DNA of 64,000 bases from Vicinamibacterales bacterium (GTDB lineage Bacteria > Acidobacteriota > Vicinamibacteria > Vicinamibacterales > JAMQPK01): assembly GCA_963784045.1 (NCBI GenBank), contig CAWAPZ010000011.1, positions 21,939 to 85,938 on the forward strand, read 5' to 3'. The translations under genes and the position numbers were made by a program. The notes below the pieces were generated by a model, which saw only the letters and a program-made list of their open reading frames with translations, ran no database searches and had not been told where the DNA came from. This document shows, piece by piece, positions 1 through 64,000 of the stretch (its first letter is position 1; every line of letters begins with the position of its first letter).

Positions 1-28
1 TTCGCTCTTCGTTTTTCGTTTTTCGTTA
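1..28. repeat. Heptamer tandem array (TTCGYTN x4, reverse complement of the AAACGAA family), cut by the window edge
   Basis: Read directly: ttcgctc ttcgttt ttcgttt ttcgtta. It is the same unit family as the arrays at 9082 and 13172/13234. It lies inside the still-open PE-domain reading frame. Confidence 0.65.
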
Positions 29-729
29 CCCGGTTCCTTACCTGTCTCCTTCCCCGATTTTTTCATTGCAGCCTTTTGAATAATATCCTCCAGCATTTTC
101 CCTGTCGCTCCGCCCTTGGCCGGCCTGTGTGATTCCCAGATTGCAGGTGTGTCTCCCGCAAGGATGTCTTCGAAATCGCCGCCACTCTTCACGCTGAGCG
201 GCGCGAATTCCGCGATGTCGACAGCGCCCGACCAGTCATCGCGATGCTTGATCAGCAGCCAGCTCCGGCCCTCGCCATACGACGGTCCTTTCGTCCGGAT
301 GAGCGCCCACGAGCCTTTCAGCTTGTAGCCGTTGAGCGTGAACTTGAGATCCCCCTTTTTCAACGCGGCGTCGAGGTCGTCCACTTGCGGCGTCCACGTG
401 CCCCGATCCCATAGCATGACGATACCCGCGCCGTAGCCTTCTGGAATCACGCCTTCGAATTCGCCATACTCGATTGGATGATCTTCGACGTGCATGGCGA
501 GCCGCTTCGTGCCTGGATCGAGCGACGGCCCCTTCGGGACGGCCCATGACAGCAGGACGCCGTTGTGCTCGAGGCGAAAATCGTAGTGAAGGTGGCTGGC
601 GAGGTGTTTCTGCACGCAGAAGAAGCGATCGGATGTCTTGGCGGCGGACTTGCGAACCGCGTCGGAGGAGCCGGCCGGTTCAGGGGTCTTCTGGAAGTTG
701 CGTTTTTGCTTGTACTTTTCTAGAGGCAT
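1..729 (-). CDS. Stand-alone DNA ligase D 3'-phosphoesterase (PE) domain protein; 3' end runs off the window
   Basis: ATG at 729. It is absent from the ORF track because there is no stop inside the window. My translation is MPLEKYKQKRNFQKTPEPAG..FCVQKHLASHLHYDFRLEHNGVLLSWAVPKGPSLDPG..EDHPIEYGEFEGVIPEGYGAG. It carries the conserved LigD-PE motifs HYDFRLE and SWAVPKGPS. Confidence 0.85.
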   Translation of the reverse strand, partial: MPLEKYKQKRNFQKTPEPAGSSDAVRKSAAKTSDRFFCVQKHLASHLHYDFRLEHNGVLLSWAVPKGPSLDPGTKRLAMHVEDHPIEYGEFEGVIPEGYGAGIVMLWDRGTWTPQVDDLDAALKKGDLKFTLNGYKLKGSWALIRTKGPSYGEGRSWLLIKHRDDWSGAVDIAEFAPLSVKSGGDFEDILAGDTPAIWESHRPAKGGATGKMLEDIIQKAAMKKSGKETGKEPGNEKRKTKSE

Positions 730-812
730 GAGGTGTAAGGAGTGCAACAGGTGGGTGTAACAGGCGCGCACCCCTTGCACCCGTCGCACCCACCGCCCCT
801 ATTGCACCTGAT

Positions 813-1154
813 TTACCAGCGTGGCTCCCGGCGTCCGCCGCCACCCCCGCCGCCGCCGCGGTTGCCGCGCTCGAAGCCGCCGCCACCGCCGCCACCGCCC
901 CCCATGGGTTTGGGCCGTGCCTCGTTTACCACCAGCGGGCGTCCTTCCATCTTGAATTCGTTCAGCTCTGAGATAGCGCGCTGTGCCTCCTCATCGCTGG
1001 CCATCTCGACGAATCCGAATCCCCGCGCGCGCCCCGTGGCCATGTCGCGCATGATCCGTGCGCTTTCCACAGTCCCGGCCCGACTGAAGAGCTCGGTGAG
1101 CTCGGTTTCGCCGGTCTGATAGGGAAGGTTTCCCACGTACAACTTGCGACCCAT
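813..1154 (-). CDS. RRM-type RNA-binding protein with a Gly-rich C-terminus
   Basis: Internal ATG at 1154 preceded by GGAG. RNP-2 is LYVGNL and RNP-1 is RGFGFVEM. The tail is poly-Gly/Arg. The upstream part of ORF 813..1232 looks non-coding. Confidence 0.9.
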   Translation of the reverse strand: MGRKLYVGNLPYQTGETELTELFSRAGTVESARIMRDMATGRARGFGFVEMASDEEAQRAISELNEFKMEGRPLVVNEARPKPMGGGGGGGGGFERGNRGGGGGGGGRREPRW

Positions 1155-1408
1155 AACGCTGACTCCTCGGCCCCCTGTGGGACCCACAAAAAAATCCCGG
1201 AACGGACCGGACGGTCCGTGCCGATCGTTCACCTCGCTGAGTTGTGTGCGGAGTGTGGAGACAGAGGCTGGGGGATCAGCTCGTTCGGCACTGCGCAGAA
1301 ACCGTCGGTCGGGCGCACGACAACTTCAGTATACGCCCCACAACGGGTTGGCGGTTCGCAGTTCGTGGTTGGTGTGAAGCTGTACTGAATTGCGACGCTA
1401 CCAACGAG

Positions 1409-1471
1409 AACCACCAACCACCAACCACCAACCACCAACCACCAATCACTAATCACTAATCACTAACCACT
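1409..1471. repeat. Heptamer tandem array: AACCACC x5, AATCACT x3, AACCACT x1
   Basis: Nine perfectly phased 7-nt units read directly. The array lies 18 nt beyond the yggX stop (yggX is on the minus strand). Confidence 0.9.
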
Positions 1472-1489
1472 ATGAATGAACCACCATCA

Positions 1490-1756
1490 CTATTTGGGCT
1501 TGTACTCCGGGGGCAGCGCGTCTGTGCCGCTGAAGAAGAAATCCTCCATCTGCTTCGCCATGAGCTGCTGGGCCTCCTTCTGCCACGGCATCAGACGGTA
1601 CTCGTTGAGGATCATCTTCATGCGGTCCTCCCACATCTTCCACGCCTGCGCCGAGACGTTGTCGTAAATACGCTTGCCCAGTTCGCCGGGCCACGGCGCT
1701 TCGTCGAGGCCGGGCAGATCCTTCTGCAACTTCGCGCAAAACACGGTTCGTGCCAT
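1490..1756 (-). CDS. yggX: Fe(2+)-trafficking / oxidative-damage protection protein YggX
   Basis: The 88-aa [47 protein letters not shown] aligns by eye along its length with E. coli YggX. Confidence 0.85.
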
Positions 1757-1802
1757 GCGGCAATCCTATCAGAAGGGCAGAGGGCCCTGTCATAATCACC
1801 CC

Positions 1803-3242
1803 ATGTCTGTCTCTTCCACCGTCGAGCGCGGGCGTGCCGGCAATTTCGAAGACAACGTCAACGCGTATTTCAATCACGCGGCCACGTTCTGCAAACACGC
1901 GCCCGGGTTGCTCGAGCAGATCAAGGTGTGCAACTCGGTGTACGCGTTTGCGTTTCCGGTCCGGCACGCGGACGGATCGATCGAAGTGGTGCACGCGTGG
2001 CGGGCGGAGCACAGCCATCACAAGCTGCCGACCAAAGGGGGCATCCGGTACAGCCCGCAGGTCGATGAGTCGGAGGTCAAGGCGCTCGCGGCGTTGATGA
2101 CGTACAAGTGCGCGCTCGTCGACGTCCCTTTTGGTGGAGCGAAAGGCGCCGTTCAAATCGACCCCGCCCGTTACACAGTAGAGCAGCTCGAGCGCATCAC
2201 GCGCCGCTATACCCACGAGCTCGATCGCAAGCAATTCATCGGCCCCGGCATCGACGTCCCTGCGCCCGATTACGGAACCGGCGAGCGCGAGATGTCGTGG
2301 ATCGCGGATACGTACAGCCAGTTGCACACCGGCGAGCTCGAGGCGCTCGCCTGCGTCACCGGCAAACCCGTCACCGAAGGCGGCATCCACGGCCGCCGTG
2401 AAGCGACCGGGCGCGGACTGATGTTCGCCTTGTCCGAGGCGTGCCGTTCGGCCGACGACATGCGCGCGCTTGGATTATCGGTCGGCCTCGACGGAAAACG
2501 GCTGGTCGTTCAGGGACTTGGCAACGTCGGATATCACACGGCGAAGTTCTGTCGCGAGCAGGGGGCGATCATCGTCGCGCTGGCCGAGCGCGAAGGCGCG
2601 ATTCACAACACGAAGGGCTTGAACGAAGACGAGGTCTTCAATTTCCGCAAGCGCACCGGCTCACTCCTCGGATTTCCCGGCGCCACGGATATCCTGCGCA
2701 GCGCCGACGCGCTCGAGCTCGAGTGCGATGTTCTGGTACCGGCGGCGCTGGAGAACGTGTTGACTTCCGAAAACGCGGCCCGCATCAAGGCCAGGATCAT
2801 CCTCGAAGGCGCAAACGGCCCGACGACACCCGAAGCAGACGACGTCTTCAGGAAAAAGGGCATCATGGTCATCCCGGATGTCTTCGCCAACGCGGGCGGC
2901 GTCACTGTTTCGTACTTCGAGTGGCTGAAAAATCTCTCGCACGTGCGGCTCGGGCGCCTGGATCGCCGCCGTCAGGCTGCGACGGAGCTGCGGATTCTGC
3001 AGGCTATCGAGGCGGCGACGGGCAAGACGTTCACCGAAACAGAGCGGCAGTCGTTCGTCAAAGTCACCGATGAGCTGGCGATCGTGAATTCGGGCCTCGA
3101 AGACACGATGATCGTGGCGTATCAGGACATTCGCGAAGCGCTCCGGGCCGAACCCAAGATGGGAGACCTCCGCACGGCCGCCTTCAAACGCGCGATCGAC
3201 AAAGTCGCTGTAGTGTACGAAGAGCTCGGCATCTTTCCGTAA
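1803..3242 (+). CDS. gdh: Glu/Leu/Phe/Val-family (glutamate) dehydrogenase
   Basis: Carries KGGIRYSP...[10 protein letters not shown] and the Rossmann motif VVQGLGNVG. Start chosen at ATG 1803 ([10 protein letters not shown]), divergent from yggX. The track ORF starts at TTG 1674. Confidence 0.9.
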
Positions 3243-3324
3243 TCCAACGCAAAGACACCAAGCCGCTGAGATTCGTTTTTGAAAGGAATCTTCGCGCCGT
3301 CGCGCCTTTGCGTTGACATGAGAA

Positions 3325-5371
3325 TTACCGCGTCAGCCGCGCAACCTGGACGCGGGCGTCGTTGAAGCACGCGCCTCCGCCCAGATCCGTCAGCGAGTCG
3401 GGCACCAGCGCGTTGCTGGTCATCTGGTTCCAGGTACTCTTGCGCCACAACCCCTTTGGCAGCGACACCGTACCCACTCGAATCGTCGCCTCAATCTTCA
3501 CGGCGCACTGCACTTCGCCCTGCTCGTTGAATATCCTGACCGGATCGTCGTTTTTCAGGCCCCGAGGGGCGGCATCATCCGGGTTCATGAGCAGCGCGAC
3601 AGCAGGCCTTGTCAGCTCGCCCATCGTGGAGCTGATCGTCCGATCGCTCGCCGGCGAAATCAACGCCAGCGGAAAACGCTCGCTCGCAGGATCGGGCTGG
3701 AACGTGTACAACCCCAGAGGCGCCTCCGCGTCCAGCGCCGGCGGGAACAAGTCGATCTTCTGATCGAACGTTCTCGGCATGACGTCGACGAACTGAATCG
3801 GCCGGAAGCCGAACGGCGGGGCCGCGCGTCCGGCCACTTCCATCTGCGCGCCGACCGTTCCCGGCAGCGTCTTGAAAACCTGCAGGAGCATGTCGAGCTC
3901 GTTATCGGGGTCGTCGCCTTCAAGCAGATCGAGCCGCCTCGCCAGCTCGCCGAAAACCTCCGGATTCGATCGCGATTCGCCCACCGCATCGATCACCGGC
4001 TGCACGAGCTGCAGGCTCAATGGCCCGTAGCCCCGCGCGAAGTCGTACGCTTCCAGGAACGTCGTAGCCGGCAGAATCACGTCGGCAAACGCAGCCGTAT
4101 CGGTCATCACTTGATCGAAGACGACGGTGAAAAGGTCTTCGCGAGCCACCCCTTGGATAACGCGCTGTTGATCGGGCATCGTCGCAACAGGATTGCAGTT
4201 GTAGACGAAGAGCACCTGTATCGGCGGATCGTCGGTACTCGAGCAGCGCGCGGCCAAGCTGGTTCATGTTGACCACCCGGGTGTCCGGCTCGCGGCCCAG
4301 CCACGGACGGGTGATGTTCCACGCCCCCGAGTTGCTCATCGAATAGCCGCCGCCACGGACCCCGAATTTTCCGGCGACCGCCGGCAGCGCGAGAATAGAC
4401 ATCGCTGCGTTGCCGCCATTGCGATTGCGCTCGAGGCCCCAACCGCATTTCAGCACGGCTGGCGACATGCTCGCGTAGTCCTCGGCGAGCCGGCGCAAAG
4501 CGGCTTCGGGGACGGCTGAGATCTCCGCGGCGCGCGCGAATGTCCACGCCGACGCCCGCTCACGCAGCCGGTCGGCACCTTTTGTGTGCTCGGCGAGAAA
4601 CTTGGTGTCGGCAAGACCGCTCTCGAAGAGATGGCGGTGGACCGCGAGGGCAATCGCCACATCGGCGCCGGGCCGCGGCGCCAGATGGAGATCGGCCTGG
4701 CGCGCCAGCGGCGTCGATCGCGGGTCGATCACGATGAGTCGCGCGCCGGATTTCTGAGCCTCGCGCACGTAGGGAACGAGGTGGATACCGGAAGTCGATG
4801 GGTTGACGCCCCAGAGAATGATGAGGCGCGCGGCGGGATAGTCCTCGTACGTGACCGAGGGCATCTTTCCGTAGAGTGCCTGAGCCGCGACGCCCGTGGG
4901 CGCCGCGCACACCGTGCGCGCAAGCCGCGATGTGCCGAACCGGTGAAAGAGGATCGCGTCGAGCGTGTCCTGTGTCAGGAGGCCGTTCGATCCGCCGTAA
5001 GAGAACGGCAGGATCGCCTCGCCACCCCACCGCTCTCGTACATCGAGCATGCGCGTGGCGATCAGCTCGATTGCCTCGTCCCACGTGGCGCGCCGGAATC
5101 GGCCCTGTCCTTTCAGCCCGGTTCGCACGCCGGGATACTGCAGGCGCGCCTCGCCGTACACGCGGTCGCCGAATTTACGAACCTTCGCACAGATGTAGCC
5201 GCCCGTCGGAGGGTTCAACGTCGAGCCGTCGATTTCCACGACCCGGCCGTTGCTGACCGTCACGGACAAACTGCACCCATCAGGACAGTCGAGCGGGCAC
5301 GCGGTGTCGACGAAATGCGGGGTCTGACCCCCTCGGGTGTCGCGGGGGTCAGACCCCTGTCGCTGGTTCAT
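3325..5371 (-). pseudogene. Molybdopterin (MopB-family) oxidoreductase, frameshifted near 4234-4240
   Basis: The N-terminal ORF 3920..5371 has an Fe-S Cys cluster (CPLDCPDGC) and MopB-like sequence up to ..VVNMNQLGRALLE. The protein then continues in another frame (ORF 3325..4257) as ..DDPPIQVLFVYNCNP.. to the C-terminal barrel domain. One extra base at ctcgagtaccgac separates the two frames. Confidence 0.8.
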
Positions 5372-5391
5372 TCATGTCAGCATAAAGCAGA

Positions 5392-6456
5392 GTGCTGAAG
5401 CTTGCATTGATTGTCCTGGCGGCGACTCTGGCCGTCGCGCCGCTGCCGCGGCACGTCGTCGAGCGCGTGTACTCGCGCGGCATGTATCCAATGGTCCAGC
5501 CGGGACTGACGGCGCTGAGCAACCGCACGTCGTTCGCGTGGTTCGATGCGATTGTGCTGGTGGCGTTGGCGGTCATCGTGGTGATGTGGGCCGTCCGCTT
5601 GCGTTCGCCGCAACGCAGAACGCGCGGCATCGGAAGAACGCTCGCCGTCCTCACCCTCGACACCATCGCGCTCGCGGCCGTTCTGTACCTGTGGTTTCTC
5701 GGTGCGTGGGGCTTGAACTACCAGCGGCAGCCCTTGCGCGAGCAACTCGACTTTCGAGAAGAGCAGGTCACCCCTGACGCGCTTCGTGCGCTTGCGAACC
5801 GCGTCGTCCACGCCTTGAATGATCTCCATCCACAGGCGCATCACCAGGGTTGGGCCGAATTGCCGGCGATTCGTGACACACTCGAACCGGCGTTCGTGCG
5901 TGCGCAGCGCGATCTGGCGATGGCATGGACAGCCCGCGCGGGCCGGCCGAAGCCGACGCTCTTCAACTTTTACTTTACGCGGGTCGCGATTGACGGCATG
6001 ACGGCGCCGTTTGTGCTCGAGACGCTCGCGAATCAGACGCTTCTTCCGTTCGAGCGGGCCGCGACCGTCGCGCACGAATGGAGTCATCTCGCGGGCTATG
6101 CCGACGAATCCGAGGCGAACTTCGTGGGATGGCTGGTGTGCATGCGAGGGGATGTGCCCACGCAGTACAGCGGTTGGCTCGCACTATATGGGTCGGTCGC
6201 CGGCGCATTGCCGGCGTCCGAGCGCGAAGAGATCTCTCGACGACTAGCCCCCGGACCGCGCGCCGATCTGCGCGCCATATTTGATCGCATCAGACAGCAC
6301 GCGATTCCCACAGCAAGCCGAGCCGGCTACGCGCTTTACGATCGGTTTTTGAAAGCGAACAGGGTGGAGGCGGGAATACGAAGTTATGGCGAGGTGGTGC
6401 GCTTGATGCTCGGGACGCGGTTCACTGACGACGGCGTGCCGGTGGTGCGCAAATAA
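5392..6456 (+). CDS. DUF3810-family membrane protein with an HExxH motif (putative Zn metalloprotease)
   Basis: N-terminal TM segments, then ATVAHEWSHLAGYADESEANFVGWLVC, which matches the DUF3810 HExxH...EANF signature as I recall it. Confidence 0.75.
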   Translation: MLKLALIVLAATLAVAPLPRHVVERVYSRGMYPMVQPGLTALSNRTSFAWFDAIVLVALAVIVVMWAVRLRSPQRRTRGIGRTLAVLTLDTIALAAVLYLWFLGAWGLNYQRQPLREQLDFREEQVTPDALRALANRVVHALNDLHPQAHHQGWAELPAIRDTLEPAFVRAQRDLAMAWTARAGRPKPTLFNFYFTRVAIDGMTAPFVLETLANQTLLPFERAATVAHEWSHLAGYADESEANFVGWLVCMRGDVPTQYSGWLALYGSVAGALPASEREEISRRLAPGPRADLRAIFDRIRQHAIPTASRAGYALYDRFLKANRVEAGIRSYGEVVRLMLGTRFTDDGVPVVRK

Positions 6457-6590
6457 GAATTGGAAGATTGACCATTGAAGATTGTCGGAATGTTGCCAGA
6501 TTGTCGATTGACGATGCCAAATTCTGAAAATCCCTCAATCTGCAATCCGACAACAATCCGCGAATCTTCCAATCTGCGATCGTGCAATTC
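6457..6590. repeat. Heptamer-phased imperfect palindrome (..ATTG units on the left, CAATC units on the right)
   Basis: Left block: gaattgg aagattg accattg aagattg .. gattgtc gattgac. Right block: ctcaatc tgcaatc .. gaatctt ccaatct gcgatcg tgcaatt. It starts 1 nt after the TAA at 6454-6456 and fills the gap between convergent genes. Confidence 0.75.
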
Positions 6591-6604
6591 GAGACCGGCG
6601 TCCG

Positions 6605-6895
6605 CTATGAAGGCAGTTGCACGTCGTCGAGCGGCAGTGTCTGCTCCGTGTTCGTGTCGAGCGACGCTGGCTGCGCCGGCGCGGCAGCTGGGGCGGGTCG
6701 GGGTACGCTGCGGCTGGGCGCAGAGGCACGAGTGGAGCTGCTGGGCGGTGTTGCGCGCTTCGCGCTGCGTTTCGTGATCCGCTTCGCGCTGCTCTTGGCC
6801 GATCGCTTCGCAGTCATTTTCCGTGATGCGGTTTTTGTCGAGGCCTTGCGTGACTTGGCGGCAGTCTTTGCCGCCCTCCGGCGTTTCTTGGCCAT
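6605..6895 (-). CDS. Lys/Ala-rich basic protein (histone H1-like)
   Basis: ATG at 6895 with GGAGG 6 nt upstream. Sequence is MAKKRRRAAKTAAKSRKASTKTASRKMTAKRSAKSSAKRITKRSAKR. Function is inferred from composition only. Confidence 0.55.
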   Translation of the reverse strand: MAKKRRRAAKTAAKSRKASTKTASRKMTAKRSAKSSAKRITKRSAKRATPPSSSTRASAPSRSVPRPAPAAAPAQPASLDTNTEQTLPLDDVQLPS

Positions 6896-6951
6896 ACGCG
6901 CTCCTCCAGTTGAAATGGGCGCGCGTATTCTATCTGATAAGCTAATCGCAC

Positions 6952-7560
6952 GTGCGGCAGATCCTCCCGCTGGTTCTCTCCTTTCTGCTCGTCGTCGCCG
7001 CCGCCCCCGCACTGGCCGATCAGGCCGGCGCCGACATACCCGCTGACGACCGCCGCATGCCGTTCGAGAAGGGCACCGTGGAAATCAGCGTCCTTGGCGG
7101 TGCAACGATTCCCACGTCGCTCTTCCGCTCGAACGCCGACCATCAATTGGCGATGGCGTCGTTCGTGATCGGGCGTGTGATGGCCGGCAGCCGCGGGAAA
7201 GGCAGCCTGGAGCTTCTTGTTGACGTGACGCCCTTCTTCCAGGTCCGGCAGCCTGACTTGGTTCGCGGCTGGTCGACGGCGCCGCTCTTTGTCAGATGGA
7301 ACTTTCCAGCGCTGGGTGCGGCTCGAATATACGGAGAAGTGAGCGGGAGCCTGCTCTTTACAACGGCGCCGGTGCCTGTCCGCACGACGACCTTTAACTT
7401 CATGGATCAGGCGGGCTTCGGTATCCGCCTCGAGGAAAGCCACGGGCGCGCGTGGCTTCTCGGATATCGTTTTCAACACATCTCCAATGGCGGACGGGTG
7501 ACGCCAAACCCTGGGGCAAACTTCAATTTCCTCTATCTCGGCATCAGCTTTCTTCGCTGA
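6952..7560 (+). CDS. Acyloxyacyl hydrolase / lipid A 3-O-deacylase (PagL-like) outer-membrane protein
   Basis: Signal peptide ..AAAPALADQ and a beta-barrel-like sequence ending YRFQHISNGGRVTPNPGANFNFLYLGISF. The H-x-S-N catalytic motif is typical of the PagL family. Confidence 0.75.
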   Translation: MRQILPLVLSFLLVVAAAPALADQAGADIPADDRRMPFEKGTVEISVLGGATIPTSLFRSNADHQLAMASFVIGRVMAGSRGKGSLELLVDVTPFFQVRQPDLVRGWSTAPLFVRWNFPALGAARIYGEVSGSLLFTTAPVPVRTTTFNFMDQAGFGIRLEESHGRAWLLGYRFQHISNGGRVTPNPGANFNFLYLGISFLR

Positions 7561-7774
7561 CGCAAACTGTTGGTTTTCGCCGATCGTCCTACAACCCTGT
7601 CGATAGGGCCGCGGATAACGAAAGGGCGCGGACTCCTTCGGGCCGACTGCCTTGCTCAGGCGCCAGAGTCTGCCCCACAGTCTGAACACCGTTGTCCCCT
7701 TCATGATTGAACCGCCACACGAATGTAGGAGTCGAGGCGCAAGGGTCACAACGGGCTGACATAGAACTATCGGA

Positions 7775-7960
7775 ATGCTGAGGAAATTGCGGATTTCACA
7801 TGCGATGTGGGTATGCGAACTTGGTACGGCGATTGCTGCTTACGCCGTCGTGAAGAAAAGGCACCCCGATCTTTCCCGTGCGGTTGCGCCGGCGTGTGCA
7901 ATCACCTCTCTAGTGCTGCTACTTTTGCACCCCGACAGGCACTCATACCTTCCTAACTAA
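7775..7960 (+). CDS. Small hypothetical protein (doubtful)
   Basis: A 61-aa ORF in a visibly less GC-rich stretch, with no recognisable motif. It may simply be part of a long garR leader. Confidence 0.2.
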   Translation: MLRKLRISHAMWVCELGTAIAAYAVVKKRHPDLSRAVAPACAITSLVLLLLHPDRHSYLPN

Positions 7961-8026
7961 TCGCTTCTCTCGGTTTCACGCTGCTGCTTCCGTCACGGGA
8001 AAGATCGGGCTCAGGCCCGATCTTTC
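7865..8026 (+). promoter_or_regulatory. Three-segment mutually exclusive pairing upstream of garR (possible attenuator)
   Basis: Segment A (7865-7880, cccgatctttcccgtg) pairs with segment B (7994-8009, cacgggaaagatcggg). Part of B (7999-8010, gaaagatcgggc) also pairs with segment C (8015-8026, gcccgatctttc), giving a 12-bp hairpin with a 4-nt loop. No U-tract follows. Confidence 0.3.
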
Positions 8027-8184
8027 TATCGCTCTGCAGAAGCCCTATCGATTGGCAAACACGATCGTCGAGATGCTAGGATGAGCCCTCATTTCCACGC
8101 GCCTGCGGCCCGATGAGAACGCAAAGGCGCCGAGCGAGAGCGATCGGGGGTTTCGACCCCGCGAGTCCGCAAAAGGAGTAGAGC

Positions 8185-9081
8185 GTGTCCAGCAAAATTG
8201 GGTTCATCGGTCTGGGCATCATGGGGAAGCCCATGGTGAAGAATCTGTTGAAGGCGGGTCATGAGGTGACCGTGTACGACATCATGCCGGCAGGCATGGA
8301 CGAGGTGGCAGCCGCGGGCGCTCAAAAGGGTTCTTCGCCGCAAGATGTGGCGGCGAACAACGACATCATCATCACGATGGTGCCCGACGGACCCGAAGTC
8401 GAGCAGGCGGTGCTCGGTCCCAACGGCGTCCTCGAGGGCGCGAGAAAAGGATCGACGGTCATCGACATGAGCTCGATCAGCCCGATGGTGTCGCAGAAGG
8501 TCGGCGCCGCCCTCGAAGCGAAGGGCATCGATTTTCTCGACGCGCCCGTGAGCGGCGGCGAGCCGAAAGCGATCGACGGCACGCTGGCGATCATGGTGGG
8601 CGGAAAGAAGGACGTGTTCGACAAGATGGAGCCGATCCTCAAGACCATGGGATCGACCGTCACGTTGACGGGCAAGATCGGAGCGGGCAACGTGACGAAG
8701 CTCGCGAATCAGATCATGGTGGCGGTCAACATCGCGGCGATGGGTGAGGCGCTCGCCTTGGCCACGAAGGCAGGGTTGGACCCCGAAGTGGTGTTCAACG
8801 CCGTCAAGGCCGGATTGGCAGGCAGCACCGTGCTGAACGTCAAGGCGCCGATGGTCTACTCGCGCAATTTCAAGCCCGGATTCCGCATCCGACTGCATCA
8901 GAAGGATCTTCGCAACGCGCTGCTTGCCGCGGAGTCGCTGAAGGTATCGCTGCCCCTGACCAGCGCGGTGCAGAACATGCTCATCGACCTGATGAACAAC
9001 GGGAAGGGCGACCTCGACCACTCCGCCATCGTGCAGGTGATTGAGGAGGCCTCGGCGGTGGAGGTCAAGAAGCCGAGCTGA
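8185..9081 (+). CDS. garR: 2-hydroxy-3-oxopropionate (tartronate semialdehyde) reductase
   Basis: Carries IGFIGLGIMGKPM, DAPVSGGEPKA and GAGNVTKLANQ, and the 298-aa length is typical of GarR/GlxR. AAGGAG lies upstream of the GTG start. Confidence 0.85.
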   Translation: MSSKIGFIGLGIMGKPMVKNLLKAGHEVTVYDIMPAGMDEVAAAGAQKGSSPQDVAANNDIIITMVPDGPEVEQAVLGPNGVLEGARKGSTVIDMSSISPMVSQKVGAALEAKGIDFLDAPVSGGEPKAIDGTLAIMVGGKKDVFDKMEPILKTMGSTVTLTGKIGAGNVTKLANQIMVAVNIAAMGEALALATKAGLDPEVVFNAVKAGLAGSTVLNVKAPMVYSRNFKPGFRIRLHQKDLRNALLAAESLKVSLPLTSAVQNMLIDLMNNGKGDLDHSAIVQVIEEASAVEVKKPS

Positions 9082-9116
9082 TAAACGAAAAACGAAGACC
9101 GACAAGCGAAAAACGT
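9082..9116. repeat. Heptamer tandem array (NAAACGA-type x5)
   Basis: Units are taaacga aaaacga agaccga caagcga aaaacgt. It begins on the base after the garR TGA (9079-9081) and fills almost the whole 37-nt gap to the convergent gene. Confidence 0.8.
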
Positions 9117-9118
9117 TT

Positions 9119-9604
9119 CTATTTCATGTCAGCGATAAAACATCCGACAGCCTGCGTACGTGTGGGGATGACCGGCTTGCCGGCGAGCACGGCAGCTAGC
9201 GCATTGCGAAGGTCGTGTTGCGTGGCTGCGGGGCGTTCGCGTCCGAGCTCGACGAAGCGGTCGTCGATGCGGCCGAGGTAGACGAGGCGCCCCCGGGAAT
9301 CGAAAACCGCGGCTTCCGGCGTGATGGTGGCGCCTGCAGCCGTCACCAGCGCGTGCTCGCGATCGCGCGCCGCAATTGGGGGGTACCCATAGTCGCGACG
9401 GTGGGTATCGATCGCCTCATCGCTGTCGAGCGGGTTCGGATAGACGAGCTGAAAGCGGACGCCCTTCGGGCTGAAGTCGTCGTACATCCGCTTGATTTCG
9501 GGCGCGTACCGATTGGAGACAGGGCAGTCGATGCTCACGAAAATGAGCACCGTCAATGCCAGAGCGTTCATGATCGGGTCCCCGGCGTCCTCGATGTCAG
9601 ACAC
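9119..9604 (-). CDS. Thioredoxin-fold (redoxin / AhpC-TSA-like) protein
   Basis: LIFVSIDCPVSNRYAPEIKRMYDDFSPKGVRFQLVYPNP resembles the beta1-CxxS-alpha1 region of a TlpA/redoxin fold. The start could instead be the internal MNALAL. Confidence 0.65.
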   Translation of the reverse strand: MSDIEDAGDPIMNALALTVLIFVSIDCPVSNRYAPEIKRMYDDFSPKGVRFQLVYPNPLDSDEAIDTHRRDYGYPPIAARDREHALVTAAGATITPEAAVFDSRGRLVYLGRIDDRFVELGRERPAATQHDLRNALAAVLAGKPVIPTRTQAVGCFIADMK

Positions 9605-9672
9605 ATTGTCTGGACGGGGCGACGCATCGCTGCTGCACCAGGTAATTTCCGCAACATTTCCGTCATAGATGC

Positions 9673-10506
9673 TTGGTACGACCGTTGCTCAGGCGCCGTA
9701 GTGCGCGTCTGCGTCGGAGGCTCCCAACCGTGGTTCAGAAATCTCCCATAAGCCTGAGCTGCGCGGCATTAGTGTTCGTGCTTTCGACGATTCCCGCTGA
9801 GGCCCAGCATCATCATGGAGGCGGCGGACATGTCACAGTCATTCCGCATTCGCCGCTTCTGTGGGGTGTGGGCTTCTACAGTCCCTATTATCCCGGCTTC
9901 GGTCCTTGGTATCCATATGCGTACGCGTATCTGCCTGGCGCCTACCCGAGCGACCCTGCTGTCTCCGTGCGGTTGCAGGTGACGCCGCGCGAAGCGTACG
10001 TCTTTGTCGACGGATACGCCGCGGGAATCGTGGACGACTACGACGGCGTCTTTCAGCGGTTGAGGCTCGTGCCGGGGCAGCACGAAATCGTCATCTATCA
10101 TCCCGGCCATCGCACGCTGCGGCAGCACATCTACTACAACCCGGGATCGACGCACACGATACGCCAGACTCTGAATCCGCTGGCTCCGGGAGAACCGCCG
10201 GAGCCACAGCCGGTGCCACGCACGTTCCCGACGATGTCCGGAATGCCAGCGCCTGTCGCCGGGAACCCTCCTGGGATCGCTCGCCTCGGAACGCTCGTGC
10301 TGCGCGTGCAGCCAGGCGACGCTTTGGTGCTCGTCGACGGCGAGCCGTGGCGAGGATCGCAGTCGCAGGACCGCCTGCTGATTCAACTCGCGGAAGGCGC
10401 GCATCGCGTGCGCGTCGAGAAAGACGGGTTTCAAACGTTCGCTGTCGAAGTGGACGTGCGGGCGGGCGAGACCGCCGGCTTCAACGTCAGCCTCCTGGCG
10501 CGGTGA
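9673..10506 (+). CDS. PEGA domain-containing secreted protein
   Basis: Two PEGA-like modules: VTPREAYVFVDGYAAG..LVPGQHEIVIYHPGHRT and VQPGDALVLVDGEPW..LAEGAHRVRVEKDGFQTF. The signal peptide is ..VFVLSTIPAEAQ. The true start may be GTG 9730. Confidence 0.75.
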   Translation: MVRPLLRRRSARLRRRLPTVVQKSPISLSCAALVFVLSTIPAEAQHHHGGGGHVTVIPHSPLLWGVGFYSPYYPGFGPWYPYAYAYLPGAYPSDPAVSVRLQVTPREAYVFVDGYAAGIVDDYDGVFQRLRLVPGQHEIVIYHPGHRTLRQHIYYNPGSTHTIRQTLNPLAPGEPPEPQPVPRTFPTMSGMPAPVAGNPPGIARLGTLVLRVQPGDALVLVDGEPWRGSQSQDRLLIQLAEGAHRVRVEKDGFQTFAVEVDVRAGETAGFNVSLLAR

Positions 10507-10555
10507 ACTATTCACCGTTGACCGTTCACCGTTAACGGCAAACAGCAAACAGATA
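10507..10555. repeat. Heptamer tandem array (ACCGTTN then ACAGCAA-type units)
   Basis: Units are actattc accgttg accgttc accgtta acggcaa acagcaa acagata. It starts on the base after the TGA at 10504-10506 and contains the palindrome ccgttaacgg. Confidence 0.8.
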
Positions 10556-10567
10556 TAATCGCGCCTT

Positions 10568-11860
10568 GTGAGTGCCACACACCACGTCTCAACAGGGCGC
10601 GATCTGCTCGACGATTGCGTCCACTGCGGTTTTTGCCTGCCGACTTGCCCGACCTACCTCCTGTGGGGGCAGGAAACCGACTCGCCTCGTGGCCGCATTC
10701 ACCTGATGAAACTGCGGCGCGACGGCCGCGAGACCGCCAGCGCCGGATTCGTTCGCCACATCGATACGTGCCTTGGCTGTATGGCCTGCGTCACAGCCTG
10801 TCCGTCGGGCGTGCAGTACGACTCTCTGCTCGAAGCCGCCCGCCCGCAGGTCGAACGTGATGCGAAACGCGGCGTCTGGGACCGGGCATTCCGGCGGCTG
10901 ATCTTCGCGATGTTTCCGCACCCCGGACGCCTGCGTGCGCTATCGGTGCCGCTCGGCCTGTATCAGAAGCTCGGCATCCAGCGGCTGGTGCATGCCTCCG
11001 GCGTCCTCACGCTTCTCCCGAAGCGTCTGCAGTCGATGGAGCGGCTGCTGCCGCCGATCACCTTTGGCGGAGCCGACCTGCCGGCACGAATTCCGGCTCA
11101 GGGTCCGCAGCGCAAACGCGTCGCGCTGCTGCTCGGGTGCGTGCAGCGGGTGTTCTTCCGGCACGTCAACGAAGCAACGGCCCGCGTACTGGCGGCCGAA
11201 GGCTGCGAAGTGATCGTCCCACAGGGGCAGGCCTGCTGCGGTGCGCTCGCGGAACACGCCGGCGAGGAAGCGGACGCCATGGCGGCCGCAAGAAAGCTCA
11301 TCGACGCATTCGACGCCGCCGATGCCGATACGATTGTCATCAATGCCGCCGGCTGCGGGTCCGCGATGAAGCGATACGGGCATCTGCTTCGCAACGACGC
11401 GGCGTACGCCGCGAAAGCCAGAGCGTTCGCTGCGAAGTGCAAGGACATTTCCGAAGTCCTGGCAGAACTCGAGCCGCGCGCGCCCCGGGGCACTGTTCGA
11501 CTGAGGGCCGCGTATCACGACGCGTGTCACCTGCAGCATGCGCAAGGTGTACGCGCGCAGCCGCGCCGCCTGCTGCAGTCGATCCCGGGTGTCGAGCTGC
11601 GGGAGATCCCCGAATCGGAGATCTGCTGCGGGTCTGCCGGCATCTACAACCTGTTGGAGCCGGATGCCGCAACGCAGCTTCGCGATCGGAAGGTGGGCAA
11701 TATTCTGAAAACCGACGCGGAAGCGATCGTGTCGGGCAATCCGGGGTGCCTGCTGCAGATCGCCACCGGGCTGGAGTCGGCGGGCAGGCCGTTGCGCATC
11801 ATGCACCTCGTCGAGGTCCTCGATGCATCCATCCGTGAGGCGGGGAATCGGGTGCAATAG
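10568..11860 (+). CDS. glcF: Glycolate oxidase iron-sulfur subunit
   Basis: Two ferredoxin-type clusters (CVHCGFCLPTCPTY and CLGCMACVTACPSGV), then CCG-type Cys-rich domains (CCGA, GCGS). Confidence 0.85.
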   Translation: MSATHHVSTGRDLLDDCVHCGFCLPTCPTYLLWGQETDSPRGRIHLMKLRRDGRETASAGFVRHIDTCLGCMACVTACPSGVQYDSLLEAARPQVERDAKRGVWDRAFRRLIFAMFPHPGRLRALSVPLGLYQKLGIQRLVHASGVLTLLPKRLQSMERLLPPITFGGADLPARIPAQGPQRKRVALLLGCVQRVFFRHVNEATARVLAAEGCEVIVPQGQACCGALAEHAGEEADAMAAARKLIDAFDAADADTIVINAAGCGSAMKRYGHLLRNDAAYAAKARAFAAKCKDISEVLAELEPRAPRGTVRLRAAYHDACHLQHAQGVRAQPRRLLQSIPGVELREIPESEICCGSAGIYNLLEPDAATQLRDRKVGNILKTDAEAIVSGNPGCLLQIATGLESAGRPLRIMHLVEVLDASIREAGNRVQ

Positions 11861-11908
11861 GCGGAGAGCACCGCCCGCTCATCACACTGCCGAACGGGTT
11901 CGAGTCAA

Positions 11909-13171
11909 ATGCCTGACACTCTAATTGCCGAGACAGCCATTTCCCTGCTGGGGCGCGACTCTGTTCGTCTTGGATCGCCGTCGGACGCGGTCGAAGGCGT
12001 CGTTCCATGCGTCGTCGTCCAACCCTCGTCCGGGGAGGCGCTCGGCGCGGCGCTCGAGTGGGCCTCGCGCTCAAAGCTGTGCGTGCAGGTGAGGGGCTCC
12101 GGCACCAAGCTGGGCTGGGGACCGGCGCCGCGGCAGGTGGACGTCCTGATTTCAACCGCGAGGCTCAATGCTGTTATTGCGCACCGCCATGGCGACTTGA
12201 CGGCCACGATTCAGGCCGGCGCGACGCTCAGGGACGTGAACCGAGTGCTCGCGATGCACCGCCAGTGGATTCCGCTCGATCCTCCATCAGCGGATCGCGC
12301 CACAATCGGCGGCATCGTAGCCACCAACGACAGCGGACCCCGGCGGCATCGATACGGATCGCCACGCGATCTGATCATCGGCATCGAGTTCGCGCGAGCC
12401 GACGGACGTCTTGCCAAGGGCGGCGGGATCGTCGTCAAGAACGTCGCCGGTTACGATCTCCCACGGCTGCTGACAGGCTCGTTTGGCAGCCTCGGCGTCA
12501 TCGTGACAGCGACGTTCAAGTTGTATCCGCTGACCGCAGCGTCGCGGACGCTGGTCGTTGAGTTGCCGAGCCCGTCCGATCTCGGCCTGCTCGCGTTGAA
12601 ACTGTCGGCGAGCCACCTGACGCCGACCGCGCTCGAATTCGCGAGCCATCCCTGGCGTCTGGTGATCAGGTTCGAATCGATCGAGGCTTCCGTCACGCAA
12701 CAATCCGAGACCGCAACGAAATTGATCGCGGAAAACGGATATCGAACGCAGACACTCTCGCCATCGGAAGAAGACCAGTACTGGCAAGGGCATGCGCAGC
12801 TCGCAGACGACGACCGCGGTGCATTGGTGAAGGTCAGCGTGGTTCCGACGGCCCTCGCGGAGACGTTAGCCGCCATCGAAGGGCTTGCCGGCAAGCACGG
12901 CTACATTGCCGCCGGCCGGGCGGGCGCCGGCGTGTTTCTCCTTCGAGTAACCGAAGAGGTGCAGCTGCAGAAGCGCGTCATCGACGGCCTGCGCGACGCG
13001 CTGCAGATTGGGAGAGGCAGCGCTGTTATCGTCAAAGGCTCTCCCGAGCTGAAGGAGCGTGTCGATATCTGGGGCCCGATTGGAGACGGCCTTGCCGTGA
13101 TGAAAGCCGTCAAGCAGCAGTTCGATCCCGCCGGAATCCTGAGTCCGGGAAGGGGACCAGGAGGACTTTAG
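11909..13171 (+). CDS. glcE: Glycolate oxidase FAD-binding subunit
   Basis: FAD-binding PCMH-type domain (RGSGTKLGWG..IGGIVATNDSGPRR..KNVAGYDL) immediately downstream of glcF. Confidence 0.7.
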   Translation: MPDTLIAETAISLLGRDSVRLGSPSDAVEGVVPCVVVQPSSGEALGAALEWASRSKLCVQVRGSGTKLGWGPAPRQVDVLISTARLNAVIAHRHGDLTATIQAGATLRDVNRVLAMHRQWIPLDPPSADRATIGGIVATNDSGPRRHRYGSPRDLIIGIEFARADGRLAKGGGIVVKNVAGYDLPRLLTGSFGSLGVIVTATFKLYPLTAASRTLVVELPSPSDLGLLALKLSASHLTPTALEFASHPWRLVIRFESIEASVTQQSETATKLIAENGYRTQTLSPSEEDQYWQGHAQLADDDRGALVKVSVVPTALAETLAAIEGLAGKHGYIAAGRAGAGVFLLRVTEEVQLQKRVIDGLRDALQIGRGSAVIVKGSPELKERVDIWGPIGDGLAVMKAVKQQFDPAGILSPGRGPGGL

Positions 13172-13268
13172 AAACGAAAATCGAAAATCGAAAACGAAAG
13201 TTGCGCTTCCGGTATCCAGCTACGGTGCTGCTCTTTCGGTTTTCGTTTTTGTTCTTCGCTTTTCGTTA
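13172..13268. repeat. Opposed heptamer blocks forming a long hairpin candidate between glcE and glcD
   Basis: Left block (13172-13199): aaacgaa aatcgaa aatcgaa aacgaaa. Right block (13234-13268): tttcggt tttcgtt tttgttc ttcgctt ttcgtta. It starts on the base after the glcE TAG, and the last unit overlaps the glcD stop. Confidence 0.85.
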
Positions 13269-14717
13269 CATCCTATCCGCCAACCCTGCTTTCTCTGCCG
13301 GATGCTGCCGGTAGGGGCCCGGCACTTCACCACACATCCGGGGCGTAGGAAAGACCTTCCCCGGATTACAGATGCCGGCCGGGTCGAACGCGCCCCGCAG
13401 CAGCTGCATCGTGTCGAGATCGGCGTCCGAAAACATCTTTGCCATCGACGCCGACTTGTCGGCGCCGACGCCGTGCTCTCCCGTGATCGATCCGCCGGCC
13501 TCGATGCAGTACATCAGGATTTCCGAGGCGACTTTTTCCGCGAGCTCTCCCTGCCCGGGCACGTGCTCGTCGTAGCAGATGAGCGGGTGAAGGTTCCCGT
13601 CTCCCGCATGGAACACGTTGCCAATGCGTAGCCCCGAGCGCTCTTCGAGCGCGCGAATGCGCGCGAGCACCTCGCCCAGCTTCGTCCGGGGAATCACACC
13701 GTCCTGCACGTAGTAATTCGGCGACACGCGGCCCATCGCGGCGAACGCCGCCTTGCGGCCCTTCCAGATGCGCGCACGCTCGTCGTTGTTGCGGGCGATC
13801 AGAATTTCAGTGCCTCCGGTGCGATAGCAGATCGCTTCGACAAGCTCGAACTGCCCATCGACCTCGGACTGCGCGCCGTCCAGCTCGACAATGAGCACCG
13901 CTTCGGCCTTCGGAAAATTCGGATGCACGGCGGCCTCGGCGGCTTCCACCGTCAACCTGTCCATCATTTCGACCGCCGCTGGAATGATCCCTGCCGAGAT
14001 GATCTCCGACACTGCGGCTCCCGCCGCCTCCGTCGACGCGAACGCGGCGAGAATCGTCTTGACGGTCTCAGCCACACGCACGATCCTCAACGTCACCTTA
14101 GTGACGACCGCCAGCGTGCCCTCAGAGCCGACGAGCGCGCCGAGCACGTCGATGCCGGGCGCGTCGAGCGCGGGTCCACCAAGGTGGATCATCTCGCCGT
14201 TGGGCAGGACTGCTTCGACGCCGAGTACGTGATGAACAGTAAAGCCATACTTCAGGCAGTGCGCGCCGCCGGAATTTTCCGCGACATTGCCGCCAATCGA
14301 GCAAATCAGCTGGCTCGACGGATCCGGGGCGTAGTAGTAGCCGTGTGGCGCGACGCGTCTCGTCACATCCAGGTTGATCACGCCAGGCTCGACGGTGATG
14401 CGTTGATTCGGGATGTCGACGTCGATGATGCGGTTGAGCCGCGACAGTCCAATCAAGACGCCGTCAGGGCGCGGAAGCGCACCGCCCGACAGGCCGGTGC
14501 CGTGGCCGCGCGCGATGAACGGAATCTTCTGCGCGTGGCACAGACGGACGATCTCCTGTACTTCGTGCCCCGTGGCCGGGAGGACGACGCACCCAGGTTT
14601 CGCCTTCAACCGTGCGAGCCCGTCCGACTCATAGGTCAGAAGCTCGTCGGGATCGCGAAGGATGCCCGCCGCTCCGACGATACGCTCGAGGCCGTTGATG
14701 AAGTCGATGCTCAACAT
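13266..14717 (-). CDS. glcD: Glycolate oxidase subunit GlcD (FAD-linked oxidase)
   Basis: 483 aa with ARGHGTGLSGGALP, an FAD_binding_4 domain and an FAD-oxidase C-terminal domain. Confidence 0.85.
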   Translation of the reverse strand: MLSIDFINGLERIVGAAGILRDPDELLTYESDGLARLKAKPGCVVLPATGHEVQEIVRLCHAQKIPFIARGHGTGLSGGALPRPDGVLIGLSRLNRIIDVDIPNQRITVEPGVINLDVTRRVAPHGYYYAPDPSSQLICSIGGNVAENSGGAHCLKYGFTVHHVLGVEAVLPNGEMIHLGGPALDAPGIDVLGALVGSEGTLAVVTKVTLRIVRVAETVKTILAAFASTEAAGAAVSEIISAGIIPAAVEMMDRLTVEAAEAAVHPNFPKAEAVLIVELDGAQSEVDGQFELVEAICYRTGGTEILIARNNDERARIWKGRKAAFAAMGRVSPNYYVQDGVIPRTKLGEVLARIRALEERSGLRIGNVFHAGDGNLHPLICYDEHVPGQGELAEKVASEILMYCIEAGGSITGEHGVGADKSASMAKMFSDADLDTMQLLRGAFDPAGICNPGKVFPTPRMCGEVPGPYRQHPAEKAGLADRM

Positions 14718-14746
14718 GGGATCGGTTGGTATCGTAGCATGAGCGA

Positions 14747-15463
14747 TTAACGCTTGAGCTCAGCAAGCCGGCGTTCGGCATCTCTGAGTGCCTGTTCGGC
14801 TTTTCTTATCTCGCGCTCGCGTTTCTCTCGTTCCTTCCGTGCCTTCTCTTCTTCTTTTCGCGCCCGGACCTCGGCCTCCTTTTGGCGCGCCTGTTCCAGC
14901 TTCATCAGCCGCAGCTCTTCGCGGGTCGGACCGGTGGAGGTCGTCGCTGGTCGTTGCTCGCGCATGCTTTGCTTCACGTCGAGACGGCGGGGTCTTACCC
15001 CTGTCAATAGACTGAAACCGGCGGGTGGCGGCTCGCGAGTCAGGCGTCCAGGCCGTTCATCAGTCGGCATCGCCGCAAGTGTGCGGCGCACCGCGTCGCG
15101 CACGGCATCAGTGAGCGGCGCTCCGTGTTTCTCCGCGTTCGCTGCGGCTTTGACGAGCGCCTTCTCCAGCGTCGTGCGGTGCAGTTCGTCCGGCGCGCGG
15201 GTGTCGACCTTCTTGCCGCTCAGCGCAGCGCGATGTGCGCTCCGGAGCTTCTCCGATGCGTCGACTAGCGCCTTGTAGGTGGCGGGATCGCGCCAGTACA
15301 GTTGATTGACGATCGACATTGCCACCGACGGTTTGACAAGGGACGAGACGGCCTTCTTGTCATTGCCTGAGAGCGTCTTCGCAAGCGCGTTGCGCGCTTT
15401 CGTGAACTCGTCCAGGGGTAGCTGGTAGATCTCGTCGATTTGCGATTCGAGCTTCGAGTTCAT
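14747..15463 (-). CDS. Hypothetical protein with a C-terminal Lys/Glu/Arg coiled coil
   Basis: ATG at 15463 lies 1 nt after the ybaL TGA (gtg tga g atg). Sequence runs MNSKLESQIDEIYQLPLDEFTKARN.. and ends in ..KEAEVRARKEEEKARKEREKREREIRKAEQALRDAERRLAELKR. I recognise no family. Confidence 0.6.
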   Translation of the reverse strand: MNSKLESQIDEIYQLPLDEFTKARNALAKTLSGNDKKAVSSLVKPSVAMSIVNQLYWRDPATYKALVDASEKLRSAHRAALSGKKVDTRAPDELHRTTLEKALVKAAANAEKHGAPLTDAVRDAVRRTLAAMPTDERPGRLTREPPPAGFSLLTGVRPRRLDVKQSMREQRPATTSTGPTREELRLMKLEQARQKEAEVRARKEEEKARKEREKREREIRKAEQALRDAERRLAELKR

Positions 15464-15464
15464 C

Positions 15465-17216
15465 TCACACCCGCGACGGCGCCGCTTCCGGCTGCCGGCC
15501 GAACAGTTCGCGGTGTGCGCGGCTGCGCTCGCGATCGATTTGTTCCGCGGTCGCGCCAAGCCGTTCGAGAATCGTCTCGATCAGGCCGAGCGCCACTTCG
15601 CCTTCACCCGTGAACACCCGATCGGCGCCGGCTTTCTGCATGTCGGAGAGATCTCGAAGATACGCCGCGCGGGCCAGCACCTGTATCTTGGGGTTCAGCT
15701 CGCGAGCCATCCGAATCACCTCGGCGGCATCGCCCATCCCAGCTGACGTGAGAATCAGCCACCCGGCATGCGCGACACCCGCCGCTTCGAGAGTGTCCTG
15801 CTTGGTCGCATCGCCGTACACGGCGTCGCTGCCTTCTTCGCGAAGCCGGCGTACCGTGTCCATATTGAGCTCGACGACCGCGGATTCGATGCCGTTGTCG
15901 CGAAGCAGGCGGACGACGGTGCGGCCAGTGGGACCATAGCCGACGATGACTGCGCGCCGGGCCGGATCGGGCCTTCGTTCCACGTGTGCGCCGGCTGCGT
16001 CTTCGCGAAGGGGCGGGTTCAAAAGCTTCCAGAGCCGCGGATGGGTGGCAGCCCACCTGTCCACGTGCGCGACCGTGCGGTACAGAATCGGGTTGAGAAC
16101 GATTGAGACAATCGATGCGGCGACGAGCGTATGGGTCGCTTCCGCCGGCAGGATGCCGAGCTCACGGCCCATACTGGAAAGAATGAAGGAGAACTCGCCG
16201 ATTTGGGCAAGAGCAACGGCGATGGACAGCGCCACCTTGAAGGGATAACCGAGCAGCCGGACGATGACGATCGCGACCAGCGGCTTGCCGATCATCACCA
16301 CGGCAAGGGTTGCAAGGATGACCCCTGGCGCATCGAGTACGTATTGCGGCGACAGGAGCATGCCGACGGCGACGAAGAACAGCACTGCAAACGCATCACG
16401 CATCGGCAGCGCGTCCGAAGCTGCGCGCAGGCTGTAGTCGGAGCGGCCGACGACGAGCCCGGCGAGAAACGCGCCAAGCGCCATCGACACGCCAAACACA
16501 CTGGCGGAACCGACTGCAATGCCTAGCGCCAAGGTCAGAACAGCCAGCGTGAAGAGCTCGCGCGACCCGGTGTCAGCCACCCGATCCAGCACGTATGGGA
16601 TGACCCGCGTGCCGACCGCAGCCGTGAAGCCGACGAGGAGCACGACCTTCAGCGCCGTGATTCCCAGCGCGGCGACGATGCTGGATTCAGATCCCCCATC
16701 CGCGAACAGCACTGGCAGGAGAACGAGCGCGAGCACGGTGAACAGGTCTTCGACAACCAGCCACCCCACGGCGACGTGCCCGGTGGGCGTGTGCAGGTCG
16801 CGATGGTCGGCGAGCACGCGGATCAGCACAACCGTGCTCGCGACCGCGAGCGCCATGCCGAAAACGATGCCAGCCGCCCAACTCCAGCCAAACAGGCGCG
16901 CGATGACGGCTCCGAGCGCCGTGGCGGCTGCGCTCTGCGCGATCGCCCCGGGAATGGCGACGCGCCGCACGGCAAGCAATTCTTCCACGTGGAACTGAAG
17001 GCCCACGCCGAACATCAAGAGGATGACCCCGACCTCGGCGAGTTGTTCGGCGATCTCCGCGTTGGCGACAAACCCGGGAGTATGCGGGCCAACCAGCGTG
17101 CCGGCAATGAGGTAGCCGACGATAGGGGAGAGCCCGGCGCGTTGCGTGAGGTAACCCAGGATCAAGGCGGCCGTAAAGCCGCCCGCAAGCGTCAGGATCA
17201 GATCCAGGTTGTGCAC
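15465..17216 (-). CDS. ybaL: CPA2-family cation:proton antiporter with a C-terminal RCK/TrkA-N domain (YbaL/KefB-like)
   Basis: Collinear by eye with E. coli YbaL (GLSPIVGYLIAGTLVGPHTPGF..VGVILLMFGVGLQFH..IGEFSFIL). The Rossmann motif is VIVGYGPTGR. Confidence 0.9.
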   Translation of the reverse strand: MHNLDLILTLAGGFTAALILGYLTQRAGLSPIVGYLIAGTLVGPHTPGFVANAEIAEQLAEVGVILLMFGVGLQFHVEELLAVRRVAIPGAIAQSAAATALGAVIARLFGWSWAAGIVFGMALAVASTVVLIRVLADHRDLHTPTGHVAVGWLVVEDLFTVLALVLLPVLFADGGSESSIVAALGITALKVVLLVGFTAAVGTRVIPYVLDRVADTGSRELFTLAVLTLALGIAVGSASVFGVSMALGAFLAGLVVGRSDYSLRAASDALPMRDAFAVLFFVAVGMLLSPQYVLDAPGVILATLAVVMIGKPLVAIVIVRLLGYPFKVALSIAVALAQIGEFSFILSSMGRELGILPAEATHTLVAASIVSIVLNPILYRTVAHVDRWAATHPRLWKLLNPPLREDAAGAHVERRPDPARRAVIVGYGPTGRTVVRLLRDNGIESAVVELNMDTVRRLREEGSDAVYGDATKQDTLEAAGVAHAGWLILTSAGMGDAAEVIRMARELNPKIQVLARAAYLRDLSDMQKAGADRVFTGEGEVALGLIETILERLGATAEQIDRERSRAHRELFGRQPEAAPSRV

Positions 17217-17228
17217 GAACCGATCGTA

Positions 17229-18177
17229 CTACGCCGCCTTGCGCGTCTCTTCGCGAAGGACGCGCTTGTACCACCACGAGGTGAGCAGGGGAGTGAGGAT
17301 GGCGGTGACAATGACCGACGCGGCGACCTGCACCGTGGCCGCTTCGGCAACAGGCGCATAGGTCGTGTCTGCCATGGCGACGGCCTTGGGGACGGCCGCT
17401 GAATTGCCGGCAGTGCTCGATGCCGCAGCGCCGGCGATGCCGCTGCCGCCGAGCAGCCTGTCGGCAATGATGCAGACGAACCCGGTCACGACAACCACGG
17501 TGATGCCGAGGACAACGCCCGGCAACCCTGCAGTAACTACAGACTTCAGGTTGATTGTCTGGCCCAGGGTGAATGCCATGAACGGCACGATGATAGGCTC
17601 GTGCGATCCAAAAAACTGCTTGATGTCGTCGTCGAGGTTGCCGAGCACCGCCCCGGCGAGTATGGGAGCAATCACCGAGAGCATCGTCAGCCACGGAATC
17701 ACGGCGAGTCCGGCGCCTACGAAAATTAGCATCGTCAGAAACGGGCCCGTCTCGATGCTCTGCATGACGTACGTGCCCGAATCCTCCTTGCTTCCCATGA
17801 CGCTGGTGAGCGCCAGGAACATCCCGCCGTTGGTGTCGCTCATGGCCACCATCACGGCCAGTGTGCTCAGCCCAAGGACGCTGCCCCCGAAGTAGTTGGC
17901 TATCGCCAGCGCGAAGACCGTTGCAGTACCCGACTTTAGCCGCCAAAATGCCGCCGCCCCTCAGCAGCATGCGCGGCGCGGCGCGGAAGGTCATTTTCGT
18001 GCCCACCGTAAAGAGGTACATCCCCAAAACCGTCGGGTAACCGGCTCCGGTTAATGCCTGAGTGAACCCGCCGATCCGCAATAAGTCCGGAAAGAACGTA
18101 TTGAGGACCATGCCCAGGAAGAGCGGCACCACCATCAGCCCGCCCGGCACGCTGTTGACCGACTTGAGGATTTTCAT
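17229..18177 (-). pseudogene. kdgT: 2-keto-3-deoxygluconate permease KdgT, frameshifted near 17927-17931
   Basis: The N-terminus MKILKSVNSVPGGLMVVPLFLGM..GGGILAAKVG is the first ~83 aa of ORF 16687..18177. The protein continues in another frame as ..TATVFALAIANYFGGSVLGLSTLAVMVAMSDTNGG.. (ORF 17229..17855). One extra base lies in gtcgggtactgca. Confidence 0.8.
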
Positions 18178-18342
18178 GGGGGCCTATTCTACTTGCGCCG
18201 AAGTCGAGAAGAAAACCGAGTCACCGCCTCCCGCGATAGCTGCGCTTCGCCACATGGGCGTCTGGCTGCTGCTCGACGGCCTTCCTTACATCGACAAGTT
18301 TGTCTTCTTCCACCTGGCTGCAGGGCCTTGCTAGGGCGTAAC

Positions 18343-18744
18343 ATGGTACTTGGATTCATGACGAAGCGACGCGCGCTGCTGACAGGGATGCTCTGTGTGC
18401 TGGTAGCCGCAGCGGTAATCGCTGCGGATCGCCAGTGGCAGAGTGCGATCTGGCGGGATACGAAGATCGAGCGGCCGAAAGTGATGTTCGGCGTGCAATC
18501 GCGCGACCCGAATAGCAACGTGCCTCAGTCGGCTGTCGCACGCGAGATCCGCACGTTCGTCATCGAGACCAGTACCCACACCCTCGAGCTCAGGCAGGAC
18601 GCGACGGTCGACACACCGCACATCGACGTACTTCCGGGGCAGACGGTGCGCATTGCGATTGAAAAAAAAACCGTCTATGTGAAGGACGGCCTGGGCAGGG
18701 AACACAAGCTGAGCCTGCGTAAGCAGACGCCGCTAGATCAGTAA
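18343..18744 (+). CDS. Small exported hypothetical protein
   Basis: An internal ATG gives MVLGFMTKRRALLTGMLCVLVAAAVIAA (signal/anchor). There is no recognisable domain. Confidence 0.5.
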   Translation: MVLGFMTKRRALLTGMLCVLVAAAVIAADRQWQSAIWRDTKIERPKVMFGVQSRDPNSNVPQSAVAREIRTFVIETSTHTLELRQDATVDTPHIDVLPGQTVRIAIEKKTVYVKDGLGREHKLSLRKQTPLDQ

Positions 18745-18850
18745 AGAAAGCGGGCTCTCAGCGCCGTCGGCGGCGATTGAACAGCGCGACGCGGATCAGG
18801 AACAGCAATCCAAATATGGCCACAATGGCCAGAACCGCCCGCCCCACCGC

Positions 18851-19432
18851 TCAGGCCTTTCCGCTCTTTTTCAACTCCTCGCTGATGTGCGCGAGAATCT
18901 GCCGCTCTTCATCCGACACCGCGCGAAATCCAACGATGCCGCCCGATGCGGTGGCAATGGCGCTGGCGAGCGCCAGCAGATCCTTTTCGCTCGCGGCGCG
19001 TGCATCATCCGGCTGGGCCTGAAGGATCGTGCGGATGGCGCGGAGCGTTTTTTCGAACAGCTCGTCGGATGGCCGCTGCGCCAGCCATAAATCGAGCTGC
19101 TGATCCGCCGGCGAGCCTGCCGTGATGCCGCGAGAGCGCGCGGCCTTGACGATGAGGTCACGCTCTTTCTGCGTGACACCACCCTCGGCCCACGCGGTCT
19201 GAACGAGCGGCACCAGGTGGAGAAGCATCACCGTTTCCGGCGTGTACCCGAGCTCCTGAAGATCGCGCAGCACGTCGTCGTCACCGACGCCGGTCTCCTG
19301 GCCGAGCCGCCGCCGCTGCTCTTCACCCGCGGCCCGTACACGCATCTTCTCGATGAGCTCTCGTTCCTTGCGGTGAAAGTACTCCTCCTCCAACGATCGG
19401 CCCCGTTCGGCGAACGCGTCTCTGTCAGTCAC
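18851..19432 (-). CDS. TerB-like (tellurite-resistance-fold) domain protein
   Basis: Two repeats of the type LVPLVQTAWAEGGVTQKERDLI / LASAIATASGGIVGFRAVSDEERQIL resemble TerB/DjlA-N-type helical repeats. See the finding about the in-frame extension after the TGA. Confidence 0.5.
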   Translation of the reverse strand: MTDRDAFAERGRSLEEEYFHRKERELIEKMRVRAAGEEQRRRLGQETGVGDDDVLRDLQELGYTPETVMLLHLVPLVQTAWAEGGVTQKERDLIVKAARSRGITAGSPADQQLDLWLAQRPSDELFEKTLRAIRTILQAQPDDARAASEKDLLALASAIATASGGIVGFRAVSDEERQILAHISEELKKSGKA

Positions 19433-19499
19433 GATGATCTCCTGCGCCGATCATATCGGAAGTCGCGGGAGGTAGCAGCCTGCCACGATGACGCGGCAC

Positions 19500-19904
19500 C
19501 TAGCGCGAGAGAAACGTGCCGTTATCGAGGCGCGCGGCTGAGGAGGCCGGGGCATCGAGTGCTGGCGTGCACGGGCGATCGATGGTCCAACCTCGTTCCC
19601 CGGCATCACGCATGCCAAGCATCCCCGGGGTGAGGACGATCACGTGGACGGGAGCCTGCCCGGGGGAGTCGGAGGCCGCCGGCCGAGCATAGTTTTCGTG
19701 TGCCGGCGCCGGCGCCGGCGGCCGCGTGTCTCCTGCCGTATATCTGTGAAGCACCATCACGCCGAGCGCGACGGTCGCAATGGCGCCGACGATTTGCGCC
19801 ACGATTCGCCCCGCGAACGAGATCCATGCCGAACGGACCTTGTCCTGTTTCTTCTTCTTCTTCGTGGTCTCCCCGGAGGGTGCGGCGGGTTCTGCGTTGT
19901 CCAT
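19500..19904 (-). CDS. Hypothetical single-pass membrane protein
   Basis: Lys-rich N-terminus (TTKKKKKQDK) followed by the TM segment IVAQIVGAIATVALGVMVL. Confidence 0.45.
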   Translation of the reverse strand: MDNAEPAAPSGETTKKKKKQDKVRSAWISFAGRIVAQIVGAIATVALGVMVLHRYTAGDTRPPAPAPAHENYARPAASDSPGQAPVHVIVLTPGMLGMRDAGERGWTIDRPCTPALDAPASSAARLDNGTFLSR

Positions 19905-19975
19905 GCACCAGTTAACGTGTCGCCACGTTTTTTGAACACGCGTTCACATTGGACAGCTCCGTCGTTGACTCTCAT

Positions 19976-21139
19976 GTGCGTGCCATCGCCGCCCTCCTGC
20001 TCGTCGTCGCCGCTGCGGCCCCTGCCGCAGCACAGCAGCCTTCCGTGAAAGTGGGGGACTGGCTGCGCGTCGACTTCAGGGCCCGCTTTCAAGGGGACAT
20101 TCGTACGTCTGAGGCGCGGATACGCGGGGATGAGGACAGTGGGATGGACATCGCCCGCCGACGCGTCGGCATAGAAGGGCGCGTCTCCAATATCTTCAAC
20201 TATCAGGTTGAGTATGAGCTCGGCGAGCACGAGTGGCGCGACGTGTATCTCGACTATCGACAGTTCAAGGCTGTACAGGTGCGCGGCGGGGCCTTCAAAA
20301 TCCCGTTCGGGCTCGACGAGAACACGAGCCCCACCAATCTCGACTTCGTATATCGCGCGCGAGTCAGCGACCGACTCGCGCCGGGCCGCGATCGCGGGGT
20401 GTCAGTGCACGGCCGCCTGGTCAAGGGCCTGATTTCGTACGAAGGCGGCGTATTCACCGGAGATGGCGACAACGCGCGGCCGGGAACCAGCGCCCGCGTG
20501 TTTGGCAAGCGGACGATGGCCGCCCGTGTGCTGGCCCATCCATTCCATGGATCGAAGTCGTCCCTGTCGAGCTTGCAGTTCGGCGGCGCCGTCACCGGCA
20601 GCGACGTGCCGCTCGGGTTTCCGGCGATTCGCGCGCGGACGGTGTTTGGCGAGTCCTTTTACGACTCGAACGTATGGGTGTCCGGCCGCCGGCAACGCAC
20701 CGGGCTGGAGGTGCGTTGGCGGCCCCGACGGGTGTCGTTGCAAGCCGAGTACATCAGGCTGAGCGACGAGCGCCGCGGGCAAAGCGTCGAGGACGGCGAT
20801 CTGTCGCCACTCATCGCGCAGGGCTGGTACGCGAGCGGCACTTACGCCTTTACACGCAAACGCAATCGCTTCGGGCTTGTCGAAGGCGCTGCGCGGTACG
20901 AGACGCTCAGCTTCGGCACTCGAAGCAGAGGGCTGGAGCCGTCGACGAGCCCGCGCGCGGACGCCGTGCTCGGCAATATCGATCGTGCCGCGACACTCGG
21001 GGTGAACTGGGTGCCGAATCGTTGGGTGAAGCTCCAGGTCAATCTGATTCGAGAATCGATCGGGAGTCCGTCGATGGGCCCGAGTCCCGAACGGGCGGCG
21101 TTCTGGAGCCGGGTGTTCCGTTTACAGCTGACGCTGTGA
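19976..21139 (+). CDS. Phosphate-selective porin O/P (OprO/OprP) family outer-membrane protein
   Basis: GTG 19976 gives the signal peptide MRAIAALLLVVAAAAPAAAQQ. GIEGRVSNIFNYQVEYEL..WRDVYLDYRQF..GAFKIPFGLDENTS is typical of Porin_O_P. Confidence 0.75.
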   Translation: MRAIAALLLVVAAAAPAAAQQPSVKVGDWLRVDFRARFQGDIRTSEARIRGDEDSGMDIARRRVGIEGRVSNIFNYQVEYELGEHEWRDVYLDYRQFKAVQVRGGAFKIPFGLDENTSPTNLDFVYRARVSDRLAPGRDRGVSVHGRLVKGLISYEGGVFTGDGDNARPGTSARVFGKRTMAARVLAHPFHGSKSSLSSLQFGGAVTGSDVPLGFPAIRARTVFGESFYDSNVWVSGRRQRTGLEVRWRPRRVSLQAEYIRLSDERRGQSVEDGDLSPLIAQGWYASGTYAFTRKRNRFGLVEGAARYETLSFGTRSRGLEPSTSPRADAVLGNIDRAATLGVNWVPNRWVKLQVNLIRESIGSPSMGPSPERAAFWSRVFRLQLTL

Positions 21140-21149
21140 GGCACAACGC

Positions 21150-22325
21150 ATGATTCGCATGATGCTGCTGTTCGTGCTGCTCGTGCCCGCCGTGGCCCGC
21201 GCGCAGTCGTCCGATGAGCTCTTCAACAGCGGGGCGATTCACGAGATTCGCTTGTACGTCAACTCGCGCGATCTCGCGGAGCTGCGAGCGCGCTACCTCG
21301 ACGATGTGTGGGTCCCCGCGGATTTCGAGTGGCGGGGCAATCGCGTGCGCAATGTCGGCGTGCGGGTGCGCGGCCTTGGGACCCGCAGCGCTATCAAGCC
21401 GGGACTGCTCATCGACTTCAATCGTTTTTCCGCCGAACAGGCGTTCCTTGGGATGTCGGCTCTTGTGCTCGACAACGCGCTCAAAGACCCATCGCTGGTT
21501 CGCGAGCGCATCAGCATGGCGTTCATCAAGCGGATGGGGCAGCCCGCGCCGCGCGAGTCGTTCGGCCGTGTGTACATCAACGGTTCCTATGAAGGGCTGT
21601 ATGCGCTGGTCGAGGCGGTCGACAGCGCGTTTCTTGCGAGAGAGCTTGGCGACGGACTCGGCTATCTGTTCGAACACAAGTTCATCAACGGCTTCTATGC
21701 CGAGTTCCTTGGCGAGGATTACGATCCATACAGACTGCGCTTCGATGCAAAGACCCACGAGCTCGAGGGTGATTACACGTTGTACGCGCCGATTCGAGAG
21801 TTGTTCCGCGAGGTGAACCAGGAAGTCGACAGCGTGTGGCGGGAGCGCGTGAGCTGGTACGTCGATCTGCCCCAGTTGGTCACGCACGTGGCTATCGAGA
21901 CGTTTCTCGGGGAGTTCGACGGATTCCTGGGTGGCTCTGGAATGGCGAATTTCTATCTGTATCGCCCGGTCCAAACCAATGTGCATCGACTTATCGCCTG
22001 GGACAGGGACACGACGTTTCAAGATCCCGAATCGCCGCTCTTCGCTCGCGTAGGGGAGAACGCGCTCATGAGCCGGGCACTCAGGTTTGACGATCTTCGA
22101 AACCTCTTTCTGGATGTACTCGAAACTTGCGCGCGCTCGGCCGCGCAGGATCAGTGGCTTGCAAACGAGATCGCCGGGGCGCATCAACTCATTCGCGATG
22201 CCGCGTACGCAGACACGTCTAAGCCGTCGTCAAATGAGGAATACGAGATGGCGATCGCCCATCTCATGTCGTTTGCCCGGCGCCGCCCGGCATTTGTGCT
22301 CGACGAAGTCGCCAAATCTCGATGA
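21150..22325 (+). CDS. CotH kinase-fold family protein, secreted
   Basis: Signal peptide MIRMMLLFVLLVPAVARAQS. ..SLVRERISMAFIKRMGQPAPRESFGRVYINGSYEGLYALVEAVDSAFL.. matches the CotH core as I recall it. Confidence 0.7.
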   Translation: MIRMMLLFVLLVPAVARAQSSDELFNSGAIHEIRLYVNSRDLAELRARYLDDVWVPADFEWRGNRVRNVGVRVRGLGTRSAIKPGLLIDFNRFSAEQAFLGMSALVLDNALKDPSLVRERISMAFIKRMGQPAPRESFGRVYINGSYEGLYALVEAVDSAFLARELGDGLGYLFEHKFINGFYAEFLGEDYDPYRLRFDAKTHELEGDYTLYAPIRELFREVNQEVDSVWRERVSWYVDLPQLVTHVAIETFLGEFDGFLGGSGMANFYLYRPVQTNVHRLIAWDRDTTFQDPESPLFARVGENALMSRALRFDDLRNLFLDVLETCARSAAQDQWLANEIAGAHQLIRDAAYADTSKPSSNEEYEMAIAHLMSFARRRPAFVLDEVAKSR

Positions 22326-23221
22326 GAGCGCCGGTTCTTCTGTTTGCCGTCGGCGCCGCCGCCGTCGCGTGCGGCGCCGATTTCCGACCGCCGACGTCCC
22401 CCGGCGCGAACGACGTCCCGGTTCTGGTCGGTGCGGGGGACATCGCTGTGTGCGGCGCCGCTGGAGCGCTCGCGACAGGCAAGCTCCTGGACGGCGAGCA
22501 GGGGACTGTGTTTGTCGCCGGCGACATTGCCTATCCTGAGGGGACAGCTGAGCAATTCCGCAACTGCTACGATCCGGCATGGGGCCGGCACAAAGACCGC
22601 ACACGGCCGGCGCCAGGCAACCATGAATATGGCTCGCCGGGCGCAGCCCCCTATTTCGCGTACTTCGGCTCCAACGCGGGCCCGGCCGGCCTGGGCTATT
22701 ACATGTACCGGAAGGGTACCTGGCAGGTGTTCTCGCTCAACAGCAACGGTGATGCGATCGACACGCGGGTCCAGATCGATTGGCTTGGAAGAGAACTCGC
22801 CGCGGCCGGAGCGTCAACGTGCGCGGTTGCCTATTTCCATCATCCGATGTTCAGTTCCGGTCCCCACGGCGTGCTCCCGCCCATGCCGGTCGTGACCGAG
22901 TTCTGGAAAGTGCTGTACGCGGCGGGCGTGGATGTTGTCATTTCAGCGCACGAACATATCTACGAACGGTTCGCGCCGCAGTCGCCAAACGCCGCACCAG
23001 ACGCTCAGTACGGCATTCGCCAGTTCATCGTCGGAACCGGCGGCGCAGAGCTTACGCAGCCGGTGCGCCGCATTGCGAACAGCGAAACGGTGTTGACGAG
23101 GTTCGGCGTGCTGAGATTGACGCTGGCGCCGCAGTCGTATCGATGGGAGTTTCTGTCGGTAGATGGCGGCGCCGTTCTGGATTCGGGGACAGGCGACTGT
23201 CATGGGAGACCACCGCGATAG
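22322..23221 (+). CDS. Calcineurin-like metallophosphoesterase lipoprotein
   Basis: The ATGA overlap with the CotH stop indicates coupling. Lipobox is LFAVGAAAVAC. Motifs are GAGDIA, VAGDIAY, GNHEY and HHP..S. Confidence 0.8.
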   Translation: MRAPVLLFAVGAAAVACGADFRPPTSPGANDVPVLVGAGDIAVCGAAGALATGKLLDGEQGTVFVAGDIAYPEGTAEQFRNCYDPAWGRHKDRTRPAPGNHEYGSPGAAPYFAYFGSNAGPAGLGYYMYRKGTWQVFSLNSNGDAIDTRVQIDWLGRELAAAGASTCAVAYFHHPMFSSGPHGVLPPMPVVTEFWKVLYAAGVDVVISAHEHIYERFAPQSPNAAPDAQYGIRQFIVGTGGAELTQPVRRIANSETVLTRFGVLRLTLAPQSYRWEFLSVDGGAVLDSGTGDCHGRPPR

Positions 23222-23352
23222 ACGGGAGTCGACGCCTTTTTCACCGATGAATAGTCTATGACGTGCGGTTGGCGCGTGCAGTTGTGTGCAGCGCCGGGTA
23301 ATGCCTGTAACCTGCGCTACCGGAGCCATTTGTACGAGCCGAGAAGCTGTAC

Positions 23353-23553
23353 ATGCAGCGACGCCTGGCGGCTCATGACGTGCTCGACAAACATCGCATA
23401 GCCTGTCCGCGCTGCCGATGCCCCGAGGCTGTGGTCCTGATCGACGAGCTGTTCGAAGTCACATGGCAGTGCGTCGACTGCGAAAGCCGCTGGCCCGCGA
23501 GCGACGAAGAATCAGAGTTGCTGCTTGGACCGTCATTGAAGACGATTCACTAA
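23353..23553 (+). CDS. Small zinc-ribbon protein
   Basis: A 66-aa ORF with CPRC..(20 aa)..CVDC. Confidence 0.45.
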   Translation: MQRRLAAHDVLDKHRIACPRCRCPEAVVLIDELFEVTWQCVDCESRWPASDEESELLLGPSLKTIH

Positions 23554-23642
23554 CACAATCCAGCCCTTTCCCCGCCGACCCTTGCGTGCGACGCCGAGTG
23601 TGCAGCCCTAATACTTTCCGTGCAGAACCCGATAGATCTGGT

Positions 23643-23852
23643 ATGACGCGCATACGGATTGTTATTCGTTGGCCTCGCGTCCGGCTCAACGCGCAGGGAC
23701 GACGCTTTGTCGACTCCCTGGAATGCATGATCCGCGGGCACGACGGCAAGGTAATCTGCCGCGACGGGAGCATGTCCTTGCAGTGCGGACGATGCGGTCA
23801 CACCTCGCAGGGCTGGCACCTCGACGTGCGCCCGCCGGCGGCGCTCAGGTAG
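23643..23852 (+). CDS. Small Cys-rich hypothetical protein (doubtful)
   Basis: An internal ATG gives 69 aa containing C..H....C......CGRCGH. The surrounding region looks less GC-rich by eye. Confidence 0.25.
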   Translation: MTRIRIVIRWPRVRLNAQGRRFVDSLECMIRGHDGKVICRDGSMSLQCGRCGHTSQGWHLDVRPPAALR

Positions 23853-24002
23853 GGGAAAGCAGAACTCTCGTCCTCGCCAGCACACAAATCGGCTCGGGAG
23901 AATATTTTGTAGTTGGAGAACCGAAACCTCGCGATTCAGGCCTGAAACGCGTGCCTGCCTTGCTGGCTGGCGCGGCAGGCACGTTGCCCTCATGCATGCG
24001 CA

Positions 24003-24221
24003 ATGGACATCGCGTTTCTGCGTCGTGGCAATCGAGCGGATGACCCCGGCGACCCGGGCGATGCAGCAATTTCCGCGTATCCTGGCGATCCGGGTGACCC
24101 TTTCAATCCGAACGTGCCCATGCTGGAGAATCCCATAGTGCCGGCACCGGAACCCACCACACTCTTCCTGGTCGGCGGCGGCCTCGCCGCGATGGCGGCA
24201 CGGCGGCGGCGGAGGCGCTGA
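24003..24221 (+). CDS. Orphan PEP-CTERM sorting-signal tail (truncated or frameshifted small protein)
   Basis: The C-terminus VPAPEPTTLFLVGGGLAAMAARRRRRR has the PEP motif, a TM segment and an Arg cluster. GDPGD repeats lie upstream and this frame has no signal peptide. A signal-like peptide (V/M)PALLAGAAGTLPSCMRNGHRVSA sits in another frame from 23951. Confidence 0.45.
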   Translation: MDIAFLRRGNRADDPGDPGDAAISAYPGDPGDPFNPNVPMLENPIVPAPEPTTLFLVGGGLAAMAARRRRRR

Positions 24222-24231
24222 GCGCCGTACG

Positions 24232-24624
24232 ATGACCTCTTTTCTTCAGCCGCTGCTTCGTGAGCGGCACGACCGCCAGCGCATCGTCAACGTCAGGACT
24301 GGAAAGGTTGTGGCCGATCGACTGCTGACGGCGTTCGATTCCGAAACGAGACGCAAAGGGCTCCTTTCGCACACTTCGCTGCCGCCTTCGACTGCCATGG
24401 TGATCGCGCCGACTAACGCGATCCACACATTTTTCATGAAATTTCCGATTGACATCGTATTCGTCTCGAAGACCGGCCGCGTTTTGAAAGTCCGATCCGC
24501 TGTGCCCGCGTGGCGGATGACGGCGTCGTTGCGCGCGCACGCGGTGCTCGAGCTCGCCGCCGGTTCGCTGAGCAGTTCCGAAACTGAGGTCGGCGATCAA
24601 CTGATCGTGAGTTCCGGTCTGTGA
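24232..24624 (+). CDS. DUF192 domain protein
   Basis: 130 aa with ..GLLSHTSLPPSTAMVIAPTNAIHTFFMKFPIDIVFV..AHAVLELAAG. This is the typical DUF192 (COG1430) layout. Confidence 0.7.
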   Translation: MTSFLQPLLRERHDRQRIVNVRTGKVVADRLLTAFDSETRRKGLLSHTSLPPSTAMVIAPTNAIHTFFMKFPIDIVFVSKTGRVLKVRSAVPAWRMTASLRAHAVLELAAGSLSSSETEVGDQLIVSSGL

Positions 24625-24735
24625 CCTTCTAATACCGGGAGCGTCCGGTCAGCGCATGCTCAGTCTCTCTGCCATCGTGTGGCAGTATAGAGCGTTGCGT
24701 CGGGGATACAGACCTGGAAGAACAGGAAAAGCCAC

Positions 24736-25725
24736 ATGAGATATCGACAGCTGGGCAGGACCGGCCCTCGTGTTTCGGCAATCGGCCTTGGATGTATGGG
24801 CATGTCCGAGTTCTATGCGGGGCGAGACGATGAGGAGTCGATCAGGACTATTCATCGGGCCTTGGATCTGGGCGTCACGTTCCTCGATACCGCCGACATG
24901 TACGGACCGCACACCAACGAAATTCTGGTGGGGAAGGCCATCCGCGATCGTCGGGCCTCGGTCGTGCTGGCGACGAAATTCGGCAACGTGCGCGATGCCG
25001 CCGGCGCGCACGTGGGAGTAAACGGCTCGCCGGAGTACGTGCGCCAAAGTTGCGACGCGTCGCTGAAGCGGCTCGGTGCCGGCGTCATCGATCTGTATTA
25101 TCAGCATCGAGTCGACTTGAACGTGCCCATTGAGGAAACGATCGGCGCGATGTCAGAGCTGGTGCGCGCTGGGAAGGTGCGGTACCTGGGTATGTCCGAA
25201 GCGGCACCGGTCACGCTTCGTCGAGCAGCAGCGATCCATCCCATCACAGCGCTTCAGAGCGAGTACTCGCTGTGGACGCGTGACGTCGAGAATAACGGTG
25301 TGCTTTCCACCTGCCGCGAGCTCGGCATCGCCTTCGTTCCCTTCAGTCCGCTGGGCCGTGGATTTCTGACGGGGCGCTTCAAGGCGATGGCCGATGTGCC
25401 GGAAGATGACGTCCGCCGCACGTATCCGCGATTCCAGGCGGGAAACTTCGAAAGCAACATGGCGCTTGTCCGGAAACTCGAGCAGCTTGCCGAGGAGAAG
25501 CACTGCACACCGGCACAGCTCGCTCTGGCCTGGCTGTTGGCCAAGGGTGAGGACGTCGTCCCCATACCGGGATCGAAGCGCCGGTCGCGTGTGGAAGAAA
25601 ACGTCGGTGCTGCCGACATCTCGCTTAGCGTCGAAGATGTAGCCATGCTGGATGCGATCGCGCCACCCGGCGTCGCCGCCGGCGAGCGCTATCCCCCGCG
25701 ATCGATGGCGACGGTGTTCCGCTGA
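24736..25725 (+). CDS. Aldo/keto reductase
   Basis: [39 protein letters not shown]..; 329 aa. Confidence 0.9.
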
Positions 25726-25753
25726 CAGCACACCGCGGCGTTAGACTCTGCTC

Positions 25754-26968
25754 ATGAGGCCGAGGCGCGCCTTCGGCGCTGCCCTGTTTGAACGCGCCGC
25801 GGCGATTGATGCCGCCCTCCTGGCCGTACCCAATCGGGTCAAGTACCTCGTTGTCAGCTGTACGGTCATCGTCATGACCGCCGTCTCCATTCCCAACGTC
25901 CCTAGACAGTACTTCGACTATTCCCGCGTGCCGCTGCTCGTCGGTATCCAGCAACGCGAAACCTACGGCACCGATTCGATCTCCGACATGTACGGCGCCA
26001 AGGTCGTCCTGAACGACCCAAGCGACATGTTCACGAAGGCACGGCTGGCGCAGACGCCGCTGGAAGCCGCTACATGGTCGAAGGAAGCATCGGCCCCGTA
26101 TCCGCCGGCGGTATTGCTTGCGGAAGCCGGGCTTTATGCATTCGGCGAATGGTCCGGCATCGGTTTCTACGGAGTGATCCTCGGCCTCGCGCTCGTGTTT
26201 CTGTCTCTGTCGGGCTACTACTTTCTGAAGACTCGCTGGTACCTCTTTCCACTCCTGTATTTGAATTTTTCCTACTTCAGCTATCGCTTCGTGTACGTGC
26301 AGGACAACACCTATCTCGTCATGCTGGTCGTCATCATGGCCGCTCTCTTCCTGGCCCGCGCGAGGCGCGAGGCATGCCATGCGCTCATGGCGGTCGCCAT
26401 CATCATGAAGCTCGCGCCGCTCTACTACGTGAAGAACGTCCTGACGATGAACCGACGGACAGCTGTCGTGTTCGTCGCGATACTGCTCGCTGGTCTCGTG
26501 CTTCCCTATTTCCTGTGGGACAACTACTTGTACATCTACCGCTACGGCAACGACCTCAAGGGCGACTGGGCCTCGGCCGCGATGTCGCTCGTTTTCATGG
26601 TGCCGTTCTCGATCGTCCTTTGGTATGTGGAGGTGCGGCTCGATTTCGACGCCGAGGATCGTATCGGGTGGGGCCTGGTGCCCTTCGCGATGCTGCTTGG
26701 CCTCAAGATGAATTCGGCCCGACACCTGCTGATCGTCCTGCTCGTCCCGGACAAGCGCGGCATCCGTAACGTCGCGGCCGCGATCGGATTGGCGTTCCCG
26801 TTTCTCTTTCCGTCGCTCGTCGCGTTCAATTCCGCGCTGCTGATCAGCACGGCTGTCCTCTGCATCGGTTTGGTCTTTTACCTGGACCAAATCGGATGGG
26901 ACGTGGTCCGTGACGATTTCCGGCATCCCCGTCGCACCGCGAAGATGATCGTCAATGGAGTGTCATGA
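25754..26968 (+). CDS. Polytopic membrane protein, possibly a GT-C type glycosyltransferase (DUF2029/GT87-like)
   Basis: About 10 predicted hydrophobic segments rich in aromatic residues. The functional assignment is weak. Confidence 0.6.
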   Translation: MRPRRAFGAALFERAAAIDAALLAVPNRVKYLVVSCTVIVMTAVSIPNVPRQYFDYSRVPLLVGIQQRETYGTDSISDMYGAKVVLNDPSDMFTKARLAQTPLEAATWSKEASAPYPPAVLLAEAGLYAFGEWSGIGFYGVILGLALVFLSLSGYYFLKTRWYLFPLLYLNFSYFSYRFVYVQDNTYLVMLVVIMAALFLARARREACHALMAVAIIMKLAPLYYVKNVLTMNRRTAVVFVAILLAGLVLPYFLWDNYLYIYRYGNDLKGDWASAAMSLVFMVPFSIVLWYVEVRLDFDAEDRIGWGLVPFAMLLGLKMNSARHLLIVLLVPDKRGIRNVAAAIGLAFPFLFPSLVAFNSALLISTAVLCIGLVFYLDQIGWDVVRDDFRHPRRTAKMIVNGVS

Positions 26969-26971
26969 GGG

Positions 26972-27691
26972 TCAGTTGTTCGCAATCCTGATGTTGCCGA
27001 TGAACATCCGCTCATCCGCTGAATTGGCTGTATTGCCTTGCAAATCGAACACCAGGGCGTCGAACTGGACGCCGGGCGGGATGCCTTTCTCGAACTCGGC
27101 GACTTTGGTCTGGCCGACGAACACCTGCAGCAGGTCGCCCTTCTTTTTGAGCGTCACACTGACGCGGTTGATCGCGGCATTGTTCGAGAATCCGGGCGCC
27201 GCCACCCACTTAGACCGGCTCATGTAGCCTTCCGGCGCACCCGGGAACTGGCCCTCGATTTCGACCTCGCCATCCCGGCCGCCGAAACCGGGACGGATCT
27301 TCACGGCGAGAAACGACGTCGTTGTCCCGGCCGTCCTGGACAGCTTGAGGGTCAGGCCCTTGGCGCCCCATCGATAGGCCTGCGCGGCGACCACGTCGTA
27401 GCTCAGATCGAAGTCACGCGGCAGGGGCGTCTTCAACTGCGTCGCCGTCAGAGTGTAGTAGCTGGCCTGCATCCAGTTGGCAAAGAGACGCGCGATGGAG
27501 AGCTGCGCGGGCGAGTACACGCGCGCGTCCACCGTGATTGGCGCCGTGGCGGGTGGGTAGTCGTAGACCTTGATCCACCCGAGGACCTGGTCCTCGAGTT
27601 GACTCGCGGGGATCGGCTGGCGGGACTAGGCTTCCCCGACCATCGACCACACCAAGACCAACGCACCGATCAACGCCGCACGCGCTCTCAT
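26972..27691 (-). pseudogene. Secreted hypothetical protein interrupted by an in-frame TAG after the signal peptide
   Basis: ATG 27691 gives MRARAALIGALVLVWSMVGEA, then TAG (27628-27626), then in frame SRQPIPASQLEDQVLGWIKVYDYPPATAPITV and the track ORF 26972..27532. Confidence 0.65.
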
Positions 27692-27863
27692 GGTTGTGAC
27701 TTCTCAGGGCGGCGCGGAACGAGATTGCGGCCCGCGAGAGGGAGCCTACGGGACGGTTGGGGCAAAGTCAATAAACGAGCGTTCATATTGTCCGTCTCTG
27801 TCGTTCACTCTCCTGTGCGGACGACAGGCAGCGTAACCTATTACAAAATGGAGGCTCCCCCCA

Positions 27864-29217
27864 ATGAGTGTCTTCCTGCGTCGAAACGTCGCTTCGGTGT
27901 GTTTGTTAGTAGCTAGTCTTCTTCCGTCCCAGGCCCGTGCGCAGAACTGGAGCTTCGACGCCCGGGCGGTTGGGCTTGGAGGAGTAGGCTCGACCAGCAA
28001 CGTCGCGGTCGACATGGTCGACGAGCAGAGGCCGTATCGCGCGATAGTGCTGCCGTTCGGATTGTTTCAGGTGATTCCGAATCTCCCGAAGCTCAATCCG
28101 ACCAGCGACGAGTTCGATCTGGTCCGCGCGATCGAATACAGCGCGAGCCCGATTCACTTCATCATCGGGCGCGACGACACCGCGACCGCCTCTGCGTTCC
28201 TCACAGATCTTCGGAATGGCGATCTCAGCCGCGATCTGAACAACTATCGGGGATTTTCGCCGGCGACGAGCGCGTCAGCTGAAGGTCTGGCGTCGCCGAA
28301 CTGGGGGTACACGTTCAAGCTGAGTCAGAAACCCAATGGGTCGTTCCACGGTATTTACGCGGGCGCCGGTCCGTACTTCTCGATGCAGACGTCGGCCGAG
28401 ATCGATCCTGCGCTGGCAGCCGTGTTTTCGAGCCCGACGCCGGTCTACACACCGAACACCAGCTATTACATGTCGAACGATACCCTCAGTCAGTTCGCGC
28501 TGGCGGTGACCGGCGGGTACCGCGGGCGCATCAGCCGTGCGGGAGGAGGGGAGCTCGACGGTCTCTACATCGGAGCGAACTATCACTATCTTCACGGCTT
28601 CCAGTACCGAGCATTTCGAGCCCAAGGCGAGACTCGATACGAACGCGAACGGTATGCTGACTGTCAATCTCAGCCAGGGGGTGCCGGTCTCGATCCTTCG
28701 TCACACGTCGTCGCAGGGGAGCGGCTTTGCGATCGACATGGGCGTCTCCGGGGTTATCGATCGCTGGGAGGTGGGCATCGGCATCAACGGAATTGCCAAT
28801 CGCATGGACTGGACAGGTGTCGAGCGGACCGACTACGTTCTCGACAGCCTCTTCTCCGGTGGCGACTTCGTCGATCTTCCCAGGACTTCAACTGGTGACG
28901 CACGCGTTGAGCTCCCGGTGGACATCCGTGCCAATGGCGCGTACAACGCCGACGTATGGACGGGCATCGTGGAATACGGCCATGGTTACAACGGCACGAG
29001 CGTCCGCGCCGGATACGAGCACCGGTTCAACCGGCTCCAGCTTCGCGGCGGCGGACGCTACATCAACGATCGCTGGGAACCGACTGGCGGCGTCGGGTTC
29101 AATTTGTCGCAAGGGTTTGGCGTCGATGTCGCGGCATTCGGGACGAGCGCCAATCTGGAACGGAAACGTCACGTGGCAATCGCCGTATCGCTGCGGCTCA
29201 TGCACCGGAATCCATAA
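27864..29217 (+). pseudogene. Outer-membrane beta-barrel-like protein, frameshifted near 28605-28609
   Basis: Signal peptide ..LLPSQARAQN. Frame 1 makes sense up to ..GANYHYLHGFQY. The protein then continues in ORF 28537..29217 as EHFEPKARLDTNANGMLTVNLSQG..AIAVSLRL. One extra base lies at ttccagtaccgagc. Confidence 0.7.
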
Positions 29218-29227
29218 TCACGCTGAG

Positions 29228-29262
29228 GACGATCAGGAAGATCTCCGGAATTCCTGATCGTC
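29228..29262. terminator. Perfect 12-bp hairpin between convergent genes
   Basis: gacgatcaggaa (29228-29239) pairs with ttcctgatcgtc (29251-29262) across an 11-nt loop. No clear U-tract. Confidence 0.45.
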
Positions 29263-29276
29263 TGAACCCGACACCA

Positions 29277-30989
29277 CTATTTGTCGATTGACGCGAACTT
29301 GTAGATGTTCACCACCCGCACCCGCGCGATCGGCTCGGCGTTGGCTGACTGGCTTCGGAAACGCTCGTCGTAGATCAGAGGCTCACTCGGAGTATCGAGC
29401 GCGAGATAGGGTTCATAACCCGAGGCGACAAGCCTCTCGATGGTGGCGTCGAGGGAGTTTCCTGGTATCTCGTCCCAGCGGATTGTTGGCCGGTTGCCAT
29501 ACAGTCGAATCGCGCCGCTGTGCAGGCTCGAGAGGACCACGGCGCGTTCTGACGTGTTTTGCCTGAACCAGTCGCCGACCAGCGCATATTTCGCCTCTTC
29601 CACACGGGTTCGGCCGATCCCCTCGCGCTGAAGGAATTGTTCCGAAACGAACCCGCTTATGAAGGCAATCGCGAACACGACCGCCGCCCGCCAAGCGTGT
29701 GTCGTCCGGAGGCTCAGGAACTGTGACAGCGCGCGGGCACACACGATCAGAACCAGGACCATCGTCGGCAGCAGAAAACGGGAAGAGTCCCAGTTGTCGA
29801 AGACAAGGTAAAACAGGTACGGAGCCGCGGCGGCGGCGGCGATCGCCGATAGTTCCCATGCCCGCCGATCCCGGCGAAGAAATACAAGAGCTCCTGGCCA
29901 TGCGAGCCAGAGCAGCGTCGAACGCGAGTAGATGAGCCATTTGCCGAAGTTCGAAAGGTTAGCCGCAATCCGCGGGAACGAGAGCTCGAACATGTGCGAC
30001 GCGCTTCCATATCCGGACATCGTCAGGGTTCCGTAAAGCGTCGCATTCAGCAGAACTTGCAGCAGCAGAAACACCAACGTGGTCGCGGCAGCTACCCATG
30101 CGCTGCGCGATTGCGTCTTGAGGAGATGGAGCAGCAGCCATACCAACACTGCGGGAAAGAGTACCGGACGCGTCAGCATGGCCATTCCGGCGCAAATGCC
30201 CGCCGCCATGTTCCACGGGAGGGAGTGCGCTCCTCGAGTGCCCTCAGGGTAGGGCGCGTTGCCGGTGTCCGCTGCGCAAATCGCGCCCAGCAGCCAGCAC
30301 GCGGCGGGCACATCGCTCATAGGCTGGACTGCCGACATTGCGAAGACCGGATCTACCGCGACAAGCGAGGCGGCAAACAAACCCGTCAAGCGATCGGACG
30401 ACCTGCGGCTAATGAGATACACGAGCGCGAGCGCAATATAGGCCATGACGAGCGGGACGAAGAATGGACCAGCCGGATGAAAGGCGGAAAACAGCGCCAT
30501 CAAGACGGGCAGTCCGATGGGGAAGCGGGGGACCGATGAGAATCCTTCGGTCGCCGGCACATGGCCGATCGGCGTAGCTGCCTTCAACGGATCGGGGAAG
30601 GGGAGGATGGACGCAAGCGGCAGCGGCTCGCTGAGACGCCCAGATGCTATGAGTCTGGCCGTACTGACATAACCATAGCTATCCAGGCCACCCGCGACAC
30701 GGACGTGAAACTGGGAGTAGGCCAGCACCGCTGCGACGATCAGTGCCAACAGGCCGCGCGTTGAAACGTAAGAAACGGCCTCGGCCAGGGCCGATGGGCG
30801 TGATTTCTGGTCGACGGCGCCGAGCGCGGCGCGTACGCTGAGGGAAAGCATCAGAGCCATCGCCGGCCGCAGCCAGTCATGCGCCCGAATCGACACCTGT
30901 GCGAGCTGGATGTCAATGCCGCCGATAGATGCGATGAGAATCAGCGTCGCCGCGGACAGGACGAGCACCGCATCAAGAGCGCGTTTCAT
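29277..30989 (-). CDS. GT-C fold membrane glycosyltransferase (ArnT/PMT, GT39/83-like)
   Basis: 570 aa with more than 10 TM segments, the N-terminal loop ..GLDSYGYVSTARL.. and a soluble C-terminal domain. Confidence 0.65.
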   Translation of the reverse strand: MKRALDAVLVLSAATLILIASIGGIDIQLAQVSIRAHDWLRPAMALMLSLSVRAALGAVDQKSRPSALAEAVSYVSTRGLLALIVAAVLAYSQFHVRVAGGLDSYGYVSTARLIASGRLSEPLPLASILPFPDPLKAATPIGHVPATEGFSSVPRFPIGLPVLMALFSAFHPAGPFFVPLVMAYIALALVYLISRRSSDRLTGLFAASLVAVDPVFAMSAVQPMSDVPAACWLLGAICAADTGNAPYPEGTRGAHSLPWNMAAGICAGMAMLTRPVLFPAVLVWLLLHLLKTQSRSAWVAAATTLVFLLLQVLLNATLYGTLTMSGYGSASHMFELSFPRIAANLSNFGKWLIYSRSTLLWLAWPGALVFLRRDRRAWELSAIAAAAAAPYLFYLVFDNWDSSRFLLPTMVLVLIVCARALSQFLSLRTTHAWRAAVVFAIAFISGFVSEQFLQREGIGRTRVEEAKYALVGDWFRQNTSERAVVLSSLHSGAIRLYGNRPTIRWDEIPGNSLDATIERLVASGYEPYLALDTPSEPLIYDERFRSQSANAEPIARVRVVNIYKFASIDK

Positions 30990-31383
30990 ACCGCTCAGCG
31001 ACTGATGCGGCTCGTTCGACCATTCGTTCTAAGCGAGGGATCGACGGAATTTTCGAGTCGTGCAATGTGGCAAGCCACGGCGGTCGCGATTATACGGCTC
31101 GATTCGTCTTAGCGCTGGACCAACGTCCCAACCGCCGATTACATCGCTGCGGCAGAGGCGGCGGTGGATGCCGATGGGTCCACTGGAGATCGCGGCTGAC
31201 ATCCCACGCCGCAACAAGAACGAGCTTGCCTATCGGTACGAACTCACGAGCTCGGCTCTTGACTGCGATGCGATCGAATGCGTCGCGCACGCCGACGCGC
31301 GCGCGCCGGGCACAACACATCCCTCAACGGTTCGTCACTGCCGCCGAGCTGTGCCGACGGGACTGAGGGTCAAGCGGAACTGC

Positions 31384-31419
31384 ATGCGGCGGCGGGGTAG
31401 CGCTGCCTCGCCGCCGCAT
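31384..31419 (-). terminator. 11-bp GC hairpin downstream of the bicupin gene
   Basis: atgcggcggcg (31384-31394) pairs with cgccgccgcat (31409-31419), about 20 nt after the stop at 31437. No U-tract. Confidence 0.4.
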
Positions 31420-31436
31420 ACTTCCATTAGCGGCTG

Positions 31437-32429
31437 CTACTGAGCGACAGGGTCGAAGTGCTCCGGGTTGTACCAGCCAATCGCAATCCGGCAGGAGCCA
31501 CCTGGCCCATGGTTGGCCATCGCGTGCAGCATGTAGGGTGGAGCGTACAGAACGTCGCCCTCGCTCGCGATGAACTGCCCCGCTTCGAACTTGGCGGAGA
31601 TCTGTCCGGTCAAGACGATCCACCACTCGACGTTATCGGGATGCATGTGACCGCCCGGAACACTCGGGTTGAGGGTGCCGATCTCGGGCGGCGCTGCACC
31701 TCGACCTCTGCCCCCCCGCCCGCGATTCGGATTGGCCGGATCGTTGGGGTCGGCAAATCCATAGTTGGCATTGGCATACATGTGTGGCGTGTTCACAAAC
31801 ACACCGCCCCCTCGGCCCGCTGCGATCGAGTCGTACAGGTTGAAGTGAGGCCTGTTGGGCGCCACATACGGGGTCGGAGTGCGTTCGTTGAACCTCGTCT
31901 TGGTCACCACTCGTCCGGGCAGCGCCGGCGGCGCGGGGCTTGTCGCAGGAAATACGGGCTCGTAGTGGGCGGCGTTCACCTCGATGAAGACAGCAGGTGC
32001 CGCGCCGACGACCTCGTACGAAAAGATGTTCCAAGACGGGACGTGGACCATCGAACCGCGCTTGGCAGTGAATGCTTCCTGGTTCTCTATCTGCCAGCGC
32101 ATCTCGCCTTCAAAGACCACGAAAAGCGTTGGCGTGGCAGGATGCAGGCGCGGGCTCAGCTTGGCGCCTGGAGCCATGGACACGTAGTCGGCGTGGGCCT
32201 CGCCGTCCGCAACGACTGTTTCCCTCCACGAACTCTGGCCCTTGTGTTTGGCCTTCATGTCCGAAAGTTTGGTGTGAGGCTTGTTGGGGGGCACATAGCC
32301 CTTGCCGCCCGGGGCCCTCTGGATCCAGAACTCCTGGGTGGTGGGCTTGGCCGTCGGTTGTTCCTGCGCGCTGAGCCACGCGCCCGCCGCCGCGACGAGG
32401 ACAAAGAGCGCAAGCAGCTGTTTCCTCAT
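31437..32429 (-). CDS. Secreted bicupin-like protein (paralog A)
   Basis: ATG 32429 follows GGAGGA. Signal peptide is MRKQLLALFVLVAAAGAWLSAQ. Two cupin-like halves carry FVVFEGEMRWQI and WWIVLTGQISAKF. It is clearly paralogous to 43088..44020. Confidence 0.75.
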   Translation of the reverse strand: MRKQLLALFVLVAAAGAWLSAQEQPTAKPTTQEFWIQRAPGGKGYVPPNKPHTKLSDMKAKHKGQSSWRETVVADGEAHADYVSMAPGAKLSPRLHPATPTLFVVFEGEMRWQIENQEAFTAKRGSMVHVPSWNIFSYEVVGAAPAVFIEVNAAHYEPVFPATSPAPPALPGRVVTKTRFNERTPTPYVAPNRPHFNLYDSIAAGRGGGVFVNTPHMYANANYGFADPNDPANPNRGRGGRGRGAAPPEIGTLNPSVPGGHMHPDNVEWWIVLTGQISAKFEAGQFIASEGDVLYAPPYMLHAMANHGPGGSCRIAIGWYNPEHFDPVAQ

Positions 32430-32590
32430 GTTTTCCTCCGTTATTCTGTGTGCGATGGCGCGCGAACCGTCGCCAGGTTGCGACGGAGTATAGCGAGGTC
32501 CCGACCACAAGTCGATGATCCCGGTTCATCTCACTGTGTGAAACGGACTCTCACAGTTCAATGGCGCTCGCCATCTGCATTATTCTGCTG

Positions 32591-33814
32591 ATGATGAAGA
32601 ACAAAGGCCCTGTATTCGCCGCGCTGCTTCTCAGCGTTACCACTCTGCACGCCGCAGACTGGCCGCAATGGCAGGGCCCCAATCGCTCGCGAGTGTCAAC
32701 GGAAACCGGCCTGCTGAAGGAATGGCCCAAGGCTGGGCCGGCAGTGGTATGGACCGCGACTGGAATCGGTGGCGGCTACGGCTCGATGGCGGTTGCGGGC
32801 GATCGTGTTTTTGTCCAAAGCACGCGCGGCCGCAACAGCATCGTCGTCGCACTCAATCGTGCGGATGGAAAAGAAGTCTGGTCCAAGGCGCTGGGTGCAA
32901 CCCAGAACGACGACCGGGGGCCGGGACCGCGCGGCACACCGACTGTCGACGGCGATCGCCTGTACGCGCTCAGCGAGAACGGCGACCTGATGTGCCTCGA
33001 CACGGACGGCAGGGTGGTGTGGCAGCGCAATATCCTCCGCGATTTTCGAGGACGGCAGCTCCAATGGCTGATCAGTGAGTCGCCGCTGGTGGACGGACCG
33101 CACGTCATCGTTTCTCCGGGCGGTCAAGGGGCCGGCATCGTGAAGCTCGACAAGATGACGGGAGCTACTGTCTGGACGTCGAAGGATCTCAGCGACTCCG
33201 CGGGGTATTCGTCGGTGATCGCCGCGGACGTGCAGGGAGTGCGCACGTATCTGACGTTCACGGAGTCGGCAGGCGTCGGTGTGCGCGCGTCCGACGGCAA
33301 GCTGATGTTCAGCTATCCGAACGCCGCGAATGGCGTGGCGAACGTTGCGACACCGATTTTCTCGAATAACAAAGTGTTCTTTACCTCCGCGTACGGCACC
33401 GGCGGCGGGCTTCTCGAGTTGACGGCGCAGAACGGGGAGGTCAAGGCTAAGGAGGTGTACTTCACGCGCAGCATGAACAACCACCACGGCGGGGTCGTCC
33501 TTGTGGACGGTTATCTCTACGGATTCAATGATTCAATCCTGACCTGCCTCGACTTTGCGACGGGCAAGATGATGTGGCGCGACCGCAGCGTCGGAAAAGG
33601 TTCGGTGACGTTCGCTGACGGCAATCTCTACATTCAGAGCGAGAACAACGTCGTGGGGCTGGCAGAAGCGACGCCGTCCGGCTACCGGGAGAAGGGGCGT
33701 TTCAGCATTCCCGACAAGGGTTATCCGAGTTGGGCCCACCCGGTGATCAGCGATGGCCGGCTGTACGTGCGTAATCAGGACACGCTGCTCGCGTATGACA
33801 TCAAGGCCCGATGA
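32591..33814 (+). CDS. PQQ-like beta-propeller repeat protein (secreted)
   Basis: MMKNKGPVFAALLLSVTTLHAADWPQWQGPNRS.. with repeated ..DGKEVW / DGRVVW / TGATVW / TGKMMW blades. The track ORF starts at 32561. Confidence 0.8.
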   Translation: MMKNKGPVFAALLLSVTTLHAADWPQWQGPNRSRVSTETGLLKEWPKAGPAVVWTATGIGGGYGSMAVAGDRVFVQSTRGRNSIVVALNRADGKEVWSKALGATQNDDRGPGPRGTPTVDGDRLYALSENGDLMCLDTDGRVVWQRNILRDFRGRQLQWLISESPLVDGPHVIVSPGGQGAGIVKLDKMTGATVWTSKDLSDSAGYSSVIAADVQGVRTYLTFTESAGVGVRASDGKLMFSYPNAANGVANVATPIFSNNKVFFTSAYGTGGGLLELTAQNGEVKAKEVYFTRSMNNHHGGVVLVDGYLYGFNDSILTCLDFATGKMMWRDRSVGKGSVTFADGNLYIQSENNVVGLAEATPSGYREKGRFSIPDKGYPSWAHPVISDGRLYVRNQDTLLAYDIKAR

Positions 33815-34120
33815 GTTCATGGGCTTCGGCCGCGGGTCGCGGGCGTGAAAGTCTATTCTTGGCCCCTCGCCACGTGGGAGCAGGTCGAGCTGCCGCACCG
33901 TAGGTAGTCCTCCTACATTTCGGCGTGGGTCGCTTGCAGCCTCGACTAGATCTCACAGCATTTTGGGAAGGTGATCACACGATGTCGCGATCGGTGTGCC
34001 GCATCTTCCACACATGTTCTGAAAATTCAACGGCGCGCAAATTGCGCGAGGAACGAGCGCGTCATCGACCCGTAAAAAACGCGGCGTGAGCCGCGCTGCT
34101 GGGGAGCCGGGCCGACGGCG

Positions 34121-34163
34121 CTTGAGGGGCATCGCCGGGGGGTGGCGATGCTCCTCCCTCAAG
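34121..34163 (-). terminator. Long hairpin about 45 nt downstream of the BON gene
   Basis: cttgaggg+gcatcgcc pairs with ggcgatgc+(tcct)+ccctcaag. No U-tract. Confidence 0.3.
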
Positions 34164-34207
34164 CACGGTCGGTTTCAGCCCATCCGCATCCGGGCCTCGT
34201 CGCACAT

Positions 34208-34552
34208 TCACTTCTTCGTGGTCGGAACCACAGCCAACTGATTCTCGATTTTGTAGCCTGTCGCGTGTTCCCGTGCGATTTGTTCGGCTTTCGTCTTCTG
34301 GGCTTCGGTCGGTACCGACCCGCGCAAGACAACGAGCTTCTTGTCTCCAAACGTGTCCACGTCAATAGCGCCCGCGTCAATGGTCTTGTCGGCGAGGATG
34401 GCTGTTTTCACGTCGAGAGTTTCCACCGCGCCTTTTACGGCGGTCGTATTGGCTTTGGTATCCGTGACGACGCCTGACGCTGTTGCATGACAGGCAGCGG
34501 CGGCGAGTGCCAGCGTGAGAGTAACCAGGGTGTATGCGATGTTGTGCTTCAT
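34208..34552 (-). CDS. BON domain lipoprotein (OsmY-like)
   Basis: Lipobox LALAAAAC. ..VKTAILADKTIDAGAIDVDTFGDKKLVVLRGSVPTEAQKTKAEQIA.. is a typical BON domain. Confidence 0.8.
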   Translation of the reverse strand: MKHNIAYTLVTLTLALAAAACHATASGVVTDTKANTTAVKGAVETLDVKTAILADKTIDAGAIDVDTFGDKKLVVLRGSVPTEAQKTKAEQIAREHATGYKIENQLAVVPTTKK

Positions 34553-34565
34553 GATGTCTCCCTTC

Positions 34566-34933
34566 CTAGTAAATGGTTCGGTTTAATGGCGTGGCAACCT
34601 GCACCACCCTTCGGCTGAAAGTCTGCCGGCCATCGATTGCTGACTCCGTAAGTATCAAGCCTTCCGCTTCCAGCATCGCGCGCAGCTCCTCGACGCGCCG
34701 GTAGAACGTGACGCGCCCATGTGGACTTCCGTGCGAAAGACCTGGCCGTTATGCGCAACGCGCAGCTCGAGGCCGACGTAGCCGACGGCCGCGTGGGCCT
34801 CGCGTTCGTGGCATGTGATTTCACGGTTGGGCTTCGTGACGCGCCAGAGCACGCAATCGCCCTGATGGCTGCGCTGGCCGTAGTGATCGGCGAGACCGGC
34901 AGCGAACGACTCCCACGTCGGATCGGTTGGCAT
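34566..34933 (-). pseudogene. Hypothetical protein, frameshifted (one base apparently missing) near 34713-34718
   Basis: ORF 34655..34933 reads sensibly up to ..GQVFRTEVHM. A different frame then continues as GRVTFYRRVEELRAMLEAEGLILTESAIDGRQTFSRRVVQVATPLNRTIY* (my translation). I recognise no family. Confidence 0.45.
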
Positions 34934-34952
34934 CGGATTCCTGTCCAGATGA

Positions 34953-35195
34953 CTACAGGAGCTTCTCGATGACCCTCAGCGCGACGAACCCGGCGACGAG
35001 GGCGCCGAGTACCCACAGCCCAATCGGAGACGCACTGCCGGTCAGCCACACGTGGCCGAACTCGATGACAGCGATTCCCGAGACGAACGCGAGGATGCTG
35101 AGGACGAAAAGGGATGTCCACAACGGCTTATTGAGCTGTAGGTGCACTATTGACACTCTCTGAAGAAACGCACGCGCTACGCTATATTCCCGCAA
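34953..35195 (-). CDS. Small two-TM membrane protein
   Basis: ..WTSLFVLSILAFVSGIAVIEF..PIGLWVLGALVAGFVALRVI. The start is uncertain. Confidence 0.4.
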   Translation of the reverse strand: MREYSVARAFLQRVSIVHLQLNKPLWTSLFVLSILAFVSGIAVIEFGHVWLTGSASPIGLWVLGALVAGFVALRVIEKLL

Positions 35196-35210
35196 CCCAC
35201 TGATTCTATT

Positions 35211-35286
35211 GTGGTGAGCCGCCTCGGAATCGAACCGAGAACCCGCAGATTAAGAGTCTGCTGCTCTGCCAATTGAGCTAGCGGCC
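35211..35286 (-). tRNA. tRNA-Lys (anticodon CTT)
   Basis: Reverse complement GGGCCGC TA GCTC AATTGGCA GAGC A GCAGA CTCTTAA TCTGC GGGTT CTCGG TTCGATT CCGAG GCGGCTC A CCA folds as a cloverleaf. CCA is encoded. Confidence 0.95.
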
Positions 35287-35304
35287 CACTTAGAAAAGTG
35301 TAAA

Positions 35305-35339
35305 GCACTTTTCACTTTCTACTTTTGACTTTCCACTTT
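35305..35339. repeat. Heptamer array in the tRNA-Lys/tRNA-Arg spacer (CACTTTY/GACTTTC x5)
   Basis: Units are cactttt cactttc tactttt gactttc cactttc, preceded by the 8-bp hairpin gaaaagtg-taaag-cacttttc (35292-35312). Confidence 0.8.
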
Positions 35340-35344
35340 CAGTT

Positions 35345-35421
35345 TGGTGCGCCCGACAGGATTCGAACCTGTGGCCTACAGCTCCGGAGGCTGTCGCTCT
35401 ATCCAGCTGAGCTACGGGCGC
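35345..35421 (-). tRNA. tRNA-Arg (anticodon CCG)
   Basis: Reverse complement GCGCCCG TA GCTC AGCTGGATA GAGC G ACAGC CTCCGGA GCTGT AGGCC ACAGG TTCGAAT CCTGT CGGGCGC A CCA. Confidence 0.95.
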
Positions 35422-35435
35422 GTTCGAACTCGTCC

Positions 35436-35463
35436 CACTTTCTACTTTCTGTTTTCAGAAAGT
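35436..35463. repeat. Heptamer array in the tRNA-Arg/tRNA-Arg spacer (CACTTTC-type)
   Basis: Units are cactttc tactttc tgttttc agaaagt. This is the same unit family as 35305-35339. Confidence 0.65.
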
Positions 35464-35537
35464 GCGCCCGGCAGGACTCGAACCTGCGGCCTACTGGTTC
35501 GAAGCCAGTCGCTCTATCCAACTGAGCTACGGGCGCG
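35463..35537 (-). tRNA. tRNA-Arg (anticodon TCG)
   Basis: Reverse complement GCGCCCG TA GCTC AGTTGGATA GAGC G ACTGG CTTCGAA CCAGT AGGCC GCAGG TTCGAGT CCTGC CGGGCGC A. CCA is not encoded. Confidence 0.9.
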
Positions 35538-35580
35538 CACTCGGACCAAAAATCATATCACGTGCGAGCTCTCGCCGCCT

Positions 35581-38615
<3,035 letters not shown>

Positions 38616-38672
38616 TCCATCGTCGATCGTCCGTGGACGCCGGCCGCTCGAGTCGCGGTAACATTCTCCGAA

Positions 38673-40673
38673 GTGTCTAAGAATCCATTGTCGGCGCCAT
38701 GGCCGGGACCCTACGGGGGGGTTCCGCCGTGGGATCGTATGGCGCCCGAGTTGTTTCCCGGCGCGTTCGAGGAAGCGCTCGCCGAACGGCGCGTCGAGAT
38801 CGACGCCATCGTCGCGACGACCGATCCACCTACCTTTGAGAACACGATTGCGGCGATGGAACGAGCCGGCCGCATGCTCGATCGCGTCGATCGCATGTTC
38901 GGTGTCGCGCGCGAGAGCGTTACCAACACCGCGTATCAAGCGCTCGAGCGCGAGTGGCAGCCAAAGCTGTCTGAAGCGGCTGATGCCATTCTCTTCAATC
39001 AAGGATTGTTCAAGCGCATCAGCGTCGTCTACGAGTCGCTGGCCGATTCCAATCTGCAGCCCGATCAGGTTCGCGTGGTCACCCGCATATACGAGCAATT
39101 CGTGCGCGGCGGCGCGCAGCTGAATGCGGCAGACAAACAGCGCCTTTCGGACATCAACCAGCAGCTCGCCGCCATGTTCGCCGAGTTCCGTGCCAAGGTC
39201 CTGGCTGATGAGAACACCTCCACGGTCGCAGAAGGCGGCCAGGCGATCGTCAACACGCGGTCGAGCGTCGATCCCTTTCTCACACTTTCCCCGCGGCGCG
39301 ATCTCCGCGAGATCGTCTGGAAGAAATTCAAGAACCGCGGCGCCAACGCGGACGCAAACGACACGACGGCGACGATTACGGATATCGTGCGGCTGCGCGC
39401 CGAGCGCGCCAGGCTGCTCGGATATCAGAGCCACGCGCATTGGCGAATGATGGATACGATGGCGGCCCATCCGGAAACGGCGCAGCGTTTCCTGTTGAAG
39501 ATTTGGCCGTCCGTTGTCACGCAGGTCAAGGCCGAGGTCGCCCAGATGCAGGCGATCGCCGATCGCGACGATCCGCCGGTGACCATCGAGCCCTGGGATT
39601 TCCTGTACTACGCCGAGAAAGTGCGCAAGGCGAGATACGACCTCGACGACGCCGAAATCAAGCCGTACTTCGTGCTCGATAATCTGGTGGCGTCAGCGTT
39701 GTGGTCGGCCGAGCGCCGGTTCGGCATTGCGTTCCAGGAGATTACCGGCAGTGTCCCGGTGTTTCATCCCGACGTGCGCGCGTGGAACGTCGTTGATATG
39801 GGCACCGGCCGGCATCGCGCCGTTCTGTATCTGGATAATTTTGCCAGGGCCGGCAAGCGATCAGGCGCGTGGGAAACCACCTACCGATCGCAGCATGCGA
39901 TCGACGAGCCGGTCACGGCGATCGCTTCGATCAACAACAATTTCGTGAAGGCCGAGCCAGGCACGCCCACGCTGATATCGCTGGAGGACGCGAAGACGCT
40001 CTTTCATGAGTTCGGTCACGCGCTGCACAGCATGTTGCAGGGCATCCGATATCCCACCCTGGACACGACGCCGCTCGACTATGTGGAGCTGCCGTCGCAA
40101 CTCAACGAAAGATGGTTGCTCGACCGCGAGCTCCTCGACCGCTTTGCGCGGCACTACCAGACCGGCGAGCCGATTCCACAGGCGCTCGTCGACAAGATCG
40201 AGCGTGCGAGAAGATTCAACCAGGGATACTCGACCCTCGAGTACCTGGCGGCCGCCATCGTCGACATGGATCTCCATACGCGTTCCAACGGCGTCGATGA
40301 CATCGCGGCATTCGAGCGCGAGGCGCTGGCGCGCGTCGGCGGCATGCCGCGCCAAGTCGCCCTGCGGCATCGCCTTCCGCATTTCGATCATCTGTTCGGC
40401 GACGATATGTACTCCGCCGGCTACTACAGTTATCTCTGGTCGGACGTGATGGCGGCGGATGCCTGGCAGGCCTTCGTGGAGGCCGGCGGGCCCTGGGACT
40501 CCGGAGTCAACGATCGATTGCGCACCCACATCCTGTCCGACGGCAACTCGATCGATCGCGCCGAAGCCTATCGGCGTTTCCGCGGCCGCGATCCGGACGT
40601 CCGCGCGCTTCTCGAGGCGCGCGGCTTCTACGCCGCTGAGGCCGTTGAGACCGCTCGCACCGCTGATCATTGA
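38673..40673 (+). CDS. dcp: M3-family metallopeptidase (peptidyl-dipeptidase Dcp-like)
   Basis: 666 aa with the HEFGHALH zinc motif and M3 architecture. Confidence 0.85.
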   Translation: MSKNPLSAPWPGPYGGVPPWDRMAPELFPGAFEEALAERRVEIDAIVATTDPPTFENTIAAMERAGRMLDRVDRMFGVARESVTNTAYQALEREWQPKLSEAADAILFNQGLFKRISVVYESLADSNLQPDQVRVVTRIYEQFVRGGAQLNAADKQRLSDINQQLAAMFAEFRAKVLADENTSTVAEGGQAIVNTRSSVDPFLTLSPRRDLREIVWKKFKNRGANADANDTTATITDIVRLRAERARLLGYQSHAHWRMMDTMAAHPETAQRFLLKIWPSVVTQVKAEVAQMQAIADRDDPPVTIEPWDFLYYAEKVRKARYDLDDAEIKPYFVLDNLVASALWSAERRFGIAFQEITGSVPVFHPDVRAWNVVDMGTGRHRAVLYLDNFARAGKRSGAWETTYRSQHAIDEPVTAIASINNNFVKAEPGTPTLISLEDAKTLFHEFGHALHSMLQGIRYPTLDTTPLDYVELPSQLNERWLLDRELLDRFARHYQTGEPIPQALVDKIERARRFNQGYSTLEYLAAAIVDMDLHTRSNGVDDIAAFEREALARVGGMPRQVALRHRLPHFDHLFGDDMYSAGYYSYLWSDVMAADAWQAFVEAGGPWDSGVNDRLRTHILSDGNSIDRAEAYRRFRGRDPDVRALLEARGFYAAEAVETARTADH

Positions 40674-42960
40674 CGAGTACGTCGCGGACGTCCGCGACGC
40701 GCTCGCGCGCCGGCGCGCTGTCGTGCTCTCGGCTTCGCCCGGCGCGGGCAAGACCACCCGCATTCCTCCAGCCCTGATCGACGCGGGTCCGCTCATTCTG
40801 CTGCAGCCGCGCCGCGTGGCCGCGCGCGCCGTCGCGCGGCGTATTGCGGAAGAGCGGGAATGGACGCTCGGGCGTGAAGTGGGCTGGCACATCCGATTCG
40901 AGAAGCGAGCCAACCGCGACACGCGGCTGCTCGTCGTCACCGAGGGGATCCTGACGGCGCGGCTCCAACAGGATCCGCTCTTGTCGGATTTCTCCACGGT
41001 CGTCCTTGACGAGTTTCACGAGCGAAGCGTTCATGCCGATCTTGGCCTCGCGCTCGCGCGTCAGGCGTGGCTCGCTCGCACCGATCTGCGTATCGTCGTG
41101 ATGTCGGCGACCCTCGACGTCCAACCGGTTGCGCGATTTTTGGACGATGCACCGGTTGTCAGTGTGCCGGGGGCCTTACATCCGCTCACGATCGAGTATG
41201 CAAACGGGGAGTCGATTGCCGAGGCGGCCCAGGCCGTGTTGTCCAGAACCGCCGGGCAGGTCTTGTGCTTCCTTGCTGGTGCACGCGAGATCGAGCGCGC
41301 CCGTTCGGACCTTTCATCAATGTTAGCGTCGGGAATTGCGGTTGTTCCACTGCACGGTTCGCTCGATGGCAATGCGCAGGATGCCGCGATCTCGCCTTCG
41401 GAGGACCGTCGCATCATCCTCGCTACCAACATCGCTGAGACATCACTCACCGTGCCTAGCGTCTCAGCCGTTATCGACACGGGGCAGGTGAAGGTCGCCC
41501 GATATGACGCCGAGCGCGGTGTCGATAGCCTCACGCTCGAGCGCATCACGTCCGATTCGGCGGAGCAGAGAGCGGGCCGCGCAGCGCGACTGGGGCCGGG
41601 CCTCGTGCGCCGGTTGTGGTCTGCTCGCGATCGGCTGCGGCCTCATCGTGAACCCGAGATCGCTCGCGTCGACCTCGCGGCCCCAGTCCTCGATCTGCTC
41701 GCGTGGGGAGCTGACCCGCTGTCGTTCGACTGGTTCGAAGCGCCTTCGACCGATCGAATTCGGGCAGCACTCCGTCTGTTGTGCCGCCTCGGCGCAGCGG
41801 ATAGTGATGAGGCGGGTGCGCGCATCACCCTCGCCGGGAGGACATTGCAGCGCGTGCCAGTCCACCCGCGGCTCGCGCGCATCCTCATAGACGCTCGCGG
41901 CGCGCCCGAGGCCGCTGCCGCGTGCGCGAGATTGTCATTGGGTGCGACAGGTGCAACGGGTGCGATGAATGCAGCGGGTGCGATGGATCCCATCGTGCGT
42001 CAGGTCGCCCAGGAGCTGCAACGTGTCGCGCGTGGCGCGCTCGACGGGGATGTGGCGCCGCATATAGACGACGACAGGCTGCGCCATGCGCTCTTCGCCG
42101 GCTACGCCGATCGGCTCGCGAAACGGCGGCCCGGCTCGCGCGATCGATTTCTTCTTGCGACCGGTCACGGCGCGGTGCTCGTCCGCGAGGCCGCCGCCGT
42201 CGTCGATGCGGAGTTCCTCGTCGCGCTCGATGTCGTCGCTGCTGCCCGCGACGGCGTCAGCGAGTCGAGAATTCGGGCGGCCAGCGAAGTCGACCGGGGC
42301 TGGATACAGCCGACACGAGTGGACGTCGAGCATCGATTTGATCCTCGAAGCGGCCGCGTTCGCGCCGCGCGCGTCGAACGCTACGACGCGATCACCCTCG
42401 GCGAAACACCGGTGCAGGCCGATCCCGCAGAGGCCTCGAGGCTTCTCGCCGAGGCCTGGCTCGCACAGCCGCATGATGCTGCCACCACTCAACTCCTCCG
42501 GCGCCTGGAATTTGCAGGTATCGAGATCGCCCTCCAGGAAATCGTCGGCGCGGCGGCTGCGTCGGCCACCAGCATTACCGAGGTCGATATCGAGGCCCAT
42601 CTTCCATTCGCAATGAAGCGAGCGCTATCCAATAGTGCTCCGGCGTCCATCGTCCTCCCCAGCCGGCGGAGCACGATGCTCGATTACGGCGAAGATGGAT
42701 CGGTCTCCGCATCAGTGAAACTGCAGGAGTTGTTCGGTCTCGCGCAGTCCCCGACGGTGGGCATGGCACACGTGCCAGTGACCTTTCACTTGCTTGCGCC
42801 CAGCGGGCGTCCAGTACAAACCACGAAAGACCTTCGGAGCTTCTGGGAGCGGACCTATCCTGAGGTGCGGAAAGAGTTGCGCGGCCGATATCCGAGGCAT
42901 CCGTGGCCGGAGGACCCGTGGACGGCTCAACCGACACATCGAACGACCCGCCGCCGCTGA
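40645..42960 (+). CDS. hrpB: ATP-dependent RNA helicase HrpB (DEAH-box)
   Basis: Carries SASPGAGKTT, VLDEFHERS, SATL, TNIAETSLT and QRAGRAAR plus the HrpB C-terminal domain. Start proposed at TTG 40645, overlapping the dcp end. The track ORF from 40459 overlaps dcp by more than 200 nt. Confidence 0.85.
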   Translation: MRPLAPLIIDEYVADVRDALARRRAVVLSASPGAGKTTRIPPALIDAGPLILLQPRRVAARAVARRIAEEREWTLGREVGWHIRFEKRANRDTRLLVVTEGILTARLQQDPLLSDFSTVVLDEFHERSVHADLGLALARQAWLARTDLRIVVMSATLDVQPVARFLDDAPVVSVPGALHPLTIEYANGESIAEAAQAVLSRTAGQVLCFLAGAREIERARSDLSSMLASGIAVVPLHGSLDGNAQDAAISPSEDRRIILATNIAETSLTVPSVSAVIDTGQVKVARYDAERGVDSLTLERITSDSAEQRAGRAARLGPGLVRRLWSARDRLRPHREPEIARVDLAAPVLDLLAWGADPLSFDWFEAPSTDRIRAALRLLCRLGAADSDEAGARITLAGRTLQRVPVHPRLARILIDARGAPEAAAACARLSLGATGATGAMNAAGAMDPIVRQVAQELQRVARGALDGDVAPHIDDDRLRHALFAGYADRLAKRRPGSRDRFLLATGHGAVLVREAAAVVDAEFLVALDVVAAARDGVSESRIRAASEVDRGWIQPTRVDVEHRFDPRSGRVRAARVERYDAITLGETPVQADPAEASRLLAEAWLAQPHDAATTQLLRRLEFAGIEIALQEIVGAAAASATSITEVDIEAHLPFAMKRALSNSAPASIVLPSRRSTMLDYGEDGSVSASVKLQELFGLAQSPTVGMAHVPVTFHLLAPSGRPVQTTKDLRSFWERTYPEVRKELRGRYPRHPWPEDPWTAQPTHRTTRRR

Positions 42961-43087
42961 TCACTCCGCCGTAAATCTGTTTGGCCCCGCACTGCGTCTT
43001 GCGGTATCGTCTGCTCTCACTCTCCAATCTTCGTTCGACGTCGCGACACGACACCGGTCGTCGCGCGACAAACTAAGGAGCCGGCTC

Positions 43088-44020
43088 ATGAGACGTCCGT
43101 CCGTATCGCTGGCGGTTGCCTTCGCTTTGGTGCTCGGCGGCGCGTCTGCCGTGTTTACGCAAGGAGGCGGTGGCCAGACGCCGCCGCGCCAGTGGTGGGT
43201 CAACAAGGACAAACCTGGGCAGTACGGCAAGAACAAGGTGCACATAAAGCTGGCTGATTTGAAGGCGCGGCACAAAGGCCAGGCGAGCTGGTCTGAAGTC
43301 GTCGTGGATGACGAGAACTACTACTCGACATACAACCAGGGCGCTCCAGGCACGAAGATCACCTCGCGGATGCGTCCCGACACTCGCGAGTTCTACGTCG
43401 TCGTCGAAGGCGAAATGCGGTTTACGCTCGAAGGTCAGCCCGAACCGATTCTGACGAAGCGTGGATCGGTCGTGAACATCCCCAAAAAAACGATGTACTC
43501 GGCTGAGGTGATCGGCAGCGCCCCTGCACTGTGGGTCGACGCAAATCAGGCGAACTTCAAAACGCTGATACCGGTCAACGATGCTCGTCCGCCGCAGGCG
43601 TCCGGCCATACGGTCGTGAAGATCGGCACCACCTTCGGACCTGGCGTCTATACTGGCAACAACAAGCCGCACTTCAATCTGTGGGACGCCGAGAAGGATC
43701 CGAAATTCGCAGGACAGAACGTCGTGCAGGACGACCATATGTGGGCCCAGGCCATTTGGGGGTATGAGAAAAACCTGCCGCCATACGACCCCAACGACAA
43801 AGGCCACTTCCATGTCGGCACCGCGGAATGGTGGCTGATCATGAAGGGGCAGATACGCCACAACATCGAGACGGTAGGAGACTTCACGTCGAACGAAGGA
43901 GACGTCGTGTACGCGCCGCCGTCTACATGGCACGCGACCAGATTCGCAGGCCCGGGGCCGTCATGCCGCCTCGCGATCAGCGGGTATCAGTTCACGGCGC
44001 TATTGGAACAGCCGCAATAG
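43088..44020 (+). CDS. Secreted bicupin-like protein (paralog B)
   Basis: ATG 43088 follows AAGGAG. Signal peptide is MRRPSVSLAVAFALVLGGASAVFTQ. It shares KARHKGQASW, VVVEGEMRF, KPHFNLWD, WWLIMKGQI and GPGPSCRLAISGY with 31437..32429. Confidence 0.75.
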   Translation: MRRPSVSLAVAFALVLGGASAVFTQGGGGQTPPRQWWVNKDKPGQYGKNKVHIKLADLKARHKGQASWSEVVVDDENYYSTYNQGAPGTKITSRMRPDTREFYVVVEGEMRFTLEGQPEPILTKRGSVVNIPKKTMYSAEVIGSAPALWVDANQANFKTLIPVNDARPPQASGHTVVKIGTTFGPGVYTGNNKPHFNLWDAEKDPKFAGQNVVQDDHMWAQAIWGYEKNLPPYDPNDKGHFHVGTAEWWLIMKGQIRHNIETVGDFTSNEGDVVYAPPSTWHATRFAGPGPSCRLAISGYQFTALLEQPQ

Positions 44021-44065
44021 TAGGTTCCTTAACAGAAGGCCAGAGAATCACTCCTGTAACGGAAC

Positions 44066-44755
44066 TCAGTTTTCAACCTGCGTCGCGGACAGACAGTACC
44101 CATCCCCGTGCACCGTCCGGATGAACTCCGGATGATGTGGGTCGGGCTCGATCTTCTTCCGAAGGCGAACAATCGCATGGTCGACCGAACGTGTGGTGAC
44201 GTTCGTGTCCATGTATCCCCACACCTCCCGCAGCAGCTCTTCCCTGTGCACGACTTTCTCGCGGCGCTCGGCGAGATAGCGGAGCAGCTCGAACTCGCGG
44301 TGCGTCAGATGGACCGGCGCCTGGTCGCAGCTGGCACGCTGCGAGCGGAAGTCGATGACGAGCTTACCGATCAGCAGCCGCTCGAGCGCGGGGTGCGAGC
44401 GGCGCAGGACGGCGTTGATCCGGGCAAGAAGCTCCTGCAGGTCGAACGGCTTGGTGATGTAATCGTCGGCTCCGAGCTTGAGACCCTTCAGCTTGTCCGT
44501 CTTCTGCCCACGCGCGGACAGGATGATGATGGGCACTTTGCCCGACTGGCGCAGCACAGGACATAAATCGAGACCGTCTACGTCGGGCAGTGTCAGGTCC
44601 AGAACGACCAGATCCGGGGCGGACGCGCGCACGTAACTGATGGCCGATTTGCCGTCGGCTACGGCTTCGACGCGATAGCCTTCGAAGATCAAATTGTCCC
44701 GTAGTACCCGTCTGAGGGTGGGATCGTCTTCAACGATGAGGATCCGCTCTGCCAC
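44066..44755 (-). CDS. OmpR-family response regulator
   Basis: GTG 44755 lies 1 nt after the kinase TAA. Receiver is RILIVEDDP..DLVVLDLTLPDVDG. The winged helix is ..LTHREFELLRYL..RSVDHAIVRLRKKIE. Confidence 0.9.
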   Translation of the reverse strand: MAERILIVEDDPTLRRVLRDNLIFEGYRVEAVADGKSAISYVRASAPDLVVLDLTLPDVDGLDLCPVLRQSGKVPIIILSARGQKTDKLKGLKLGADDYITKPFDLQELLARINAVLRRSHPALERLLIGKLVIDFRSQRASCDQAPVHLTHREFELLRYLAERREKVVHREELLREVWGYMDTNVTTRSVDHAIVRLRKKIEPDPHHPEFIRTVHGDGYCLSATQVEN

Positions 44756-44756
44756 G

Positions 44757-46466
44757 TTACACTCCCGCGATGGGTAAATATACCTTTGCCGTCGTCCCGG
44801 CGCCCGATTCGCTGTCGAGCACGAAAGAGCCCTGATGATCCGCGACAATTCTGCTGACGATGGCGAGCCCGAGGCCGCTGCCGTCGGCGCGTGCCAGTTT
44901 TCCGCGCGCAAATTTCCGCCGCACGAGCGACAATTCGTCTCGAGAAATGCCGAGGCCGCGATCCTGCACCTCGATGACGACGTGCTGGTTGTCGCGCCGC
45001 GCCGAGATGCGGATGAAATGCTCCTGCGGCGAATACCGGATGGCGTTGTCGACGACGTTGTCCAGCACCAGCATCATCGCGGTGCGGTCGGCCTTGATGA
45101 GGGGGAGATCGACCGGTATCTCCACCTCCACCGTGAACTCGCGTTCGGACAGCGGGTGCCGGAAATTCTGCAGCACATCGTCCACGAGCTCGGCGGGTGC
45201 GATTGGCTCGAACGAATATACGTCAGTAACGTCGGTCACGCGCGCGTACGCGAGCAGATTATCGACCAGCCGAGTCAGCCGCTTCGCTTCCTGCATGAGA
45301 AGCTCCGCGTAATCGCGGATGGTCTCGCCGCCAATCGGCCGGCGGGCGAGGGTATCAGCCATGGCTCGAATGCTCGCGAGCGGCGTCTTCAACTCGTGTG
45401 TCACCGATGACACGAAATCAGACCGCATTGCCGTGAGCGCGACGCCGGCCCGGACCGCTCGGATGGCGAGAATCAGCCCGACAGCGAGCGTCAGTGCGGC
45501 CGCGGCGGCGGCGAGGAGCGCCTCGTCCGCTCCTTGTGCGGCACCCATCAACGCAGAGCCGGGCGACTGGCTTGTCTGAATCGTCCATGTCCGGACAGGA
45601 GGCGTACCGCCGAGTGCGACCATGCTGACCGACGGGTCGAGGAAAAGCAGCGGGAAGCTGCGCGACAGTACTCCGCCGCCGCCTTGGCGTCCCGAAACCA
45701 CGTGTCCGGCGTCATCGACGACTGCGATATCGAGGCTGTTGTCGCGCGTGGCGATGGGCGCGACCTGCGAAAGGATGTCCGCAAAATAGGAGTCGCGTAC
45801 CCAATCAAGGTTTACCGTGAATCCGATGACGGAATGCAGTGTCTCCTGCAAAGGGTCGGTGTATACGAGCCGTGCGACGATCTGGTACGGATGGCCTCCG
45901 AGCGTCGTCTCGAACGTCGCGTAACGGACCCGCGCAGCACTGAACTCGGTTACCTTCGCGCGCAGCGCCGCGGCTTCAGGCGGGTTCATGACGAGCGCGA
46001 CCGGATAGCGGTTCGGTTCGGACGGCTGCGGCATCCAGGCAGGAAATCGATTCGCGCGGTTGAAAAACACCACCCCATGCGAGCTATCGCGCTGCCAGCT
46101 GAAGAACGATTCCGGATACGGGTATCGGGCGAATGCCGTTGCGACCTGGTCGCTCGTATCCGTGAGCGACTCGAGTGACAGCTCGCCCCAGTCGCGATTC
46201 GCAAGTACGCGCGAGTGAGCGCCGCGCATATCGCGCGTCACTGCGGTCACCAGGAGGTCGGCGCTTTCCTCCGTGTCTCGCTCGATCAAGAGCTCCGAGC
46301 TGCGCTGCCATTCCCGCGTCGCACGGTATCCGAAGCCGAGCAGGGTGGCGATGCCGAGGCACACCGATAGTGCCAGCAGCGCTGTCAGCCAGCCTCCCCA
46401 GGCAATGATCGATTCGACTTTCATGATCCGTTGCGCGGGGCTCGCCTCGCCGTATTGTCTCCGCAC
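44757..46466 (-). CDS. Sensor histidine kinase
   Basis: TM segment, ~280-aa extracytoplasmic region, second TM segment, then HisKA (SVTHELKTPLASI) and HATPase_c (DNAIRYS..DRGLGI..GSGLGL). Confidence 0.9.
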   Translation of the reverse strand: MRRQYGEASPAQRIMKVESIIAWGGWLTALLALSVCLGIATLLGFGYRATREWQRSSELLIERDTEESADLLVTAVTRDMRGAHSRVLANRDWGELSLESLTDTSDQVATAFARYPYPESFFSWQRDSSHGVVFFNRANRFPAWMPQPSEPNRYPVALVMNPPEAAALRAKVTEFSAARVRYATFETTLGGHPYQIVARLVYTDPLQETLHSVIGFTVNLDWVRDSYFADILSQVAPIATRDNSLDIAVVDDAGHVVSGRQGGGGVLSRSFPLLFLDPSVSMVALGGTPPVRTWTIQTSQSPGSALMGAAQGADEALLAAAAAALTLAVGLILAIRAVRAGVALTAMRSDFVSSVTHELKTPLASIRAMADTLARRPIGGETIRDYAELLMQEAKRLTRLVDNLLAYARVTDVTDVYSFEPIAPAELVDDVLQNFRHPLSEREFTVEVEIPVDLPLIKADRTAMMLVLDNVVDNAIRYSPQEHFIRISARRDNQHVVIEVQDRGLGISRDELSLVRRKFARGKLARADGSGLGLAIVSRIVADHQGSFVLDSESGAGTTAKVYLPIAGV

Positions 46467-46506
46467 AGGCGGGACGTGGCATCACTCCGCGCCGCTCGGT
46501 TGCAGG

Positions 46507-47418
46507 TCATCGTGACAGCTCGCGCAGGCGGTAGTAGCGTGCCGCACCCGGATGCAGCGGAATCGGTGTCGCCGGTGCCCGATCGAGATTGGGAGGCGTC
46601 ATCACCGGGCGCGTGGCGAAGTACGCGTCGAGGAACCGGTAGACGACATCATCATCGAGATCGGCCCGGCACACGAGCAACGTGTCGACGCCGAGCGTGC
46701 GAACCGGTTCCGGCTGATTCGGATATGTCCCGCGCGAAATCAGCGTCCGCTTCAAGTACGGATACCGCGTTCGCATCTCTTCAATCTCAGGACCGTCAAT
46801 GGGAATCAGCCGCACGCCGTTCTGCATCGCGGCCGTGACGACGGCACCCGGCAGGTTGAAACCCGAAAACGCGGCGTCGATGTCGCCGGTGGCCAGGCGA
46901 TTCACGAGCTCGGCATTCGGGAGGTGTTCCGCGTGAATGTGTCCTGTGGCAATACCTAAATCATCCAGCATGCTCACCGTGATGTGTGCCGTCGAGCTGC
47001 CGGGTGCGCCGAGCGAGACGCGCAGCCCTTTGAGGTCGCGGAGCGACGCCACGCGCGCATTGCGGCCCGCGAGCAAGTGCATCGTATTGAGCCCGGTGAC
47101 CACCATGCCGCGGAGCTGGTCAAATGGCTTGCTCATTTCCTCGAGTTGCCCCGCGTATGCGAGATACGCGACGTCGGCCAGAGTCCCGGTAATGTCCGTC
47201 TTCTTGTTCTGCAGATCCAGCAGGCTCGTAATGGACGACCCTCCCTCGCTCACGATTTCGGCTTTGATACTCGGGACGCGCGCGAACGCGCTCTGCAGTT
47301 CGGCCGCGTTGGTGCGTGAGAGCCGCAGAGTTGCCGGCGGATTCGCGATGGTCTCGGCGGTGCCGGAACACGAGGCGGCGGACATACACAGAGCACCGAT
47401 CAACACCAGGAGTCGCAT
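46507..47418 (-). CDS. TAXI-family (TRAP-associated) periplasmic solute-binding lipoprotein
   Basis: ATG 47418 gives MRLLVLIGALCMSAASCSG (lipobox). ..TGDIDAAFSGFNLPG..YPYLKRTLISRGTYP..VDTLLVCRADLDDDVVY is TAXI-like. Confidence 0.75.
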   Translation of the reverse strand: MRLLVLIGALCMSAASCSGTAETIANPPATLRLSRTNAAELQSAFARVPSIKAEIVSEGGSSITSLLDLQNKKTDITGTLADVAYLAYAGQLEEMSKPFDQLRGMVVTGLNTMHLLAGRNARVASLRDLKGLRVSLGAPGSSTAHITVSMLDDLGIATGHIHAEHLPNAELVNRLATGDIDAAFSGFNLPGAVVTAAMQNGVRLIPIDGPEIEEMRTRYPYLKRTLISRGTYPNQPEPVRTLGVDTLLVCRADLDDDVVYRFLDAYFATRPVMTPPNLDRAPATPIPLHPGAARYYRLRELSR

Positions 47419-47546
47419 GGAATGACAGATTCTAGCGCGGCCGGCGCGTTCAGTCCTTGCGACAATTTGCGACAATTCGGAGAGCAGTCGGGGCTATAGT
47501 CGGGGAACATTCCCAAGAGCGGCCCCTATCTTCGAAGGAGAGAGCG

Positions 47547-50441
47547 ATGGCGACCCCAAGCATCCCGTCGAGAGGTCTGATTTTCGCGGCACTGATGGCA
47601 TTCGCCCTGCCCGCATGGGCGCAGGGCGTTGGCGGTATTGGCGGTACGGTGATGGATTCGTCTGGCGCAGTGCTACCGGGCGTCACTCTCACTCTGACGA
47701 GCGCCCAGGGAGGCACCCTGGGCGCCAACCGGGAGGTCGTGAGTGACGAGCGCGGCAATTACCAGTTCGTTCGTGTTGTCCCAGGCACGTACGTCGTTCG
47801 CGGCACGATGCAGGGGTTCCGCACCGTCGAGCAGCGAAACATCGTCGTGAATGCCGACGCGATTGCGCGCGCCGATCTCACGCTGCCGCTCGGGCAGTTG
47901 GAAGAAGGCATTGTCGTGTCGGGTGAGGCGCCGCTGCTCGATACGACATCGGCATTGAAACAGACCGTGCTGAGCCAGGACACTCTCCAGGCTCTGCCGA
48001 ACCGTATCGACGTCTGGTCGATCACGCGCGTCATTCCCAGCGTCGTTGCGAGCAAAGTTGACGTCGGCGGGTCCGAATCATTCCAGCAGTCCGGCATCAC
48101 GGTGCACGGGACGAGCAACGAAAACGGCTACTACATCGACGGCATGAACGTGTCGAGCACGCAAAGCAGCGGCAGCATCGCCACCTTCTACCTCGATCCG
48201 TACGCGTTCGAAGAGGCGAACTTCCGCGCGGGCAATGCTCCGGCCGAAGCTTCGACCGGCGGACTTGTCTTCAACATGATCAGCCGGACCGGTACCAACC
48301 AGTTCCACGCCGGCACCGTGTTCAACGGCACCAACCACACGCTCGGGTCCAACAACGTCGACGACGCGCTGGCTGCGCAGCTGCTGCGAAACGTGCCCGA
48401 GTCGGTAAAGCAGGCGAGACCCGATCTGAAGCCGACGGCAGACATCCGCTATCTTTTCGACTACGGCGGCTGGCTGGCCGGGCCGCTGGTGAAGGACAAA
48501 CTGTGGTGGTCGACCTCGTTCCACCATTCACAGATCCTCCAGTATCTGGTCGGCAGCTATAACCCCGACGGCACGCCTGTGCCCGACGACAATATGTTGT
48601 GGAACTTCTCGAACAAGCTGTCGTGGCAGGCCGGCCAGAACAGTCAGCTCTCTCACTTCTACATTCTGCAATACAAGAAAAACGGTCACCGAGCGAACAC
48701 TGGCGTGGCGTTTTCCGAAACCGGCGCGACGGTGGCCAACACGAAATATCCGCAGCTGCACCAGGTGAAGTGGACATCGACGCGATCGGCGAGGATGGTC
48801 TATGACGTGTCCGGCAGCGTGAATCGCGTGGACGACTACCAGCCATGGCCGATCGAGGGTGACTCGCCGACGTGCTCGGCGAAGGTAGACAGAGAAGGGT
48901 GCACGGACGGCTTGATCGCCGGCTTCGACCAGGTGAGCAACACCGCGCTGCGCATTCTGCCGACGTATCGTGACCTGCCGAACACGCGTGTATTCGCGCA
49001 GGGCAGCGTCAGCTACTTCACGACCGCTCATGACATCAAGGCCGGCTACCAGTTCGACTATGCCTGGAACGAAGTGTTGTACTTCTCCTCGTCCGGCATG
49101 CGCGCGGTCTACCGTTCCGGAGTGCCCGATTCCGTGAACACCTACAACACGCCGGCACGCTCGATTCCCGAGAACATCCAGCAGGGTCTGTACATCCAGG
49201 ATAAGTGGCGTCCGAACCGCAAGCTGACCATCAATGGGGGCTTGCGCCTGGACACGAACCGGGGTTGGACCCGCGCGCTATGCCAGGACGCGACGCCGTT
49301 CATTGCCGCGCAATGCTACGACAAGATTTCCGGCGTGCCCGACTGGAAATCCGTAAGCCCGCGCTTCTCGGCCGTGTACGACATCGCGGGTGACGGGCGC
49401 ACCGCGCTCAAGTTCTCTGCCAATCGCTACATTATTCCGGTCGGCAGCAGCATCCTCGATCGGATCAACCCGATTTTCCTTGCGAGTGACACGCGGGCGT
49501 GGCGGGCGCAGTCCGCGTGCGCATCAGTGAACAACGTCGGCTGCGACTTGAACGGCGACCTCCTTCCTCAAATCAACGAGCTCGGGGCGTCGAGCGGGTT
49601 CAACCTCGGCAACTTCAACCGCTATGAGGCGGGCTACGATTGGCCGTGGGCGCGCGAATTTTCCGCCGAAATTCAGCGTCAATTGCCTCTGAACCTGGTC
49701 ATCAGCGCCGGGTATACGCGGCGTGAGAAGCTTGGGAACCTGGGATCGCGAAACGTCGCGGTGCCTGAGAGCAGTTACACCAAGCTGACAGTTACCGAGG
49801 TGAACAGCGGCCAGGTTGTCGACGTCTATAACCAGGACCCGGCGCTTCGCGGCAGACAGGATTTCGTCTGGACCAACATGTCGGAGCTCGACAGCACCTA
49901 CAACGGCACAGACATCTCGCTCGATAAGCGGATGAGCAACGGCTGGATGATGACCGGCGGCATCAGCATCGGCGAGACCATCGGCTGGGTCGGCAGCACC
50001 GACCTCAACAATCCGAACTCCAAAGAGTTCAATCGCGGCATCGTCGGCAATGACACACCGTTCTCGTTCCGCCTATCGGGGCTCTACGACCTTCCGTACG
50101 CCATTCAGATGAGCGGAACATTCCAGCATCAAAAAGGATTTCCGGAGCTGACACAAGTCTCCGTCGGGAACAACACGGTGGCGTTGACGCAGGGCACGAC
50201 GAACGTCACCGTCGAGCCGCGCGGCACGACGCGTCTCCCTGCGCTGAATCAGCTCGACATGAGCTTCCGGAAAGCGTTTCAGGCCGGCGGAACGAGGTAT
50301 CAGCCCCGCATCGACCTGTACAACCTCCTGAACACCGCCACCGTCATCTCGCGCGTGACCACACTTGGGGGGAGCTACGGCGCAGTGAGCAACATCCAGC
50401 GGGGACGTCTCATCAAGTTCGGCATGGCCGTCGATTGGTAG
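47547..50441 (+). CDS. TonB-dependent receptor with an N-terminal carboxypeptidase-regulatory-like domain
   Basis: ATG 47547 follows AAGGAG. Carries a signal peptide and GTVMDSSGAVLPGVTLTLTS..ERGNYQFVRVVPGTYVV, with a large beta-barrel ending ..LIKFGMAVDW. Confidence 0.85.
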   Translation: MATPSIPSRGLIFAALMAFALPAWAQGVGGIGGTVMDSSGAVLPGVTLTLTSAQGGTLGANREVVSDERGNYQFVRVVPGTYVVRGTMQGFRTVEQRNIVVNADAIARADLTLPLGQLEEGIVVSGEAPLLDTTSALKQTVLSQDTLQALPNRIDVWSITRVIPSVVASKVDVGGSESFQQSGITVHGTSNENGYYIDGMNVSSTQSSGSIATFYLDPYAFEEANFRAGNAPAEASTGGLVFNMISRTGTNQFHAGTVFNGTNHTLGSNNVDDALAAQLLRNVPESVKQARPDLKPTADIRYLFDYGGWLAGPLVKDKLWWSTSFHHSQILQYLVGSYNPDGTPVPDDNMLWNFSNKLSWQAGQNSQLSHFYILQYKKNGHRANTGVAFSETGATVANTKYPQLHQVKWTSTRSARMVYDVSGSVNRVDDYQPWPIEGDSPTCSAKVDREGCTDGLIAGFDQVSNTALRILPTYRDLPNTRVFAQGSVSYFTTAHDIKAGYQFDYAWNEVLYFSSSGMRAVYRSGVPDSVNTYNTPARSIPENIQQGLYIQDKWRPNRKLTINGGLRLDTNRGWTRALCQDATPFIAAQCYDKISGVPDWKSVSPRFSAVYDIAGDGRTALKFSANRYIIPVGSSILDRINPIFLASDTRAWRAQSACASVNNVGCDLNGDLLPQINELGASSGFNLGNFNRYEAGYDWPWAREFSAEIQRQLPLNLVISAGYTRREKLGNLGSRNVAVPESSYTKLTVTEVNSGQVVDVYNQDPALRGRQDFVWTNMSELDSTYNGTDISLDKRMSNGWMMTGGISIGETIGWVGSTDLNNPNSKEFNRGIVGNDTPFSFRLSGLYDLPYAIQMSGTFQHQKGFPELTQVSVGNNTVALTQGTTNVTVEPRGTTRLPALNQLDMSFRKAFQAGGTRYQPRIDLYNLLNTATVISRVTTLGGSYGAVSNIQRGRLIKFGMAVDW

Positions 50442-50601
50442 GTGGTTGGTGGTTGGTGGTAGCTGACGGCCGACCTGAAGGTCGGCACTACGAGAACGGG
50501 TCGGATGGAGCCCCACGTAGTGCCGACCTTCAGGTCGGCCACCAACCCAGCCGGTAGGTGGCCGGTGGTTGCACAGCCTGCAACCACCAACCACCGACCG
50601 C
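50442..50601. repeat. Composite nested palindromic element: heptamer arms flanking an inverted pair of REP-like 25-mers
   Basis: Outer arms are gtggttg x3 (50442-50462) and caaccac-type x3 (50581-50601). Inner arms are a perfect inverted repeat: ggccgacctgaaggtcggcactacg (50468-50492) and cgtagtgccgaccttcaggtcggcc (50516-50540). Each inner arm itself contains the hairpin gccgacc-tgaa-ggtcggc. Confidence 0.9.
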
Positions 50602-50603
50602 AT

Positions 50604-51528
50604 TTAGTGTTTCTTGCCGAGCTTGACCGTCAGATAGGTCACCGACTTGCCTGGTTCGACCTCCCAGAAATGCGGCACGCCCGCCGGCGCCGACGCGATG
50701 TCGCCGGCCGCCAGCTTCTGGCGCGTCACATTGCCCACGATCTCGCCGCCTCGCACCTCTCCGTCAGCGGCTTCCTTGCCGCCTTCCAGTTTGTCGCCGT
50801 AGCGGATGGTCACTTCGCCATCGAGGACAAAATACAGAATCCGCCCAGTTCTTGTGCAGTTCTGCGCTGGCCGAGCTCTTCGCGCGATGGCTGATGTTCT
50901 GGAACTGATGATCTCCGCGGTGCACGGACGGGAACTTTATCGTCTCGCCTTTTTTTAATGTTTCGACGAACGCCTTCAGGTCCGCAGCTTTGTAGTGGAC
51001 GAACTGCGTGGGTGTCGAAGTTGAGGTGTAGAGATTCGGCTGCTTCAGGACCTTGACGGTCATGTAGGTCACCGTCTTGCCAGGCTCCACTTCCCACCAG
51101 TGAGGCACACCTGCGGCAGAAGATGCGATGTCGCCGGCGGAGAGCCGAACGACCTTTGCGCCGTTAATCTTCCCGCCGCCGAATTCACCGGAGCCGGGAG
51201 TGCGCTCGGTGCCGCTCTCGAGCGTGCCGCCGGTGTGGTGCAGCACCTCGCCGTCGACGATGTAGTAGAGATCGGCATAGTTGTTGTGCATCTCGGGTCC
51301 CGCCGTGCTCTTCGCGCGGAAGTTGAAGCTCTGGAACTCGTGATCGCCGCGGTTGAGGCGGTTGAACTTGATCTGTCCCCCGCCTTTCACCGTGTTGTTG
51401 AGTGCCATGATGTCGGCGGCGGGGTAGTAGGCGAACTTCATCGGTGTGACGGGCGGTGCCTGAGGGGCCTGAGCCGTGGCCATCGCCACGCAGAGAAGGA
51501 GACCAGAAGCGACGACCAGAATTTTCAT
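50604..51528 (-). pseudogene. Secreted two-domain cupin-like protein, frameshifted near 50839-50840
   Basis: ATG 51528 follows GGAGG, with signal peptide MKILVVASGLLLCVAMATAQA. Domain 1 is ..NNYADLYYIVDGEVL..AGVPHWWEVEPGKTVTYMTVKV. Domain 2 breaks at ..HKNWAD and resumes in ORF 50604..50813 as (L)YFVLDGEVTIRYGD..AGVPHFWEVEPGKSVTYLTVKL. There is one extra T in gcggattctgtat. Confidence 0.75.
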
Positions 51529-51553
51529 GCGTACCTCCGCGCGCACTATAGGA

Positions 51554-53653
51554 CTACTTCAGGAGTTTTCGCAAATCCACGCCGTTCGACCCCAGGAGCG
51601 GCGCCCAGAGATCCCCGACCTTGGCAAGCCGATCGGGCAGCGTACGGATCGTGAAATCGCGGGGATCGATCCCCTCGTCCACCTCCTTCCAGGTCAGCGG
51701 CGTCGACGCCCCGGCATACTCGCTCGCGCGCGCGCTGTAGGCGCACGCGAGCGACTTGCCTTCGATGTTCTGGAGGTAGTCGACGTACACCTTCCGGCCG
51801 CGCGCCCTCACGGTGCGCATCACGGTGGCGACCTTCGGGTGCTGTTCCGCGACGACAGTCGCCACGATCTGACAGAAGATTTGCCCGGCCTCATAGGGTG
51901 TGCCTTCGCGGAGCGGAATGAAAATGTGCAACCCGCTGGCGCCGGATGTCTTCGGGTAGCCGGTCACCGTCAACTTTTCCAGCGCATCGCGCGTCCACCG
52001 CGCGACGTCGAGCACGGCGGCGAACGTCACGCCTGGCATTGGGTCGAGATCGATCGCGCACTGATCCGCAAAGTGCGGCGACGCCACGCGCGAAAACCAG
52101 GGATCCTGCGAGATGGCCGCAAGTTGCGTCATGTACAGCAGGGTGACGAGGTCGCCGCCGATCGGCCGGCTCGCCACGCTGTCGCCCGGTACGTTCGCGA
52201 CTCTGACGCCGGGGGGAATCTTCTCGGGGGCCTTGTGCTGGTAGAACGGCTCGCCCTCAATGCCGTTCGGGTACCGCTTCATGATCAGCGGGCGATGATC
52301 CACGACGGGGAGGATGTAAGGCGCCACGCGAACGTAGTAACGCATCAGATCGCCCTTGGTAATCTTCAGCTTCGGCCAGAACACCTTTCGAAGATTGCTC
52401 ACCTCGAGTGTGTGTCCATCGGGCAGCCGCAACGTCCCAGAGCCGGGCCCGCGCTCGAGTTCCTCGAGCTGCTGAACGAGCGCCTCGAACGCGCCGGCCG
52501 ACCTGGCGGACCTGAAGGTCGGCACTACGTTTTCTGGCGTGATGGTCGGCAATACGTTTTCCTTAGTCCCCGTCGCCGTCGCACGCCTTGGACTCTTCTG
52601 ACTCTCACGACTCTGACGACTCTTCGGACTCCCACGACCCTTCGGACTCTCAGGCCTCTTCGGCACCTCTTTTTTCACGTCCTCCGGTTTCACATCGTCC
52701 CTCATGCCGAGATAAATAGGATGGCGAAGCAGCCCATCGTCGGTCCATTCGGTGAATTTGAGCTGCGCTACCAAAAAGGGTTTCGTCCAATGCGGCCGCT
52801 CGTTGGTCCGGGGCCGCGTCGTGAACGGCGACGCCGCAACTTCCAGCGGCTTCAGCAGTCGAATGACGCGCTCGAGCTCGCGCTGATTGAACCCGCTGCC
52901 CGTGTGGCCGGCGTACTTCAGTCCGCCTCCTTCGTAGTAACCCAGCAGCAGCGCGCCGAAGGGCCGATCAGCCGTGCGCGAGTCGGTCCATCCGCCGACA
53001 ACGAACTCCTGCTCCTGGACGATCTTGATCTTCCTCCAGTCGCGGGTACGCTTGCCGCTGTGATACACCGAGTGCGCCTCTTTGGCGATGAGCCCTTCCC
53101 ATCCGTGGCCGAGCGCGTGCTGAAAGAGCTCGCGCGCATCGCCGGGGACGACGTCGCTCAGCCGCAAAATTGGCGAGCCTGTGTTACGAAACACGCGCTC
53201 CAGACGGCCTCGCCGCTCATCCAGGGGCGCCGGCCGAAGGTCCTCGTCGCGGTCTCGCAGGATGTCGAACGCAATCAGCGCAACACGTCCGGCAGCAGCC
53301 GCCCTGTTCGACTCTGTCAGGTGTATGCGGTTCTGCAGCCGCTGAAAACCCGCAGGTTCCCCGTTCTCGTCGAGCGCGACGATCTCGCCGTCGAGCACGA
53401 CAGGACCGTGCAGTTTTTTCGCGAAGCGTGACAAGGCGGCGACGAGGTCGGGAAATTGCGCGGTTTTGTCGTTGCCGAGCCGCGACCAGATCTGCACCGG
53501 CGCGCGGCGTCCCGGAACAACTTCCACGAGCGCGCGGATGCCGTCGTACTTGGGTTCGTAGACCAGTCCAGCGGATTGGAGCGGCGCTGTTTCGAGGGTG
53601 GCCAGCATCGGGCGCACCGAGTGCATGTCGCCGCGCCACTTCGCCGTCGGCAT
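51554..53653 (-). CDS. ligD: DNA ligase D (ATP-dependent ligase domain + primase-polymerase domain; no PE domain)
   Basis: N-terminal ligase with motif I (EPKYDGIR), a low-complexity linker, then a LigD-Pol domain (..LEVSNLRKVFWP..TKGDLMRYY..YPNGIEGEPFYQH..DLDP..SGASGLHIF..). 699 aa. Confidence 0.9.
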   Translation of the reverse strand: MPTAKWRGDMHSVRPMLATLETAPLQSAGLVYEPKYDGIRALVEVVPGRRAPVQIWSRLGNDKTAQFPDLVAALSRFAKKLHGPVVLDGEIVALDENGEPAGFQRLQNRIHLTESNRAAAAGRVALIAFDILRDRDEDLRPAPLDERRGRLERVFRNTGSPILRLSDVVPGDARELFQHALGHGWEGLIAKEAHSVYHSGKRTRDWRKIKIVQEQEFVVGGWTDSRTADRPFGALLLGYYEGGGLKYAGHTGSGFNQRELERVIRLLKPLEVAASPFTTRPRTNERPHWTKPFLVAQLKFTEWTDDGLLRHPIYLGMRDDVKPEDVKKEVPKRPESPKGRGSPKSRQSRESQKSPRRATATGTKENVLPTITPENVVPTFRSARSAGAFEALVQQLEELERGPGSGTLRLPDGHTLEVSNLRKVFWPKLKITKGDLMRYYVRVAPYILPVVDHRPLIMKRYPNGIEGEPFYQHKAPEKIPPGVRVANVPGDSVASRPIGGDLVTLLYMTQLAAISQDPWFSRVASPHFADQCAIDLDPMPGVTFAAVLDVARWTRDALEKLTVTGYPKTSGASGLHIFIPLREGTPYEAGQIFCQIVATVVAEQHPKVATVMRTVRARGRKVYVDYLQNIEGKSLACAYSARASEYAGASTPLTWKEVDEGIDPRDFTIRTLPDRLAKVGDLWAPLLGSNGVDLRKLLK
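52508..52671. repeat. In-frame repeats inside the LigD linker: two 27-nt REP-like units plus a 9-nt tandem array (about 9 copies)
   Basis: ggacctgaaggtcggcactacg (52508-52529) and tgatggtcggcaatacgttttc (52540-52561) are spaced 27 nt apart and encode ENVLPTITP/ENVVPTFRS. The 9-mers from 52591 to 52671 are gactcttct gactctcac gactctgac gactcttcg gactcccac gacccttcg gactctcag gcctcttcg gcacctctt. Confidence 0.85.
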
Positions 53654-53656
53654 CGG

Positions 53657-54376
53657 CTAATAGCTGAAGCGGTCGTTGAACCAGGGCTCGGCGGTATTTG
53701 AGTAGCCCCGCTCTTCCCAGAACCCTCGTTTGTCCTCTGCGAGAAACTCGATCTTCCTGATCCACTTGGCGCCCTTCCAGGCGTAGAGCTTCGGCGTAAT
53801 CATACGCACCGGACCGCCGTGCTCGCGCGCCAAGGGCCTGCCTTCCCACGTGTGCACGAGCAGCACATCGTCTTCGATGGCGCGCGCGAGCGGGACGTTG
53901 ACCGTGTAGGGGATGAAGCTTCCAGGAAGAAAATCGTAGCCTGTGCACAGGAGGTGCTGTGCGTTGTCTTGCGGCACGGCGAGCTCGGCAATCGTGCGGA
54001 ACCGCACGCCGCGCCAATGATTGTCGAGCCGGCTCCATGTTGTGACGCAGTGGAAGTCGCTCACGTCCTCGGCCTGCGGCAGCGCCATGAATTGCGCCCA
54101 GTCGAGCGTAACAGGATTGTCGACGAGGCCGCAGACCTCGAGCCTCCATCTGTCGAGTGGAACTTCAGGCTGCTCGCCGAGATCGAGGACGGGCCAGTTC
54201 TTGACCAGGTGCTGGCCAACAGGCACGAGCGGCATGCCGTGGCGGTTACTGGGTCCGGAACCTTCAGGCGCGGCGCCCTGAAACCGGACGTTTACGGTCT
54301 CGGGCCGCATCTCACGCTGACGCTCGATGTACCGCTGCCGGCGTTCGACAATCTCGCCGCTTCTGGAATCCGTCAC
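53657..54376 (-). CDS. Sulfite-oxidase-family molybdopterin-binding oxidoreductase (no signal peptide)
   Basis: GTG 54376 overlaps the upstream TAG (taGTG). ..WRLEVCGLVDNPVTLDW..DFHCVTTWSRLDNHWRGV..GGPVRMITPKLYAWKGAKWI is the Oxidored_molyb signature. Confidence 0.8.
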   Translation of the reverse strand: MTDSRSGEIVERRQRYIERQREMRPETVNVRFQGAAPEGSGPSNRHGMPLVPVGQHLVKNWPVLDLGEQPEVPLDRWRLEVCGLVDNPVTLDWAQFMALPQAEDVSDFHCVTTWSRLDNHWRGVRFRTIAELAVPQDNAQHLLCTGYDFLPGSFIPYTVNVPLARAIEDDVLLVHTWEGRPLAREHGGPVRMITPKLYAWKGAKWIRKIEFLAEDKRGFWEERGYSNTAEPWFNDRFSY

Positions 54377-55263
54377 TATCGTTTCAGGTTCGACAGCTGT
54401 TCCAGCGCGAGCAGCAGCGAGTGATATCCCAGACGCCCGTGCCCCTGAGATGTCAGCGCCACGTAGAACTGCCGCACAAGCGCGAGACCTGGCATGGCGA
54501 TGCCCATACGCCGGCATTCGTCCAGCGCGATACCAAGGTCTTTTTCGAAGTGCTCGACGAAGAAACCGGGATCGAAATTGCGATTCACCATTTTCGGCGC
54601 CAGGTTGTCGAGAATCCAGCACTGTGCCGCTCCTTTGCTGACCGAGCTCAGCATGGTCGGCAGATCGAGCCCCGCTTTGTAGCCATAGAGCAGGCTTTCG
54701 CAGACCCCGATGATGGTGCCGGCGAGGACGATCTGGTTGCACATCTTCGTGTGCTGGCCGTTGCCTGGGCCGCCCTGATGCACGATGTTCTTGCCCATCG
54801 CCTGGAAGAGCGGCATCACGCGCTCGACGGCATCGGTGTCGCCGCCGACCATGATCGAGAGCGTGGCATTCCGCGCGCCGACGTCGCCGCCTGACACAGG
54901 CGCATCGACGGCGGACGCGCCTTTCGCCTTCGCCGCGTCATAAATCTCGCGCGCCAGGCTGGGCTCGGTCGTCGTCATATCGACGGTAATGCTGCCTTTC
55001 TTCACCGCGTCGAGGATGCCGCCCTTCTGCTGGTAGACCTCGCGAACATCGCTCGGCAGTCCGACGATCGTAAAGATGATGTCCGACCGTTTCGCGACTG
55101 CTCCCGGTGTGTCGGCCCATTCCGCGCCTTTATCGAGCAGGCTCTGCGCCCGCGATTTCGTGCGGCTGTAGATCGTGGTGGGATAGCCCTTGTCGATCAA
55201 GTGGCCACACATCGAGATGCCCATTACGCCCGTGCCAACCCAACCAATACGCGTTTCGCTCAT
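54376..55263 (-). CDS. NAD(P)-dependent oxidoreductase, 3-hydroxyisobutyrate dehydrogenase family
   Basis: ATG 55263 follows AAGGAG. Carries IGWVGTGVMGISM, DAPVSGGDVGA and GNGQHTKMCNQ. The longer track ORF (to 55545) has an implausible Arg-rich extension. Confidence 0.85.
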   Translation of the reverse strand: MSETRIGWVGTGVMGISMCGHLIDKGYPTTIYSRTKSRAQSLLDKGAEWADTPGAVAKRSDIIFTIVGLPSDVREVYQQKGGILDAVKKGSITVDMTTTEPSLAREIYDAAKAKGASAVDAPVSGGDVGARNATLSIMVGGDTDAVERVMPLFQAMGKNIVHQGGPGNGQHTKMCNQIVLAGTIIGVCESLLYGYKAGLDLPTMLSSVSKGAAQCWILDNLAPKMVNRNFDPGFFVEHFEKDLGIALDECRRMGIAMPGLALVRQFYVALTSQGHGRLGYHSLLLALEQLSNLKR

Positions 55264-55543
55264 AAGCTCCTTGGTTCCGAGAGATCGATCGACCATGGCC
55301 ACACTTCTCCGCACGCCCGGCAGTGGCACCACCGTACGACGCGGCTGCTCGAGAGACCCTGCACTTCCCGAGTCTTTCCGCAACTCGGGCAGATCAATGG
55401 ATGAGGCAAATCGCTCGCGCGCCGTCCGCCGCGAGGTATCGTCCGGCGGTCCAGTTGATTCGGGTTGCGGCGATCGCTGATTGCGTCCATGCTTCGCAGA
55501 CATATTATTCCGGCGGACTGCGGAATAGAAGCGGCGACTCCAC

Positions 55544-56896
55544 ATGGATCAATTCGAACGGGAAGTGGTTTCCGATCTCGACGAGCAGACCGACGACCGC
55601 GCCGAGGCGCGCGGCAAGATCCCGCTGCACGTGCGCATCCTATTGGGGCTGGCCGCCGGAGCGGTGCTCGGCAGCGCCGCGCGCGAGATTCTTGGTCCCG
55701 ATTCGCCGTTGCTCGCGTCGGCAATCAGACACGTCGCTGAGCCGGTAGGCCAGCTGTTTCTGCGCTCGCTGCTGATGACGGTGGTCCCGCTCGTCGTCTC
55801 GTCGCTGGTCGTCGGTGTGGCGGGCATCGGCGACGTGCGCCGCCTGGGACGCGTGGGCGTGCGCACGGTGCTGTTCTGCCTTGCCATTTCACTGGTTTCG
55901 GTCTTTCTGGGCATCTTCCTTGCCAACACGGTGCGTCCGGGACTGCGGCTCGATCCTGCGACCCGCGATCTCCTGATGGCGGAATTCGCCGCCCAGTCCA
56001 AACAGGTGGCTGCCAGCCCCAGCGCCGCAAGCGAGTCGCCCGTGATGTCGTTTGTACGCTCGCTCGTCCCCGCGAACCCGCTCGAGTCGATGGCCCGCTC
56101 GACACCTGACATGATCGGCATCATGTTTTTCTCGATTGTGTTCGGCGCAGCGCTCACGCTCGTCTCTCGCGAGAGTGCGGCGCCCGTCATCGCGGTGCTC
56201 GACGGGGTCTTCAAAGTAGTGGCGAAGATCATCGACATCGTCATGAAGATCGCGCCTGTGGGCGTCGCGTGTCTGCTGTTTGCCATGACCGCGCGTTTCG
56301 GGTTCGGCTTTCTCGTCAGCCTCGGCTGGTATGTCGTGACGGTGCTCGGCGGATTGGCGTTCCACATGTTCGTGGTCTACGGAGCCGCGCTCAAATTCGG
56401 GGCCCGGGTCTCTCCCGTCGAGTTCTTCCGGCGTGCGCGCACGGTGATGCTCACCGCGTTTTCGACGAGCTCGTCGAACGCGACACTGCCAACCGCCCTG
56501 CGCGTCTCGGAATCGAACCTCGGCGTGCCGCGGGAAATCGGCGCGTTCGTGCTGACGGTTGGCGCGACGGCCAATCAGAATGGGACGGCATTGTACGAAG
56601 GGGTGACGGTCCTTTTTCTGGCGCAGCTGGCGGGCGTGGATCTCACGCTCGCGCAACAGCTGATGATCGTCTACCTGGCGGTGCTCGGCAGTATCGGCAC
56701 GGCCGGCGTGCCGGCCGGCTCGCTGCCATTCGTCGTCGGCGTGCTCGCCATGGTCGGCATTCCGACACAGCTCATCGCGATCATCATCGGCGTCGATCGG
56801 CTGCTCGACATGACGCGAACGGTCGTGAACGTGATGGGCGATCTGACCGCGACGGTATACGTCGCGAAGAAGGAAGGAGCCACGCTGCAGATCTGA
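55544..56896 (+). CDS. Dicarboxylate/amino acid:cation symporter (DAACS, GltP/DctA-like)
   Basis: 450 aa, polytopic, with TAFSTSSSNATLP and ..VGATANQNGTALYEG.., typical SDF-family motifs. Confidence 0.85.
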   Translation: MDQFEREVVSDLDEQTDDRAEARGKIPLHVRILLGLAAGAVLGSAAREILGPDSPLLASAIRHVAEPVGQLFLRSLLMTVVPLVVSSLVVGVAGIGDVRRLGRVGVRTVLFCLAISLVSVFLGIFLANTVRPGLRLDPATRDLLMAEFAAQSKQVAASPSAASESPVMSFVRSLVPANPLESMARSTPDMIGIMFFSIVFGAALTLVSRESAAPVIAVLDGVFKVVAKIIDIVMKIAPVGVACLLFAMTARFGFGFLVSLGWYVVTVLGGLAFHMFVVYGAALKFGARVSPVEFFRRARTVMLTAFSTSSSNATLPTALRVSESNLGVPREIGAFVLTVGATANQNGTALYEGVTVLFLAQLAGVDLTLAQQLMIVYLAVLGSIGTAGVPAGSLPFVVGVLAMVGIPTQLIAIIIGVDRLLDMTRTVVNVMGDLTATVYVAKKEGATLQI

Positions 56897-57025
56897 ATCT
56901 GATAACTAGAATCTGAAAACTAGGATCTGAGTCTTCAGCGTAGATTCTAGACTTCAGTTTCCAAGATTCTAGATTTCTGCGTAAGTAAGAGTTTCCAGAT
57001 TCTAGATTTCTGCGTAAGTAAGAAG
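56897..57025. repeat. AT-rich tandem repeats (7/14-nt units, then a ~34-nt tandem duplication) between the symporter stop and tRNA-His
   Basis: gaatctgataacta gaatctgaaaacta ggatctg.., then tttccaagattctagatttctgcgtaagtaagag followed by tttccagattctagatttctgcgtaagtaagaag. It starts on the base after the TGA at 56894-56896. Confidence 0.8.
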
Positions 57026-57101
57026 TGGGGTGAGTGACGGGGATTGAACCCGCGACTACCGGCGCCACAGGCCGGTGCTCTACCACTGAGCTACACTCAC
57101 C
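57026..57101 (-). tRNA. tRNA-His (anticodon GTG) with encoded G-1 and CCA
   Basis: Reverse complement G GTGAGTG TA GCTC AGTGGTA GAGC A CCGGC CTGTGGC GCCGG TAGTC GCGGG TTCAATC CCCGT CACTCAC C CCA. Confidence 0.9.
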
Positions 57102-57137
57102 ACAAGAGCGACAATCCCTGATTGTACAACAGAGAAC

Positions 57138-57159
57138 TGCGGAGGCGGGGGATCGAACC
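57138..57159 (-). other. Isolated tRNA 3'-end fragment (T-loop + acceptor 3' strand)
   Basis: Reverse complement is GG TTCGATC CCCCG CCTCCGC A. No matching D or anticodon arms lie upstream. It abuts the heptamer array. Confidence 0.4.
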
Positions 57160-57251
57160 TGAAATCTAAAATCTATAATCTGAAATCTATGATCTGAAAT
57201 CTGGAATCTGGTTCGGCAGATTCCAGATTCCAGATCTTAGATTTTAGTTCC
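57154..57251. repeat. Opposed heptamer blocks (AAATCTR x8 / AGATTYY x5) forming a long hairpin candidate
   Basis: Left block: gaacctg aaatcta aaatcta taatctg aaatcta tgatctg aaatctg gaatctg. Centre: gttcggc. Right block: agattcc agattcc agatctt agatttt agttcct. It ends 8 nt from the fdxA stop. Confidence 0.9.
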
Positions 57252-57258
57252 TGAAGGC

Positions 57259-57627
57259 TTACGAATGCGCGGCCGCGCGCTCTTTGCCGGGAATCGCCAT
57301 CAACTCGGGATGCGCTGCCACGTGCGCCGCTACGATCGCTTCGGCCTGCGCCATCGCATCCGCATCGCCGTTGCGATAGATGGTGTTGGCCTCGATCAGG
57401 TCCTTCTGGCTCGCGGGCGTCGAATCGTGGCTGTCGTAGATCGCCGCGACGGGGCACGCAGGGACGCACGCGCCGCAGTCGATGCACTCTTCAGGATGAA
57501 TGTAGAGCATGTTCATCGCTGCGAATTCCGGTTCGTCCTTGCGCGGATGAATGCAGTCTACGGGACACACGTCCACGCATGCCGTGTCTTTTGTTTCGAT
57601 ACAAGGGTCCGTTATCACGAAAGGCAT
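57259..57627 (-). CDS. fdxA: 7Fe-type ferredoxin
   Basis: ATG 57627 follows GGAGGA. Sequence is MPFVITDPCIETKDTACVDVCPVDCIH..EECIDCGACVPACPV. Confidence 0.9.
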   Translation of the reverse strand: MPFVITDPCIETKDTACVDVCPVDCIHPRKDEPEFAAMNMLYIHPEECIDCGACVPACPVAAIYDSHDSTPASQKDLIEANTIYRNGDADAMAQAEAIVAAHVAAHPELMAIPGKERAAAHS

Positions 57628-57871
57628 CGTCTTCCTCCAAAGTGTCCGCCAAGCGATGAGAGCGTTGCGACGGCCACTGATTCTACTTGCGAAGGTCGCA
57701 CGCAGCAATCCCACCGTCGAGCGCCCGCGAAAACTCGACAAGCGCGAACCGCGGAGCGCTTTTGCGGACCGCAGTAAGTATCGATTTGTCAAACATTTAG
57801 CGGCAAGTGTCTGGTAGCGGCGCTGTCAGCGTGAGGACCCCACGCGTTAAAATCACCGCGGAGGGTTTTAC

Positions 57872-58399
57872 TTGCGCACTACACGATACGCGATGACGGC
57901 AGCTGCCGTCTTTCTGGCATTCGCGAGTTCGGCGTCAGCCCAGGCGATGTTTACCGGTGCGATCGGAAACGTGTTTGGCGGGGATGCGCCGTCGACGAAA
58001 AAGGTGTGGTCGCTCGCGATCGGGGGCGGAGGCGCTCACGGCATCGGGTCGGAGCTGGAATATTCGCAGGTCGAAAATTTCTTCGAGACGGCGGGCGGAG
58101 TCGCGCATGGCAGGGTCATGACGCTGATGCCGAGTATCTTTGTCGCCATCCCCATCAACAGGGTGCGGCCCTATGGGATCTTCGGGTTTGGATTCATCCG
58201 GCAGCGAACTGAAGCCTCGGAAGGCGGATTGTTCTCGGGCCTGACAGATGACGACGTCGGCTATAGCGTGGGCGGCGGGGTGACGGTGTATTTCGCGCGG
58301 AGCGTCGGCGTGCGGGGTGACCTGCGGCACTTCAAGGTGCGCACGTCTAACGGCATCAGTTTCCAGCGTTTCACCGTGGGGCTGGTGCTGGGAGGGTAG
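57872..58399 (+). CDS. Small outer-membrane beta-barrel protein
   Basis: Signal peptide ..AFASSASAQA and alternating beta-strand pattern. It is 175 aa and ends ..FQRFTVGLVLGG. Confidence 0.65.
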   Translation: MRTTRYAMTAAAVFLAFASSASAQAMFTGAIGNVFGGDAPSTKKVWSLAIGGGGAHGIGSELEYSQVENFFETAGGVAHGRVMTLMPSIFVAIPINRVRPYGIFGFGFIRQRTEASEGGLFSGLTDDDVGYSVGGGVTVYFARSVGVRGDLRHFKVRTSNGISFQRFTVGLVLGG

Positions 58400-59290
58400 C
58401 TACTGGACCATGTATCCGCTGCGGGCACGCACAAACAATCCGGGCTTGCGGGCTCGCAGCACGAGCGCGTGCCAGCCTCGCGTAGTGCCAGGCTCGAAGG
58501 CGATCATGTACTGATGATGGAGCTCGCTGAGAAGCCGTTCCGTGGCTTCCAACATGCTGAGCGGGTCGCGAACGGCAAGCGCATCGCCGCCCGTCCACGC
58601 CGCGAGGTCGGCCATCGGTCCCATGATCGGTGCCTCCCGCACATCGGTGTCGTCGAGCGCGAATGCTATCACCAGCACATAAACCGGCACGTCGAGCGAG
58701 CTCGCGATCGCTGAGACATCCGACGGCTTGAGCGTGCTCGCCGAATCGACGCCATCGGTGATGACAACGAGCGCTCGCCGCCGCTGACGGTCCGAAATTT
58801 TCTGTGAGGTCTCCGCAATGGCGTCCCACAGCGATGTCGCGCCGTACGCCGTCGTCGAATTCCACACGGTTTCGGTCGCGGCAAAGGCGGATGAGAATGG
58901 CCGCACCTCCTTCAGCGCTGTGTCGAAGGAGTACAGGGCGACTTCGTCCGCGCCAGGCTTCAGGCCGGCCACGAGCATTGTCGCCGTTTCACGCGCTCTC
59001 ACCATCTTCGTCGACATGCTTCCACTCGCGTCCATCAGGATCGCGACACTCGCGGGGCTTGGCTCCGACCACACATTACTTAGCGACCGTTTCTGACCAT
59101 CGTCGTAAAGTTCGAAGTCAGTGCTCTTGAGATCCTTGACGAGGCGGCCGCGGGCGTCGCGCACCTGCGCTGCCACGGCGACCTGTTCGACACTGCTTTT
59201 GAACACCGCGATCGAGGGCTCCTGCGCGGCGGTGCCGGCAGCGAGGGCCGCGAGGAACGTCAACGAGAGAGAGACTCTGCGCATAAACAC
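58400..59290 (-). CDS. VWA domain protein (VWFA-related acidobacterial type)
   Basis: Carries a signal peptide. ..FELYDDGQKRSL..SVAILMDASGSM..YSFD..GATSLWDAI..ALVVITDGVDSAS is a MIDAS-containing VWA fold. Confidence 0.8.
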   Translation of the reverse strand: MFMRRVSLSLTFLAALAAGTAAQEPSIAVFKSSVEQVAVAAQVRDARGRLVKDLKSTDFELYDDGQKRSLSNVWSEPSPASVAILMDASGSMSTKMVRARETATMLVAGLKPGADEVALYSFDTALKEVRPFSSAFAATETVWNSTTAYGATSLWDAIAETSQKISDRQRRRALVVITDGVDSASTLKPSDVSAIASSLDVPVYVLVIAFALDDTDVREAPIMGPMADLAAWTGGDALAVRDPLSMLEATERLLSELHHQYMIAFEPGTTRGWHALVLRARKPGLFVRARSGYMVQ

Positions 59291-59365
59291 ACTGTCAGTT
59301 ATCAGACGGGTCCATTGTACCAGCCAGGGCCGTTGTACCAGCCCTGGCGTGAATCGATAGCAACC

Positions 59366-59545
59366 CTATTTCAGGTGGACCTTGTCAAGCGGCGGTGTAG
59401 GCGGGTTCTCGCCCGATCCTATCGGCTCGGTTCCACGCTTTTTTTCGGCCTTGTAATCAAAAAAGAACAACGGCACCCACAAGGCGACCATCAAACCCAC
59501 CGCCAGAAGAAAGCCGAGCATGAAGTCGAAGGTGATGTGCTCCAT
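59366..59545 (-). CDS. Small membrane protein (59 aa), below the ORF-track length cutoff
   Basis: My translation, after GGAGG, is MEHITFDFMLGFLLAVGLMVALWVPLFFFDYKAEKKRGTEPIGSGENPPTPPLDKVHLK*. Confidence 0.4.
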   Translation of the reverse strand: MEHITFDFMLGFLLAVGLMVALWVPLFFFDYKAEKKRGTEPIGSGENPPTPPLDKVHLK

Positions 59546-59725
59546 GGCCTCCGAGAGTGCATAAATCGGTCCTGTTTGATTGAGGCGAATTTATCCCTGC
59601 GCATACGGTTAAGTGTTGTATTTTTGGTCACCGTCGGCTCGCCGACATCGTCAGCAATCGCGCGCTTCAGCGGCGGAAGCCGGGCAAAGCCGCATGGTGT
59701 GATACGCGGGCGGTATTTAGACCGA

Positions 59726-59755
59726 TTGGCAGAATTTCGCCGTTTATGGCACAAT
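59726..59755 (+). promoter_or_regulatory. Candidate sigma-70-like promoter for the DEAD-box helicase gene
   Basis: TTGGCA (59726-59731), an 18-nt spacer, then CACAAT (59750-59755), in an AT-richer stretch. This is pattern matching only. Confidence 0.2.
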
Positions 59756-59795
59756 CAAGGGGTCACCAGCTTTTTCGTCAAACAGCCAGCCCATC

Positions 59796-61058
59796 TTGCA
59801 TTTCTCAGACCCCTCGAAATCTGTTCAAAATCGTTCAACTCGCGGCCGCAGGCCCCGCCGAAACGGCCGTGGCGCGGTTGGCGGACGCGCCAAGACGGTC
59901 TTCGTGCCCTCGCGGCCGCCGCTCCAATTCGAGGCCGCGCCATACGACCCGTCGCCTGTACCCTTCACGTCTCTCGGTCTCGAATCGGGGCTCGAGCGCG
60001 CGTTAGTCGACCGCGGGTTTGAGACGACGACGCCAATCCAAGGCGCTGTCTATCCGGCGGTGCTCGACGGCATCGACCTCGTGGCCTGCGCGCAGACCGG
60101 GACAGGCAAGACCCTCGCCTTTCTCCTGCCTCTGATGCAGCGGCTCGTCAAAGCCGGCGCAACAGGCGCTACGCGCGTGCTGATTCTTGCACCTACGCGA
60201 GAGCTTGCGGTGCAGATAGAAGACGAGTTTCAGGGCCTTGCGTACCATACGAATCTTTCGAGCGTCGCCGTGTATGGCGGCGTCGAAGCGGGTCCACAGG
60301 AGCGTGGCCTCCGTGGCTCGGCCGACATCGTCGTGGCGACGCCAGGGCGTCTGCTCGATCACATGGGCACGAGCGCGGCGAAATTCGACAACCTGGACGT
60401 GCTCGTGCTGGACGAGGCCGACCGCATGTTGGACATGGGATTCTGGCCGAGCGTCCGGCGCATCGTGGCGTCGTTGCCGCCGAACAGACAGACGCTGCTC
60501 TTTTCGGCGACGATGTCCGATGAAGTCGCGCAGTCGGCAAACCAGATCATGCGCGCGCCGAAGATGATCCGCGTCGGCCGCGATGAAGGGCTCGCCAGCA
60601 CCATCGACCACGTGGGGCATCTCGTGCCGGCGGCGGAGAAATCCGATTGGCTGAGCAGCTTCCTGAAACGGACGCATGGCACCAGTCTCGTGTTCGTCCG
60701 GACCAAGCGGGGTGCCGACAAGCTCGCACGCAGGCTCGCGCAGAGCGGCATCAAGTGCGCCGCATTGCATGCCGATCGCACGCAAAGCGAGCGCTCGGCC
60801 GCTGTCGAAGGGTTCAAGTCGGGCAGGTTCCGAGCGTTGATCGCGACCGACATCGCGGCCCGCGGTATCGACATTGAAGGCATTGGTCACGTAGTGAACT
60901 ACGAGGTTCCACCGAGCGTCGATACCTACGTCCATCGCGTGGGGCGTACCGGCCGCGCCGAAGCGGTCGGCACGGCAGTGACACTGATCGCGCCGGAGGA
61001 ACTGGCGGCGTTGCGCACGATCGAGAAGACACTCAACGTCACATTTCTGGTGACCTAG
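59796..61058 (+). CDS. rhlE: DEAD-box ATP-dependent RNA helicase (RhlE-like)
   Basis: Q-motif ..TPIQ, AQTGTGKT, PTRELA, VLDEADRMLDMGF, SAT and HRVGRTGRA. The N-terminal RG-rich extension depends on the TTG start at 59796, which is uncertain. Confidence 0.9.
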   Translation: MHFSDPSKSVQNRSTRGRRPRRNGRGAVGGRAKTVFVPSRPPLQFEAAPYDPSPVPFTSLGLESGLERALVDRGFETTTPIQGAVYPAVLDGIDLVACAQTGTGKTLAFLLPLMQRLVKAGATGATRVLILAPTRELAVQIEDEFQGLAYHTNLSSVAVYGGVEAGPQERGLRGSADIVVATPGRLLDHMGTSAAKFDNLDVLVLDEADRMLDMGFWPSVRRIVASLPPNRQTLLFSATMSDEVAQSANQIMRAPKMIRVGRDEGLASTIDHVGHLVPAAEKSDWLSSFLKRTHGTSLVFVRTKRGADKLARRLAQSGIKCAALHADRTQSERSAAVEGFKSGRFRALIATDIAARGIDIEGIGHVVNYEVPPSVDTYVHRVGRTGRAEAVGTAVTLIAPEELAALRTIEKTLNVTFLVT

Positions 61059-61087
61059 CGACACTAGGGTCAATTTGGGGAGGGTGA

Positions 61088-61306
61088 ATGCGTAGATATG
61101 CCGCAGGGGATCGGGTGGTGCAGGCCCAGTACGGCGCAGGTACGATCGTCGATGTGAACGAGCACCATACGGTCATCGAGTTCGACGAGCACGGCACGCG
61201 GCGGTTCTCCACGCGCATCGTCGTGCTCGAGACGAGCAACACACCCGCGCCGGCGCGCAAGGCGAAAACCCGCGCGAAGAAAAAGGTCGCGGCACCGCAG
61301 TCGTAG
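61088..61306 (+). CDS. Small protein with a Tudor/UvrD-C-terminal-like motif and a Lys-rich tail
   Basis: MRRYAAGDRVVQAQYGAGTIVDVNEHHTVIEFDEHGTRRF.. resembles DUF3553-type small domains as I recall them. The tail is ARKAKTRAKKK. Confidence 0.5.
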   Translation: MRRYAAGDRVVQAQYGAGTIVDVNEHHTVIEFDEHGTRRFSTRIVVLETSNTPAPARKAKTRAKKKVAAPQS

Positions 61307-61325
61307 GAGGCGATTAGGAAACGTT

Positions 61326-61961
61326 ATGTCAGTGCGGTTATTCGTCGGCAATCTCCCGTACAGCGCGACCGAGGCGGATATCAGACAGCACTTCGGCACG
61401 GTCGGCGGTCCAATGCAAGTCGTCATTCCAACGGATCGCGACACGGGCCGGCCCCGCGGATTTGCATTCGTGGACTATGACGACCGCGGCGTCGCCGAGC
61501 GCGCCATCCAGCAATTGCACGGTCAGCCTTTCAAGGGACGGCCTCTGTCGGTCAGCGAGGCGCGCCCGCGAGAAGCGCGTCCGCCAATGGGCGCCGGGGG
61601 ATTCTCCGCGCCGCGGCCACCGATGGGTGGAGGTCCGAGACCGCCGATGGGGGGCGGCCCGCCCGGCGTCGACGGCGGTCCCTACCGGCAGCCGCGCGGG
61701 GGGGACGCCGGCCGGAATTTCGGTCCCAACAAGCCGCCGAAAGGGCGCGGCGGATCGAACTTCGCGAAGAATCGCAACCAGGAAGGGAAAGCCCGCGGCC
61801 CGCTGAAGGAACGGCTCAGCGGCCGGATGTTCAGCGTCGAGGAAGACGCGCGGTTTCGTGACGAAGACGATACCGGCGTTGACGAGACCGATCTGAACCT
61901 GAAAGAGGAAGAAGTCAAGGAAAAAGAAAAAGAGGAAGAAGTCAAGGAAGACGAAGAGTAG
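61326..61961 (+). CDS. RRM-type RNA-binding protein with a long low-complexity C-terminal extension
   Basis: RNP-2 is LFVGNL and RNP-1 is RGFAFVDY. A PPMGGGP repeat region follows, then an acidic/Lys tail (EEEVKEKEKEEEVKEDEE). Confidence 0.9.
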   Translation: MSVRLFVGNLPYSATEADIRQHFGTVGGPMQVVIPTDRDTGRPRGFAFVDYDDRGVAERAIQQLHGQPFKGRPLSVSEARPREARPPMGAGGFSAPRPPMGGGPRPPMGGGPPGVDGGPYRQPRGGDAGRNFGPNKPPKGRGGSNFAKNRNQEGKARGPLKERLSGRMFSVEEDARFRDEDDTGVDETDLNLKEEEVKEKEKEEEVKEDEE

Positions 61962-61963
61962 TC

Positions 61964-62905
61964 TTACCAGCGGGCGCGCGTCGGGCGTGTATCGACGTGG
62001 ACGAACGGGCCGTGGGCTGGGGTCGAGTCGTATATGCCGATACCGCCGATGAACGAGCGCAGCTCGGGCGTCTTGGCGAGCACTTCCAGGACTTCTGCGA
62101 GCGCGACCGCATCCTGCTTCGAAATTACTTTGTCCTTGTTGAAGTCGTCCATCCGCCCGTCCCCATCCTTGTCGAGGAAGATGTCTGAAGCCCGTCCCCA
62201 CTGGTGCAGGCTGTACTTCGTGTCGTCGAGTTGCTTGTTGTAGTACGGCGTCCGATAGCCGCTCATGACAAATATATCGCCCGCATCCCAGCCCAGCGGT
62301 TTCAGGTGTGCGCCGATCGCCTCCAGCAAGAACACCAGCCGCTCGTCGAGCACGAGATACTTTGGATAGTCGCCTTTCTGCTTGGCGAGGAATTCCTTGA
62401 TCCGGAAGTTGGGCGAAACCTTCGTGTCCTCATTCTGCGGCGTCACTTCGATGAAGCCTCTGGGCGGGATATAGATGGGATTTCCCTTCAGAGGGGTCTC
62501 TGGATACTCGCCGATGTCATACCGATTCAACACGCCCTTCATGACGGCCTTGCTCGGCACCATGACGAAGGCGGAAAAATCCGCGAGTGTGTCTCCAGCC
62601 GGCGTTTTCACTGTGAGCCCGTAGAGACCGGGCTTGATCGGCGCTTCCCACGTCCATTCATTCGGTCCCGTCGCGACGAGTCCGCCGTGAGGCGCGTCGA
62701 TCCTGTGCAGGCGCGTTGCCGGTGCCGTCACCGCCAGCGGAATCTTCTCGCCTGGCATCGCCCAGATGGCGCCTTCATCGTACGGATAGGTCAGCGAGCG
62801 CGCGCGGAACCGATCCGTCGCGATCCGGTCCTCGCCCGAAAGCGCGATTGGACCGGCGGCGACGCACCAGACGACCGCAATCTCAGCGGCGCGTTTCCAT
62901 GCCAC
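61964..62905 (-). CDS. Peptidase M15 (D-Ala-D-Ala carboxypeptidase-like, DUF882/M15A) family protein
   Basis: ..SGYRTPYYN..HQWGRASDIF..HVDTR gives the H-x(6)-D ... H zinc ligands. The insert DKDGDGRMDDFNKD looks like an EF-hand/dockerin-type Ca loop. Confidence 0.7.
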   Translation of the reverse strand: MAWKRAAEIAVVWCVAAGPIALSGEDRIATDRFRARSLTYPYDEGAIWAMPGEKIPLAVTAPATRLHRIDAPHGGLVATGPNEWTWEAPIKPGLYGLTVKTPAGDTLADFSAFVMVPSKAVMKGVLNRYDIGEYPETPLKGNPIYIPPRGFIEVTPQNEDTKVSPNFRIKEFLAKQKGDYPKYLVLDERLVFLLEAIGAHLKPLGWDAGDIFVMSGYRTPYYNKQLDDTKYSLHQWGRASDIFLDKDGDGRMDDFNKDKVISKQDAVALAEVLEVLAKTPELRSFIGGIGIYDSTPAHGPFVHVDTRPTRARW

Positions 62906-62971
62906 GGGTCACCTCACACCGGTCATCGCGCTTTGTACACGACATAGACACGCGCATCCCGCGTCAAGTCA

Positions 62972-64000
62972 GTGCAAGAATCGTACGCACTTTCTTTGCA
63001 GGTTTGGTGTCCAAGTGTTACATTAGTGTCCCCGGTGCCACCTCTCGAACTCAGTCTCGACATCACGCCACGAGGCCGGCTCGACGTCATCGATGTTCGA
63101 GCGCAGGCCGCGGCCACTTATGGCGACGTGTTCGAGCAATACAATCGCTGTCTGTATTGTTCGCTCCATACGACGGCCGGCTACCTGCCGCAGAGTTTCG
63201 CCGCACGGCTCGGCTCAGACCCGCAAGGGGTTCGGCCGTACATCGATCTCTTTACGACCGTTTTTCCGGAAGGCGCCGGGTATCAGCACGACGATCTCGA
63301 TCGCCGCACTGAGCTGACCGCTGAGCAGCGTCCTGTCGAGCCCACCAACGCCGACTCGCATCTTGCGTTTATCGGAAGCGGGCTGCGGGCGTGTGTGTCT
63401 GTACGTCACGCGGCGGCCGGGACCCGTCTCGTTCATCGACCTCGACGGCATCAATGCTGGAAAACCACGGCGGCGGATGACGACCCTCGTCGGCTATGAC
63501 AACGAGATGGACGTCGCCAGGACCACCCTGCATGTGCCCGTGTCGTCGACGCATCCGGTTGATGCGGTCAATTTGAAGGACGCGCGTCTGGGCCTCTACG
63601 ACCAGCTCGACGATCTCATCCGCAAGCATGGCGTCGAAAAAGGGCGCGTCCGTCTGAGCCTCGGTTCAGGCGAACAGTTCGCGAGCCTTACTGTCAACGA
63701 ATATGAGACGCTGCTGATGCGATACGATCTGGTGGACGTGCTGAAGAACCCGCTGCGTTTCGCCGCACAGAAAGCAAAGCATGCGTGGAATGATCCGCGC
63801 GCGGTGCCGTCCAAAGCGATCGACTACGCGAAGTACGATCTCGTTCGCGCCGTGAATCGGCTGGTGGACGCGCTCGGCCTCGCCGAGTCGACGTTCGAGC
63901 GCGTGTTTTCACAAGCGCTCGCTGTACCGGCCTCGCGGTTTCTGCGCATGAAGCGATCGGTCGATCTGCTGGTCTCCGATGCAAAAACCTCAGGACGCGG
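62972..64000 (+). pseudogene. YjbQ/UPF0047-like protein (apparently tandem domains), frameshifted near 63391-63404; 3' end runs off the window
   Basis: ORF 62972..63499 has ..LYCSLHTTAGYL..YQHDD..NADSHLAFIGSGLRAC. My translation of the next frame continues without a stop to 64000: ..LYVTRRPGPVSFIDLDGINAGKPRRRMTTLVGYDNEM..FASLTVNEYETLL... The start may be GTG 63026. Confidence 0.55.

Follow-up and report, generated by a model that had tools for sequence, protein, structure and literature searches.

Short 7-base tandem repeats between genes are typical of the relatives of a soil acidobacterium and belong to a known class of bacterial heptanucleotide repeats

Among repetitive elements found at bacterial gene ends, those of the REP, BIME and REPIN type are known for roles in the protection of mRNA 3' ends and in termination. 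Simple sequence repeats (SSRs) with 7-nt units have also been described; according to the accounts given in two papers, heptamers are the commonest long SSRs in many bacteria, and polymerase slippage has been proposed as their cause (PMC4679880, PMC4692102). In Xanthomonas, 70 of 186 sites with GGGAATC repeats are convergent inverted pairs capable of forming stem-loops (Rehm et al. 2015, PMC4692102), and these repeats are transcribed and are conserved in position between species while their length and sequence vary; in Nostoc few arrays are paired and inverted (PMC4692102). A post-transcriptional role has been proposed for another heptamer, the TAACTGA repeat (PMC4679880). The arrays described here belong to this already known class, and the novelty implied by a first-pass annotation of the DNA is not upheld, as heptanucleotide SSR excess, cyanobacterial STRRs and inverted heptamer pairs in Xanthomonas have all been published (PMC4692102, PMC4679880).

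The window is the whole 64,000-nt stretch of Vicinamibacterales DNA that we analysed. Using a lag scan with a threshold of at least three copies at 85% identity, we detected nine period-7 tracts in the window compared to 0.5 in dinucleotide shuffles, and seven compared to 0.0 when at least four copies were counted. In the same scan periods 5, 6 and 8-13 yielded 0-2 tracts each, and within the window all non-triplet periods other than 7 stayed at background level. Lag 7 gave the best self-match for each claimed tract (shuffle p <= 0.007) with the exception of 6530-6590, in which lags 7 and 8 were mixed (p = 0.03), and Tandem Repeats Finder reported arrays at the spans listed in the table. These results bear out the first-pass claim of a real family of tracts whose period is shared and whose units differ from locus to locus, and the recurrence of units that it reported was also found, with the AAACGAA family at 1-28, 9083 and 13175/13234 and the AACCACC family at 1409 and 50436/50581.

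Table 1. Heptamer tracts of the window, with their settings, Tandem Repeats Finder (TRF) spans and folding or lag statistics.
Position	Units and form	Setting	TRF span (period 7 unless given)	Statistic
1..28	TTCGYTN x4 (AAACGAA family)	Window edge; inside 3' end of a minus-strand ORF running off the window, coding for its K/E/R-rich tail	8-27	lag 7 = 0.86
1409..1471	AACCACC x5, AATCACT x3, AACCACT; unpaired; transcribed strand (GGUGGUU)n	18 nt from stop (1490) of yggX-like gene (1490-1756, minus strand), on its 3' side; 176 nt upstream of start of RRM gene (813-1232, minus strand)	1409-1470	dG 0, no predicted structure
6457..6604	NNNATTG left arm + CAATCNN right arm; 148-nt imperfect hairpin	Entire convergent spacer between DUF3810 stop (6454-6456, plus) and conserved minus-strand ORF (6605-7012)	6463-6484	6457-6600 folded: dG -47.7, z -4.6
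9082..9116	NAAACGA x5; unpaired	Whole convergent spacer between 3-hydroxyisobutyrate dehydrogenase-like stop (9079-9081) and redoxin stop (9119-9121)	9083-9115	z 0.07
10507..10555	TTCACCG x3, TTAACGG, CAAACAG x2; imperfect inverted array, centre CCGTTAACGG	Between PEGA gene stop and glcF	10511-10552	
13172..13268	AAWCGAA (13172-13199) + TTTCGNT (13234-13268); paired, central loop; 3' arm U-rich on both strands	Takes up convergent glcE/glcD spacer	13175-13199, 13234-13267	dG -31.5, z -3.3
35305..35339	CACTTTC-type x5	tRNA-Lys/tRNA-Arg spacer (both minus strand)	35306-35340	unstructured, z -0.7
35436..35463	CACTTTC-type, ~3 units	Spacer of two tRNA-Arg genes		lag 7 = 0.57, p 0.007
50436..50601	Composite hairpin; outer arms GGTGGTT x3.6 (50436-50462) and AACCACC x2.7 (50581-50601); core a 25-nt REP-like element GGCCGACCTGAAGGTCGGCACTACG in two inverted copies (50468-50492, 50516-50540)	Arm 50436-50462 runs over TAG stop of outer-membrane-protein (OMP) gene	50436-50460, 50581-50599	dG -86.8, z -6.4
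56895..57025	AATCTGA family; 14-nt GAATCTGAAAACTA x2.6 + 33-nt x2	From stop of SDF (sodium:dicarboxylate symporter) gene to tRNA-His; TGA stop 56894-56896 belongs to first repeat unit	56895-57023 (derivatives, periods 14 and 33)	z -2.3
57154..57251	AAATCTR x7 + AGATTYY x5; paired; arms 31 nt, 90% complementary, 6-nt loop	Between ferredoxin stop (57259) and tRNA-His	57159-57210, 57217-57235	dG -41.2, z -7.2

When the window was pooled with 71 related loci for which genes had been called (1.41 Mb in all), the arrays in intergenic DNA numbered 3 at period 5, 12 at period 6, 73 at period 7, 26 at period 8, 25 at period 9, 0 at period 10 and 1 at period 11, giving a sharp peak at 7 with a shoulder at 8 and 9. 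The fixed 7-nt period therefore stands inside the window and does not extend to the clade, in which relatives use periods 6, 8 and 9 too. No such arrays were found in the non-acidobacterial loci L071-L080, and the arrays are present in Illumina as well as Nanopore assemblies. Short 7-base tandem repeats between genes are real and typical of the relatives of this acidobacterium. One relative carries the unit TTGGTCC, which we take to be close to STRR2 (TTGGTCA).

All of the stop codons named in the first-pass annotation (6454, 9079, 10504, 13169, 13266, 50439, 50604, 56894 and 57259) were verified, and we add as a correction that tract 6457-6604 also adjoins a second, convergent stop at 6605. 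No Pfam family matches the ORF ending at 50604 (50604-50813, 69 aa), and this gene call is uncertain for that reason. Arrays are enriched about twofold next to stop codons, with 50% lying within 8 nt of one, whereas placement at random within the same spacer would put 23% there. The association with stop codons is not a strict one, as some arrays sit in tRNA spacers, in divergent promoter spacers and in one 5' leader; every non-coding spacer type contains them (6.4% of tandem, 10.4% of convergent and 5.7% of divergent spacers), and some run across the stop codon. Genuinely divergent promoter spacers with arrays, including inverted pairs, were found at L041, L047 and L058, where a terminator role would make no sense. 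Tract 1-28, which had been counted as intergenic, instead lies within the 3' end of an ORF on the minus strand, the sequence of which reads as that of a putative LigD 3'-phosphoesterase-like protein.

The arrays take two forms: inverted pairs with complementary arms, which give imperfect hairpins of 30-150 nt, and unpaired arrays, which are unstructured. Folding z-scores at four paired loci were -3.3, -4.6, -6.4 and -7.2, compared to values near 0 for unpaired arrays, in agreement with the earlier suggestion that opposed blocks form long imperfect hairpins between convergent genes. An inverted partner lay at most 150 nt away for 23% of period-7 and 50% of period-8 arrays, compared to 0-15% in controls. 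Consensus intrinsic terminators showed no excess over chance, and most of the hairpins have no U-tract. Metatranscriptome contigs were too sparse to reveal transcript ends at the hairpins.

We compared 33 distinct orthologous spacers 3' of DUF3810, of which 24 had z < -3 and 29 had z < -2; lag 7 was best in 27 of 32 left arms. The heptamer hairpin persists at this junction over 55-95% protein identity, with its unit sequence replaced many times, and about nine unit families, including the G-rich units GGGGTAA and GGGCAGA, occur across lineages. Within a family the sequences resemble one another too closely for compensatory base changes to be counted. Apex and one-arm deletions were found in L116 and L085. 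The hairpin is absent from the junction in L121, L122 and L124, and the glcD/glcE spacer is only 13-19 nt in L002 and L003; given these absences and this shrinkage, no hairpin can be essential. Comparison across lineages supports the proposed 3'-end or terminator role at this one convergent junction, and the lack of a consensus-terminator excess and the arrays in divergent spacers count against it. Turnover is also evident in L001, a relative with 94% nucleotide identity: the 9082 array is missing and its place is taken by a short hairpin with a T-run after it, the boundary between unit types in the 10507 array has moved by one unit with length unchanged, and the 13172 pair differs in copy number and loop. 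Identity to L001 was 49-90% in arrays compared to 87.8% at 2981 four-fold degenerate sites, and in other relatives the orthologous spacers contain different units, different periods or nothing. Between close relatives, then, array sequence diverges at the synonymous rate or faster and is under no sequence constraint, and arrays are created, resized and homogenised in one-unit steps.

This rapid turnover would be expected if the arrays were neutral or selfish debris, made and kept by slippage and template switching alone and functionless at all loci, with persistence at some spacers reflecting self-renewal and not selection. The similar frequency of arrays across spacer types, the lineages and shrunken spacers that have none, the deletions in L116 and L085 and the absence of any visible strand bias all fit such an origin, but 24-29 of 33 lineages, which span deep divergence, keep a heptamer hairpin at the DUF3810 junction, and only about 6-10% of spacers overall hold arrays. 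Compact genomes, here 89% coding, would be expected to lose non-functional spacers of 100-150 nt by deletion, and we consider it unlikely that the arrays are functionless throughout. An origin as non-autonomous mobile elements (REPIN or MITE type), in which a transposase acting in trans would copy inverted heptamer doublets into new spacers, is very improbable, even though the doublet architecture is REPIN-like, one array contains a genuine REP-like 25-mer, and unit families are shared by non-orthologous loci within and between genomes (AAACGAA at three window loci; AATCTRR doublets at window positions 56895-57251 and at the non-orthologous L003 4180-4264). Likeness between loci of the same family is limited to the repeat units and is absent from the loops, copy number changes by single units, and a Pfam scan of 50 window ORFs turned up no transposase or RAYT-like family. 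There are also no conserved ends, fixed length or target-site duplications. We agree with the first-pass annotation that the arrays do not belong to CRISPR, MITEs or classical REP.

That annotation had further proposed multivalent platforms for ssRNA-binding proteins such as the two RRM proteins of the window; on this reading each heptamer would be one binding register. Both RRM_1 genes are real (813-1232, minus strand; 61326-61961, plus strand), the yggX-to-RRM spacer holds an unstructured (GGUGGUU)9 array, and the unit vocabulary is restricted. The RRM leader is covered by metatranscriptome contigs as far as about 1369; one related-strain contig bridges the yggX end and the leader, and in it a different spacer of 55 nt replaces the array. 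The platform role itself found no support and seems to us about as improbable as mobility, as there are dozens of unrelated unit sequences, array sequence is not conserved at orthologous sites, and the transcribed strand has no consistent composition or orientation (AT skew is positive for 18 arrays and negative for 16). Hairpins lock up many of the arrays as duplexes, divergent spacers contain arrays too, and the sole tie between RRM genes and arrays is the one array upstream of one RRM gene. A role at the DNA level, as cruciforms, protein-binding sites or variable promoter-tuning spacers (phase variation), is likewise very improbable. Divergent promoter spacers do contain inverted pairs, AA/TT runs are phased every 7 bp, and the best promoter-like match in positions 1-20000 (TTAACG-16-TATAAT, 10532-10559) overlaps array 10507-10555 and takes its -35-like hexamer from the array at 10511, but this spacing is not conserved in L001, most arrays are at 3' ends, and we know of no candidate binding protein.

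On balance we favour, with some confidence in the explanation as a whole, slippage-driven heptanucleotide SSR arrays of the STRR/Xanthomonas kind that part of the Vicinamibacterales (Acidobacteriota) shows as a lineage trait, with the paired form retained as gene-end hairpins. Arrays would grow by replication slippage, and arm symmetry may be maintained via template switching in quasi-palindromes, selection for pairing, or both. The paired form would be retained because a hairpin is useful at gene 3' ends, probably for termination or 3'-end protection: it would either bar read-through in both directions or shield mRNA 3' ends as REP elements do. Unpaired arrays and those in promoter spacers may be largely by-products of the same mutational process, and the preference for 7 nt could reflect a general bacterial bias, as in the accounts of Mrazek et al. 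2007, with no locus-specific code. Slippage alone, starting from random seeds, leaves unexplained why the unit vocabulary is so restricted: 32 identical-unit pairs occur across different loci compared to 5.4 expected and the cores AATC, CCAA and TGAA are enriched.

Compared to known systems, the arrays resemble bidirectional intrinsic terminators where a hairpin fills a convergent spacer, as at 13172-13268 with its A-rich arm, hairpin and U-rich arm on both strands, although stems here are far longer, most have no U-tract, and consensus terminators are not enriched. With REP, BIME and REPIN elements they share intergenic and 3'-end location, hairpins, frequent inverted doublets and the REP-like 25-mer core of 50436-50601; REPs, however, are palindromes of fixed form, 20-40 nt long, that follow one consensus throughout a genome and have an associated RAYT transposase, whereas stems here are tandem 7-nt locus-specific units. 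TAACTGA repeats of Beggiatoaceae, Cyanobacteria and Bacteroidetes (MacGregor 2015, PMC4679880) are likewise short intergenic heptamer arrays, but they consist of one unit only, are mostly found immediately 5' of start codons and hardly ever occur inverted (PMC4679880). The heptanucleotide SSRs of Mrazek, Guo & Shah 2007, as presented in PMC4679880 and PMC4692102, share the dominant non-triplet 7-nt period, intergenic location, variable length and patchy lineages, and differ in that many unit families occur here within 64 kb, with a large share of inverted pairs; the accounts of heptamer SSRs in these two papers do not single out Acidobacteria (Vicinamibacterales). In cyanobacterial STRRs, too, several heptamer families are tandemly amplified and dispersed intergenically in one genome (Mazel et al. 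1990, as cited in PMC4692102), and the window arrays differ from them in phylum, GC content and unit sequences. The GGGAATC repeats of Xanthomonas and GGGGAYT repeats of Nostoc are also intergenic heptamers (PMC4692102); Xanthomonas has a single dominant G-rich unit with G-quadruplex potential, whereas window units mostly lack G3 and fall into at least five unrelated families, and the G-rich GGGGTAA and GGGCAGA units of relatives at the DUF3810 junction are similar in form to the Xanthomonas and Nostoc repeats.

The tandem arrays of 7-nt units claimed by the first-pass annotation are real: Tandem Repeats Finder made period-7 calls at essentially all of the claimed positions, with period-14 and period-33 derivatives at 56895-57023. 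A lag-k scan of the window (at least three copies, 85% identity) recovered nine period-7 tracts against 0.5 in dinucleotide-preserving shuffles, and raising the cut-off to at least four copies gave seven against 0.0; periods 5, 6, and 8-13 yielded 0-2 tracts each in the same scan. Pooled intergenic DNA showed raised self-match at lags 7 and 14, and 7 was the best lag for each claimed tract (shuffle p <= 0.007) except the right half of 6457-6590, where lags 7 and 8 are mixed. The proposed recurrence of unit families at distant loci was also borne out, with AAACGAA at 1-28, 9083, and 13175/13234 and AACCACC at 1409 and 50436/50581. The arrays are present alike in Illumina (MEGAHIT, SPAdes) and Nanopore assemblies, and on this ground we rejected an assembly artefact.

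To place these tracts among related loci, we surveyed the window together with 71 of the 80 loci compared (those with callable genes), 1.41 Mb in all and 89% coding by our own gene calls, which came from a codon-model caller checked with Pfam and mis-called some small genes and spacer types. Intergenic arrays of at least 2.8 copies numbered 73 at period 7, 26 at period 8, 25 at period 9, 12 at period 6, three at period 5, one at period 11, and none at period 10, with nine at period 14. The 7-nt period, initially described as fixed, is thus the dominant mode across relatives but not a rule, since periods 6, 8, and 9 also occur. The period-8 and period-9 arrays of relatives share the architecture of the heptamer arrays, inverted pairs included (see table); examples of such pairs are CAGGAGAT/TCTCCTGA and GGTGCGTG/CGCACCCA. 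The ten non-acidobacterial loci (L071-L080) carried no arrays, and within the order Vicinamibacterales the distribution is patchy. The arrays are a lineage trait, and 7 is their mode.

The window has a GC content of ~62%, and its GlcD is 98% identical to that of a Vicinamibacterales (Acidobacteriota) genome assembled from a metagenome; the related locus L001, a 21-kb locus of that same genome, is syntenic with the window and ~94% identical in DNA. An exact-match look-up of the window's GlcD, meant to supply public gene calls, gave no hit. An Rfam scan of the window found four tRNA genes and no further family at or above gathering score. The genes flanking the arrays are ordinary chromosomal genes. 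The first-pass map needs correcting at three tracts. Tract 1-28 lies within the 3' end of a minus-strand ORF that runs past the window edge before reaching its stop and, as read from sequence, appears LigD 3'-phosphoesterase-like. The array at 1409-1471, which as RNA would be (GGUGGUU)n, lies 18 nt past the yggX-like stop and 176 nt ahead of the RRM gene start. At the convergent junction downstream of DUF3810, the 6457-6604 tract fills the whole spacer, because the conserved minus-strand ORF (6605-7012) ends directly after it.

Coordinates and composition of arrays, hairpins, and genes; positions refer to the locus named
Feature	Locus	Position	Strand	Details
Paired-array hairpin	window	6457-6600		dG -47.7, z -4.6
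Paired-array hairpin	window	13165-13272		dG -31.5, z -3.3
Paired-array hairpin	window	50436-50580		dG -86.8, z -6.4; core is a REP-like 25-mer doublet
Paired-array hairpin	window	57150-57256	minus	dG -41.2, z -7.2
Period-8/-9 inverted pair	L003	3409-3481
Period-8/-9 inverted pair	L005	6008-6071
Period-8/-9 inverted pair	L022	1163-1239
Period-8/-9 inverted pair	L039	4218-4380
Period-8/-9 inverted pair	L043	7768-7846
Period-8/-9 inverted pair	L050	1487-1598
Period-8/-9 inverted pair	L062	9121-9208
Period-8/-9 inverted pair	L063	3264-3320
DUF3810-junction unit families	DUF3810 junctions			GAAGATT/CAATCTT, GGGGTAA/CCCCTTG, GGGCAGA/TCTGCCC, GAGCAAA, GGGAAGA, GGTTCC (period 6), AAGCCCA, TAAGGGC, CATGGTC
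RRM_1 protein	window	813-1232	minus
RRM_1 protein	window	61326-61961	plus
Molybdopterin oxidoreductase, ORF	window	3920-5371	minus	Molybdop_Fe4S4 and Molybdopterin
Molybdopterin oxidoreductase, ORF	window	3325-4257	minus	end of Molybdopterin, and Molydop_binding
Array-flanking genes	window			yggX-like Fe(2+)-trafficking protein; DUF3810; 3-hydroxyisobutyrate-dehydrogenase-like; redoxin; PEGA-domain protein; glcF, glcE, glcD; CarboxypepD_reg/beta-barrel outer-membrane protein; sodium:dicarboxylate symporter; ferredoxin; LigD

Several other features of genes in the window were observed. The molybdopterin oxidoreductase at 3325-5371 (minus strand) is split into two overlapping ORFs, which could reflect a frameshift, a pseudogene, or an assembly error. 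The glcF-glcE spacer is 48 nt in the window (11861-11908) and longer in those relatives among L001-L007 where it could be delimited, from 224 nt in L005 to ~1.8 kb (~1.44 kb in L001); the window therefore appears to have lost sequence, possibly a gene. A TATAAT box ~8-10 nt upstream of the glcF GTG start (10554-10568) is conserved in relatives (sites in L002-L006), even with a 23-41-nt spacer, and suggests that the glcF mRNA may be leaderless or have a very short leader. The KdgT-like ORF 17229-17855 matches only positions 107-305 of a 305-position profile and is followed by a 472-nt apparent spacer (region 17229-18327); its N-terminal part may be frameshifted or mis-called. The small ORF 50604-50813, which adjoins an AACCACC arm, has a 97-nt stretch at 75% identity in common with the cupin-like gene 50764-51546 (51049-51145) and looks like a partial paralogue of it. 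Both RRM genes contain repetitive coding sequence, an internal (CCG)n tract (835-899) in the minus-strand gene and a 27-nt repeat in two copies, beginning AAAGAGGAAGAAGTCAAGGAA (61902-61955), in the plus-strand gene.

With respect to gene orientation, arrays occupied 35 of 549 co-directional, 15 of 144 convergent, and 9 of 157 divergent spacers in the survey set. Genuine divergent cases occur in L041, L047, and L058, and some of the other divergent labels are gene-caller errors, including two spacers in L001 and L007 that are in fact not divergent. Of the arrays flanked by a stop codon on one side or both, 50% lay within 8 nt of a stop, compared to 23% for random placement in the same spacer, and arrays in co-directional spacers lay a median of 8 nt from the stop and 31.5 nt from the next start. 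The adjacency to stop codons noted earlier is thus genuine, at roughly two-fold, but it is a tendency and not a defining property. At several arrays, such as those at 50436 and 56895, a stop codon is embedded in the repeat unit; some arrays open with it. The stop-containing units are TAAGGGG, TGAGGGG, and ATCTGA, found at these two window positions and downstream of DUF3810 in L087, L091, L101, and L002; since 7 is not divisible by 3, a run of three stop-containing units puts a stop into each of the three reading frames. Gene callers can be misled by the arrays, which run over stop codons and C-terminal tails, and short-read assembly is open to the same hazard.

The arrays take two structural forms. 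Folding of four paired window loci supported the earlier proposal that opposed blocks can form long imperfect hairpins (see table), and the unpaired arrays at 1409-1471, at 9082-9116, and in the tRNA spacers were unstructured (z ~0). Across all loci, a reverse-complement partner lay at most 150 nt away for 23% of period-7 and 50% of period-8 arrays, compared to 0-15% in reversed or complement-only controls. A REP-like palindromic 25-mer, GGCCGACCTGAAGGTCGGCACTACG, was observed in three window copies (50468-50492, 50516-50540, and 52505-52529). The first two, inverted, make the core of the 50436-50601 hairpin, and the third lies inside the minus-strand LigD ORF (51554-53653), in the stretch that links the ligase domain to the primase-polymerase (Prim-Pol) domain, adjacent to the 9/18/27-nt coding repeats of 52586-52663.

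Comparison with L001 showed rapid turnover at some arrays. The 9082 array is replaced in L001 by CGAACG-N6-CGTTCG and a T-run; the 10507 array has equal length, with one unit type down by one copy and the other up by one; and the 13172 hairpin keeps its unit family with a different copy number and loop. Identity was 87.8% over 2981 four-fold degenerate sites, against 89.9% for 6457-6604, 86.9% for 10507-10567, 66% for 13172-13265, and 49% for 9082-9118. By this measure array sequence is therefore unconstrained, and two arrays are changing faster than neutral. In more distant relatives the orthologous spacers contain different units or periods, GC-rich hairpins, or next to nothing. Soil metagenome contigs placed on 8800-13600, in which we sought +/-7-nt polymorphism, were short and diverged, with none spanning the arrays.

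We also drew additional orthologous DUF3810 loci from metagenomes and delimited the spacer that separates the DUF3810 stop from the conserved convergent ORF in 33 distinct sequences, window included, with DUF3810 55-95% identical. Folding z was below -3 in 24 of these and below -2 in 29 (median -4.3), and lag 7 was best in 27 of 32 left arms. Unit families differ among the spacers (see table), and the two arms change together. The hairpin is gone in L121, L122, and L124 and partly lost in L085 and L116. Comparison of plus- and minus-strand minimum free energies and G-U counts gave no consistent strand asymmetry (18 versus 19), and in the closest family, GAAGATT, no compensatory pairs could be counted because its seven sequences are too similar. 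Retention at this junction is our best evidence that the paired form may be kept for being a hairpin; it is also possible that the hairpin persists by self-renewal, through slippage and template switching.

The vocabulary of units is restricted. Identical canonical units occur at different loci 32 times, compared to 5.4 in composition-preserving unit shuffles; the cores AATC/GATT, CCAA/TTGG, and TGAA are over-represented, as are AA/TT runs, and ACA, CAC, and ATG are under-represented. An AATCTRR doublet is shared by non-orthologous loci of the window and L003, with the likeness confined to the repeat units. Slippage seeded at random does not account for this vocabulary. The suggestion that the arrays are binding platforms for RRM proteins was unsupported, as we found no consistent composition or orientation bias on the transcribed strand, which counts against a single sequence-specific RNA-binding protein. 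Matches to the intrinsic terminator consensus, a short GC-rich stem followed by a U-tract, were not enriched in 1-20000 (15 versus 16.4 in shuffles), and U-rich 3' arms occur only at 13172-13268. The best promoter-like site overlaps the 10511 array, but L001 does not conserve it. Coverage by metatranscriptome contigs extends to the flanking genes and the RRM leader, not to the hairpins, and no contig resolves the arrays; one, from a related strain, joins the yggX end to the RRM leader. Pure (AACCACC)n contigs of 37 nt (compare window 1409-1445), with word depth up to 49, were observed in soil and rhizosphere metatranscriptomes (runs X26 and X27) and are not attributable to one locus.

A gene-end hairpin role for the paired form is plausible given its positional retention. 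A bolder reading, which we regard as rather unlikely, is that paired arrays constitute a distinct Vicinamibacterales gene-end class, "slippery-stem" hairpins of tandem 6-9-nt units that selection would keep at convergent and 3' junctions, where they would serve as bidirectional terminators or insulators in a phylum that shows no obvious terminators of the canonical type. The unit sequence of such hairpins would drift freely by concerted evolution, and the 7-nt register and the restricted vocabulary of phased AA/TT runs and AATC and CCAA cores would be set by some factor, whether a protein with a periodic reading of the stem or a replication or repair property peculiar to the lineage. The lineage is a good comparative system, as it offers many genomes, including complete ones, many unit families per genome, and at least one junction at which hairpin and period have outlasted sequence replacement across deep divergence. 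This combination makes it testable whether the paired form acts as a terminator or RNA-stability element and what sets the period.

As the first-pass annotation held, the arrays fall outside several familiar repeat classes. They consist of contiguous 7-nt units, as opposed to the 23-47-nt repeats with unique spacers of similar length of CRISPR; they have no common ends and resemble each other only inside the repeat units, in contrast to the terminal inverted repeats, target-site duplication, and multiple near-identical copies of MITEs; and their stems are locus-specific, with no common 20-40-nt palindrome as in classical REP/BIME. REP-like behaviour is limited to the embedded 25-mer at 50468, 50516, and 52505, and no RAYT (Y1 transposase) family was found among 50 window ORFs scanned against Pfam. 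Xanthomonas and Nostoc G-quadruplex heptamers have at least four G3 tracts per array (GGGNNNN), whereas the window units lack GGG; GGGGTAA and GGGCAGA arrays occur only in relatives. Cyanobacterial STRR in the strict sense differ in their units and in belonging to heterocystous cyanobacteria, whereas the host here is a member of the Vicinamibacterales.

The closest likeness is to the long heptanucleotide simple-sequence repeats (SSRs), known in bacteria since 1990 and statistically favoured among long SSRs. As in these STRR-like repeats, the units run head to tail in at least three copies, with length and frequency above chance; period 7 exceeds other non-triplet periods and is mainly intergenic; and copy number and sequence vary between close relatives, a comparison that shows slippage-type dynamics. 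According to Mrazek et al. 2007, as relayed in PMC4679880 and PMC4692102, heptanucleotides rank first in abundance among long SSRs in most genomes, and the length of DNA contacted by the polymerase was proposed to favour slippage at this unit size. Several tandem heptamer families are attributed to cyanobacteria (Mazel 1990, cited in PMC4692102), Beggiatoaceae have TAACTGA repeats upstream of start codons (PMC4679880), and Chloroflexus has (GATAGRA)n repeats (PMC6749651). Xanthomonas has ~185 intergenic sites of GGGAATC-type repeats, 70-75 of them as convergent inverted pairs, which keep their position between species and vary in length (PMC4692102). Our literature search found no paper on heptamer arrays in Acidobacteria. 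Each individual feature of the window arrays has a published precedent, and the tracts belong to the known class of heptanucleotide simple-sequence repeat arrays, here from a new lineage.
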